NCBI RefSeq assembly: GCF_052425735.1
Contig: NC_135765.1
Location: 1,240,001-1,304,000, forward strand
From: Oculina patagonica
Taxonomy: Eukaryota
Length of the DNA stretch: 64,000 nucleotides
Direction of reading: 5' to 3'
Notes under the pieces: model-generated
Databases searched by the model: none
The model's input: only the letters and a program-made list of their open reading frames with translations
What the model was told of the DNA's origin: nothing
In this document: positions 1 to 64,000 of the stretch, one piece after another
How the letters are laid out: the number at the start of each line of letters is the position of its first letter
How positions within the stretch are numbered: position 1 is the first letter of the stretch
Program-made: the position numbers and the translations under genes

Positions 1-216
1 GTTTGGAGGATCAAGTCTCGAGGATCGAGGCTCGAGGGACTGTCAACTTACATTTGAGCGGTACTGTAAATGCACTGCCTAACAATATTACAGTTGTATA
101 ATACAGGCTGCACCGCAAGGTGAAATTTGATGTCAATCTCTATTCAGTCTTGGGAATTAACCAGTTGACAGGAATCAAAGTAATATAAGGACATTTCTTG
201 GTTTGTTTTCATGTAG

Positions 217-10859
<10,643 letters not shown>

Positions 10860-11166
10860 TACACAATCGTGTAGTTGGATCAATCAGAAGAGTTGGAATC
10901 AAACATCTGAAGACGCAGTGTGCCTTGATGAAGTGCTGTTTTCACTGATATGGAGCAGAAACATAAATTATTAGGGAATTTATAGCTGCCAAAACATAAG
11001 CATCAGTCATCATTTTGCCCATTTATTTTATCATTCTCTTATTGTAATAAGCACTCTAGCTTTTGCATTAGCTAATTTAAGTATTTTTGTCGCCTGTAAA
11101 TATTCTTTTGTTTTTTTAATTTCTAATACTACTTTACCTTGTGGGGTTCGTATATTTGCTTGGAAT

Positions 11167-11172
11167 AATAAA
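11167..11172 (+). terminator. Candidate polyadenylation signal of MCM7
   Basis: AATAAA about 310 nt after the stop, followed by GT-rich sequence; also present in the second copy near 17314. Confidence 0.5.
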
Positions 11173-11671
11173 ATCCACGTTGTTGTATTCAGTTATCACG
11201 AGTCTTGTCTAAACTAATTATTTTCAAGTATCAACTGCACATTACTATTTTACTGTTAAGTGGGTAGTATGCTGTGCAGTTTAACTCATGTTGGTATTTT
11301 GTCTTGCCCCAACGAAGCCGTAGGCCGAAGTGGTTAGAATCAGACGATAATTATTCCACAAAATTGAGCAGGATAATTGTTTTGTTACTCAACAAATTGC
11401 CAAAGAAACACATTTTTCAGCTAGAAAAACTGGTTATGCAGCACTTTGTAAGACTTCGGACAGATATTGGCAAACCTACGTATATTTAGTAAATAAACCC
11501 CTTCAGCACTTATGTCCAGGATTGAACGCAAGTATTTTTTAATAAGTACTTCATGTTTGACTGTGTTATTTGACTTTTTACTTCATATTTATATTCATAT
11601 TTGACAGAATTTGGTGTGTTGGCGAACTTTTATTAATGAGGACACTTTGTGATGGATGTCATAAGGAACGT

Positions 11672-12171
11672 NNNNNNNNNNNNNNNNNNNNNNNNNNNNN
11701 NNNNNNNNNNNNNNNNNNNNNNNNNNNNNNNNNNNNNNNNNNNNNNNNNNNNNNNNNNNNNNNNNNNNNNNNNNNNNNNNNNNNNNNNNNNNNNNNNNNN
11801 NNNNNNNNNNNNNNNNNNNNNNNNNNNNNNNNNNNNNNNNNNNNNNNNNNNNNNNNNNNNNNNNNNNNNNNNNNNNNNNNNNNNNNNNNNNNNNNNNNNN
11901 NNNNNNNNNNNNNNNNNNNNNNNNNNNNNNNNNNNNNNNNNNNNNNNNNNNNNNNNNNNNNNNNNNNNNNNNNNNNNNNNNNNNNNNNNNNNNNNNNNNN
12001 NNNNNNNNNNNNNNNNNNNNNNNNNNNNNNNNNNNNNNNNNNNNNNNNNNNNNNNNNNNNNNNNNNNNNNNNNNNNNNNNNNNNNNNNNNNNNNNNNNNN
12101 NNNNNNNNNNNNNNNNNNNNNNNNNNNNNNNNNNNNNNNNNNNNNNNNNNNNNNNNNNNNNNNNNNNNNNN
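11672..12171. other. Assembly gap (500 N)
   Basis: Round-number N run, so the true size is probably unknown. Confidence 0.99.
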
Positions 12172-12443
12172 GCGGTACTGTACTTAATAGCGAAGCCCGC
12201 GAGTGACCTCACGACTCAGACAAGACTCTGACAAACAAACCGATATGGCGGACGATTTTCCTTAAACACTTGCATAAAGAGCTGGTATTCCTAAAACACT
12301 TTCATAAAAGGAAAACTTCGCCTAGATTCCTTCTATTTCTCCTAGAACACGCTGACGTTTTTTGAACCTTGTGGGGGTTGTTCATTTGCATTCTATTTTA
12401 AGACCTTGTGCGCTTCCCTGTTCAACTGCAACTTTATGTACAG

Positions 12444-14336
12444 CCCAGGGGGGTACTCCGGCTTGTAAATGATGGGGATTATCGAATGGAGGCAAAACTC
12501 AGGACCCAAAAAATCCCTGTCTCTTCCGACATTACCCAAAAAAATCTGTGGACTAAAAATTACCCCCCAAAAAATCCCTTGTCAAATTCCTCCTAAAATG
12601 CCAGGAGGGGCAATAATATAACACAAAGAAAACCATAAAAAATTGAATGCTCGTGTTTGTTTATTCATCATACCATAAATACGCCAAGGCACTTTGGTTT
12701 GTTTTTAACACACAAATCCCCTTTTTAGTGCAGAATGCACTATTGTGATGGTTTGGTGGGTTGGCGTTTGCTAAACCCCTAAACCACTAAACCACTAAAT
12801 CACTAAATCACTAAACCGCTAACGCGGTGTAAACTTTTAATCACCAATTAATTAATTAATATCAATTAATTAATTATTTCTGTAAAGGAGGGAAGGGAAG
12901 GAGAGCACCTGACCGTGTGCCCTTGGTAAATCGGAGAGTACATTACGATACTTACAATTGAAGAACTCAAGGTATATATTTGTTTCAGAAAGCACTATGC
13001 TCTCCTTGTGGTACAATTCTTTCTGGAAAAAAATACTTTGTGCTAAACGCATGCGCAGATCAGTCTACATCACGAACATTGCGTTTTTCTTCTGCAGAAG
13101 GATTCGTGTAGACTCCGTGGCCCCAAGTTAAAACCACAAATTAATTGAATTAGACACTAAGGCGTCATAGCAGTTCATGTGAAATAATTCTTGATTTGGC
13201 AACGCTGTTTTCTTAGAAAAGGTGATCTAGCATCTCATAATTAATTGATAATATCTGTGTTGTAATCAATGTCGCCTTGTTTGCAGAAAATAAATCACGT
13301 TACCATATCATCATGTTACATCCGTTTTCGACAAAAACAAAAGTATCTCGTTTGCTTTTTCAATATCAAACTGAAATTCAAGCTATCGGAAATTAAAATA
13401 ACAGGGACGTGTTTAGAAATTTTGTATTAAAGCCTAACGTGGTGTGCTTTTCAATGCGGTTGAATGCCTGTAGAATCCGTGGCGTTAATTTAATTATACT
13501 TAAAAGGCATCACAGCGATCTGCGAGAAAAACAACAATATCATGTTACATCCGTCAGTTCCTTTCCTTTGATTTGTTCTCCATCAGTTGAACTAACCTCC
13601 GTTTTATTTTGTAAAACCTCTGCCACTTTAGTGTTTGAACATGCTTTCGTGACGGTTCCGACATTTCTTGAAAGAAATCTTCACACTATGTGCTTCTCGG
13701 CTTCATGCTTGAGTGAGCGTGTGACGTATTCACCAGACCGTGGCGAGAGCATGATCTGGTGCATGAAATGCTTTAGCGACAATTTCGGGGGAAAAAGCCG
13801 CAATTTTTAGCAACAATTTCGGGGGGAAAGTCGCAATTTCGACATTTTATGCTTTGTAATTGATAGTTTGTGCTCTGCTCGTGCACTGTTCTGAAAATTT
13901 GTAATTTTTTAGGTCTTTTTCTAAATGCTGAAGGGGACAATGCGATATTATTATTCTTGTAGAATCCGTGGCGTTAATTTAATTAGATTTAAACACATCA
14001 TAGCAGTCTAAGAGAAAAACAAAGGTATCATGTTACAAACCTTTGCACGAAAAGCACAAATATCACGTTTGCTGCTTCAATACTGTACTGAAAGGTGAAC
14101 TCATTTGACTTATTCTCAAGCGAAATTACCCTGGAAAATTATTATCATGCTGTCGATTGATTGACCATATTGCATTCTGTACTGTCCTTTGAGTCTCTGA
14201 GTTAAATCAAGTCACCCCAGAAAATACTTGCCAAATTTTCCAACCCAAAAAATCCCGGAATCGAAAATTTCAAACCCAAAAAAATCCTTCCATCATCCCC
14301 GTCATTTACAAGCCGGAGTACCCCCCCCCCCCTGGG
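12444..14336. mobile_element. TIR element with CCCAGGGGGGTACTCC ends and a nested insertion (about 12727-14183)
   Basis: TIRs plus an imperfect 8-bp TSD ATGTACAG/ATGTACGG; empty site near 8626 in copy 1; inner element bounded by imperfect inverted AGTGCAGAATGCA repeats. Confidence 0.8.
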
Positions 14337-14483
14337 ATGTACGGACATAACTCAAAATAAGCTTTCAGCAAACCTCAGAATAAGCCTAAAAGACAGCAAG
14401 AAGTACTCCAGTTTCATTAGTTTTCCTGAACCATTCTAGTGTTTTGAAAACAAGTTTTGTTTTTGGCTAATGATGTATGTACA

Positions 14484-14642
14484 TGTTGTGGTTCAATTTT
14501 ATATTTGGTTTAAAATTTTTCAAACCAGTTTGATTTTTATTTTTCATTGTCTTACGTTCATTATCATAATCTGAAACAAAGGGAAATGAAAATCAAACTG
14601 GTTTGAAAAAATTTAAACCATGGATAAAATTAAACCACATCA
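14484..14642. mobile_element. MITE, TGTTGTGGTT family, 4-bp TSD TACA
   Basis: Palindromic; empty site near 8770; same family as 63122-63280. Confidence 0.85.
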
Positions 14643-14939
14643 TACATACTTCACACCCCTCAATCCAGAGCCAATGCTCAAATCATTTGGATTTTGTTAC
14701 AATCATGGACACTAACAGAACTCAATCACAAATGGCTAAATTTAAAGTTATCACATCAGTTTGTAACCATAAGGATCTAATTGTTGTTACTTGCTCTGTA
14801 GCCTTCCAGAGATGGGAGACCACTGAAAACAAAAGAACCTGAAAAAACAAATGTCTCGGCTCAGTTTGTGCTTGTTCCAACGCCTTCTGAAAACTTTTGC
14901 ACAGTGTACTGAGCATATAACTCCTGTTTGTTTGTATAG

Positions 14940-17005
14940 GCTCGTCTTCGTTTGGCTGATGCGGTGGAGAAAGAAGATGTGAATGAAGCTATGAGACTAA
15001 TGGAAATGTCAAAGGCTTCTCTAGTCGATGATGAAAATGCAACAAGGTAAGAAATCCATGTGTAAAGAAACTTTGGATTGTGTGTGTGTGTGCTATGATA
15101 AGCAAACATTTGTTCAGTGTTATTGCTTGGAAGCATAGAGAGGTACAGTGACTTGAGAGTTAGCATACAGGACTCTAAATCCAGCGCTGTTCGAGGCCAT
15201 TGTGTTGTGGTCTTGGACAAGACACACTACTCTCGTTGTGCTTCTCTCCATTGAAAGGTACAAATGGTTCACTGGCAAAATCCCAAAAGTAATAATAAAA
15301 AAATTTAAATGATAAAGGGTAATACAGGCTGAGGGGGAGTAAAAATGATCCTTGTCGTTTGATGCTGTGTAAGCCGGGATATAAGCTTCAGTGTTATAGA
15401 GCACATTGGCAGAATGCAGACATAAGCCTTCTAGAGCTGCTGTATACTTCGAAATCTGTTCCAATCCCAGGGATCAAAGTGACCAGTTGGCTCGCTGGTG
15501 CTCAGGCACTTAGCTCTGGTGTATGTAGGATTAAGTAATGAAATGTATTGCTTCATCCCCTTGGTGGGATGCTGTTCTAATACACTACCCTGGCCCCAGC
15601 AATAAAAAGGCAGTTCCAACTTACACTTCTGGGTGGACTAACGCACTGTGAGAGTTGAGTGTTTTGCCCAGGAACATAGGGTCCAAAAGACAAACTGTCA
15701 GACCTCCCAATAACCCTAGAGCTCTAGGGAGGGGGTAGGAAAAGAGTTCAAATATTACCATAAACTTTACCTTACACCAATGTATTGTATTGCTTTGTTT
15801 TCTTTAGGACTGTAAATCCAGTTGATGCAATTTATGGTATTATCAAGGAAATGGCTGGAGAGGCTAGTAGTGTGAAGTAAGTCATTGAAAGTGTAACATT
15901 TAATAAGCAAAGCCCAAGCAGTTAAGCTAACGTTGATCACCAATCAATTCAACCGAATGCCAAATGATGTTTAATTTTGACCAATTTTGCTGTCATTCTG
16001 TGGATGGTCTATGGGCACTGCCAATCACAAAAATACAGATGATGAAATTGATCAATATTAGAACTTGAGACTGATGCCACGCATGGGAAACATGCATTAA
16101 AGTCGAGTCCAATATTGATTTTGTTAATGTTCTGTAGTTCTGATTGGTTGCACAATTGACAGGTTTGTTCTGATCGCCTAGAACAGGTTTTTGCATGAGT
16201 TTTATGAAGCACCTAGAGAGGTCTGAAAACACAAAACCAAACCAAGTAAACAATCACTGAAAATACGCTAAGAAACGTGAGAAGAGCTGGTACATGTAAA
16301 TGTTACTAGTAATCACCCCATATTCGATTTCAAGGCCCTAAGATATGGAATGCTATTGATTATGATATAAAGCACTTGCCAATTTCATCATTCAAAATTA
16401 AACTGAAACAGAGCTTTCTCCAAAGCTACTAGTCAATTCACTTTTCCTTTTTCTTCACATTAAGATAATATCACTGTTTTTGCAACGCCTTACCATTATT
16501 TTCTGATATTCTTCATTGTTCAGTTCATTTATATTTTTTATTTAAGGTAATAGATTATGCGTGCAATTTCAGCTTCTTTTCTTCTTTACTTTCTGGTATA
16601 TATTATATTCTATATTATATTTTGTATGTGTGGCCGTGTGTACGTGTGTGTGTCCGGCCAAAATTTGACTACTCAATTTGTAAACTGACAACCCGGCATT
16701 TTTAACCTAGTGGTTGTTTCGGGTTGCCAGAACCCCTTATCTCTAGCAATATATTTTTTATATAATAATTCTGTAATTTAATGATAAGGAAATAAAGAGG
16801 ATGTTGTTGCTGCCAAGACAGTAATTCCAGGTTCCTATTCTTACTTCTTCTTTTTTTTTTTTACTTCAGACTTCAAGAGGCACAGCAGCGCTGTTTGACA
16901 AAGGGCTTTACTCCAGATCAATTTGATGCATGTCTCGGCGAGTATGAAGACCTGAATGTGTGGCAGATTAACTCGAACAAGACAAAGATCACTTTTGTGC
17001 AGTGA
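14940..17005 (+). CDS. MCM7: Second copy of the last three MCM7 exons (partial duplicate or alternative haplotype)
   Basis: Exons 14940-15046, 15808-15876, 16870-17005 with intact splice sites and stop. Similarity to copy 1 extends from about 12185 (matching about 8385) to about 17690. Confidence 0.85.
16320..16812 (+). mobile_element. 3' fragment of a CR1/L2-like LINE
   Basis: Insertion absent from copy 1; begins with an RT-terminal-like [11 protein letters not shown] and ends AATAAA followed by a short GTT-type tail. Confidence 0.6.
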
Positions 17006-18104
17006 TATACAATCATGTACTAGTTGGATCAATCGGAAGAGTTGGAATCAAACATTTGAAGACACAGTGTACCTTGATAAAGTACTCTTCATTTACGTGT
17101 AGCAGAAACATACATTATTAGAGAATTTATAGCTGTGAAAACATAAGCATCAGTCATCATTTTGCCCATTTATTTTATATTCTCTTATTGTATTGAACAC
17201 TCCAGTTTAAGCATTAGCTAATTTAAGTATTTTTGTCGCCTGTAAATATTCTTTTGCTTTTTTTATTTCTAATACTACTTAACCTTTTAGGGGGTCGTAT
17301 ATTTGCTTGGAATAATAAAATCCACGTTGTGGTATTCAGTTATCACGAGTCTTGCCTTAGTTGAAATAATTATTTTCAAGTATGAACTGCACATTACTAT
17401 TGTGCTGTTAAGTGGGTAGTATGCTGTGCAGTTTAACTCATGTTGGTATTTTGTCTTGCCCTGTGGGCTTGTCAAAGAACAGTACACCGCATAAAACTAT
17501 CACCTGATTAACTTAGCCAATGAAGCTGTAGGCTAAAGTGGCTTAAATCAGACGATATTCCACAAGATTGAGCAGGATAATTGATTTGTTACTCAACAAA
17601 TTGCGAAAGAAACACATTTTACAGTTACAGCTTGAAAAAACTGGTTATGCAGCGCTTTGCAAGACTTCTGACAGATATTGACAAACCTACTTGTATCACA
17701 GAATGTACAGATGACGTATAACGATGACTTTCTGACCATATTGGGCATCGTAACAAATTGTTGAATAATAATGCTGATGTTTGTACTCCTGCCCCTAAAA
17801 TGTTTTTTAACTACAAGTTGCTTGCCCAGTCTATATAGCGAGATGAGTTCATTTCTTGTGTGCTTCTGAACCGAAACTTGATTAAAAAAAAAAACAAATG
17901 AGACCAATATTTTTACGCTGTGGACCAAACAAGCGGGTTCAAGAACCTCTCCCATACTGAACAACTAATTGTTGTCACTAAAGTTCACATGTATATCTCT
18001 TCTCCCTTTTGAAACCGTTCGTAGGAACTAAGCAAAAAGAAACTCGGGCATACTAAACAGTCCTACCATCTTAGAGATGAATGTTAAGTCCGTGCCAACG
18101 CTAT

Positions 18105-18870
18105 CATGCACGTCCCGAGTCGACCAATGATCCATATATCTGAAATCTAACCTCTAAACTTTGCTTTGGACTTCCACAAGTTGCACACTCAACCTTATCA
18201 CTGTCGTTTCTCACCATGCAGCTATCGCACTCCCAGCGTCCATCTGGTGAAGAAACAGAGATTGAATTTGACGCTTGATTAAACGAACCAAAAGCGAAAA
18301 GCGGTTGCCCGTCATATTCAGTTGTTCCAGCCGATCCAAATGTAAACCCTGAAGCAGTAGATGGTGTAGCCGATCCAAATGTAAACCCTAAAGCAGTAGA
18401 TGGTGTAGCCGATCCAAATGTAAACCCTAAAGCAGTAGATGGTGTAGCCGATCCAAATGTAAACCCTAAAGCAGTAGATGGTGTAGCCGATCCAAATGTA
18501 AACCCTAAAGCAGTAGATGGTGTAGTCGAGTCAAATGTAAACCCTAGTAGATGGCGTAGTCGATGTAAGTGAAGTCCCTGAACCAGAAGATGGTGTAGTC
18601 GATACCAGTGAAATCTCTTAACGAGTGGATGGTGTATCCGATCTTGATGAAAACAACGGTTTCGCCTTTTTCTTTTGGTCTTGACTGTGTTCTGCTTCTG
18701 GCGTTCGACTTACACAAGCAACACACTCAATCGTAACACTCTCGTTTCTCTCCATGCAAATGTCACACTCCCACGACCCTTTAGCAGCTTTAGTGTAACG
18801 TCTACTCTTCTCTGGCTTACAGTCATTCCCTTTAAAATATGCCACTATATCTCTTGGCTTGTCATCTTTT
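18105..18870 (-). pseudogene. Decayed former C-terminus of gene A (zinc finger, FG repeats, zinc finger)
   Basis: Past the stop, shifted frames encode GSWECDICMERN..CVAC, 39-bp [13 protein letters not shown] repeats and WECDSCMVRNDSDKVECATC, matching the C-terminus of gene B. Frameshift near 18868, in-frame TAA at 18618, further frameshift near 18545. Confidence 0.8.
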
Positions 18871-21800
18871 TCTTCGACAACCATGACATCCAGGACAAAC
18901 TTCATGTTTTGCATAATTGAAGAAATTAGAGGGGAGCCAAAGGCGGGAGGCTTTCTCACGATCGGCCATTGAGGAACGAACTTCATAAACAAGGAGACAG
19001 TCTTCATCTTGCCTTTTAATACCTTTTAGATGACTGTTGGGTGTCAAGAAACGTCCGCCAGTGCAATGAGTAGGAAGGTTAGCAGCACCAGCATTTTCTT
19101 TAGTGGAATGGATTGGAACAGGATTCGTTGAGGTTGTCAGCAAATTCCCCTGACTTGGTGAAAGCGAAAGTTGAGTTTGAGATGACTGTAAGGGTTCTAT
19201 TGGAAGGGAAGACAAGAAATTCGTAACATCGTCAAATATCTCCTTAAACTTTCCAGCAATTTCTGCTGACTTAAACCTGATGGCTAGCTTCTCTGGTCTC
19301 GCCTCATCCTCAGCATAGTCTGCTGGAGTGTACCACACCCAAGATCTGTCTGATCCAACATTGGGTTTAAGCTCCATTCCAGCATTAATGTTGTGATTGG
19401 CACACAACTTTTTGATGTGCTCCCTTCGCATGAGAACTCTTCCTTGGCCGGTTTTTGGATGACGCAAAAGCCTTACATCTCCAACACCTCTTTCTTTCCA
19501 TTCAGCTGAATCGGCAACAAAACGGTACAGCTTTGCTCGCTCAGAAAACAGCACCTCCAGATCTTCCTCGCCTGTGACAACTTGGATTGCATCTGGAAGA
19601 GGAATGATTGGTTTAAAATAAGGCTGTGCGTGACTAGGACTCTCGGGAGACAGAGGTAACGTAGGTGACAATGGCGATTTAGGTTTGGGAGGTGGCGACT
19701 TTGGCGAAACCTGCAGACTGAATGTAAACTTGGCTGGAGTACTTGTGCCAAATGGAAGATCGGTCAAAACACTCTCTTGGGAGTGAGGTGTTGATGGCTT
19801 CTGTGGAGTCGTCCCCTGCCTACTTGGAGAGGACATCTTACTTGGAGACAAGTAAATTTCATCATCTTGTTTATCATCACATGATTCTCCTCGTCCAATG
19901 GTAAAATATTGGAAAACTGAAGTGGCTGGAGATGAGTCCTTGTTGAAATCCTGAAAAGCGTTTTGTTCTACTGACTCAACGACAGGAGCAGTCGTAGTTG
20001 TCGATGCAACCTTTGTTGTTGTAGACAAAAGTTCAACAGATCCAGAAGCAGACTTGATGGAGCTGCACGAAATGCATTTCGAGTCCCCTGCGTTGTTTTC
20101 AACACAACACACTTCACAAGTCCATGCAGCGGGAGCTGCAGCAAATGTCGACATAAATTGTTTATAAAGTGCTCCTTGTTGATCTTTAGCTGGTTCCATT
20201 TCAGAACGAATTTCGGAAGACAAGGTCTCCTGAAGGTCCTCAAATACTTCCTTGAACTTCCCAGCAATTTCTGCCGACTTTAACTTGATGGCGAGCTTCT
20301 CTGGTCTTGCCTCACCCTCAGCATAGTCAGCTGGAGTGTACCACACCCAAGATCTATCTGATCCAACATTGGGTTTAAGCTCCATTCCAACATTAATGTT
20401 GTGATTGGCACACAATTTTTTTATGTGCTCCCTTCTCATGAGAACTCTTCCTTGGCCTGATTTTGGATGACGCAAAAGCTTAACATCTCCAACACCTCTT
20501 TCCTTCCACTGACCCGAGTCTGCATCAAAACGGTACAGCTTAGCTCGCTCAGAAAACAACACCTCCAGTCCTTCTTCTCCTGTGACAACTTGGATTTCAT
20601 CTGGAAGAGGAATGATTGGCTCAAAATAAGGCTCTGCGTGACTAGGAATCTCAGGAGACAACGGTGACGTAGGTGGTGACGACGATTTAGGTTTGCGAGG
20701 TGGAGACTTTGGGGAAACCTGCAGACTGAATGTAAACTTGGCTGGAGTACTTGTGCCAAATGGACGATTGGTCAGAAGACACTCCTGGGAGTGAAGTGTT
20801 GATGGCTTCTGTGGAGTCGTCCCCTGCCTGCTTGGAGAAGAGGTCTTACTTGGAGACAAGTAAATTTCATCATCTTGTTTATCATCACATGATTCTCCTC
20901 GTCCAATGGTAAATAGTTGTGAGCTGCCAAATCTTTTTACTTTGGGTGATTGGAAAATTGAAGTGGCTGGAATTGAGTCCTTCTTGAAATTTTGAAAAGC
21001 GTTTGGTTCTACTGATTCAACGACAGAAGCATTTGTAGTTGTCGGTTTAACCTCTGCTGTTTTAGACAAAGGTTCAACAGATCCAGCAGCAGACTTGATG
21101 GAGCTACACGCAATGCATTTCGAGTCCGCTGCGTTGTTTTCAACATAACACACTTCACAAGTCCATGCATCGGGAGCTGCAGCAAATGTCGACAAAAACT
21201 GTTTATAAAGTGTACACCCAGCTTCTTGTTGATCTTTAGCTGGTTCCGTTTCAGGACGATTTTCTGAAGACAAGGTCTCCTGAAGGTCCTCAAATACGTC
21301 CTTGAACTTCCCAGCAATTTCTGCCGACTTTAACTTGATGGCGAGCTTCTCTGGTCTTGCCTCACCCTCAGCATAGTCAGCTGGAGTGTACCACACCCAA
21401 GATCTATCTGATCCAACATTGGGTTTAAGCTCCATTCCAGCATTAATGTTGTGATTGGCACACAACTTTTTGATGTGCTCCCTTCGCATGACAACTCTTC
21501 CTTGGCCTGATTTTGGATGACGCAAAAGCTTTATATCTCCAAGACCTCTTTCCTTCCACTGACCCGAGTCTGCATCAAAACGGAACAGCTTGGCTCGCTC
21601 AGAAAACAGCACCTCCAGACCTTCTTCACCTGTGATAACTTGGATTTTATCTGGAAGAGGAATAATTTGCTCAAAATGAAGCTTTTCATCACCTTGGCCT
21701 TCGACGTCTTCACCAAGTGCATCAAAAAGTTGCGTACGAGCTCCTTGAAATGGTTCATGGCTGTCCTTCTTCAGAGTCTGAGAAAATGCATTGCCTTCTT

Positions 21801-24800
21801 TTGGCTTTAGGGACGAAAATGTCAGCTGACCAAAAATAGATGATTCTCCAAACACGTGAGTGGCATGTCCACTTTTCTCTGGCTTTGGAGCATTCTCTTC
21901 AGAATGAGGCACTATAGTGTTTGTTTTGTCCTCCTTTTTAGTCAACGTTGTCGTCTCTTTGGTTATCCCACCACAACCAAGACATCCAGGGCAAACTTCT
22001 TGCTTTACATAATTGAAGAAGTTTGAGGGGAGCCAAAGGCGAGAAGCTTTCTCGCGATTTGCCATTGAGGCACGAACTTCATAAACAACGAGACAGTCTT
22101 CATCTTGCTTTTTAGTACTCTTTAGAGCACTCTGGAGCGTCATGAAACGTCTGCCTGTGAGATGAGTAGGGAGGTTAGCAGGTTCAGCATTCAGTGGGGT
22201 AGTCAGTAACTTCCCTTGACTTGGTGAAAACGGAGGCTGGGTTTGAGAGGACTTCATGGGTGGCATTGGCGAGGAAGACTCCAAGGAATCTTCATTTTCT
22301 TCTCCATCATCTTCGCCCTCAGCTGATGTATAACTCAGACTCTCGTCCGTGGAATCCTCTGATTCTTCAATGAATTCTTCATAATCGTCGCATTCTTCTA
22401 CAATGACGGTGGAAATAGGTTTGGTAACCTCTTGAAGAGACGTCTCTTCTCCGGGCTCGTTCACAACGTAGGGTGTAAAGTTAAAACCTCCAGCCTGGGA
22501 TTCCTGGTTGGCAAAATCTTGTTGTTGCTTAGCAGCAGCAAGGAGTCGAAGTAGTTCACTACTGGAAAAGTCGACTTCAGGTCTTGAATTTGAAGAAAAT
22601 GCCCCTTGAAGTGTGAATGGCTGTGAGAACATCTCAGATGTCTGCAGAGTATTCTGAGGCTGTGGTGTTTCAGAATCCAAGAAAGGTGGTGTTGTTTGGT
22701 ACCAGGGATCGCCACTTTTAGCCCAAGTTGTGGCCCCACCCAGAGGCGCACAGGCGTCTAGTTGACCAAACTGAAAGGTACCAGTTGGTTGCTCCGAATC
22801 GTGTCCTGATGCACTCACTCCATATATTTGTGGCGAGCTACTCACGCTTGTTTTTAGTGGCCCTGTTAAACTCAATCCTAATGTTTGTGAAAAGGTACTG
22901 GTGCTTGTATCCAGTGGTCCTATCGCACTCCCTCCAGATAAAAATGGCGAGCTACTCACGCTTGTTATCAGTGGCCCTGTTGCACTCAATCCTAATGTTC
23001 GTGAAGAGTTACTGGTGCTTGTATCCAGTGGTCCTATGGCACTCGCTCTAGACAAAAATGTCGAGCTACTCACGCTTGTTTTCAGTGGCCCTGTTGCACT
23101 CAATCCTAATGTTTGTGAAGAGGTACTGGTGCTTGTATCCAGCGGTCCTATGGCACTTCCTCCAAATGAAAATGGCGAGCTACTCACGCTTGTACTCAGC
23201 ACTCCTTTGGAACTCAATCCTAATGTTTGTGAGGAGGTACTGGTGCTTGTATCCAGTGGTCCTATCGCACTTCCTCCATTCCCAAATAAAAATGGCGAGC
23301 TACTCACGCTTGTTTTCAGTGGCCCTGTTAAACTCAATCCTAGTGTTTGTGAAGAGGTACTGGTGCTTGTGTCCAGCGGTCCTATGGCACTCCCTCCAAA
23401 TGAAAATGGCGAGCTACTCACGCTTGTACTCAGTGGCCCTATTGCACTGAATCCTAATGTTTGTGAAGAGGTACTGGTGCTTGTGTCCAGCGGTCCTATG
23501 GCACTCCCTCCAAATGAAAATGACGAGCTACTCACGCTTGTTTTCAGTGGCCCTGTTGCACTGAATCCTAATGCTTGTGAAGAGGTACTGGTGCTTGTGT
23601 CCAGCGATCCTATGGCACTCCCTCCAAATGAAAATGACGAGCTACTCACGCTTGTTTTCAGTGGCCCTGTTGCACTCAATCCTAATGTTTGTGAGGAGGT
23701 ACTGGTGCTTGTATCCAGTGGTCCTATCGCACTTCCTCCAAATAAAAACGGCGAGCTACTCACGCTTGTTTTCAGTGGCCCTGTTAAACTCAATCCTAGT
23801 GTTTGTGAAGAGGTACTGGTGCTTGTGTCCAGCGGTCCTATGGCACTCCCTCCAAATGAAAATGGCGAGCTACTCACGCTTGTACTCAGTGGCCCTATTG
23901 CACTGAATCTTAATGTTTGTGAAGAGGTACTGGTGCTTGTATCCAGCGATCCTATGGCACTCCCTCCAAATGAATATGGAGAGCTACTCACGCTTGTACT
24001 CAGCACTCCTTTGGAACTCAATCCTAATGTTTGTGAGGAGGTACTGGTGCTTGTATCCAGTGGTCCTATGGCACTTCCTCCAAATGAAAATGGCGAGCTA
24101 CTCACGCTTGTACTCAGCACTCCTTTGGAACTCAATGCTAATGTTTGTGAGGAGGTACTGGTGCTTGTATCCAGCGGTCCTATGGCACTTCCTCCAAATG
24201 AAAATGGCGAGCTACTCACGCTTGTACTCAGCACTCCTTTGGAACTCAATCCTAATGTTTGTGAGGAGGTACTGGTGCTTGTATCCAGTGGTCCTATGGC
24301 ACTTCCTCCAAATGAAAATGGCGAGCTACTCACGCTTGTACTCAGCGTCCCTTTGGAACTCAATGCTAATGTTTGTGAGGAGGTACTGGTGCTTGTATCC
24401 AGCGGTCCTATGGCACTTCCTCCAAATGAAAATGGCGAGCTACTCACGCTTGTACTCAGCACTCCTTTGGAACTCAATCCTAATGTTTGTGAGGAGGTAC
24501 TGGTGCTTGTATCCAGTGGTCCTATGGCACTCCCTCCAAATGAAAATGTCGAGCTACTCACGCTTGTACTCAGCGCTCCTTTGGAACTCAATGCTAATGT
24601 TTGTGAGGAGGTACTGGTGCTTGTTTCCAGCGATCCTATGGCACTCCCTCCAAATGAAAATGTCGAGCTACTCACGCTTGTACTCAGCGCTCCTTTGGAA
24701 CTCAATGCTAATGTTTGTGAGGAGGTACTGGTGCTTGTTTCCAGCGATCCTATGGCACTCCCTCCAAATGAAAATGTCGAGCTACTCACACTTGTACTCA

Positions 24801-27800
24801 GCGCTCCTTTGGAACTCAATGCTAATGTTTGTGAGGAGGTACTGGTGCTTGTTTCCAGCGATCCTATGGCACTCCCTCCAAATGAAAATGTCGAGCTACT
24901 CACGCTTGTACTCAGTGCTCCTTTGGAACTCAATCCTAATGTTTGTGAGGAGGTACTGGTGCTTGTTTCCAGCGGTCCTATGGCACTCCTTCCAAATGAA
25001 AATGTTGAGCTACTCACGCTTGTACTCAGTGCTCCTTTGGAACTCAATCCTAATGTTTGTGAGGAGGTACTGGTGCTTGTTTCCAGCGGTCCTATCGCAC
25101 TCCTTCCAAATGAAAATGTTGAGCTACTCACGCTTGTACTCAGCGCTCCTTTGGAACTCAATCCTAATGTTTGTGAAGAGGTACTGGTGCTTGTTTCCAA
25201 CGGTCCTATGGCACTCCTTCCAAATGAAAATGTTGAGCTACTCACGCTTGTACTCAGTGCTCCTTTGGAACTCAATGCTAATGTTTGTGAGGAGGTACTG
25301 GTGCTTGTTTCCAGCGATCCTATGGCACTTCCTCCAAATGAAAATGTCGAGCTACTCACGCTTGTACTCAGTGCTCCTTTGGAACTCAATCCTAATGTTT
25401 GTGAAGAGGTACTGGTGCTTGTGTCCAACGGTCCTATCGCACTCCTTCCAAATGAAAATGTTGAGCTACTCACGCTTGTACTCAGTGCTCCTTTGGAACT
25501 CAATCCTAATGTTTGTGAAGAGGTACTGGTGCTTGTGTCCAACGGTCCTATCGCACTCCTTCCAAATGAAAATGTCGAGCTGCTCACGCTTGTACTCAGT
25601 GCTCCTTTGGAACTCAATCCTAATGTTTGTGAAGAGGTACTGGTGCTTGTGTCCAACGGTCCTATCGCACTCCTTCCAAATGAAAATGTTGAGCTACTCA
25701 CGCTTGTACTCAGCACTCCTTTGGAACTCAATCCTAATGTTTGTGAAGAGGTACTGGTGCTTGTGTCCAACGGTCCTATCGCACTCCCTCCAGATAAAAA
25801 TGGCGAGCTACTCACCCTTCTATTTAGTGGTCCTGTTGAACTTACTCCAAATTTTTGTGGTGAGTTACTCACGCTTGTATACAGGGGTCCTGTTAAACTC
25901 ACTCCAAATTTTTGGGGCGAGCTACTCACGCTTGTATTCAGGGGTGCTGTTGTACTCACTCCAAATGATTGTGGGGAGGTACTCAAGCTTGTATTCAGTG
26001 GTCCTGTTGTACTCACTCCAAATGATTGTGGGGAGGTACTCAAGCTTGTATTCAGTGGTCCTATTGCACTCACTCCAAATGATTGTGGGGAGGTACTCAA
26101 GCTTGTATTCAGTGCGCGTGTTGCACTCACTCCAAATGATTGTGGAGAGGTACTCAAGCTTGTATTCAGTGGTCCTGCTGTACTCACTCCAAATGATTGT
26201 GGGGAGGTACTCAAGCTTGTATTCAGTGGTCCTGTTGTACTCACTCCAAATGATTGTGGGAAGGTACTCAAGCTTGTATTCAGTGGTCCTGTTGTACTCA
26301 CTCCAAATGATTGTGGGGAGGTACTCAAGCTTGTATTCAGTGGTCCTGTTGTACTCACTCCAAATGATTGTGGGGAGGTACTCAAGCTTGTATTCAGTGG
26401 TCCTGTTGTACTCACTCCAAATGATTGTGGGGAGGTACTCAAGCTTGTATTCAGTGGTCCTGTTGTACTCACTCCAAATGATTGTGGGAAGGTACTCAAG
26501 CTTGTATTCAGTGGTCCTGCTGTACTCACTCCAAATGATTGTGGGGAGGTACTCAAGCTTGTATTCAGTGGTCCTGTTGTACTCACTCCAAATGATTGTG
26601 GGGAGGTACTCAAGCTTGTATTCAGTGGTCCTGTTGCACTCACTCCAAATGATTGTGGGGAGGTACTCAAGCTTGTATTCAGTGGTCCTGTTGCACTCAC
26701 TCCAAATGATTGTGCGGAGGTACTCAAGCTTGTATTCAGTGGTCCTGTTGCACTCACTCCAAATGATTGTGGGAAGGTACTCAAGCTTGTATTCAGTGGT
26801 CCTGTTGTACTCACTCCAAATGATTGTGGGGAGGTACTCAAGCTTGTATTCAGTGGTCCTGTTGCACTCACTCCAAATGATTGTGGGGAGGTACTCAAGC
26901 TTGTATTCAGTGGTCCTGTTGTACTCACTCCAAATGATTGTGGGGAGGTACTCAAGCTTGTATTCAGTGGTCCTGTTGTACTCACTCCAAATGATTGTGG
27001 GGAGGTACTCAAGCTTGTATTCCGTGGTCCTGTTGTACTCACTCCAAATGATTGTGGGGAGGTACTCAAGCTTGTATTCAGTGGTCCTGTTGTACTCACT
27101 CCAAATGATTGTGGGAAGGTACTCAAGCTTGTATTCCGTGGTCCTGTTGTACTCACTCCAAATGATTGTGGGGAGGTACTCAAGCTTGTATTCAGTGGTC
27201 CTGTTGCACTCACTCCAAATGATTGTGGGAAGGTACTCAAGCTTGTATTCAGTGGTCCTGTTGTACTCACTCCAAATGATTGTGGGGAGGTACTCAAGCT
27301 TGTATTCAGTGGTCCTGCTGTACTCACTCCAAATGATTGTGGGGAGGTACTCAAGCTTGTATTCAGTGGTCCTGTTGTACTCACTCCAAATGATTGTGGG
27401 GAGGTACTCAAGCTTGTATTCCGTGGTCCTGTTGTACTCACTCCAAATGATTGTGGGGAGGTACTCAAGCTTGTATTCAGTGGTCCTGTTGCACTCACTC
27501 CAAATGATTGTGGGGAGGTACTCAAGCTTGTATTCAGTGGTCCTGTTGTACTCACTCCAAATGATTGTGGGAAGGTACTCAAGCTTGTATTCAGTGGTCC
27601 TGCTGTACTCAGTCCAAATGATTGTGGGAAGGTACTCAAGCTTGTATTCAGTGGTCCTGCTGTACTCACTCCAAATGATTGTGGGAAGGTACTCAAGCTT
27701 GTATTCAGTGGTCCTGCTGTACTCAGTCCAAATGATTGTGGGGAGGTACTCAAGCTTGTATTCCGTGGTCCTGTTGTACTCACTCCAAATGATTGTGGGA

Positions 27801-30067
27801 AGGTACTCAAGCTTGTATTCAGTGGTCCTGCTGCACTCAGTCCAAATGATTGTGGGGAGGTACTCAAGCTTGTATTCAGTGGTCCTGTTGCACTCACTCC
27901 AAATGATTGTGGGGAGGTACTCAAGCTTGTATTCAGTGGTCCTGCTGCACTCAGTCCAAATGATTGTGGGGAGGTACTCAAGCTTGTATTCAGTGGTCCT
28001 GCTGCACTCAGTCCAAATGATTGTGGGGAGGTACTCAAGCTTGTATTCAGTGGTCCTGCTGCACTCAGTCCAAATGATTGTGGGAAGGTACTCAAGCTTG
28101 TATTCAGTGGTCCTGTTGCACTCACTCCAAATGATTGTGGGGAGGTACTCAAGCTTGTATTCAGTGGTCCTGTTGTACTCACTCCAAATGATTGTGGGAA
28201 GGTACTCAAGCTTGTATTCAGTGGTCCTGCTGTACTCAGTCCAAATGATTGTGGGAAGGTACTCAAGCTTGTATTCAGTGGTCCTGCTGTACTCAGTCCA
28301 AATGATTGTGGGAAGGTACTCAAGCTTGTATTCAGTGGTCCTGCTGTACTCAGTCCAAATGATTGTGGGGAGGTACTCAAGCTTGTATTCCGTGGTCCTG
28401 TTGTACTCACTCCAAATGATTGTGGGAAGGTACTCAAGCTTGTATTCAGTGGTCCTGCTGCACTCAGTCCAAATGATTGTGGGAAGGTACTCAAGCTTGT
28501 ATTCAGTGCGCGTGTTGCACTCACTCCAAATATTTTTGTCGAGCTGCTTACGCTTGTATTCAGCGATCCTTTGGAACTCACCCCAGATGTTTGTGGGGAG
28601 CTGTTCCCTCTTCTATTCAGGGGTCCTTTGGAACTAAATCCAACTGTTTGTGAGGAGCTAATTTCGGTGAGTAGCTTACTTTCCGTCCCTGTTAGCATAT
28701 TAAACACAACCTTAAGTTGAGCGTAGAATCCTTCTTTCACCTCATTAAGCATTTCCTACAATTGAAGAAGAATCAACACAAATTGTGAAATACTTGGTGG
28801 GACACATGGATCATAAGGTCGAAAGACGAGAAACTCAAATTGTAACGCATATGGCTTCTTTATTTTTCAAGACAATACATATGCGGGGTTATTGACCAGG
28901 AGCGGGACCAAGAGCTGGATATTGGCCAAGTTCTTTTTTTGCGGGTTCATTTTTGCGAGGTCCACACTCTAAGCTTAGTTAGAAGTACATAAAGGATTAT
29001 GGACTTCTGGCTTAGTCAGGAAAGGACTTATTATGTGGCATAAAGAATACCACTTTTTTTGTGTGCGGGACACAGCGGGCAAGATAGCCCCATCTTGCAC
29101 GCTTGGGTAGCCAGTTACAGTTTTATAGCAGTTGTAGAAATAAGTCAGGAAAAAAAAAAGAAACATTTAAAGAGAGTGAAAACGAAAGGAGTCATGAAAA
29201 CAAGTTCACTAAAACTGTCGACACGGCTAGGAACTGAATTTGCTAAAATTTACGTTTTTTCGTGTAGCCATCTCAGCCTTTAGTGTAGACATCATTGTTT
29301 CCAGTGTTTCTATGCTGTATTTGTTCTTGCTCCTCTCTTCAACGAAAAGACTCTGGAAAAAAAGCAATAATTGTTCAAGTATACGCTAATTTCTAATGGC
29401 TTTCGAAAATAGTTATTTCTAACAATCATGGTTCATTTGTACAATATGGATCGAGTAGAGCAAAAGAATATGTTTAATCGAAAGAAAACTCGTCCTTTTT
29501 TACCAATAAGATGCAAAACTTTTCTCGGTCTGGTGCTTGTTGTCAGAGCTTTTTTTTTAGGGATTGTTCTGATTAGTTCGCGTAACAATTTTAAACGCTC
29601 TACGGGGGTTGGAAAGCAAGGAAAAGGGTAGGGAGAAAGAATGAGGGCATGGAAAGGTCAGGATCCGAGTCAGGAGGGACCTGTCAGATGTTCCTTCAAG
29701 ATGAACTGGCAAGCATTGGCACTGCAGCTGATGGTACTCCACAAGTAAAGCACAATATCGAGATACGTGTTTTACTGTCGACATCTTACTGTTTGGTCGG
29801 ATAATGCAAACAAAGCTTTTCATAAGGAATTCCATTCTACGCCAGTCAAGTATTCCTCGGTTTCAGAAAACTAATACCCAACTAGGTTTTTGACTTTACA
29901 GTAACATTTAGTGCTCACAGAGACATCAATGGAAACAATAAGCCGAAAGTGTTTGAAAGAGATACCAGTACCTCGTACTCCTCCGCTTGTTGAGTCATAG
30001 ACTTTAATTTCTCTGCCAAATCCTTCTCAGCTATCTCTTTAACAATCACCTATACCAACCCATGTGG

Positions 30068-30105
<38 letters not shown>

Positions 30106-30633
30106 TAATAATAATAATAATAATAATAATTTTTATTTATTCATTTATAATAATAACAACAACTTTATTTCACATAATATTTTAAAAAAGGTAACATGTG
30201 GATAAAAAGGTTCTAAAAATTAACTATAATACCAATACTAATACTAATAATTATAAAAGTAAATTATAATTATCTTCAATTTTTCCCAGAATCCTTTGAG
30301 GCATTTTTAAAAAAGCTTAATAACTTTGGCAGACTACCACAAGATAACATTTGCCATGAAATATCTTCCCATGTCACAACTAGGGTAATGAGGTTATCGA
30401 TCACGTGACAATTTCTAAATAAGCGTTTATGCTTGCTTTGCATATTTGAGGTTCTGTTTGTGCGGGACATTTAAACATTACCAGGTGCCATCTTCAACTA
30501 AAAGTTTAAGGGGGCAATGCACATGAGAGACAAAGTCGGAAGACTAGGCCGAGGGCTATAGAAACTTGACGTTTTATCACACGGCAACGAAGCTTTGCAG
30601 GGTATACTTTTACCGGTTTCACTTGTAATAATG

Positions 30634-30685
<52 letters not shown>

Positions 30686-30755
30686 CAGTTAATTTATTAA
30701 AACTCTTTTGCAGGTAAAATACAACATCAGATTCCTAATTAGAAATCAATACAGT

Positions 30756-30843
<88 letters not shown>

Positions 30844-31269
30844 CAAACTATAGTTTTGGATCATATCTAAGTTACCTGTGTTTTGGCTTCCAAAAGCTTT
30901 CTCTTTGTTTTCGCCAAAGTCGACTCCATGCTTATCGCTCTTTCTTCTAGTTGCTGTCGTTGATAATCAATAAGATCTGCAGCAAAAACGGTATATTTTG
31001 AAACCTGATTATCATTATTGGTTTGCAACATTTTCGAGATTTTGTAACTTGATTCCAAGTTTATAGACTTTATATAGGCTCGACGTTCTATCTCGTTCAT
31101 TTACAACTGGATGTTTGTACCTTCACCATCATGTATCTGCTCGGTTATGTGTATTACCTATCTGAGACTGGCTGCCTTCCAATTTCTTCTCCAACCGGAC
31201 AATCTTTTCCTGAAGAGCCCTTTCTCTGGCGGAAAGGGAGTCCTCGAAGCTGTCATGCTCTCCATCCAT
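18862..31269 (-). CDS. RanBP2/Nup358-derived protein A (about 3427 aa): coiled coil, Ser/Thr-rich SFG repeats, IR domain, 3 Ran-binding domains, 2 RanBP2 zinc fingers, second IR domain
   Basis: Exons 31269-31158, 30976-30876, 30049-29972, 29352-29254, 28755-18862 join in frame. RanBD motif WKERGxGDxKLLRHP...KLCANH occurs three times; WTCEVC..N..C..C twice; DCLVVYEVRASMANREKASRLWLPSNFFNY resembles the RanBP2 IR1/IR2 SUMO E3 repeat. Confidence 0.85.
22830..25830 (-). repeat. Coding tandem repeat, 114-bp (38-aa) unit, about 26 copies
   Basis: Unit approximately GPLDTSTSTSSQTLGLSSKGVLSTSVSSSPFSFGGSAI; two diverged 57-bp halves. Confidence 0.95.
25920..28560 (-). repeat. Coding tandem repeat, 57-bp (19-aa) unit, about 46 copies
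   Basis: Unit approximately GPLNTSLSTSPQSFGVSTT, near-identical copies. Confidence 0.95.
30627..30843. repeat. (TAA)n at 30627-30683 and (AAAG)n at 30756-30843; another (TAA)n at 30068-30130
   Basis: Directly visible in introns of gene A. Confidence 0.95.
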
Positions 31270-32438
31270 ATTTAGATCTACCAAACGTCACTTGTTACTG
31301 CTGTAAAGAACATAAGCAAGGAATTCAAGGTATTTTATAGCAGAAAACAGTCGAGGAATGCGATTATGCGACGGCCGTAAAAGTGTCAGTTACCCTCCTA
31401 CCCGTTATTAGCATCACGCAAAATCAACTTAACCTATTCTAAAAACATCAATGAAACCTTAAATTGTACAAAATGAAAATTAAGGCCCTGTCCACATTAA
31501 TCCGGATAAATTTGAAAACGGATAAATTTGAAAACGCCGTATAAAATGTTTTACTTCCACATTAATCACAGTATTTATCCGTGAAAACGATACGCTTCAT
31601 CGCACGCAGCGTTGAACATGACTATTTGACGTCAGCGTTTTCAAAAAGCTCTGTTTTCGCCGTCCACACTAGTGCGTTTTCAAATTTCTCCACTTTGGAG
31701 AGTGTTTTTTGAAAAGCTCCGTTTTCAAGAATGAAGAAGAAGGTTTGGTGTCACAAGTCCATAAATAGACGTGAATTCGCGGAAAAAGCCGTCTGTAAAT
31801 AGCTTTTTTGTGAATCTGACAGAAACTTCCGCAGCAGGATGGGCTATTTAACTTACATCTAATCTATCGACCAACCTTGATCATCACTAATAAAATGCAA
31901 TAAATGCTTTACTAGGGATGTTTTGTTTAATCAATTTTGCAATAGACAGCTTATTTTTTATGATATTTTGTTACGAGATTCTGAGGCATGTGTAATTTTC
32001 AGGATGCTTGACTTCAAACAACCCCACAAGTTGTTATGACTGACTGCTTTTCGTCCGAAGCTTAACCTCGAGGTTAGTAGTTTCGGGCTGTTGAATACCC
32101 CCCTTTACCACCCTTACTCGTATACCGTACCGCAGAGAACAAATACAACATTGAGTATTACCGACCAGAAATAACTGAAATTACTAGCAGAAATTCCTCC
32201 GATGTTTGAAAAGTCTCTTGGTTTACAAACTGTTCAGTATATGGAATATTTTGATCAGACCCCAGCTATGTTTATATCAGTCTTATAGCAGTCTTTCATG
32301 TAAACTGTACAGCCAAGTTCGACAGTACATGAACTGTAAACATTTTTGTAAAGTGAAAGTAACAAAGTTAGACAGCAGCTTGAGTAAGTTTAAAGCACAC
32401 AAAAAAGTCTGAAAACTTGATATAAAATCGATCGACTA

Positions 32439-33427
32439 CAGTATGTGGCCCTTGGTCCGCGAGTAAAAGTTATAAACTTGAATATCTTACCTGAATCAAA
32501 GCCCGATGAGCTGAAATTTTTCTTGAAGATAGATTTTATGTCTCTCTTTATAATTGCAAAGTGGCAATGCCTGAACTAAAATATTTTTCGTGTAATTAAA
32601 AAAATAGTGACCGTGCTCGCAGGTCCTTGGTCCGCACATTTGGTCCTTTATCCGCGAGTCACGTAAACAAAGTGAAAATTACTGTAAATCGCAATAATTT
32701 TCAAAAAAGTTGCAATGTTTTAGCAATATTTAATCTATTCTTTACTATTTTTGACATTTTTAAGCTTCAGTCTTGCTGGAAGTCGTTGTTAGGTGCGAGT
32801 ATAAAACAACCAGTATATTCTTCAGATTTCTTTCAGACCGAAGTCTCCAACGAAACCCGCGTCTTAATTTCTTCTCTTTATAACTCTCCAATTTAATTTT
32901 GAAACATTTGAAGCGAGGATAAATGCCGTAGCAACAATGTGTGCACCCAGTACTTAATATTTTTCTGAATGATCGTTGTTTTAGAACATTTTTTTAATTC
33001 ACAGTCAAAGGTCACGGACCAAGGACCCATATGCGAAAATTGTTTATAACTTTCATTAGTCGCTAAACCTAAAATTTGCAACTCTGCAGCAAATTTCTTC
33101 GCAGATTCTGAAATCTATTCATCTATTAACCTGTTCTCTAAAAAAACACGTTATCTCGTTGCGTTTTATCTATGCACTAGCTTAGTAAACGCGACCATGT
33201 AGTTCACGGACCCGCGAAAAGTTGAAATTTCAAGAAAGGCAAATTTACCTGTCTGTTGACAAGCGTGAATTTCGCATCGTAACTGACAGTAAAAAAGCTA
33301 AAAATTTAACATACCAAAGAAGAATAGTCAAAGAATCATTGGAAACATTCATTTTTTGCCGAAGTTTAGTTGTCGAGGAAATATTAAATCATATTCGAAA
33401 AAGTCGCGGACCAAGGACCACATACTG
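32439..33427. mobile_element. Non-autonomous TIR transposon with TA TSD
   Basis: TA-CAGTATGTGGCCCTTGGTCCGCG ... CGCGGACCAAGGACCACATACTG-TA. Confidence 0.88.
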
Positions 33428-33539
33428 TACTTATAAACAAAATGAAGGAATAGTACATACATGTATTTATTAATGGCTGGTATATCAAACCGCTTTCGTG
33501 TTGTCGCTGATCGTAACTCCTTCCCGTGCAGCCATTACC

Positions 33540-34172
33540 TCTCAGACACGCGAGCAGCTCGAAACAGAAACTTGATTTGAAGTAACATCATTACTTGCAG
33601 AAAAACGCCTACATGCTTATTTGCATTTCAGCTATAGTGCTCATTGTCTTATGCAAAAAAGTACTAAATTCGTGGAAGACGAAGATGGAGTTCCGAGAAA
33701 AACAGGAAGTTTAGGTTTTGTGACAGATGCGTGATCTTTTTGAAAGGACCGTCGCGTCGACACCCCTACCCCCCCCCCCCCCAAAAAAAAAAAAAAGAAA
33801 AGGAAAAAATGGTACCGCAAAAATTCATTACCTCAAGACCTCAACTTCGAAGATAGAATGCCTCGTCAACACGATACCTGCGATTACTAAACTATCTTAC
33901 AAACAAATCCCACCGCACCACGCGCCTCCCCGTCAATCGAAACCGTCACGCACTGTCGCGACAATCTGTCACGCACACAATCGCTCACCAGACTGCCCAG
34001 CGGAGAATGTTTGAAACTCATGCGCGAAGTCAAACGCCGACTTCGCGGTCTCGAAATTTTGAGATTTTGTTGCGATTTGTGCAAGGAAATGTACGAAAAA
34101 TCGAACAGGCTTGCTAGCTAATTTGACGTTGACCCTTTTGCACTGAGTTCTACGTTTTCAGAATCTTGAAAC
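33540..34172. promoter_or_regulatory. Putative bidirectional promoter, copy 1 (gene A / RANBP2 5' duplicate)
   Basis: CpG-richer stretch between divergent genes; ETS-like CAGGAAGT near 33703; minus-strand donor near 33538 and acceptor near 31305 suggest a non-coding first exon; homologous to 54560-55044. Confidence 0.55.
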
Positions 34173-37100
34173 ATGGTTTGGACAAAGGACGAGGTCGATA
34201 AATACGTGGTACAAGTGGAACGGAACTGCGCCAACGCGCACGAGGTGTGCTCATTCATTTTCGTGCATTTTGCCTCTCGGCTCGATTTTGAAAGATTTAC
34301 AATTTCCTTTACGTATCTTACAGCGAAACCTGAAGGGATTTGCCTTTGCAAGACTTTACAAGGAAGCATCGGACAATGAGAGCGCTAAACGGTTAGTTAT
34401 CATGGTTGTCTTTGTGCCGTTGATACTTCCTGTTTTCTGACTCGACAAATTTTGACAGAAGCTAATTAACGAAAAACGCTCATGATTCCCTTTACACAAT
34501 AATTGGTGATTGAATTTTGTTGTGTGTGTGTTGAATCTCGTTTTCTCTTTGAGATGCTTGTTGCTAACTTTTCACTGGGGCAGACAAGGTACATGTATGC
34601 GTTCACATAAAAGGTGCATGCAAAGCATGTTTTTCTATGATCTGTAACTAAGATAATTCTTCTAAGATATCATTTACTTTGCCCAACAGATACCTGGAAG
34701 CTTACATCAGTGAAAGTGAAGGGGATTTTAGGTAAGTGAGAATGGTTGACAAAAAATCGGCTGTCAGTTAATATTATTTGTATTTTGGGTATGTTGTCAA
34801 GTAAATTAACCTGCATGTACACCCTTCCAGTCTGAATCTCAGAATAGTAATTCTTCTTTTGATTGCTGTGCATTTAGTGTACATCAAAAATTATCACCTT
34901 GTCAATATTTTTCTTTATTCCCTACATTTGACTATATATTGGAATGAATTTATAAACATTATTTTACCTATTATTTCAGAGGTCATTGTCTTATGGGGCA
35001 GTTATATGAAGGAATGGGACAGTTGGAAAAGGCTGTTGCCTCATATAGAAGGTATATATTTACTTTTATACCATGCCATAGAAAATACAGTGAATCAGAA
35101 TTTCAACTCAACCTTCTCATCATGCGCTGCAATCTTATTCTTGACGAAATTTAGTAAGCATATTTTCTATGGCATGGTATAAAATAGTTACACAACACTT
35201 TCTCGTAGTTTACTATGAAATATCCCACTTGTCACTTGTATTTTCTCAGTATACACACGAGCCTTAAAACTAGCAATGGTATATTGCAAATCCTCCACTT
35301 TAACAGATCACTCCCCTATCATCCTGACAATCCAGTCCCAAGATTATGTTCGAAGAGGTCCAGGTTTCTGGAAAATTAACAATTCTCTTCTAAAAGACAA
35401 CAACTTCATTGAACAACTTTCAGACAAAATTCCTCAATTCAAAGACAAGTATAGTTATCTTTCTGACAAAGGCCTTGCTTGAGACATGATAAAAATGGAA
35501 ATAAGGGGTTTCTGCGTTCAGTACTCTAAAAGAAAAAACAGAGAACGCAGAAACATTGAAAAAGAGCTCTCGAGTCGTATCGAGCGTTTAATGAAAATCT
35601 TAGAAACCAACAGATCGAAAGAAAATATCACAGAACTTTATCGACTTCGATCAGAATTAAACAAAATTGCCAAGTATAGAACTAATGGTGCTATTATCAG
35701 AAGCAGAATTCGATGGCATGAGCATAGCGAAAAAAATACGAAATATTTCCTCAATTTAGAAAAAAGGCAACACTCCAATTCCTTTATTGCAAAACTTAAA
35801 ACACATAATGATCAAGAAATAACAGAAGCCGATGAAATCTTAAAATGCCAAAAGCATTTCTATAAGGACCTTTACACCGCCGTACCAACCGATAATTCGA
35901 ATGATAAGACTTTCTTCGATGATCCAAATCTTATTCGTCTAAGTGACGCTAAAATCGATCTTGAAAAACCCCTAACGAAAGAAGAATGCTTTAAAACTCT
36001 AAAAGAGTGCGCAAAGAACAAATGCCCAGGAGGCGACGGCCTTTCGGTAGAATTTTATTTACACTTCTGGCCTCTATTAGGAGATGAAATGGTTGCAAGT
36101 TTCGATTATGCTTTCATGCACGGAAAGCTAAATATAACCCAGAAACAAGACATTATTAAAGTAGTGCCAAAGAAACGAAAAAACAGACTCTACTTAGAAA
36201 ATTGGAGACCGATATCCCTTCTCAATATTGATTATAAAATAGCAACCAAAGTCATAGCTAGCAGACTATCTAAAGTTCTCCCAAAAATCATAAATGATGA
36301 TCAAACCGGGTATATTCAAGGCCGATATATCGGACAAAACATCAGATTCATACAAGATATAATGAAAGTAACATCCCTTGAAAACATTCCCGGCCTCGCT
36401 ATTTTCATCGATTTCAAAAAAGTCTTTGACTCGCTCGATTGGAATTTCTTAAACAAAACCTTGCGGTCGTTTAACTTTGGACCTAACATTCAGAAGTGGG
36501 TTAAAACCTTCTACACCGATATCTCCAGTTGTGTCATCAATAACGGCTACGCGTCGGAATTTTTCCATCTTCAAAGAGGCGTAAGACAGGGATGCCTGCT
36601 ATCTGGTATCCTCTTTGTCCTCTGCGCTGAAATCTTAGGCAATGCTATCAGAAATAATCAATACATCAAAGGCATAAAAATTTATGACAAGGAATTAAAA
36701 TTTCGCAATATGCTGATGACACGACTGCCTTCGTTTCTGACATAACTTCAGCTGAAAAGCTGTTCGAGATACTGAACGCCTTTCAGTGTTCTTCAGGACT
36801 AGAGGTAAAAAAAACTAAACCCGAAGGAATGTGGCTAGGTGCTCTCAGACATAACTCTGAAGCTCCCTTAGATATTGCTTGGCCTTCAAAACCGATAAAT
36901 TCCCTTGGAATTGACTTTACCCACAACGAGGAAGTCTCTTACAAGAAAAACTTTGAACAAAAATTAGGTTCAATGAAAAGCATACTCAACATATGGCTTC
37001 CAAGAAACCTCACCTTGTATGGCCGAATAACTATCCTCAAAACCCTCGGACTATCCAAACTCATCTAGAACACATCAATGCTGTCTTTTCCGCCAAACTT

Positions 37101-39450
37101 CCCAGCCTTAGTAAAGCAAACCATTTCCGATTTTGTTTGGAACAGTAAACCTGCTAAAATCAAGTACACGACAATGATTGGACCAAAGTCAAAAGGTGGT
37201 TTAGATTTACCGGACTTTGATACCATAAACAAAGCATTGAAAGTCTCCTGGATACGAAGATTACATGAAAGCAAAAATAACGCATGCTGGAGTCACATAC
37301 CGTTATCGTTCATTAAGCACTTAGGAGGACCTTTTCTATTTGAATGCAACTACAGTCGAAGCTCTCGTAAGCGGACACCCTCGGGACGTGAAAAAAGTGT
37401 CCGTAACTGGAGCTGGCCGCTTACAAGAATGGTTCTCGTAAGCGGCCACTAAAGGTGTAGGGGATATATGGCCGCTTATGGGAGCTTGCCCAGCTAACAA
37501 TAACTGGACGGACGTGGATGACGACAAAACAAACACTAAAATATGGTACTGCAGTTACTGTTAAATCATTGTGACGAACGGCGATGTGAAGTTGATTGAT
37601 AAAAACAAGATACAAAGGTTGTTAAAAGGATTTTCTTTGGGATGTCCGCTTACGGGAGCTTAAAAACAAAGAAAAAGTCTAAGTCGTGATCTCAGAAAGT
37701 GTCCGCGGCCGCTTACGGGAATGTCCGTTTACGAGAATGTAAAAATACAGAGTTTGTATGGGAGCGTAAAACGGGATTTCAAACAAGGTGGCCGTAAGTA
37801 GAGCTGTCCGCTTACGAAAGTGTCCGTTAAGAGAGCTTCGACTGTATAACTTAAAATCTCTTAAAATAGATATTCCTATCACCTTTTATAAGGACGTCCT
37901 TTACATCTGGCAGACTATTAACCAACATACTCCAAAAACCAAAGAACAAATACTTAATGAAATCATATGGAACAACTCTTTTATCAAAATTGAAGGCTTC
38001 TCTGTGTACTATAGAAAATGGCGCGAATCGGAGGTCGTCCGAATCAAAGATATCTTCTGTGGAAACAACTTCTTGACATTTAATGAATTCTACACTAAAT
38101 TCCAAATCAAAACAACATTTCTCAAGTACTATGGCTTATGTAATACCATACCCCCAGCTGGATCCGCTTACTAAAAGGTTCCACTAACGAGGAGCAGTGC
38201 GCTTCACACCATAACCAGAAAATAGACATCGATAAATTGTCATGCAAAGTGGCTACTAACATTCTTATAAACAAAAAGTTTGAAACCCCGACCGCAGAAA
38301 GAAGAATGAAGCAATTGGGTCTGGGCGATGACACAATATGCGCTATCTACAACATTCCTTTTAAAGTAACTAAAGACACTCGACTTTCTATCTTCCAATT
38401 CAAAATCATTCACCATATTTTACCAACCAATTCAACCCTTTACAGAGATAAAATCAAGGATCATGATAAATGCCACCTATGCGCGCAAACACAAACCCTA
38501 AAACATCTTTTTGTCTCTTGTCCGAATGTACAGACTTTCTGGAATACTTTTGTTACGTGGTGGAACGTCAAAAATGATGATTCCATTGAGCTACACAAGA
38601 AAAACATTATCTATGGTTTTACAATTAACTTTCCTTTACGACTTGGTTTAAACCTCTGTTTACTCACTGCTAAATATTATATCTACACTGCCTCAAGAGA
38701 CGAACAACACTTCTACTTCGAAACCTTCCTAACCTTTCTAAAAGATAAACTTTTAATCGAAAAAAGTAATTCAAAATCTCAAATTCAAATCTAAAATCTC
38801 TATTCAGCTGAAATTCTGTAAGGCACTTTATATTCTTTTCTTTTTTTTTCTCGCTTTCTTTTTAGTGCAATCAGTCTTTGTAGTCGCCTTGAACTCATTT
38901 ATTTACTTTTTTTTTTCCTTTTTGCTACTTTTCGTCTTAAATGTATGTATAGCTTCTTTATCATCAAACTAAGCAAGCATTATATATAAGCATTGTTAAC
39001 GAGTATCGTAACTATAATTATTTTATATTATCTGTATTGTTTTTTAAGTTCAGTTCTGTGAGTAACAACATTGTATGTAGCCGTCTTTTTCTTTTCCTTT
39101 TTTGTTTTTGTTTTGTCTGCAATAAACTATTTAAAAAAAAAAAAAAATATTGCAATTCCTGAGTTCCGCCGGCTACTTGATTATATGTCATCAGTTACTC
39201 TGGTCATAGCAATCATCTCTTGACACATTGTCACTCTTCCAGTTGCTGACGTCTACTTTAAAACATTTTGAAACCCCTAAAACCCCATGTTGTTTCGAAG
39301 GTACTCTGTCTACATATATACTTGAGAAACGGAGTTTAATATATCTTTGTAACTAGCATCCTGTTTGAGCTATATCAGTAATTACTGTTGCTGATTTTTT
39401 TTTCAGGTCCTTGGAATTAAACAACACTCAAAAAGAATTGGTTTTGAAAG
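34173..39450 (+). CDS. RANBP2: Duplicate of RANBP2 exons 1-5 (truncated copy or alternative 5' cassette)
   Basis: Exons 34173-34244, 34324-34391, 34690-34731, 34980-35051, 39407-39450 encode the same 99 aa as 55045-57471. No copy of exon 6 seen before gene B. Confidence 0.8.
35295..39146 (+). mobile_element. 5'-truncated, degenerate Tx1/L1-like LINE
   Basis: End of AP endonuclease (TDHSPI, GPGFWKINNSLL), RT motifs (NWRPISLLNIDYKI, RGVRQGC, QYADD across a frameshift), C-terminal Cys/His motif, poly(A) tail, near-perfect 14-bp TSD ATATTGCAAWTCCT (35281-35294 and 39147-39160); several stops and frameshifts. Confidence 0.93.
37353..37844. mobile_element. Pogo/Tigger-type MITE nested in the LINE
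   Basis: TA-CAGTCGAAGCTCTC ... GAGAGCTTCGACTG-TA; LINE reading frame resumes after it. Confidence 0.92.
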
Positions 39451-41351
39451 GTTGGATTACTCATAATTATATATAATGGTCATGGATTTCTTTTTATTGT
39501 TACAATATTACACATTTGTCAAGAGTGTTTTCCATTATATTTATCAGTAGAGAAAGGATCAAATTTCTTTAAGGTTCTCCCTACTTAGTTTCTACAGGAG
39601 TGCACGAATATCTTGGAACTCTAGTCTTGTTTATTGAGAAAAAGTTATTTGAATTTTTATTGTACTTTTCTTTTATTAAAGGTCATACTAGTGGGCTGTG
39701 ATTGGCGGATTTCGATCCGTCTTGTTTGTGTAGCACATCGAAATAAAGATGAGCGGGTATCGTTAGCGATTTTATGGTATGCACAAGCTCGAAAAATTCG
39801 TCCACTTAGAAACCAAAATAATTTTAAGAATCGCTTTGCATTTCTAAACAAACATCGAATATTCTTATTGGGTTATTAAAGTAAATAGAGATATTCATCC
39901 ATTCATTCATTTGTGAGGTTTTCTGTTTCAATATTGCTCACTTCCGGGCTGAGCCAAAATTTTTCTAAGTGTCGAGAACATAGCGATTTTATGGTATACC
40001 GAAGTTCGGATATTTCGTCAACTAGAAAACCAAAATAATTTTTTGAATCGCTTGACATTTCTAAACAAACATCTGATACTCTCAAGAAGTTTCAGTGGAT
40101 ATTCTATGAAAATTTTGCACATTGTGAGGAGAAGGCTCGGCTACCAAATCAAGCCTGGTTTCCAAGCTCCCCAAGAAAGTGATCCCAAAAAAATTTTTGC
40201 GGTCGCGGGAGCCTCTGCCAGATGTCACACCCAATATGGCCGCCATCCGGGGGTGGTAACCTTTGTATTAGTGTTCCTCACCGGGGGTGCTGTATATGTT
40301 ACTACCATATGTCAGTAAATTGACTGCTAATATCATGTCTAGAATCGGTTCTGAAGTTAATTACGCGACAAACAGAGTCAACAAGAACGCATTCAGATGC
40401 CGGCGTGGAAATGTGGAAAAGTTTTATTTTGCACAAAGATTGTAGTTTTATTAAATCTGTTTTGTTGTGTGGCGAACAACAAATTCATCAAGCAAAGGAT
40501 TCGATTTGGAAACTTCTGGCAGCTGAAACTTCTATAAACGGATTTATTCTTTCCTGAAAGAGAAGAGAACAAGTAGGTTTGTTTTGAAGAATGTTAAATT
40601 CAGATACGTATAAACAGACTCTCAGGTGGGCATTCGATTGCGAAGTTTCAACATCAATTCTTTGCCGTACGAACTAATTAAACCAATCGTAATATAAGCT
40701 TAAATTCTGTTTCTTCGTAAACAGCTCCTTAAACTTGTGTAGAAACTATGCACACACTCATCTCACTCGCATTTTTCTGTACGAAATAATGCTTGCTTTG
40801 TCGTTGTTGTGTTACTCGATCAAACGATCAAAGACATTAAACTGCTAAATATTTAAAGCGAACTGCAACATGTCGGAAATTTAATAAACACGAAAGGCAC
40901 GAAATACAAGAAATACAAGAAGTATATTTACCATCAACAGATATCTCCTCGAGTGGGAAGTCAAGCTATTTGAAGTTTTTCCCAACTCACGCTTGACCTC
41001 CATAGAACAACAAACTTCCCACACGACTCCCCACAAGTTTCTGGGGGGACTTCGGATACAAAGATTTTTGCTTTTCTTCAGAAAAAATGAAAACTTTTCG
41101 GAGAAATAACGGTCCCTACTTGAAGTAACAAACTTTCCGCTGATTTATGCCAAGTTTCAAGCTGTCAAAGTCGGCGAGGGCTTAGAAATTCATCAATGTA
41201 CCAGAAAACGATAAGGATGTGCGAGAAAACGACAAACTTCTGGCAGAGGTTCGCCGCGAAGTGGATCTCGATATCGAGTGCGCCTGCACTCACCTTGCCC
41301 AGCGGATTTTTACAACGACCGCCCCATCGAGAACCTCTGCGGAGGAGAGAG

Positions 41352-41765
41352 TACACGGACACGGTTATCAATCAACACGGTTTCATGACCTCGAAACCGC
41401 ATCGAAAATGACACGGTTTCGAAGTGTTTACACGGAACCTATTAAACCATTTTCCGACTGTTTTCGAATGTGATTGTATAAGCAAGCGCTGCTCTCTATG
41501 CGTGTTTCACCATGTTTACCCTTCGTGAGCCAGCCAATTCGTGCCAAAATACGTTGCCGTTTTCAAATCGATGCGGTTTCGTCGTTTTTGACCGTTTACA
41601 CGTCCAACGAAACCGTATCGTTTTGAAAACGCTCCACTTTTGACAGCGTTTTCAAAACGACCCGGTTTCAGTAGTGGTCTCGATCGGCGCCGTGTAAACG
41701 AAAGGCGTAACCGCATCGAAAGCGATACGGTTACAAATGAAACCGTGTCCGTGTAAACAGTGCCT
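41352..41765. mobile_element. Degenerate Harbinger-like MITE (related fragment at 31482-31725)
   Basis: Inverted TACACGGACACGGT / ACCGTGTCCGTGTA ends and GAAAACG/CGTTTTC subrepeats. Confidence 0.5.
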
Positions 41766-41862
41766 CATGCGTGAAGTCAAACGTCGACTTCACGGTCTCG
41801 AAATTTTGAGTTTGCTCAAGGAAATGTACGAAAAACCGAACACGCTTACCAGCTAATTTGAC
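41764..41862 (+). promoter_or_regulatory. Third, orphan copy of the RANBP2 upstream block
   Basis: CTCATGCGTGAAGTCAAACGTCGACTTCACGGTCTCGAAATTTTGAG..CAAGGAAATGTACGAAAAACCGAAC matches 34017-34130 and 54888-55000; no exon 1 follows. Confidence 0.7.
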
Positions 41863-42060
41863 CACAACTCTTTTATACTGATGAGTGGGGAATGGGAGGG
41901 GAAATACCACGACTCCAAATTGATCCACTGTTATCAGAACCACAAGCAAGCTTTGAAGCTCTTTCGAATAAATTAAAATTGCATACACAAGGTCTTATTA
42001 AAATACTGGAAGTACTTGCGCAATACTGTTCCACGAGGCGGCCTAAAGGGTCTTTTGGTC

Positions 42061-42336
42061 CCCGGGGGAGGGGGGAGGGGTACTCAGGTATGTTTTGGCT
42101 GGGTATGTGCCGCCCGTTTTAGAAAAAAATACCCTGTTCTAGAAACAGGTCAATTTTTAGCACCCCGTTTTGGTTGCTGATAACTTGAAACTTTTGTGCG
42201 TTTGAAATATCATACCCCTTTTTAGGAATCGTATCTAAAATTGATACCCCGTTCTAGATCGGGAGCCCAAAATCACGACCATTGGGCGGCACATACCCGT
42301 ATAAGCACTTTGGGGGGAGTACCCCATCCCCCCGGT
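42061..42336. mobile_element. MITE with CCCGGGGG..GTACTC ends
   Basis: Ends resemble the 12444 element; imperfect 8-bp TSD TTTTGGTC/TTTTGATC. Confidence 0.7.
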
Positions 42337-43443
42337 TTTTGATCCTCCGAGGTTGTTCATTTTGCTGCCGTCAAGGCCAGTTCCATTTTCCTTGACAAGA
42401 AAGGGGAGACAGCGAAATGCCGGCGCGGTTCGGGCCTCTGCTGGGTTCAGATGATCGGTCTGTCAAAGAGTTTGCTCGTCCAGAATCGGACTGCATAGTC
42501 ACCAGCGAACTCATGCCGTCTAATTTGATTTAACTTTTTAATTTAATTTAATTTTAACGTCCAAGTCGACATCTTACTCGTTACGAAGGATTGCCACCAC
42601 CATTATGACTTTATGTGGAAGGCTTTTGCTTTACCGCAAAGGTCAAATTCATCTCAAGCTAAGTCGACAAAAAAATGGGCAGAAAATTCTCACGAATTTT
42701 CACGCTGGCGAGTCATATATTTACCAGTATTTAGTAGTATATATTTACCAGTATTTACAGTGTTTACAGTAGTCATTCATGTTGCAATTGAGAATACTTC
42801 ACGCTGGACTGATATTTACACAGAAAAGTGGAAGTATCTTCAGAAATGACGTACGCGCATGGATTTTAGCCCGTACGGCCGAACAATTAAAGACAGAAAG
42901 CTTACGTTAAATTTCGGGAACATGATAAACCGGCTAGTAACAGAATGGATAAAGAAATGAGACCAAAATGTTTTACGATGTGGACCAAACCAGCAAGTTC
43001 AAGAACTAATTTATAATATTGCCTCCCCCTGCACTTCCCGGCAAACCTGCGATGCGATATTAAAGCCGTTTGTTGAACTTTTAAGGCCCCTAAGAACTTG
43101 AACCGCACTGTCGACCAAACATAACTAAAATTGTTTTCACTTAATAAGGTAAAGTTCACTTCTCTATCACTTGTCCTTCTGTTCTTCTCTCCTGGGGCCT
43201 CCATGCCAGGTTTGCTTGTGTTAAGTTCTATACCATTTCTTAACGCATCGTTTATATCTGTTCACAGGGACCTAGCAAAAAGAGACTTAGGCTTGACCTT
43301 CGTTTGCATACTAAACTATCATACCATCTCAGAAATGTTGTTTAAGTCCGTGCCAACGCCTATCATGCACGTCGTCTTGGCGAGATAGATGCGCATCCCG
43401 AGTCGAGCAAAGATCCATGTATCTGTAATCTAACCTCTCAACT

Positions 43444-46400
43444 TCACTTTGCTTTCATGTTTGGATTTCCACAAGCCGCACACTCAACCTTATCACTGTC
43501 GTTTCTCACCATACATATGTCACACCCCCAGGATCCATCTGATGAAGAAACAAAAGCGAAAAGCGGTTGTCCGTCATATTCACTTGTTCCAGCCAATCCA
43601 AATGTAAACCCTGAAGCGGTAGATTGTGTAGCCGATCCAAATGAATTCCCTGAAGCGGTTGATGGTGTAATCGAGCCAAATGTAAATCCTGAACCAGCAG
43701 ATGCTGTAGCTGATGCAAATGAAAACCCTAAACTAGTAGATGGTGTAGTCGATCCAAATGTAAACCCTGAAGCAGTAGATGGTGTAGTCGATCCAAATAA
43801 CATTGAAGTAGTAGACGGTGCAGCTGATCCAAATAAGCCTGAAGAAGTACATGGTGCAGTCGATCCAAATAAAGAGCTTGAACCAGTTGAACAAAAGCCT
43901 GAAGTTGTAGATGGTGCAGCTGATCCAAATAAACCTGAAGTTGTAGATGGTGCAGCCGATCCAAATAAGCCTGAAGTTGTAGATGGTGCAGCTGATCCAA
44001 ATAAGCCTGAAGTTGTAGATGGTGCAGTCGATCCAAATACGCCTGAAGACGTAGATGGTGCAGCTGATCCAAATAAACCTGAAGTTGTAGATGGTGCAGC
44101 TGATCCAAATAAACCTGAAGTTGTAGATGGTGCAGTCGATCCAAATACGCCTGAAGTTGTAGATGGTGCAGCTGATCCAAATAAACCTGAAGTTGTAGAT
44201 GGTGCAGTCAATCCAAATACGCCTGAAGTTGTAGATGGTGCAGCTGATCCAAATAAGCCTGAAGTTGTAGATGGTGCAGCTGATCCAAATAAACCTGAAG
44301 TTGTAGATGGTGCAGTCGATCCAAATACGCCTGAAGTTGTAGATGGTGCAGCTGATCCAAATAAACCTGAAGTTGTAGATGGTGCAGTCGATCCAAATAC
44401 GCCTGAAGTTGTAGATGGTGCAGCTGATCCAAATAAACCTGAAGTAGTAGATGGTGCAGTCGATCCAAATACGCCTGAAGTTGTAGATGGTGCAGCTGAT
44501 CCAAATAAACCTGAAGTTGTAGATGGTGCAGTCGATCCAAATACGCCTGAAGTTGTAGATGGTGCAGCTGATCCAAATAAACCTGAAGTAGTAGATGGTG
44601 CAGTCGATCCAAATACGCCTGAAGTTGTAGATGGTGCAGCTGATCCAAATAAACCTGAAGTTGCAGATGGTGCAGTCGATCCAAATACGCCTGAAGTTGT
44701 AGATGGTGCAGCTGATCCAAATAAGCCTGAAGTTGTAGATGGTGCAGCTGATCCAAATAAGCCTGAAGTTGTAGATGGTGCAGCTGATCCAAATAAACCT
44801 GAAGTTGTAGATGGTGCAGTCGATCCAAATACGCCTGAAGTTGTAGATGGTGCAGCTGATCCAAATAAGCCTGAAGTTGTAGATGGTGCAGCTGATCCAA
44901 ATAAGCCTGAAGTTGTAGATGGTGCAGCTGATCCAAATAAACCTGAAGTTGTAGATAGTGCAGTCGATCCAAATACGCCTGAAGTTGTAGATGGTGCAGC
45001 TGATCCAAATAAGCCTGAAGTTGTAGATGGTGCAGCTGATCCAAATAAGCCTGAAGTTGTAGATGGTGCAGCTGATCCAAATAAACCTGAAGTTGTAGAT
45101 GGTGCAGTCGATCCAAATACGCCTGAAGTTGTAGATGGTGCAGTCGATCCAAATACGCCTGAAGTAAGTGTAAACTCTGGACCGGTAGATGGTGCAGCCG
45201 ATCCAAGTGTAAACTCTGGACCAGTAGATGGTGCAGCCGATCCATGTGTAAACTCTGGACCAGTAGATGGTGTAGCCGATCCAAGTGTAAACTCTGGACC
45301 AGTAGATGGTGTAGCCGATCCATATGTAAACCCTGGACCAGTAGATGGTGCAGCCGATCCAAGTGTAAACTCTGGACCAGTAGATGGTGCAGCCGATCCA
45401 AGTGTAAACTCTGGACCAGAAGATGGTGTAGCCGATCCAAGTGTAAACTCTGGACCAGTAGATGGTGCAGCCGATCCAAGTGTAAACTCTGGACCAGTAG
45501 ATGGTGCAGCCGATCCAAGTGTAAACCCTGGACCGGTAGATGGTGTAGCCGATCCAAGTGTAAACTCTGGACCAGTAGATGGTGCAGCCGATCTAAGTGT
45601 AAACCCTGGACCAGTAGATGGTGTAGCCGATCCATATGTAAACTCTGTATCAGCAGCTAGTGTAGCCGATCCAAATGCAAACCCTGAACCAGTAGATTCT
45701 GTAGACGATCCAAATGTAAACCCTGAAGCAGTTGATGGTGTAGCCGATCCGAATGTAAACCCTAAACCAGTAGATGGTGCAGCCGATCCGAATGTAAACC
45801 CTGAAGCAGTAGGTGGTGTAGACGATCCAAATGTAAACCCTGAAGCAGTAGATGTTGTAGTCGAGTCAAATGTAAACCCTGGAGCAGTTGATGGTGTAGC
45901 CGATCCGAATGTAAACCCTAAACCATTAGATGGTGTAGAAGATGCACGTCTTGACCCTGAACCGGTAGATAGTGTAACCGATCCAAATGCTAATCCTGAA
46001 CTAGTAGATGGTGTAGTCGATCCAAATGTAAACCCTGAACCAGTAGATGGTGTAGCCGATCCAAGTCTTGACCCTGAACCAGTAGATGGTGCAGCCGATC
46101 CAAGTCTTGACCCTGACCCAGTAGATGGTGCAGCCGATCCAAGTCTTAGCCCTGAACCAGTAGATGGTGCAGCCGATCCAAGTCTTGACCCTGAACCAGT
46201 AGATGGAGTAGCCGATCCAAGTCTTAGCCCTGAACCAGTAGATGGTGCAGCCGATCCAAGTCTTGACCCTAAACCAGTAGATGGAGTAGCCGATCCAAGT
46301 CCTAACCCTGAACCAGTAGATGGAGTAGCCGATCCAAGTCTTGACCTTGAACCAGTAGATGGTGCCGCCGATCCAAGTCTTGATCCTGAACCAGTAGATC

Positions 46401-49400
46401 GTGAAGTCGATCCAAATGTAAACCCTGAACCAGTAGATGGTGTATCCGATCCAAATGTAAACCCTGAACCTGTAGATGGTGTAGCCAATCCGAATGAAAA
46501 CAACGGTTTCGTAACTTTCGTTTGGCCTTGACGTTGGTCTTGACGTGGTTCTGCGCCTGATTTTGGACTTCTACAAGCAACACACTCAACTTTATCACTG
46601 TCGTTTCTCACCATACAGATGTCGCACTCCCAAGATCCTTCAGCAGCTTTAAACTTAGTGAGAAGATCTTCTTTGACTTCTTCCTGCCTTTTGTCTTCCT
46701 GAATTGCATTCAACGGTGTCTGGTTTTTCAACATTTCTGGGCACGAACTGGGTGTCTTCAACATTTTTTGGCATTCTTCAAACGTCTCTTTGAATAGCTT
46801 AGCGATGTCTTCTGATTTAAACCTCACCGCAAGTACTTCTGCATTGCACTCCTGCTCAGAAAAGTCTGCCAGAGTGCTCCACACCCAGGATTTCTCTGAC
46901 CCTGCATTGGGCTGTAGTTTCATGTCAGTTGTTATCTGATGATTTGCACAAATTTTCAACACCTGATCGCGACGCATCAGAACTCTCATCTTTCCTGATT
47001 GTCTATTTCTCAACAACTTTATATCCCCGACTCCTCGTTCTTTCCATTGCTTGTCCCCTGATACAAATCGATACAATTTGGTTCTGTAGGAACTGAACTC
47101 TGGTACAAATCGATACAACTTGGCTCTGTGGGAAAACATGACTTCTTCGTCTTCTTCGCCAGTTTTTACATCAATCTTGTCAGGAAGTGGAATAATTGGC
47201 TCAAAGTGAGGGCCATCATGGTCATCTTCTTCTCCTTTATCTTCTTCTTCTTCTTCTTCTTCTTCATCATCATCATCATCATCTTCTTCATCTTCATCTT
47301 CTTCTTCGCCTGGTTTTAGAGTTCCACAAGCAACACACTCAACTTTATCACTGTCGTTTCTCACCATACAGATGTCGCACTCCCAAGATCCTTCAGCAGC
47401 TTTAAACTTAGTGAGAAAATCTTCTTTGACTTCTTCCTGCCTTTTGTCTTCCTGAATTGCATTCAACGGTGTCTGGTTTTTCAACATTTCTTGGCACGAA
47501 CTGGGTGTCTTCAACATTTCTTGGCATTCTTCAAACGTCTCTTTGAATTGCTTAGCGATGTCTTCTGATTTAAACCTCACCGCAAGTTGTTCTGCATTGC
47601 ACTCCTGCTCAGAAAAGTCTGCCAGAGTGCTCCACACCCAGGATTTCTCTGACCCTGCATTGGGCTGTAGTTTCATGTCAGTTGTTATCTGGTGATTTGC
47701 ACAAATTTTCAACACCTGATCGCGACGCATCAGAACTCTCATCTTTCCTGATTGTCTATTTCTCAACAACTTTATATCCCCGACTCCTCGTTCTTTCCAT
47801 TGCTTATCCTCTGATACAAATCGATACAATTTGGCTCTGTGGGAAAACATGACTTCTTCGTCTTCTTCCCCAGTTTTCACATCAATCTTGTCAGGAAGTG
47901 GAATAATTGGCTCAAAGTGAGGACCGTCATGATCATGGTTACCCTCTGTTGTGACATGGTCATCGTCAGCATTCCGAGCTGCAAACAGCGGAGAACCTGC
48001 ACCAGAACCAAACAGAAAGTTTGACTTGCTTAGGGTTGATATCTCTTCAGGATCATCACTTCTTGTTGGCTGGTCTTGTTTGCTGTGATTTTAAAATAAA
48101 AGTGTGGTGTAAATGACATTGCAAAAGGCCCTCTTAAAGGCCCTCTAGACACTAGAACACTGCGAGTGTTGCGTGACTTGAACACTGCGAGTTTTGCGTT
48201 ACATTATAATTCATTGTGTCGTACATGTAGTATGTTCAACTTTCTTGTATGAGCCTGCGATCCTTGTGGTTGCCTCGTGGTTTCAGTTGGCCGCCATGTT
48301 TGTATAGACAGAGATTTGGTGATTAAAACCTAGTATTTCTGCTGGCAATCGTCTTCTCTCATTTACAACAAAAAGAATTTAAATTAATTTCCTAATGGCT
48401 GTTATAAAACTTAAACCAAAACAGCCATATTGAAAACAAAACAAAAACTTAGGTGAAAGATATGGAAAATGCAAATGAGCCAATAAATGATTGGTTTTGG
48501 CTTTTAAATAAGTGGCTGAAAGAGTCTTTACTCCAATTGTAATTGATGTGTCACAAAATCTTAGTCACGGGAACAAAATTGACGAGAGAAAATAACCTGA
48601 CCTTAAATTTACCAAAACTTACGCATGCCGTATTTCACTTAAAAATGCACTTTATTTGTCAGAAATTGTGAAATGTCATGAACAGTCTTCACCGTAATTT
48701 ATATGTTAGTATTATTCACACTGACAGACCATTACCTACCTTGCAACTGTCTCTGATTGACTGGAGCAGGTTTCAGGCGACAAGTGTTCATAGCCAAATA
48801 AGTTATTTGGCAATTCCAGGCATTTGGCTGTCTTCCTTTGATCATCTGTAACCTCTGCTGTTTTAGACAATTGTTCAACAGATCCAACAGCAGACTTGAT
48901 GGAGCTGCATGCAATGCATTTCGAGTTCCCTGCGTTGTTTTCGACGTAACACACTTCACAAGTCCATGCATCTGGAGCTGCAACAAATGTCGACAAAAAT
49001 TCTTTATAAAGTGTACACCCAGCTCCTTGTTGATCTTCAGCTGGTTCCGTTTCAACGACAGAAGCAGTCGTAGTTATCGGTTTGACCTCTGCTGTTTTAG
49101 ACAAAGGTTCAACAGATCCAGCAGCGGACTTGATGGAGCTGCACACAATGCATTTCGAGTTCCCTGCGTTGTTTTCGACGTAACACACTTCACAAGTCCA
49201 TGCATCTGGAGCTGCAACAAATGTCGACAAAAATTCTTTATAAAGTGTACACCCAGCTCCTTGTTGATCTTCAGCTGGTTCCGTTTCAACGACAGAAGCA
49301 GTCGTAGTTATCGGTTTGACCTCTGCTGTTTTAGACAATTGTTCAACAGATCCAACAGCAGACTTGATGGAGCTGCATGCAATGCATTTCGAGTTCCCTG

Positions 49401-52400
49401 CGTTGTTTTCGACGTAACACACTTCACAAGTCCATGCATCTGGAGCTGCAACAAATGTCGACAAAAATTCTTTATAAAGTGTACACCCAGCTCCTTGTTG
49501 ATCTTCAGCTGGTTCCGTTTCAACGACAGAAGCAGTCGTAGTTATCGGTTTGACCTCTGCTGTTTTAGACAAAGGTTCAACAGATCCAGCAGCGGACTTG
49601 ATGGAGCTGCACACAATGCATTTCGAGTTCCCTGCGTTGTTTTCGACGTAACACACTTCACAAGTCCATGCATCTGGAGCTGCAACAAATGTCGACAAAA
49701 ATTCTTTATAAAGTGTACACCCAGCTCCTTGTTGATCTTCAGCTGGTTCCGTTTCAACGACAGAAGCAGTCGTAGTTATCGGTTTGACCTCTGCTGTTTT
49801 AGACAAAGGTTCAACAGATCCAGCAGCGGACTTGATGGAGCTGCACACAATGCATTTCGAGTTCCCTGCGTTGTTTTCGACGTAACACACTTCACAAGTC
49901 CATGCATCTGGAGCTGCAACAAATGTCGACAAAAATTCTTTATAAAGTGTACACCCAGCTCCTTGTTGATCTTCAGCTGGTTCCGTTTCAACGACAGAAG
50001 CAGTCGTAGTTATCGGTTTGACCTCTGCTGTTTTAGACAATTGTTCAACAGATCCAACAGCAGACTTGATGGAGCTGCATGCAATGCATTTCGAGTTCCC
50101 TGCGTTGTTTTCGACGTAACACACTTCACAAGTCCATGCATCTGGAGCTGCAACAAATGTCGACAAAAATTCTTTATAAAGTGTACACCCAGCTCCTTGT
50201 TGATCTTCAGCTGGTTCCGTTTCAACGACAGAAGCAGTCGTAGTTATCGGTTTGACCTCTGCTGTTTTAGACAATTGTTCAACAGATCCAACAGCAGACT
50301 TGATGGAGCTGCATGCAATGCATTTCGAGTTCCCTGCGTTGTTTTCGACGTAACACACTTCACAAGTCCATGCATCTGGAGCTGCAACAAATGTCGACAA
50401 AAATTCTTTATAAAGTGTACACCCAGCTCCTTGTTGATCTTCAGCTGGTTCCGTTTCAACGACAGAAGCAGTCGTAGTTATCGGTTTGACCTCTGCTGTT
50501 TTAGACAAAGGTTCAACAGATCCAGCAGCGGACTTGATGGAGCTGCACACAATGCATTTCGAGTTCCCTGCGTTGTTTTCGACGTAACACACTTCACAAG
50601 TCCATGCATCTGGAGCTGCAACAAATGTCGACAAAAATTCTTTATAAAGTGTACACCCAGCTCCTTGTTGATCTTCAGCTGGTTCCGTTTCAACGACAGA
50701 AGCAGTCGTAGTTATCGGTTTGACCTCTGCTGTTTTAGACAAAGGTTCAACAGATCCAGCAGCGGACTTGATGGAGCTGCACACAATGCATTTCGAGTTC
50801 CCTACGTTGTTTTCGACGTAACACACTTCACAAGTCCATGCATCTGGAGCTGCAGCAAATGTCGAGCTATTCACTGTTCCTTCGTCACTCTTTCCAAGTG
50901 TAAATGGTACGCTATTCACTGGTCCTGCATCACTCTTTCCAAGTGTAAATTTGGGCTTGCTTTGATCTGGAATCGGGCACAATGTAGGATGGCCAGTGAC
51001 AGTGGGACAGCCATAATTATTCTGAAGGAGGAGAGATAGAAAAAAGTGCGATCTGATAAATTCGAGTATTGAAGTATTGAAGGGCGAATATGACACTGGC
51101 AACAACGAAATACTGTGTCAAGCAAGTTTTGAAACCTTGGAGGTTGCTCCCAAAGCAACACTGATTTGAGTATATATTAAGTAGGACGTTTTCGTAATGT
51201 ACGTTCGTTGCAAACGAAAAGCAAAAATAGCACGTTACTTATGCCTGGATTTGCAATTTCTTTTGACCTTTCTGTAAAAGATACAGATACTTCTTGATCA
51301 TAAGGAAGTTAAAGGAGAAAACGTTTTCCTTACTGATGATCACTGAAGTTATAAGTTATTCGTTAATTTTCCAAGTCTAAACTGTATTGTATTGTATTGA
51401 AATTGCCTTACGTTGCGTTGCTTTTGCATTGTGTTGTATTACCTAATCTGAAGCCCAATTGTTGTATCGCAGTGAAATGAACACCACATACCTTTAGTAC
51501 TTCTCTTGACAGCTTCTTTTCTGTCGTCTCTCCAGTTTGAGAGTTTGGGTGATTAAGTTTAGCCTGAGGCTTCGACAGGGACTTAGACTGGTTAATTTCG
51601 TGGGACGACCTGTGAAGCTTATTTTCTGCCCCTGTTAGTTTATCGAACACAACCTTAAGTTGAGCGTAAAATCCCTCTTTAACCGCACTTAGCATCTCCT
51701 ACGAAGAAAGAGCAAGACCAAAAATAAGTAATAGTAGGTTATATGGGGATGAGGATTATCTGATAAGGTTTAAAGGACGGAAAATTGAAATTCACCTGGC
51801 TACCTCGTTTCATCTCACAATAGAACCCAAACATGACGCCTCAGTGCTAGTTTAAATCTGCGTCTGCGTTCGGGCCTAGAGGCCCATCAGGCCGTAGTTG
51901 AACCGGTTTCCAAAGAATTAAGTGACAAAATGTATTTCTACTCCCCCTGGCCAGATGGGATTTATCCCAGCATTAAATTAAACAACTGGGATGATAGAGG
52001 CACTGTGAGAGTAAAGTGTCTTGCCAAAGAACACAACGCAGGCTAGTGACCCAGGTGAGGGCTTGAATCCGGAATGCTCGATCCGGAGTCCAGTTCGCTA
52101 ACTGCGCCTCCCATGCATGACTCCTCAACGCCATCACAGATAATAACAAACAGACCCCATTAACTATGTATGTTTAAGCGATATAGGTCCATGCAAATCC
52201 TTAAATTGTCGTAAAGTTTACGGAGAGTGGAAATGGAAACAAATTTGCTGAAACTGTAGACGTTTTTAGCAACGTGTTAAAACTTACGTTAAGGAAGCCG
52301 TCAAACTCCTTTCGCGTAGCCATCTCAGCCTTCGCTGTGGAAAGTATAGTTTCCAGTGCCTCTATGCTGTGTTTGTTCTTGTTCCTCTCTGCGATGAAAA

Positions 52401-53686
52401 GAATCTGCGGGAACAAATATGTACAGGTATGTTCAGCTTTTCGAAATCAGTGATGTATAATAGTGGTCGTGGTCCAGATGAAGAATGACAGCTTTCCCAC
52501 AATGCAAAACCGCGTTCATTCCCAGCACGGGATCGCAAGATGGCGGGTTTTCTTCGTGAATTTGTAGATGCTCTCTACGGATAATGATATGGATTAATAA
52601 CCCCCTAATTATCATGCTTTTCCCGTTTTTTGGCCAGTGAGATGCAAAACTACCCTTGGTGTCGGAGATAGGTTGTCGGGATATAGGGAGGGAGGTGCCA
52701 GGTACTCCCCTGTATGGGTCAGCCGGTCTGTGGTACTGCAGCCGTCGGTATTTGCATCATGTAAAGCACAATGCTGAGAGTGCTTTTCGGTAGATATCTA
52801 AGGATAACTCTTCTGTTGGGTAAAAAATACCAGAGCTGTATATAAGGAATTTTTCAGCTTCCTGAAAATGCAGCAATTTCGTTTCGCGTTGACGGTAACT
52901 AGTTCAATCAGAAAACCACAGACATATTGTGAAAACGATAAAGAAAAAGGGTTACGAAGAAAAAAACTCTGAAGTAAACAGCGATTATTTATAGGTAACT
53001 TATCAACAATGTTACGGTTTGACATGAACCTTTACCTTGTACTCCTCCGCTTGTTGAGTCATAGACTTTAATTTCTCTGCCAAATCCTTCTCAGCTATCT
53101 CTTTTTCCATCACCTATACCAACCCATGTGAGAACAAAAGAATCAGATGAATTTATGATCAGAAATTGATAAAGAAAGGGAAGAAAACAAGACTTAAGGG
53201 AACTTGAAGTAGCCAGGTTACCTGATAACTTACCTCTTTTTTGGCTTCCAAAAGTTCTTTCTTTGTTTTTGCCAAAGTCGACTCCATGTTAATCGCTCTT
53301 TCCTCCAGTTGCTCTCTTTGATTATCAATAATATCTAAGTGTTGCACAAACGAGAGAGATCTGTTCTAAACTTACAACAGACATCATAGGTTTGGTTTCA
53401 TTTGACGAGTTTTCCTTACCAGTAAATGAGCTACAACGTATTAACTGTACATGTATCCCAACATTTTCCCAACGTCAGTATAGTGTCTGGATTTGTAATT
53501 TGTACATTAATCTTCACATACGCGTTTGACTACACGGGATAGTTGTTTGGACACCTAATAAGTTTATGTGTTACCTATCTGAGACTGGTAGCCTTCCAAT
53601 TTCTTCTCCAGTCTGACAATCTTTCCTTGAAGCGCCCGTTCTCTCGCAGAAAGGGACTGCTCCAAGACGTGAGGATCTCCATCCAT
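43444..53686 (-). CDS. RanBP2/Nup358-derived protein B (about 2511 aa): coiled coil, 9 tandem zinc fingers, 2x(RanBD + zinc finger), FG/GLFG array, terminal zinc finger
   Basis: Exons 53686-53575, 53334-53234, 53113-53036, 52404-52288, 51698-51492, 51021-48740, 48082-43444 join in frame (7536 nt). RanBD motif WKERGVGDIKLLRN..KICANH twice; WECDICMVRNDSDKVECVAC fingers. Small extra exons between 51492 and 51021 cannot be excluded. Confidence 0.85.
43900..46490 (-). repeat. FG-repeat array: 39-bp units (about 45165-46490) followed by about 35 36-bp GLFG/GVFG units (about 43900-45165)
   Basis: GSATPSTGSGFTF and GSAAPSTGPEFTL 13-mers, then SGLFGSAAPSTT 12-mers. Confidence 0.95.
48850..50870 (-). 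repeat. 234-bp (78-aa) tandem repeat, each unit carrying one RanBP2-type zinc finger, 9 fingers
   Basis: DAWTCEVCYVENNAGNSKCIxC recurs at exact 234-bp spacing. Confidence 0.95.
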
Positions 53687-54559
53687 TTCTCAGAACTATA
53701 TTGTTTCTAGAACTACCAAACTGCGTTTGTGGACAAAAAAAAGGGTTGGAATCGTTAGTACAACACTGAAATTACTAGAACGTGATTTTATAACTGCCGT
53801 TAAACTGTCCAGTCTGTTCCCCAACCACACAGCCGCGCACAGCTCTACCGCCGCCCCCCACTCCAGCCCAGAGAGTAGCGATGTGTGACGGCTTTGATGC
53901 GGCAACTTCTACCCGTGAAAACGCCGAAATAAATGTTGTAGTTTAATCAGGTCAAAATGATTTTAAACTAGTTTGATTTGTATTTTCCTTTGTTCCAGAT
54001 TTATCACCATTATCCTTAAACAAAGGAAAATACAAATCAAATTAGTTTAAAATCATATACCCGCCTATCCCCGGATGTGTCGCAAATAACCAAGGACAAC
54101 ACCTAAAAAGTGTACCAAATGAGACGAAAAATTGATAGGGGAAAGTTATCCAACAGCACATTAGACTGACATCGCTGGTAAATAAAATATTTTCGGGGGT
54201 ACAGATGTCTTTATACCTAGGCTGATCTATATTTCAGAAATGGCAAATCATCTCTCATCTGCTCATTGCTTCCATAAAAAGAGTGTACAAACACCTCATT
54301 TTGCCCATAACGATTTAATGTAAAGGCTTTAATATTTGAATAATCCCAGCTATCTTATCGGATACAGACAAGTTCGACAACTGCGACAATAACCTAAGTA
54401 AAACGTCGACAAGATATTGTACAATAACAGTACATGTAAACCTGATCAAGCCTCTTCCCTCCGTGTGACTGAATTAATACGGTCCTCACCGCTTCTCATG
54501 ACTTGTTATAGTGCTTGAATGCGAAGTTCCACTACATTATACACCAAACAACAGATACC

Positions 54560-55044
54560 TGAGTTTAAAATGCGCCGTTGCTTCCTTCTTCGTAGACTGC
54601 ACAAAGAGGGTTTCCTAGAAAACAGGAAGTACAGACGTTGTGTGACGGGTGCGTGACCATGGATGAAATTATTTGTTTCCTTGCTATTATCATTTTTTAT
54701 CTTTATTTTTATGATCCACAAAAAGACTCGACTTTCGAAGATTGAACACGATATATATCCCCAAACAACAGATAAACGTTACAAGCAAATCATTTGTACC
54801 TCTGTCACGCACATCATGCACGTGGATTGCATGACCTTTTGCATGACCGTGGTCAGGCTGCTTACTGCACAGCGGAGAATGTTTGAAACTCATGCGTTAA
54901 GTCAAACGCCGACTTCGCGGTCTGGAAATTTTGAGATTTTGGTGCGATTTGTGCAAGGAAATGTACGAAAAATCGAACAGGCTTCCTAGCTAACTTGTTG
55001 TCGATTCTTTTGCACTGAGTTCTACGTTTTTAGAATCTTGAAAA
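54560..55044. promoter_or_regulatory. Putative bidirectional promoter, copy 2 (gene B / RANBP2)
   Basis: Shares the blocks AAACAGGAAGT and CAGCGGAGAATGTTTGAAACTCATGCG...GAAATGTACGAAAAATCGAACAGGCTT with copy 1. Confidence 0.55.
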
Positions 55045-58000
55045 ATGGTTTGGACAAAGGACGAGGTCGATAAATACGTGGTCCAAGTGGAACGGAACTG
55101 CGCCAACGCGCACGAGGTGTGCTCATTCATTTCGTGCATTTTGCCTCTCAGCTAAACCTTGAAAGATTAACAATTTCCTTTACGTATCTTACAGCGAAAT
55201 CTGAAGGGATTTGCCTTTGCAAGACTTTACAAGGAAGCATCGGACAATGAGAGCGCTAAACGGTTAGTTATCATGGTTATCTTTGTTCCCTTGACACTTC
55301 CTGTTTTGTGACTCGACAAATTTTGACAGAAGCAAAGCTTAATTATAAACGAAAAACGCTCACGATTAATTTAACACAATTATTGTTGATTGAATTTTGA
55401 TGTCCGGCACCGTTGAAAAATCTTTTTGTGCTATGTTGAATCTCGTTTTCTCTTTGAGATGCTTGTTGCTAGCGTTTCACTGGGGCAGATAAGGTATGCG
55501 TACATGTAAAAAGTGCATGCTAAGCATGTTTTTCTATGATCTGCAACTAAGATAATTCTTCTAAGATATCATTAACTTTGCCCAACAGATACCTGGAAGC
55601 TTACATCAGTGAAAGTGAAGGTGATTTCAGGTAAGTGAGTAAGGTCTACAAAAAAATCGGTTGCCATTTAGTATTATTTGTATTTGTGTTTGTTGTTAAG
55701 TAAATCAACCTGCACATAGACCCTAGCCTTCCAGTCTGAATCTCAGGATATCAACTCTCCTTAACTTACTGATTGTTCTACATTTGTTTTAAACTTAGTA
55801 CTGGGAATGTAGCGTACATAAAAAAATATCTCCTTGTCAATGATTTTCTTCATTTTCATTATATTTAACAATACCGTAGAATTGCGGTTATAAGCCCTGG
55901 GCTTATACAACTTCGTAAGGGGTTTTGGGTGGGCTTTTAAACGGAGGGGCTTATATCTGGGAGGGCTTATAAGCAGAATGAAAAAAACGTTTCGAAAAGA
56001 GCCACGGGAGTGTTGATGGAAATATGTTTTTAAGTTAAAAACGCATAATAAAGCAACATTTAGCCCTATTCAGTACTGCCATCCAGTAGAGGGGGCTTAT
56101 ATCCGGAGGGGCTTATAATCGGATGTATTTTTTTGTTTCTAAGCAGATGGGCCTATAACCGGAGGGGCTTATAAGTGGGGGGGCTTATAACCGGAATTTT
56201 ACGGTATAATAATAATAATAATAATAACAGTTCTTAGCACGCACTTTACATACGTCTCAGTGCGTTTACATTTGAAATTTAAAAGTAAAAAAAAAAACCC
56301 GATTTAAATTACAATCAGATAAAAATACGCTAAGGATAACCTAATTTAATTACAATTGATAAAAAATAAAAATAAAAATGACAATAAAAACATGGCGAAC
56401 TTGTTAAAAATATATCGACCTAAATAAATATGTCTTTAAAATTAAAATAAAATTTAACAAACTTCATGAATTTGTGGCTACATAAGTCATCATGTTTATG
56501 CAAAATTGAATTGATCAACATTATTTACTTATATTTCCAGGGGTCATTGTCTTATGGGGCAGTTATATGAAGGAATGGGACAGTTGGAAAAGGCTGTGGC
56601 CTCATATAGAAGGTTCTAGTATTTTTTTTATATACCGTATTTTTTAAACAATAATTCCACTCGCGCTTGTTGGATATGAGATCGTTATAGCCAACATGGC
56701 GCTATGCGCCTTGTTGACCATCTATCATCTCATATCCAAGCACGCTAGTGGAATAATTGTTAAGTATTTTATTCAAAGTACAAGATGCTACAAGCTTATG
56801 ACAAGTCTAGGATAGAAAATGTTGCACATAAATCAAATCTACAGTACCCGCTCCGAGATAAGAGCACCATCAAACTCATTGACAAAAAGCAGTCAATGCT
56901 TTGTTGCATTATAGCCAATGCATTTAGAAACAAGTTTTTCATCAACACATTTCACCTGTTATTAATTTTCAATAACAATTATTATAAAATTGTAACTTGC
57001 TACAGTCGGGAAAGACAAGAAAACTGTCACATTTGAAACGTGTAGGATAACCACAGCCACAATGTTATATGCAACAAAGTTATAACTGTTTACACTAATC
57101 CTAAGAGCCAGTCATCAACGCAACAACCTGCGCTCAGTCTAGATAGTTGCGATCAGAAGTGTACATTGCATTTGGTGACTGTGTATTCACAAGGAGTGCA
57201 CAGCTCAGGATCTGGCTGTTCTTTTAACGTACCAGTATGCAAGAAGGTACACTGTATCTTGAAGATTGTCTATATACACATATTTGTGAGAAACATCTAT
57301 CACATAAATTTATTTGTAACAAACTTTTTTGTAACTAGCTTTATGTTTGACCTATAACAATAACATTTATTGTTATAATAATTTACCAGTACTTAATGTT
57401 TTATTTTATGTATTATTATTGTTTTAGGTCCTTGGAATTAAACAACACTCAAAAGGAATTGGTTTTAAAAGGTTAGCTTACCAGCATATAGCCAGACAAA
57501 AATTCTTTCCAAGGCAATATCAGAAAAACCTCACTTTTATATTTAAAGTATTTTATCAGTGTATAGCCTCCTACAAAAACCAGAATAAATATATAAATTC
57601 AATTTTTTTTACCGAGGCAAGTGCCTGGGGTCACCTGTTACTACCTACGGCCGTGATTACCTACAATTATAATCATGGATGTCTTCTTTGTTACCATCAC
57701 ACAGTATTCTTGAAGATTTTCTTACAAATTTTGGCTTTTGAGAGCCCCCTCCTCCTTGGAATTTCTAATGACCTTCCATGGGGTGGGTATGGATATTTTC
57801 TGGAACTGCACAATTAAAAGCAAATTATGGGGCTTAACTGGAATTTCTAGAGGGGTGGGGGGATTCAAACCAAAAACCTTCCATGTGAGGGCTATGGATA
57901 TTTTCTGGAACAACACATTACACTTTGGTTGTTTTTGTCTTCAAAAATTATGCAGTTCAGCAGAGAAAGAGATCAAATCCCATAAAAGCACTTATTTCTA

Positions 58001-61000
58001 TGTTGTAGACTGCAAAAATCTCTCAGAACTCATCTTTTCATTAAAAAATAAAATAAAATAATCATTTATTACATTATACTTTTCTTTCAGTGGTCAAGTT
58101 GTACTGCAGTGTTCCAGTTCATCCCGACCGAGCCAGGGTCAGTAACTGTTGCAGTCTCAATATCGAAATGTCATCTCTCCTTACCATTAACCATGTGTTA
58201 GTTATGGGAATTTAGTGGTACATCAGGAGAATATCTCAGAAAGTCAACAATGTTCTGTTAGTAAATAATAAAGATGGTAGATTTTAAGCTCGGAAATAAA
58301 TAGTGAAGAAATTATTCTACATGACACGAGCGTGGGACAAAGAAAAAATCTGAGTACCCCGACGGGAATCGAACCCATGGCCTCCCAGATACCGGTTGTG
58401 CGCTCTAACCAACTGAGCTACACGAGACTCGCTGTGAGCTAGGCCATTCAGCTCATGAAATCGAGCTTAAAATCTACCATCTTTATTATTTACTACAAAT
58501 TTGATGATTTCGACATTGCTGATCCTAGCAGTATGCAGGACGCGTGTCACTTATCAACCTAGTAAATAGCCTAGCTCACAGTGAGTCTCATGTAGCTTAG
58601 TTGGTTAGAGCGCCCAACCGGTATCTGGGAGGCCATGGGTTCGATTCCCGTCGGGGACTCAGAATTTTTTCTTTGTCCCACGCTCGTGTCATGTTGAATA
58701 ATTTCTTCACTAATGTTCTGTTAGTCTCTATACTTGCCACTGCGTCTTACATGGCACTCTTATCTTGGTGGACCATAAAACTGCTAGTCAGACCTATTGT
58801 ATCATTGACTCTGTGCCATTACATGTAATTGTATCTTTGTATGATTTATATTTACATGTTTTATTTTCCAGGCTTGGGCAGACAGAGGAGCACGTTTGTT
58901 TCCTGGACATCCAGATGTGTTTCACCTTAGGGTGAGTTCATAATGTATGGTACACTTAAATTTACCATCTTTATTATTTATAGTACACTTGTTTTTAATC
59001 TCAGATCCATCTACCTAAGCAATTGGGTTGTGTAGATCAGGAAACATAGAGTTTGATAAAGTTACAGTACTGAACAGTGCTGTCGTTGTCAATCTGTGTG
59101 TAATTTAAATGAACCTCAGTTGCCAGCAGACAGAATTTCAAGTCAAATTTTTTTAATGTTGTTTCTTATAGTTGCATCTCCTGGAGTCTGCTGAAGTAGT
59201 GGATTATGAAGCTCTTGAAGATCTGATTTCTGAAGAAGTTGTAAGCTACTCTTTTAATAATAATAAAAGTTACAAATTACTCAACTGTTTACTTATTATA
59301 ACACATAAGTTGTAAACTACATGCAGCCATCTCTGAAACAGGAGTCATCTGCATGCAGGTTAATAAGTTGAAAAAAAAAATGTGATGTTATTTTGTATGT
59401 GTGTTAGATATTAAATGATTGTTTATTGGCTATTTTTTTTCGTTGATTGTCCTGTTCTTTCTGTAGAGTAAAAGACCAAGAGAGGTTGACTTGCATGTCA
59501 GGCTGGTTAGGCTGTATGCAGTAAGAGGTGTGTGATCAATTCCTAACTTCTCTCCACCTGTACACAACAAAGTTCAGAAGATGGGTCTTGAGAGTTGAAC
59601 AACTGGCCATCATTAGTAAACCATCATGACTACAAATTCTCCGAAGGAGAATTTATTGGTATAGAAAATGTTCTGGATAAAAGCAGACAAACTACTATTT
59701 TTAAAAAATGTACAACAACTTTTAGTTTGCAAGACATGTTTCGATCGTTCCAACGATCATCTTCAGTTGTGGGATCGTTTACAGTTGAAATTGAATTTTT
59801 TTACAAGCAATGGCGTAACCTGCGTGATACGCAACATTCGTGATACATTTTAAAATTTAACGTGCAGCATTTAAATGCGCGAGACATGGAACAATGCGCG
59901 CGAGTATAAATACACGGCAAAGAAATTAAACAGTAAAAATAACTAAGTAAATTACAATTATTACACAAAATGATGCAAATAAATTAAATTAAATTAAACG
60001 ACATTTATTTATAAGAAAATAACATAATACTAAAATGAAAGAGTTAAGTCAGCATGTTTGAGCTGCTTATTTAACGTGGGGTTTTCCCAGCGGATGTGGA
60101 CAGCCTCTTTTAAAATTAGCTGTAGTCTATTGGGTGCGGAATCTACAATAGAAAAGCAGTTCTTAGATGCAAGCCTACGGCATGCCTCAGACTGCTGCAG
60201 ATGTTGGTAAATGTGTGAGTTCCTGTCCCTACTCAGATGCTCACGAATGCGCGTTGAAAGATGACGGCTAGTTTCGCCGATGTAACAGGCATTACATCCT
60301 GCACAAGAAAATTTGTAGACAACGCGCGAACGGAGATCGAGAGGAACAGGATCCTTCACACTGAACATACTACTCACTTTAAAAGACGAAAAAACTAACT
60401 TAATTTCAATGTTAGTACAATAACGGTGGACAAGTTTACGCAATCTCTTCTGAGCTTCTGCAGAAAAGGATCCTACATAAGGTAACTTAAAATAATAAGA
60501 TGAAACGGGTTGTTGAACCCGAGAGCTATCTGATGGGCGGACTTGAGCTCTGCTTACGTATTGGTTGACAACCTTATCTATAATGTGAACAGGGAAAAGG
60601 TTTTTACGTAGGATACGAGTGAGGTTCTTAATATCATCATGAAAGCCCAACCAGGAATTGTTGATTTTGTAGACCCTGTCAACCAGTGTTCTTACAAGAC
60701 CAATTTTGTAAGAGAATGCAGTAAAACTAAAATAGTTCGTAAGGAGCCCTGTGAACGTTTTCTTACGGAAAACTGAAGTCTGGAGATAAAGAGGATTGTT
60801 ATGAACTAAGACATCTAGGAATGCTAATTTATGAATGCTAATTTATGGGGCATAATGAGAATGCATGGTTAGAGAACTACAAGGATTCAAGGATTTTGTA
60901 CTATCGACGATATGTCGATGACACTTTTTGTGTGTTTGAGACAGAGCAAGACGCTGTGTCATTTTACAACTTCATCAATTCTCAACACCCGAACATACGT

Positions 61001-63679
61001 TTTACATGGAGAAACGCTACATTATAGAAAATGTATTACTAACAGTAAGAAAAAAAAAACAGTTTATTTGTTTTGCTTCAATTTTGCCCTTTCCTTTGTT
61101 CTGGTGTATGGTAATATATAATAAATTTATATATGATCATAATGAATATGAAACCAAAGGAAAATACCAGATGAAACCAAAGGTAAAATTGAACCACAAC
61201 TTGTACACAATATAAGAACACTATGTTTAATGCCGGTTGGGAAATATGAGACATTTTTTGTTTGTAAACTTGTTGTCCCTGTAGATTAATTTGAAAATTG
61301 TGGCAGTACATGGTTGTCACAAAACTTACTGCAACAAAGTAGCTAGTTGAGGAAATTCTCTCTAAATTTCTTGCCAGTCAGGGAAAGTCAAAGAAAATTT
61401 GCACATTTTCGTAATGAGTGCTGTTGAAAAGGTTCCTCCTATTGTAATCAATAAATTCAAAGCTGCTGTCTGCAAAAACAAATTAAAGAGAAGTTAAAGT
61501 TCAAGTAAATTGTTTGCTTTTCATTGGATCAGCGTTGTTATGGTCAATAAAAAATTATATTGTTTTCTGATCACAGGAATTCAGAGACTTTTCCTTATAG
61601 GTGACGGCAAACACAAGTCATCTCTTGCCATTTTGTTAGAAATACCTTTAATCCAGTGTACAGGGAGTTGACTAATATTAATATGTGGGTAATGAATTGT
61701 TTTCAGGGCGGCTTGATGAGGCATTTTCCCATTGTGTGGCTGTGTTGAAGACAAAAGCCTTTAAGGACAGTTTGGAATGGGTTGCTTGCTGTGTAGAAAT
61801 GTTTGAGGTTAGAGCTTGTTTCAAGGCAAGATGAACTAAAATTATCTTTCTTTTGATGCCAGATACTGTATTGTGGCATGTTCTTAACTGTACTTTTGTT
61901 ACATTGTCTTGTAGAAATACCTTGCATCTCTGGAAAAACATTGTAAGTACTGCAAATTCATGAACCTGACACTAGTTGCTTACTATTGCTTAGTATAGCA
62001 TATACTAGTAGTTACATGTACAGCTGTAGTTGTTAAAGTATAATATTATATTCATCTGCATTTTTTGTTTGTTACCGTGTAGCAATCAAGGGTGAGGTGA
62101 TAGGCAGCGGTAATGCCATCTTGGATGTGCAATCTTTCCTTCTGATTGCCCTTTGTCAGTTTGTGGAGCTTAATCTGAGCAAATGTGAAGACACTCGTGA
62201 GGTCATCAATGCCCTTTACAGGTAGGGACTTGTTAAATTTATTAAACTCTGGAGTGTTGTCATGTAATGATATTAAGATAATGTAAGCCCCTCTTAAGCC
62301 TGGTTCTTGTAAGTTTGGAATAAGAATTATGGTCGTGTTATATAGTGCTCTATATAGACCTACAGGTAGCCTATAAAATGATTAATTCTTTCTCTTACAT
62401 ATTTGTATCTGGGGCTTGTAGGTCCCATGTACCTGCAGTTTGTACCTATCATAACCGATTCACTTCAGCTGGAAACAGCTTCGTCTTTTAGGTTTGGTGT
62501 TAGATGATATATTGACATCAAGTTGATGTAATCTGAATGTGTTTTATCTGCAGGCTGGATCACTGTCTGTTCATGGCACATGGCCGTAAAATCCGCCAGT
62601 CGCCGAGAAGATCAACATCAGGTGGACCAACTGAGTGGGATGTAATTCTAATGGAGATGAAAGCTCAGCTCTACATGCATTGTGGGACTTTACTGATTCG
62701 GCTAGCCAAGGAGGTAAGTATAGTTATATGTGCTCTGGAGCTCAATTTTATAATTCTTGTGCAGAACATTTTGTGGGAAATCTTTACAAATGTTTCTGTC
62801 AATCAAAGCTGTTTATTTTTTTAAGGCTGCATTCACAGTTGGAGATGCTCTGGCACTGTTCTTAAACAGTGGCATGTGTGACATGACATGTAGTGACATG
62901 AAGTCGCATTATCTGACATGACATGACATAATGTGACATAAGTTACATGAAGCAACACAAGGGGATATGACTTGTCAATGTAATTATTGTGCCATAATGT
63001 GAAACAAAGTGATATGACGTGACATGTTGTGATGTGATGTGACCTGACATGACACTGTGGTTTCTTCAGATCACTGGTGCCCACTACATGTCTCTCACAG
63101 GCCTTGAAAAGCCCTTGAATATGTTGTGGTTTAATTTTATCTTTGGTTTAAACTTTTTCAAACCAGTTTGATTTTTATTTCCCTTTGTTTCAGATTATGA
63201 TAATGAATATGAAACAATGAAAAATAAAAATCAAACTGGTTTAAAAAATTTTAAACCAAATATAAAATTAAACCACAACAAATATAAAAAAACATTCTTG
63301 GAATTTAACACATTGGTACTTAACATTTGGTGAAAACTTGAAACATTTGAGACTTCGATGAAACAGTCTGTAAATACTGTATCCATGATTGTACATCACA
63401 CTGGAATTTTGGCACAAAGGTTTGCTGCATGAGGAGACAAGGCATTTTGAAATGTTCAGTCAGCAATTTGCTCCCAATATAGCAATGGTCTTATTTAAAT
63501 TATTACCTTGCAGAAATTTGTGACATGGCCCAGGGGCTTGAAGCTGGCATGTACCTGTTACCTGGTAAGCACTAGCATTGCTGAGCCAGAAACCAAGACA
63601 CCATGGGTAGCAAGAGCTCCTAAAAACAAAGATCCTTTAAAGTGGTATGTCATGGCGTGCTCAAGGCTCAGTCAAACTG
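55045..63679 (+). CDS. RANBP2: E3 SUMO ligase RanBP2/Nup358, N-terminal TPR/alpha-helical region (first 14 exons; continues beyond the window)
   Basis: Exons 55045-55116, 55195-55262, 55589-55630, 56541-56612, 57428-57471, 58091-58137, 58872-58931, 59172-59240, 59467-59527, 61707-61807, 61915-61942, 62083-62221, 62554-62713, 63514-63679 join in frame. MVWTKDEVDKYV..KGFAFARLY..KAVASYRRSLELNNTQKELVLK..RLFPGHP..SLEWVAC..EMKAQLYMHCGTLL..ACSRLSQT follows the RanBP2 N-terminus as recalled from vertebrate sequences. Confidence 0.93.
55874..56204. mobile_element. MITE with TA TSD and CCGTA termini
   Basis: TA-CCGTAGAATTGCGGTTATAAGCCC ... GGGCTTATAACCGGAATTTTACGG-TA. Confidence 0.88.
56647..56762. 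mobile_element. Short palindromic MITE
   Basis: AACAATAATTCCACTCGCGCTTG ... CAAGCACGCTAGTGGAATAATTGTT. Confidence 0.7.
58263..58711. mobile_element. Retroposed element containing inverted tRNA-derived modules
   Basis: 14-bp TSD AATGTTCTGTTAGT (58249-58262 and 58712-58725); tRNA-like unit at 58581-58661 with A-box TAGCTTAGTTGG and B-box GGTTCGATTCC, and an inverted copy at about 58349-58429. Confidence 0.8.
59672..61022 (-). mobile_element. Truncated Penelope-like element with 5' inversion
   Basis: Minus ORF 60030-60650 encodes GIY-YIG (VVYKFSC..CYIGETSRHL); plus-strand RT fragment YRRYVDDTF at 60845-61007; 12-bp TSD TATAGAAAATGT (59660-59671 and 61023-61034). Confidence 0.9.
59730..59769 (-). 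ncRNA. Minimal hammerhead ribozyme motif
   Basis: Minus strand reads CAA-CTGAAGA-t-GATCGTT gg AACGATC-GAAA-CATG-TC-TTG: core boxes, palindromic short stem III, GUC triplet. Confidence 0.8.
62870..63056. repeat. Degenerate (TGACA)n pentamer repeat
   Basis: GACATGACATG/GTGACAT periodicity. Confidence 0.7.
63122..63280. mobile_element. MITE, TGTTGTGGTT family, 4-bp TSD AATA
   Basis: Palindromic; same family as 14484-14642; more diverged relatives near 53937-54055 and 61069-61202. Confidence 0.85.
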
Positions 63680-64000
63680 GTAAGTGATCAGTCGACAATC
63701 ACTTGATATCTGTTTTCATTTTTTGTGTTTATCTACACTATGTGGTTTGTACAATGTGTATGTACCTGGACGGCTTGATTTAGAATCTTTTAAGCTAACT
63801 ATTAGAACACCAAGCCTAGCTGTTGTTATGTTGGCAGGTACCATTGTGTTGTGTGATTGGCCAAGAGACTTTGCTCTCTCATAGTGTCTCTCTTCAGCTA
63901 CAAGTATACAGTGTGTAAATGAGTAGCAGTAAACTGTTAGGGTCACCTGTCAAAACATTGGGAAGGGGGAATTTAATCTGTGGTGGACTGGCATCCCATT

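Follow-up and report, generated by a model that had tools for sequence, protein, structure and literature searches.

The question raised by this locus is whether the two strands of a duplicated divergent gene pair have really evolved at opposite rates. In the original prediction, the exons of RANBP2 on the plus strand were static, while two minus-strand coiled-coil genes (A and B) had diverged rapidly and possibly adaptively since a single duplication.

Two colinear units at the RANBP2 locus

To begin with, a window of 64,000 nucleotides of Oculina patagonica was analysed, in which all the matching blocks of units 1 and 2 were found by self-BLAST in one order and one orientation (Table 1). The proposed tandem duplication of the whole cassette was thereby confirmed, including the shared block downstream of the minus-strand genes, and the coiled-coil peptides quoted earlier for A and B were located on the minus strand as described. 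However, a sensitive search found weak homology between the units (64%) reaching 39690 / 58095, the exon-6 acceptor of RANBP2 (39690 being its unit-1 equivalent), so that unit 1 ends about 200 bp past the ~39.5 kb first given. No homology between the units was found left of 17892. The repeats filling the spacer have dozens of further copies in the genome (90-99% identity). The coiled-coil exons, and likewise RANBP2 exon 1, are present in only two copies in the 529-Mb assembly. Just upstream lies an assembly gap (11672-12171), one flank of which is duplicated (90%), and the two units could accordingly be an assembly artefact, either falsely duplicated or representing two diverged haplotypes. 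This is scarcely credible, as both share a single 34-Mb contig on which only unit 2 leads into the full RANBP2, they differ by a dS of 0.42 and by entirely different body structures, and A-type and B-type copies are separately conserved in other assemblies. Units 1 and 2 are true paralogues derived from an old tandem segmental duplication.

Table 1. Features of the two units (window coordinates; paired blocks are given as unit 1 / unit 2).
Feature	Position	Strand	Description or evidence
Unit 1	17892..39690	.	Gene A and truncated RANBP2 5' copy; colinear BLAST blocks, right end by sensitive alignment
Unit 2	42951..58095	.	Gene B, promoter and exons 1-5 of full RANBP2; BLAST blocks and sensitive alignment
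Spacer between units	39700..41768	.	Three high-copy interspersed repeats
Third, isolated RANBP2 upstream/5'UTR fragment	41764..41862	+	100 bp; BLAST
Colinear block	17892-17946 / 42951-43006		87.5%; self-BLAST
Colinear block	18048-18257 / 43306-43552		Self-BLAST
Colinear block	18285-18536 / 43547-43798		Self-BLAST
Colinear block	21016-21253 / 234-bp repeat at 48851-50865		93%; self-BLAST
Colinear blocks, five minus-strand exons			83-93%; self-BLAST
Colinear block	33992-34846 / 54864-55750		87.7%; self-BLAST
Colinear block	34945-35072 / 56507-56636		Self-BLAST
Colinear block	39394-39460 / 57415-57481		Self-BLAST
Gene A 5' non-coding exon	33522..33612	-	Spliced RNA contig
Gene A m1	31158..31284	-	ATG at 31269, GCC2-derived coiled coil; splice sites, RNA contig
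Gene A m2	30876..30976	-	101 nt; length and phase of the GCC2 exon, RNA contig
Gene A m3	29972..30049	-	78 nt; low-divergence patch against B (pS 0.04), RNA contig
Gene A m4	29254..29352	-	Donor shifted 18 nt relative to B; splice sites, RNA contig
Gene A giant exon	18862..28755	-	Uninterrupted ORF, 3296 aa
In-frame 57-bp tandem array, gene A	22803..28657	-	102.6 copies; TRF and translation
Frame-broken relic 3' of gene A stop	17892..18861	-	Zinc finger, 5.6 FG repeats of 39 bp, zinc finger
RANBP2 exon 1, unit-1 copy	34173..34244	+	Spliced E1-E2 contigs in three RNA runs
RANBP2 exon 2, unit-1 copy	34324..34391	+	Sequence comparison, RNA contigs
RANBP2 exon 3, unit-1 copy	34690..34731	+	RNA contig loose end at 34391 continues into exon 3
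RANBP2 exon 4, unit-1 copy	34980..35051	+	
RANBP2 exon 5, unit-1 copy	39407..39450	+	Acceptor and donor intact; final exon of truncated copy
Degenerate LINE, intron 4 of unit-1 RANBP2 copy	35486..38794	+	Pfam RVT_1, zf-RVT
Canonical RANBP2 exons 1-5	55045-55116, 55195-55262, 55589-55630, 56541-56612, 57428-57471	+	
Gene B coiled-coil exons	51492..53686	-	Splice sites; exact match to N-terminus of deposited model P0121
Gene B m1	53575-53686	-	
Gene B m2	53234-53334	-	
Gene B m3	53036-53113	-	
Gene B m4	52288-52404	-	
Gene B m5	about 51492-51698	-	
Gene B exon 6	48740..51021	-	Nine RanBP2-type zinc fingers; 234-bp repeat x8.6 at 48851-50865
Gene B last exon	43444..48082	-	Two RanBDs, zinc fingers, acidic stretch, FG array, terminal zinc finger, stop

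The plus-strand gene of unit 2 is the full RANBP2, which extends past the end of the window: the deposited O. patagonica RanBP2-like protein (P0002) matched plus-strand exons from 55045 to 81692 (extended coordinates) at 100%. For unit 1, RNA contigs covered the 5' exon and m1-m4 of gene A and exons 1 and 2 of RANBP2, and they probably come from relatives and not from the sequenced individual, since they were 96-100% alike. A spliced contig of 539 nt (run X1) joined the gene A 5' exon to m1 via 81 unplaced letters, and m1 to m4 were linked in RNA across GT..AG introns. Moreover, RANBP2-type transcripts of the relatives begin at or before 34039, leaving a bidirectional promoter of about 430 bp up to the gene A 5' exon (33612), the two transcripts starting in opposite directions within 1 kb of each other.

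Genes A and B as GCC2-RANBP2 chimeras

Genes A and B are chimeras of five exons of the golgin GCC2 and inverted copies of the RANBP2 body. In the 529 Mb, m2 and m3 had one non-self match each, to adjacent exons at C8:15.907 Mb, 14.6 Mb away from the cassette. All five exons m1-m5 are colinear with the exons of this coral GCC2/GCC185 locus and have the same intron phases, m2 and m3 also having the same lengths (101 and 78 nt), at 54-59% identity. A GRIP domain (Pfam, 67.5 bits) and a partial Rab_bind domain were found at this locus, whose only PDB match was human GCC2 (3BBP). The captured part is limited to an internal coiled-coil segment of about 160 residues. At least two GCC2 exons between m4 and m5, the Rab-binding domain and GRIP have no counterpart in the chimeras; in particular, no Pfam match to GRIP was found in the giant exon of A or in either B exon.

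The giant exon of gene A encodes the end of the coiled coil (m5), about 102 FG-type repeats of 19 aa, an IR-like motif, three RanBDs with two zinc fingers, and a second IR-like motif before the stop. Pfam identified the RanBDs (Ran_BP1 x3, PF00638, E 8e-134) and the zinc fingers (Zn_ribbon_RanBP x2, PF00641), while the two IR-like motifs were recognized by pattern and the score against IR1-M (PF12185) was 25.2 bits for a cut-off of 25. The FG array, with 77 FG dipeptides within units of 19/38 aa, had no Pfam match. This body is an inverted copy of the canonical RANBP2 body with 92-93% DNA identity, and the relic beyond its stop shares ancestry with the 3' end of gene B, which is intact. The latter gene has a body 82-97% identical in DNA to the canonical one, likewise inverted, with two RanBDs (PF00638, E 3e-101), nine plus three zinc fingers by motif (8 plus 3 by Pfam, PF00641) and about 75 FG repeats of 36/39 bp (43598-46491) that match Pfam Nucleoporin_FG with 108 bits. 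No IR1-M-IR2 region was found in B by PF12185 or pattern search. The deposited O. patagonica model P0121 ('hypothetical protein ACROYT_G026986') corresponds to gene B through exon 6 and into exon 7, and it stops earlier than the gene B model built here.

Genes A and B share RanBDs, RanBP2-type zinc fingers and FG repeats with canonical RANBP2/Nup358 (P0002, 55045 onward), as well as a possible IR E3-ligase motif in the case of A, at a DNA identity of 82-97% sustained by conversion. However, the modules are shared out between the two genes, the FG and zinc-finger arrays have grown considerably, and the N-terminal TPR/alpha-helical part of about 870 residues, which anchors Nup358 to the pore, is absent; residues 1-870 of P0002 matched plus-strand exons only and neither A nor B. 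The description of these bodies as completely remodelled was thus right in that they have been rebuilt, but they mostly consist of different retained parts of one RANBP2-like body, modified by repeat expansion and by conversion with the canonical gene. A and B may be Ran-, SUMO- and transport-receptor-binding proteins detached from the nuclear pore complex and pairing through the coiled coil.

Unequal divergence and gene conversion

The contrast in protein divergence was as predicted. RANBP2 exons 1-5 (99 codons) showed eight synonymous and no replacement differences between the units (dS 0.148, dN 0), while 21% of the residues differed between the coiled-coil exons of A and B, with 39.5 replacement and 30.5 synonymous changes in 157 aligned codons (dS 0.419, dN 0.113, dN/dS 0.27). 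The RANBP2 N-terminal exons are far more constrained than those of the coiled coil. Nevertheless, the single time base implied by an opposite tempo failed, because synonymous divergence was itself unequal (0.42 vs. 0.15, a 2.8-fold gap; Fisher p=0.012), an outcome that the original prediction had itself named as refuting it (different ages or gene conversion). Furthermore, noncoding divergence (K) varied about 4-fold along the unit, from ~0.08 in the 181 nt upstream and introns 1-2 of the RANBP2 block to ~0.36 in the coiled-coil introns, with at least 0.29 in the intron-5 remnant.

A single duplication of uniform age, followed by fast and perhaps adaptive evolution of A and B beside static RANBP2 exons, would account for the 21% vs. 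0% protein divergence. It could also draw on the first 12 codons, with eight replacements and no synonymous change between A and B (numbers too small to test), and on an omega of ~0.8 between the A coiled-coil exons and those of a close relative, a value based on only 14 differences (10.7 replacement and 3.3 synonymous). Besides the unequal dS and K and the incongruent histories of linked parts in a relative's contig described below, it is opposed by the overall omega of 0.27 and by relative-rate tests against two outgroups, in which A and B evolved equally fast. Moreover, the coiled coil is just as fast between species (72-75% identity to Desmophyllum), and its rate is therefore a lasting feature rather than an acceleration that followed duplication. 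This explanation is highly improbable. No dN/dS above 1 was found in the coiled coil overall or in the bodies (0.10-0.36; 0.28 for the A body vs. canonical RANBP2, 0.10-0.23 for the B RanBDs), so that the coiled coil is under purifying selection with no sign of the adaptive evolution once suggested.

On the other hand, the head of gene A, or the whole gene, might be drifting towards a pseudogene, with B as the conserved copy of ancestral type. The replacement and synonymous counts against the relative's orthologue, read as the neutral ratio of 4:1, point in this direction, as do the frame-broken 3' relic and the shifted m4 donor. In addition, the m1 of a more distant coral is 92.7% identical to the B-type exon and 84% to that of A, and the intergenic spacing of B (1.36 kb) equals that of the same coral and is near that of Desmophyllum (1.2 kb). 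However, the 3296 codons of the giant exon are uninterrupted, its body keeps an omega of 0.28, the exons are properly spliced in RNA, the relative-rate tests gave no excess of changes in A, and only 14 differences were counted on its lineage. Such a decay is accordingly unlikely, although the constraint on the gene A head may have relaxed recently.

Gene conversion was evident from a 7.6-kb contig of a relative (L021). Its coiled-coil exons are of gene A type (site patterns 63:5:7), but in the linked RANBP2 5' block it is no closer to one unit than to the other (22:28:20). The homogenisation of this block therefore took place long after the cassette had been duplicated. The bodies of A and B also still exchange sequence with RANBP2: the A body protein is 87.7% identical to the canonical body of the same genome but only 60-72% to its Desmophyllum counterpart, and its dS against the canonical body (0.19) is lower than that between the A and B coiled coils. 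Conservation also extends to exon 5 and the sequence directly beside it (two synonymous changes), outside the obvious conversion tract; either another short tract or selection acting on the truncated copy is needed to account for this.

The sharp edges of the low-divergence block, at 33992 and ~35072, would also suit two separate events without conversion, namely an early duplication of the chimera and a much later copying of the RANBP2 promoter and exons 1-4 to unit 1. This is improbable, given that a weak, old homology carries on without a change of register across exon 5 and intron 5 to the exon-6 acceptor, so an old RANBP2 5' copy was already present in unit 1; RANBP2-like 5' exons also lie beside each chimeric copy in other corals, and a precise overwrite of an older copy in place is in effect conversion. 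Low divergence in sharply bounded patches, together with paralogues that resemble each other within one genome more than they resemble their orthologues, is what this locus shares with the concerted evolution of tandem or inverted segmental duplicates. Such concerted evolution is the ordinary explanation for the tempo contrast, with nothing unusual about it. A simple one-age tandem duplication shares the colinear copies in the same orientation with this locus, but not its range of neutral divergence (K 0.08 to 0.36). Overall, an old duplication of the chimera/RANBP2 cassette, with the contrast in tempo produced by gene conversion and ordinary constraint rather than adaptation, was favoured with a probability of about 0.78.

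Origin and occurrence of the cassette in corals

The same head-to-head cassette was found in Desmophyllum pertusum and in another coral of the robust group. GCA_044670265.1 contains an A-type orthologue and a TARA scaffold a B-type m1, and 17 distinct clusters of short m1-exon ORFs were recovered from public assemblies. The chimera is not intact everywhere, as a frame-breaking deletion appeared in Desmophyllum m5.

Under the favoured reading, the following order of events, which carries no dates, may be inferred. The minus-strand gene would already have been chimeric before the duplication, with five GCC2 coiled-coil exons and an inverted RANBP2 body (FG repeats, IR, RanBDs and zinc fingers). 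The duplicated segment would have run from its 3' end, across the shared bidirectional promoter, to the intron 5/exon 6 boundary of RANBP2. Complementary modules would then have been kept, A retaining the putative IR, three RanBDs and a huge array of 19-aa FG-type repeats, and B the zinc-finger array, two RanBDs and a GLFG/FxFG-type array, while in-frame minisatellites expanded in both and transposable elements inserted. Exon m3 and the RANBP2 5' block would have been reset repeatedly by non-allelic gene conversion, as would parts of the A and B bodies, with the canonical body of RANBP2 as their partner. Three components would add up to the apparent contrast in tempo: purifying selection is very strong on the N-terminus of RANBP2, conversion has shortened the divergence time of that block, and the coiled coil is under an ordinary, moderate constraint (dN/dS ~0.27).

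The hominoid genes RGPD1-8 (RANBP2-like and GRIP domain-containing) are also chimeras of RANBP2 and GCC2, formed by segmental duplication at the RANBP2 locus and subject to recurrent duplication, gene conversion and lineage-wise diversification (bioRxiv 10.1101/2023.03.07.531415). Despite the same two parents, RGPD genes keep the RANBP2 N-terminus and add the C-terminal GRIP of GCC2, whereas the coral genes place an internal GCC2 coiled coil, with neither GRIP nor Rab-binding domain, before the C-terminal RANBP2 body without TPR. Unlike RGPD, the coral chimeras share a promoter with RANBP2, to which they lie head-to-head. Their origin is independent, much older and common to several scleractinians, and the present analysis found no evidence that they are under positive selection. 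That GCC2 is a parent of the coral chimeras is a new point.

Taken jointly, these results tentatively suggest, at somewhat less than even odds, that stony corals independently built and long kept GCC2-RANBP2 chimeras from the parents of the ape RGPD genes, with the fusion in the reverse arrangement and expression driven from the bidirectional promoter of RANBP2. In the Oculina lineage, the duplicates would have split the modules between a coiled-coil SUMO-E3/RanBD/FG protein (A) and a coiled-coil zinc-finger/RanBD/FG protein (B), and the RANBP2 exons 1-5 of unit 1 may provide a distal alternative promoter together with a set of first exons that would splice over gene B to exon 6.

An old tandem duplication at the RANBP2 locus

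The tandem duplication of a divergent cassette put forward in the original prediction was borne out by self-BLAST, which returned colinear matches in a single orientation between unit 1 (gene A on the minus strand, RANBP2 exons 1-5 on the plus strand) and unit 2 (gene B on the minus strand, the start of the full RANBP2 on the plus strand), and the minus-strand peptides quoted there were found at the stated positions. A more sensitive comparison extended the homology weakly as far as the RANBP2 exon-6 acceptor of unit 2, and no homology between the units was found to the left of where the matches start. The spacer separating the units (3.3 kb) consists chiefly of three high-copy interspersed repeats, and a LINE occupies intron 4 of the unit-1 RANBP2 copy. 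Genome-wide, exactly two copies each of the coiled-coil exons of genes A and B (m1-m5) and of RANBP2 exon 1 were found in the 529-Mb assembly. The duplication is real and old, its units being old paralogues; that they are haplotypes was rejected on their divergence and on cross-species conservation rather than on read depth. Just past the transposable-element insertions in the spacer, a third, isolated 100-bp piece of RANBP2 upstream/5′UTR sequence was observed, possibly the remnant of some more intricate rearrangement.

P0002, deposited as 'E3 SUMO-protein ligase RanBP2-like isoform X2 [Oculina patagonica]' (3459 aa), mapped at 100% onto plus-strand exons reaching 17.7 kb beyond the end of the window, so the plus-strand gene that starts in unit 2 is the full canonical RANBP2. 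Its plus-strand counterpart in unit 1 is a copy truncated to exons 1-5; the splice sites of all five exons are intact, and exon 5 is conserved though outside the obvious conversion tract. Moreover, the truncated copy of a relative showed 1 replacement in 60 codons against several percent of noncoding divergence. Putative RNA contigs carried the unit-1 letters at no fewer than 10 of 12 unit-distinguishing sites, and these same RANBP2-type contigs (1.1-1.3 kb) exceed exons 1-5 combined. Together these observations fit a role of the unit-1 copy as a distal promoter with splicing to exon 6, although the contigs, probably those of relatives and built from 31-mers, cannot prove that a single molecule has this structure. 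One RANBP2 intron contains a probable Penelope-like element, an ORF encoding a GIY-YIG nuclease domain.

Among the neighbouring features, the 3′ part of an MCM-family gene is repeated directly after a 500-N gap, which reflects either a genuine local duplication or a fault of the assembly, and two pairs of long inverted repeats lie in the region of this gene. Furthermore, a palindromic MITE-like element of ~170 bp occurs twice in the window, and the genome search listed ~40 other places with 92-96% identity.

Positions of the features in the window, unless another sequence is named
Feature	Position	Strand	Observation
MCM-family gene	1025-10859	+	convergent with gene A
Inverted-repeat pair, MCM region	3184-3630 / 4202-4651		94%
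Inverted-repeat pair, MCM region	5955-6265 / 7078-7391		99%
MCM 3′ part and its repeat	8384-11479 / 12183-17690		~90%
500-N gap	11672-12171
MITE-like element	14483-14644; 63117-63285		palindromic
Colinear matches, unit 1 / unit 2	17892-39460 / 42951-57481		self-BLAST
End of weak homology, unit 1 / unit 2	39690 / 58095		64%
Canonical RANBP2 / gene A body	75078-77280 / 22799-20632	+ / -	92-93%
Canonical RANBP2 / gene B body	77911-79452 / 48849-46344	+ / -	82-88%
Canonical RANBP2 / gene B body	80283-80712 / 47937-47508	+ / -	97%
m3 and ~30 bp of upstream intron, A / B	29969-30080 / 53033-53143	-	93%; pS 0.04
Unit-1 intergenic stretches	31450-31650; 32437-33430		very high contig depth
5′ non-coding exon, gene A	33522-33612	-	in 539-nt contig
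Unit-distinguishing sites, RNA contigs	34039-34242
RANBP2 upstream/5′UTR piece	41764-41862		81-83% to both units
Canonical RANBP2 (P0002)	55045-81692	+
GIY-YIG ORF	60030-60650	-
m2 match at GCC2 locus	C8 (same contig, own coordinates):15,907,897		E 1.7e−4
m5 of Desmophyllum pertusum	L020:6440-6620		~10-nt deletion

Chimeric GCC2-RANBP2 genes

The five coiled-coil exons of genes A and B are short, their splice sites are canonical and their phases match. In gene A, m5 continues directly into a 3296-codon exon, where a 19-aa FG-type unit is first repeated ~102 times with a 57-bp period; an IR-like motif then precedes the three RanBDs and their two zinc fingers, another IR-like motif follows them, and the stop comes last. 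Beyond the stop lies a frame-broken zinc-finger/FG/zinc-finger relic. In gene B, m5 is separate, the next exon holds nine zinc fingers (a 234-bp repeat, 8.6 copies), and the last exon holds two RanBDs, zinc fingers and ~75 FG repeats (36/39 bp each) before it closes with a zinc finger. The deposited model of gene B (P0121, 'hypothetical protein ACROYT_G026986 [Oculina patagonica]') has identical exon joins from m1 to exon 7 and stops short of the end of the open frame.

The bodies of both genes copy the canonical RANBP2 body in inverted orientation, gene A being equivalent to approximately residues 1145-2452 of P0002 and gene B to residues 2016-2095 (amplified) plus 2432-3266. Since different stretches are matched, the difference between the bodies, originally described as complete remodelling, is largely, not wholly, one of different RANBP2 modules being retained. 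Regarding the heads, exon m2 had a sole non-self match in the genome, and the sole non-self candidate for m3 was the exon next to it. All of m1-m5 are colinear at that locus, the lengths of m2 and m3 (101 and 78 nt) equal those of its exons, and all the intron phases agree. The locus encodes a long coiled coil with a GRIP domain at its end (PF01465, 67.5 bits); the exon before GRIP gave a partial Pfam Rab_bind match, and a PDB search with this exon returned human GCC2 (3BBP) as its single match. The GCC2 identity rests on these three observations, while the ESM Atlas gave nothing beyond generic coiled-coil clusters for the large GCC2 coiled-coil exon and a weak lead for the GRIP exon. With a GCC2-matching head and a RANBP2-matching body, A and B are therefore GCC2(coiled coil)-RANBP2(body) chimeras, which have neither GRIP nor the RANBP2 TPR region. 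The coiled-coil head was absent from the 120 best RanBP2-like proteins of the first search.

In a public run, a spliced contig of 539 nt joined a 5′ non-coding exon to m1, m2, m3 and m4 of gene A through GT..AG introns on the minus strand, and RANBP2-type contigs began by 34039, with exon 1 spliced to exon 2. These starts lie ~430 bp apart, so that unit 1 has a bidirectional promoter. The transcript evidence consists of assembled contigs, from presumed RNA runs, that are placed on unit 1 at ~96-100% similarity; they probably derive from relatives and cannot give read depth, copy number or expression level. Two unit-1 intergenic stretches, with very high contig depth and many loose ends in all four runs, look like repeats (expressed or multi-copy) that were inserted between m1 and the 5′ exon of gene A.

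Counterparts in other corals

In Desmophyllum pertusum, m1-m5 and a RanBD body were found opposite the RANBP2 strand, 1.2 kb from the RANBP2 ATG; the chimeric gene is annotated there as two products (103 aa and 1675 aa), and its m5 has the frame broken by a deletion. Two such loci were present in a robust coral (ENA ERZ25067556), one of them followed by the MCM gene, the same as to the left of gene A. The coiled-coil exons of these loci (L018 and L019, on different contigs) are nearly identical (p-distance 0.007) and the bodies very unlike (3672 vs. 1928 aa, with 85% identity in the RanBD region), which suggests that a duplication or conversion took place there independently and recently. Exact-sequence look-ups of the Stylophora and Acropora RANBP2 proteins matched no record. 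Moreover, a profile of exon m1 found 22 proteins in a library of 1.84 billion, of which the 17 short ones retrieved are ORFs running from m1 into the donor site. One of these comes from a relative's 7.6-kb contig (L021, GCA_044670265.1) that is colinear with unit 1 at 90-95%, and another, on a TARA scaffold, is B-type (m1 92.7% to B vs. 84% to A) and has the 1.36-kb distance to RANBP2 exon 1 seen in unit 2.

Divergence, selection and significance

Divergence between paralogous coding regions
Comparison	Codons	dS	dN	dN/dS
Coiled-coil exons, A vs. B	157	0.419	0.113	0.27
RANBP2 exons 1-5, unit 1 vs. unit 2	99	0.148	0	0
A body vs. canonical	722	0.19	0.052	0.28
B RanBDs vs. canonical	112-222	0.12-0.22	0.012-0.038	0.10-0.23

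The RANBP2 exons were indeed free of amino-acid change, with 8 synonymous differences. However, dS differed significantly between the coiled-coil exons and RANBP2 exons 1-5 (Fisher P = 0.012). The noncoding divergence (K) was 0.08 both in the 181 nt upstream of RANBP2 and in introns 1-2; it rose to 0.16 in intron 3, to 0.29 or more in what remains of intron 5, and to ~0.36 in the introns of the coiled-coil region. Between A and B, the exons flanking m3 showed pS of 0.30-0.48, and the second low-divergence patch, at m3, results either from a short tract of conversion or from constraint on a splicing element. The decisive test came from L021: its coiled-coil exons have 63 derived sites in common with A vs. 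5 with B, yet L021, unit 1 and unit 2 are equidistant in the physically linked RANBP2 block (22:28:20). The duplication therefore long preceded the species split, whereas homogenisation of the RANBP2 5′ block took place around the time of that split or later. The same holds for the bodies: the A body protein is 87.7% identical to the canonical one of the same genome vs. 60-72% to its Desmophyllum counterpart, and its dS from the canonical is half that of the A-B coiled coils. Thus, a single-age duplication with opposite tempo on the two strands did not hold, as the synonymous divergence was unequal, an outcome (different ages or gene conversion) the original prediction had itself named against it, and later conversion of the RANBP2 5′ block is shown. 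The contrast between strands is explained by gene conversion and unequal purifying selection.

The adaptive evolution suggested as possible for the derived genes was unsupported, since dN/dS was below 1 in every comparison (heads, RANBP2 exons and bodies) and A and B evolved at equal rates: changes against Desmophyllum amounted to 22 vs. 25 nucleotides and 10 vs. 6 residues, and relative-rate tests with L018 and Desmophyllum as outgroups showed no A/B asymmetry. Between Oculina and Desmophyllum, the coiled coil is 72-75% identical and the RANBP2 N-termini differ at 3 of the first 99 residues; as the coiled coil is fast between species too, its quick protein change is a standing property, not a post-duplication burst. 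Two hints remain, both on small counts: 8 replacements and 0 synonymous changes in the first 12 coiled-coil codons between A and B, and 10.7 replacement and 3.3 synonymous changes between A and its close orthologue, a neutral ratio.

The original claim shrinks to a familiar old duplication with gene conversion and unequal constraint, and what stands out is that the 'derived' genes are GCC2-RANBP2 chimeras. The ape RGPD family consists of RANBP2-GCC2 fusions (bioRxiv 10.1101/2023.03.07.531415); the coral genes are convergent with it, but their domain architecture is opposite. A literature search of partial coverage returned nothing on RanBP2-GCC2 in coral or on Nup358 duplication in cnidaria, which does not in itself prove novelty. 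Fusion between RANBP2 and GCC2 has arisen twice in animals (apes and stony corals), via duplication at the RANBP2 locus and with opposite architectures. The value thus resides in the underlying anatomy of the coral chimeras, a natural comparison for why this gene pair is fusion-prone and for the role of a RanBP2 body freed from the pore-anchoring domain. Finally, the locus is a compact case of module partitioning after duplication, of large in-frame expansion of FG and zinc-finger minisatellites, and of concerted evolution across three paralogous bodies.

Follow-up and report, generated by a model that had tools for sequence, protein, structure and literature searches.

The locus studied here raises the question of what becomes of a nucleoporin gene whose pore-anchoring end has been exchanged for something else. 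Our window, a stretch of 64,000 nucleotides of Oculina patagonica assigned to chromosome CM126642.1, contains two minus-strand genes, A and B, in which a coiled-coil head is spliced onto modules of RanBP2/Nup358, next to RANBP2 itself. We asked where the head came from, whether the two genes are intact or are debris of duplication, and what their products might do.

Gene structure and modules

The predicted model of gene A encodes 3427 aa, with a RanBP2-derived body behind the coiled-coil head, and that of gene B 2511 aa (Table 1). An earlier note on this DNA had described four small exons (112, 101, 78 and 99/117 nt) and the start of exon 5 as common to both genes. Their exact coordinates could be established: all borders of the head exons in both genes are canonical (AG before, GT after), and the reading frame stays intact into the RanBP2 modules. 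When the 5' regions of the two genes were compared by BLASTN, five blocks corresponding to the head exons aligned at 83-93% identity, whereas the introns were unalignable. The splice paths that the note had proposed agree with independent database models, which may themselves be ab initio predictions: GenBank KAL9963475.1 (Oculina) has splice junctions identical to those of gene B exons 1-7, and the Stylophora models PFX33905.1 and XP_022790823.1 match the chimera splice paths.

Table 1. Features of genes A and B and of the adjoining RANBP2 sequences, in window positions
Feature	Position	Strand	Remarks
Gene A exon 1	31158..31269	-	112 nt; carries ATG; GCC2-derived; donor CAGATAG/GTAATA, phase 1
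Gene A exon 2	30876..30976	-	101 nt; GCC2-derived; 64% identity to L005 GCC2 exon, E=3e-11
Gene A exon 3	29972..30049	-	78 nt; GCC2-derived; GCC2 counterpart likewise 78 nt
Gene A exon 4	29254..29352	-	99 nt; GCC2-derived
Gene A exon 5	18862..28755	-	~30 GCC2-derived codons, then RanBP2-derived sequence
Gene A exon 5, FG array	22803-28657	-	57-nt unit x102.6 (TRF)
Gene A exon 5, first IR motif	22015-22092	-	
Gene A exon 5, first RanBD	21256-21675	-	
Gene A exon 5, first zinc finger	21106-21165	-	
Gene A exon 5, second RanBD	20206-20625	-	
Gene A exon 5, second zinc finger	20065-20124	-	
Gene A exon 5, third RanBD	19198-19617	-	
Gene A exon 5, second IR motif	18919-18996	-	
Gene A stop codon	18862-18864	-	
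Decayed tail or possible alternative 3' exon of gene A	18107..18860	-	downstream of gene A stop
Gene B exon 1	53575..53686	-	112 nt; carries ATG; GCC2-derived; 100% identical to KAL9963475.1 aa 1-37
Gene B exon 2	53234..53334	-	101 nt; GCC2-derived; E=2e-11 vs L005 GCC2
Gene B exon 3	53036..53113	-	78 nt; GCC2-derived
Gene B exon 4	52288..52404	-	117 nt; GCC2-derived
Gene B exon 5	51492..51698	-	207 nt; first ~30 codons GCC2-derived (E=3e-4 vs L005 exon), remainder linker; donor CTAAAG/GTATGT, phase 0
Gene B exon 6	48740..51021	-	nine RanBP2-type zinc fingers, then IR2-like motif
Gene B exon 6, zinc-finger array	48851-50865	-	234-nt unit x8.6, 98% identity
Gene B exon 6, IR2-like motif	~48784-48849	-	single diverged copy
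Gene B exon 7	43444..48082	-	RanBDs, zinc fingers, acidic tract, FG array, stop codon
Gene B exon 7, first RanBD	47497-47916	-	
Gene B exon 7, first zinc finger	47326-47385	-	acidic tract next
Gene B exon 7, second RanBD	46744-47205	-	
Gene B exon 7, second zinc finger	46573-46632	-	
Gene B exon 7, FG array	43607-46491	-	
Gene B exon 7, third zinc finger	43471-43530	-	stop codon follows
Canonical RANBP2 5' part (TPR exons, aa 1-378)	55045..63684	+	gene runs past window end
Relic duplicate of gene B/RANBP2 intergenic region and RANBP2 5' end	33992..35072	+	cut off by LINE insertion
Relic RANBP2 exon 1	34173-34244	+	
Relic RANBP2 exon 3	34975-35058	+	

In agreement with the modules that the note had read behind the coiled coil (RanBDs, zinc fingers, IR motifs and FG repeats), Pfam assigned Ran_BP1, zf-RanBP and IR1-M domains to gene A (three Ran_BP1 at 1.8e-135, two zf-RanBP, and IR1-M at 28.7 bits for a cutoff of 25), and Ran_BP1 and zf-RanBP to gene B (two and twelve copies, together with Nucleoporin_FG at 3.6e-31). 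From 5' to 3', exon 5 of gene A runs through the FG array, IR motif, RanBD, zinc finger, RanBD, zinc finger, RanBD and IR motif to the stop codon. The gene A ORF contains 77 FG motifs, and its residues 1627-2847 are collinear with residues 1214-2365 of the canonical O. patagonica RanBP2-like protein P0002 (66% identity). It holds two copies of the IR motif and thus a putative IR1-M-IR2 SUMO E3 region. Exon 7 of gene B, with 54 FG motifs, is 75-85% identical to P0002 residues 2469-3268. When RanBDs were compared, those of the chimeras grouped with the canonical R2 and R4/5 positional types. The tail downstream of the gene A stop encodes a zinc finger, six FG repeats and a zinc finger (29.6 bits) homologous to the gene B C-terminus, with 82-88% identity to 43389-43798 and 46170-46651, and is spread over two frames, both unlike that of gene A.

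Neither a TPR nor a cyclophilin domain was found by Pfam in gene A or gene B, and residues 1-900 of P0002 matched the window solely on the plus strand, at canonical RANBP2 and its relic. Both domains had been reported as missing, and they are; however, as the Pfam lists for canonical coral RanBP2 proteins (P0002, P0004-P0007) show no cyclophilin either, its lack in genes A and B is not a derived feature but is ancestral for coral RanBP2.

Origin of the coiled-coil head

The spliced heads of genes A and B measure 157-164 aa. One heptad register spans about 110 residues, the observed a/d hydrophobic score was reached by none of 1000 shuffles, and AlphaFold2 predicted that residues 5-106 form a single helix, residues 11-80 having a block-mean pLDDT of 92-98, all of which bears out the heptad-rich region described in the note. 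In Pfam, the head alone gave as its sole match a sub-threshold PUMA_CC coiled coil (16.8 bits; cutoff 30).

The following results point to a source for the head. A phmmer search of 1.84e9 representative proteins with the spliced head returned 29 matches, all of them coral ORFs save one. This exception, the pea hypothetical protein P0121 (4344 aa, top head match, E=9e-52), is built of a 47-aa stretch, 36% identical to the head, repeated 15 times, and was rejected as a repeat/coiled-coil artefact. The other non-chimera matches are GCC2-type exons only. Two of them, P0125 and P0131, map to loci L005 and L006, which contain collinear homologues of head exons 2-5 (E=2e-10, 7e-5, 8e-3 and 6e-4) and an exon-1-like exon (L005 9185-9355), and in which no RanBP2 homology was found. 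Since the genes at both loci end in exons encoding Rab_bind (43.2 bits; cutoff 27) and GRIP (26.8-32.5 bits; cutoff 24.4), we identified them as GCC2. Their end exons also match human GCC2 chain 3BBP_D (E=1.3e-7). In PDB searches of L005 the GRIP half-exon alone gave no match and the Rab_bind half-exon alone a weak one (E=0.03); joining the two exons at a verified phase-2 junction produced clear PDB matches. As neither protein search returned an annotated full-length GCC2, the GCC2 identity rests on these two loci, Pfam and the 3BBP match. A homologue search with the head region of P0156, among candidates of 785-2499 aa, recovered only P0156 and the Stylophora chimera; the length window, the word index or the HMMER bias filter may explain the lack of annotated GCC2.

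Gene structure points in the same direction. Exons 2 and 3 are 101 and 78 nt long in head and GCC2 alike, and the two also share exon order, the phase of the exon 1 donor, the exon 5 acceptor codon and the intron phases that were checked. Even the 3' end of the intron that precedes exon 2 is similar in both. In the reverse search, GCC2 exons matched only the head exons within the window. We also considered that the likeness might be generic coiled-coil similarity and the head derived from another gene or de novo, as spurious matches such as that of the pea protein, and the failure to retrieve an annotated GCC2, could suggest. We regard this as very improbable, given five collinear exon matches with identical sizes and phases, a similar intron end, and a protein search in which, the artefact aside, every non-chimera match was of GCC2 type. 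Judged by its matches, exon sizes and phases, the head is thus a genomic copy of five consecutive-phase GCC2 exons from the C-terminal rod, which brings with it the ATG as well as about 160 aa of heptad coiled coil. The donor exons sit upstream of the Rab_bind/GRIP exons of GCC2; the head lacks three GCC2 exons that lie in between, and no relics of these or of the Rab_bind/GRIP exons turned up in L001/L002, in L004 or elsewhere in the window. About 30 codons into the fifth GCC2 exon, the open frame passes into RanBP2 sequence. As the RanBP2 part of the fuller copies, which are found in other corals, starts shortly before RanBD1, it is the entire TPR/alpha-solenoid domain that has given way to the coiled coil.

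The RANBP2 neighbourhood

According to the earlier note, both genes lie head to head with RANBP2. This is correct for gene B, whose ATG is 1358 nt from that of RANBP2, the latter having exons in the window that are 97-100% identical to P0002. Gene A, in contrast, opposes not the live gene but a truncated RANBP2 relic, 88-89% identical to 54864-55750 and 56507-56636 and flanked by a LINE (RVT_1 35486-36745, zf-RVT 38237-38794). MCM7 adjoins gene A. In the sea anemone Actinia, RANBP2 is convergent with MCM7, and no head was found at or upstream of that locus.

An N gap with a duplicated 3' part of MCM7 lies just upstream, and long tandem arrays are difficult to assemble, so genes A and B might be suspected of being an assembly artefact, e.g., haplotigs placed in tandem or collapsed repeats. 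However, the heads have diverged at dS 0.42, the introns cannot be aligned, the downstream architectures of the two genes differ, and another coral species also has two distinct copies (L001 and L002). We therefore give this explanation hardly any credence.

Distribution, selection and gene conversion

Heads upstream of RanBD ORFs were found at L001 and L002, in Desmophyllum pertusum (L004) and in Stylophora pistillata (P0262/P0263). The architecture is thus not confined to this genome but is present in no fewer than three robust-coral families (suborder Vacatina). Searches of the literature turned up no paper that deals with RanBP2 chimeras in cnidarians. In databases these genes carry uninformative or misleading names, currently 'hypothetical protein', 'E3 SUMO-protein ligase RanBP2', 'Nup153' and 'ranBP2-like and GRIP domain-containing protein 4'. 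One further candidate, L003 (P0010), was rejected as a chimera: it has same-strand TPR exons upstream and no head, and represents the canonical RanBP2 of another species.

Three comparisons of the head gave dN/dS values of 0.28, 0.31 and 0.23, at dS of 0.4-0.8. Within a species, the RanBDs of the chimeras are 97-99% identical to the canonical ones, a sign of gene conversion. Gene conversion alone could keep RanBDs intact without selection on the chimera. The Desmophyllum copy shows frame inconsistencies, with segments in different frames, and some copies may be decaying.

These observations bear on whether genes A and B could be decaying by-products of segmental duplication, that is, pseudogenes or neutrally transcribed copies whose ORFs are kept open by repeats and gene conversion. 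Relic pieces are abundant in the window (the gene A tail, the RANBP2 5' relic and a LINE insertion), long ORFs stay open across the repeat arrays on the opposite strand as well, the RanBDs are homogenised with the canonical gene, and the Desmophyllum frames are disrupted. Against this, the head dN/dS is low in three independent comparisons at appreciable dS, conservation between A and B is confined to exons, all splice sites are intact, non-repeat parts of about 1200 aa are open, and the head has been kept in three coral families. Decay is on balance quite unlikely, and we conclude that both genes are intact and represent chimeric paralogues of RanBP2/Nup358 restricted to one lineage.

Proposed history and mechanism

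In the account that we favour, the chimera would have originated once, in robust stony corals (Vacatina), beside an inverted RANBP2 copy, and would now occupy the ancestral RANBP2 position, convergent with MCM7. A subsequent duplication in Oculina (head dS 0.42) may have left copies retaining complementary parts. Gene A would have kept three RanBD2-type domains and two IR motifs, together with its FG array (about 100 units). Gene B would have retained two RanBD4/5-type domains, nine zinc fingers, a single IR2-like motif and, at the C-terminus, an FG array. The near-identity of the RanBDs to the canonical ones would be maintained by gene conversion that still goes on with the canonical gene next door.

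The GCC2-derived helix would form a parallel dimer, as does GCC185, a coiled-coil dimer (PMC3171126), and A-B heterodimers may also form. Such a dimer would display RanGTP-binding RanBDs and RanGDP-binding zinc fingers, as well as FG repeats that bind transport receptors and IR motifs that bind SUMO-RanGAP1/Ubc9. Since the pore-anchoring domain is missing, the chimeras would act away from the pore, possibly as RanBP1-like cytoplasmic platforms for transport-complex disassembly and SUMOylation. The genes thus probably encode dimeric, pore-independent scaffolds for Ran, transport receptors and SUMO; we infer dimerisation, pore independence and all binding activities from homology alone. Taken as a whole, this account of intact, lineage-restricted chimeras with a GCC2 head, a single origin and a dimeric, pore-independent scaffold role seems to us fairly probable.

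The head might also do more than dimerise. By pairing with endogenous GCC2, or by keeping a GCC2 partner site, it could bring the RanBP2 modules to the trans-Golgi or another GCC2-associated structure. The best-conserved head exon is 64% identical to coral GCC2, the unbroken heptad register would permit in-register pairing, and the independent fusion of the same two parents in primates (RGPD; PMC10690583) hints at a functional affinity. However, Rab_bind and GRIP localise GCC185 (PMC3171126), and the head has neither the exons encoding them nor the three internal GCC2 exons; chimera-type head exons are also more variable among the matches than the near-invariant GCC2-type exon. Retargeting of this kind seems unlikely.

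Comparison with known systems

The closest parallel is the primate RGPD family (RANBP2-like and GRIP domain-containing proteins 1-8), chimeras of RANBP2 and GCC2 that arose by segmental duplication beside RANBP2 and exist in several copies (PMC10690583). The coral genes have the same two parents and likewise went through segmental duplication beside RANBP2, followed by amplification. RGPD keeps the RanBP2 N-terminus and gains the GCC2 C-terminal GRIP end, whereas the coral genes begin with an internal piece of the GCC2 rod and continue with middle and C-terminal RanBP2 modules, lacking both TPR (by Pfam) and GRIP (the L005/L006 Rab_bind/GRIP exons are unmatched in the window). The two families have no common descent: the host of the present one is scleractinian, and the head is missing at the sea anemone RANBP2 locus. 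The genes had been likened to a rough mirror image of RGPD; a RanBP2 chimera they are, but they go beyond that description in being a second RanBP2-GCC2 fusion family, with reversed parts and an origin in Scleractinia/Vacatina independent of RGPD.

Until now RGPD has passed for something peculiar to primates. Another fusion of independent origin and opposite part order, in a lineage separated by more than an estimated half a billion years, lets one ask whether the recurrence reflects chance and gene neighbourhood or two proteins that work together. As a long shot, the double fusion may reflect a functional link beyond an accident of neighbourhood, the head binding GCC2 or a partner and thereby building a Golgi- or annulate-lamella-associated Ran-GTP, transport-receptor and SUMO platform off the pore. 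The coral genes also offer a natural separation of function, in which the Ran, transport-receptor and SUMO modules of RanBP2 occur without the pore anchor and, in Oculina, are split into two complementary copies. In the space of 40 kb, the locus shows exons shuffled at the DNA level, genes evolving in concert with their parent, and a duplication after which the copies lost complementary parts.

In human Nup358, the N-terminal TPR/alpha-solenoid region serves as the pore anchor, with an oligomerisation element behind it. The coral chimeras share with canonical RanBP2/Nup358 the R2 and R4/5-type RanBDs (three in gene A, two in gene B), RanBP2-type zinc fingers, IR motifs and FG repeats, but have the GCC2 coiled coil in place of that N-terminal region of about 900 aa, and each Oculina copy holds only a subset of the modules. 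With the trans-Golgi GRIP golgin GCC2/GCC185, they share a head homologous exon for exon to part of the C-terminal rod; unlike it, they lack Rab_bind, GRIP, the N-terminal rod and three internal exons. RanBP1 itself is a small protein that has just one RanBD and lacks coiled coil, FG repeats, zinc fingers and IR motifs. The likeness of the chimeras to RanBP1 and other soluble RanBD proteins, as proposed RanGAP co-activators that are not anchored at the pore, would be one of mode, not of family.

Gene models and domain content

The sequence comes from the stony coral Oculina patagonica, which belongs to Vacatina, the suborder also known as the 'robust' clade. The window encodes at 100% identity the protein KAL9963475.1 of the same species (chromosome CM126642.1, assembly GCA_052425735.1, where the window spans about 1,240,001–1,304,000), which is the GenBank model of gene B, and its exons for residues 1–378 of canonical RanBP2 are 97–100% identical to P0002, 'E3 SUMO-protein ligase RanBP2-like isoform X2 [Oculina patagonica]'. 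When the 5′ regions of the two minus-strand chimeras, genes A and B, were compared by BLASTN, they aligned in five short blocks and nowhere else (83–93% identity), with canonical splice borders at every block. The sizes that an earlier note had given for the exons of the coiled-coil head were exact (112, 101, 78, and 99 nt in gene A; 112, 101, 78, and 117 nt in gene B), and its claim that the head is spliced onto RanBP2 sequence was borne out in both predicted genes by a reading frame that continues from exon 4 into exon 5. Exon 5 of gene A is one 9.9-kb open frame, and the model has 3427 aa. In gene B, a phase-0 donor is paired with a strong acceptor and a phase-2 donor with a matching one, in a model of seven exons and 2511 aa. 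The junctions of KAL9963475.1 are those of our model through exon 7, after which the deposited model goes out of frame within the FG array.

The head is indeed a predicted coiled coil, with 157–164 aa, a single heptad register over ~110 residues, and a score reached by none of 1000 shuffles; AlphaFold2 predicted residues 5–106 as one helix, with pLDDT >90 for most. Pfam likewise recovered the expected RanBP2 modules: gene A has three RanBDs and two zinc fingers and also matches IR1-M, and gene B has two RanBDs and twelve zinc fingers together with nucleoporin FG repeats. As claimed, no TPR or cyclophilin domain was found in either gene. Residues 1627–2847 of the gene A ORF are collinear with P0002 residues 1214–2365 (66% identity). 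In gene B, the match to residues 2469–3268 is exon 7 (75–85%), and that to residues 2016–2095 is the zinc-finger unit (85%). There are two IR motifs in gene A (LVVYEV..LWLPSNFF) and one diverged, IR2-like motif in gene B. The zinc-finger array of gene B comprises 8.6 copies, 98% identical, of a 234-nt unit that encodes 78 aa (a single RanBP2-type zinc finger and its linker). This array appears to have been amplified very recently, or else its copy number in the assembly may be uncertain. The FG region of gene A consists of a 57-nt (19-aa) unit in ~103 copies, although for such arrays the copy number in the assembly may be wrong; the ORF holds 77 FG motifs, and Ser and Thr make up 44% of the repeat region. 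About 750 nt 3′ of the gene A stop codon are homologous to the ZnF-FG-ZnF tail of gene B, spread over two other frames, and are more likely a decayed remnant than an alternative exon.

Coordinates of features (window positions unless a locus is named)
Feature	Position	Strand	Remarks
MCM7	989–10856	+	Pfam MCM, MCM_lid, HTH_MCM7
MCM7 3′ part	8411–11479		Recurs at 12221–17690, 82–91% identity
Gap	11672–12171		500 N
160-nt element	14483–14644; 63120–63280		Both orientations; transposon remains
Gene A, end of exon 5	18862	−
Chimera RanBDs	19198–21675; 46744–47916
Relic RANBP2 exon 1	34173
LINE reverse transcriptase	35486–38794	+	Between RANBP2 relic and gene B; transposon remains
Gene B, end	43444	−
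Gene B, exon start	48082	−
Gene B, phase-2 donor	after 48740	−
Gene B, 234-nt array	48851–50865	−
Gene B, exon start	51021	−
Gene B, phase-0 donor	51492/51491	−
Canonical RANBP2, residues 1–378	55045–63684	+
GIY-YIG (Penelope-like) ORF	60030–60842	−	In RANBP2 intron; transposon remains
OS493_010232	L004 7600–8800		D. pertusum
Single-exon homologue of head exons 2 and 3	L006 10034–10234		GCC2 locus

Relationship of the head to GCC2

A search with the spliced head of gene B among 1.84 billion representative proteins gave 29 matches, none of them an annotated full-length GCC2. The best, a 4344-aa hypothetical protein of Pisum sativum (P0121, KAI5381517.1), was rejected as an artefact; the similarity, at 36% identity, lies in a 47-aa stretch that is present 15 times. 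This protein is built of ~240-aa repeats, and the similarity spans the head exon 1–2 junction region 15 times, which is odd; we treated the resemblance as chance similarity within the repeat. The remaining matches were all short coral ORFs of two kinds. The first matches head exon 1, 2, or 4 at 62–89% identity and includes the 103-aa 'hypothetical protein OS493_010232' of Desmophyllum pertusum, and the second is a nearly invariant exon, DMVDSQRQQAEERALKMKSVLVKTKKELAEAKKQV.

At L005 and L006, two loci with an exon of this second kind, head exons 2, 3, and 4 and the start of exon 5 have collinear homologues, and there is also an exon-1-like exon. We found no RanBP2 homology in either, and both terminate in GRIP-domain exons. 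Joined at a verified phase-2 junction, the two terminal exons of L005 matched Pfam Rab_bind (43.2 bits, cutoff 27), Pfam GRIP (26.8 bits, cutoff 24.4), and human GCC2 in PDB entry 3BBP (E=1.3e-7). Because of these three matches we assign both loci to GCC2, to which the Rab_bind family is presumably specific. Head and GCC2 share a phase-1 donor of exon 1, exons 2 and 3 of 101 and 78 nt, an exon 4 in phase 0 at both ends, and an exon 5 that begins at a homologous codon; GCC2 has approximately three extra exons between the exon 4 and exon 5 homologues, which are missing from the head. In the reverse search, GCC2 exons matched only the head exons of the window. Taken together, the GCC2 matches and the shared exon structure indicate that the head was copied, at the DNA level, from part of the GCC2 rod. 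The junction with RanBP2 sequence lies ~30 codons into the fifth copied exon. The earlier note had inferred a RanBP2 chimera that roughly mirrors the primate RGPD proteins; RanBP2 modules without the N-terminal domain are indeed present, but the mirror-image label falls short, since the head appears to come from GCC2, the second parent of RGPD itself.

At L006, which is the more distant of the two GCC2 loci, a single uninterrupted exon corresponds to head exons 2 and 3, suggesting that the intron between these was either gained in the L005/chimera lineage or lost in L006.

Distribution, constraint, and concerted evolution

Head exons also lie 5′ of RanBD-bearing ORFs at two loci of another coral (L001 and L002; ENA ERZ25067556), and an MCM gene comes after the L002 chimera, as after gene A. 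In D. pertusum (L004), the head again precedes RanBD ORFs, head to head with canonical RanBP2, and the chimera is annotated as three separate genes. Stylophora pistillata has a head-bearing chimera, deposited as PFX33905.1 and RefSeq XP_022790823.1, the latter named 'ranBP2-like and GRIP domain-containing protein 4' yet lacking a GRIP domain. All named hosts belong to Vacatina. Neither Acropora nor Montipora yielded a protein with the head, which is weak negative evidence, and we saw no head within 10 kb of the RANBP2 locus of Actinia tenebrosa (L008). Between heads, dN/dS was 0.28 for gene A versus gene B (dS 0.42), 0.31 for gene B versus L002 (dS 0.82), and 0.23 for gene B versus Desmophyllum (dS 0.74).

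L001 and L002 share 98.5–99% identity across 7 kb made up of upstream sequence and introns, and their large coding exons are only 80–92% identical and structurally different; the two loci may be paralogues whose 5′ region has been homogenised, or haplotypes that have diverged. At L004, OS493_010232 represents the head with a frame-shifted tail, and taking an AG two bases downstream as the acceptor of exon 4 gives back the conserved frame; exon 2 is 24 nt shorter there, seemingly through use of a GC donor.

In Actinia, MCM7 is the convergent neighbour of RANBP2, and a PABIR-like gene lies upstream of RANBP2, whereas in Oculina it is gene A, not canonical RANBP2, that is convergent with MCM7. 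The chimera therefore appears to occupy the ancestral RANBP2 position, in which case canonical Oculina RANBP2 would be an inverted copy. In the other species the chimera begins with a domain of RanBD1 type and has the full series of RanBD types, so that the two Oculina copies seem to have kept complementary parts of an ancestor that was more complete.

A tree of 51 RanBDs clustered them first by position (R1, R2, R3, R4/5) and, within each type, placed chimera domains beside canonical ones of their own species. The second RanBD of gene A and Oculina canonical R2 share 99% identity, and the chimera RanBDs of Desmophyllum are almost identical to canonical R1 and R2 of that coral; across the window, L004, and L001, identity to same-species canonical RanBDs was 97–99%. 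The heads point to a single origin and have diverged substantially between species. That the RanBDs are nonetheless alike species by species indicates concerted evolution, by gene conversion with the adjacent canonical gene.

Neighbouring sequence

The 5′ side of gene A holds a truncated copy of the gene B/RANBP2 intergenic region with RANBP2 exons 1 and 3, followed by a LINE. MCM7 adjoins, and the repeat of its 3′ part right after the gap is either a true partial tandem duplication or an assembly artefact. In the GenBank annotation of the same region (L007), the gene range of a 3499-aa TPR-bearing RanBP2 model spans all 27 kb of the locus, on the opposite strand to gene B; the model may begin at the relic RANBP2 exon 1 and be spliced past gene B. 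A separate 1096-aa gene is deposited there for the FG part of gene B.

Proposed function and comparison with known families

GCC185 is a coiled-coil dimer (PMC3171126), which, together with the unbroken heptad register in the copied segment, makes dimerisation the simplest role for the head; it would probably dimerise the chimera. The main rival is that the head would instead retarget the chimera by pairing with GCC2. The chimeras lack the GCC2 parts that place it at the Golgi (the Rab_bind and GRIP exons) and likewise the N-terminal domain that holds RanBP2 at the pore, and the modules left are the ones with which canonical RanBP2 binds RanGTP, RanGDP, transport receptors, and SUMO-RanGAP1/Ubc9. 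Since both placing parts are absent and the binding modules kept, we favour the reading that the chimeras are probably a dimeric, pore-independent platform for transport-complex disassembly and SUMOylation.

A literature search found no description of coral RanBP2–GCC2 chimeras, in agreement with the earlier note, which had recognised no described family with this architecture. The nearest known family is RGPD (PMC10690583), which has its parent genes and mode of origin in common with the coral chimeras. However, RGPD proteins are defined by a RanBP2 N-terminus and a GRIP C-terminus, and the coral chimeras have neither; they differ from canonical RanBP2 in lacking its N-terminal domain, and from golgins, which have GRIP, in lacking that domain.
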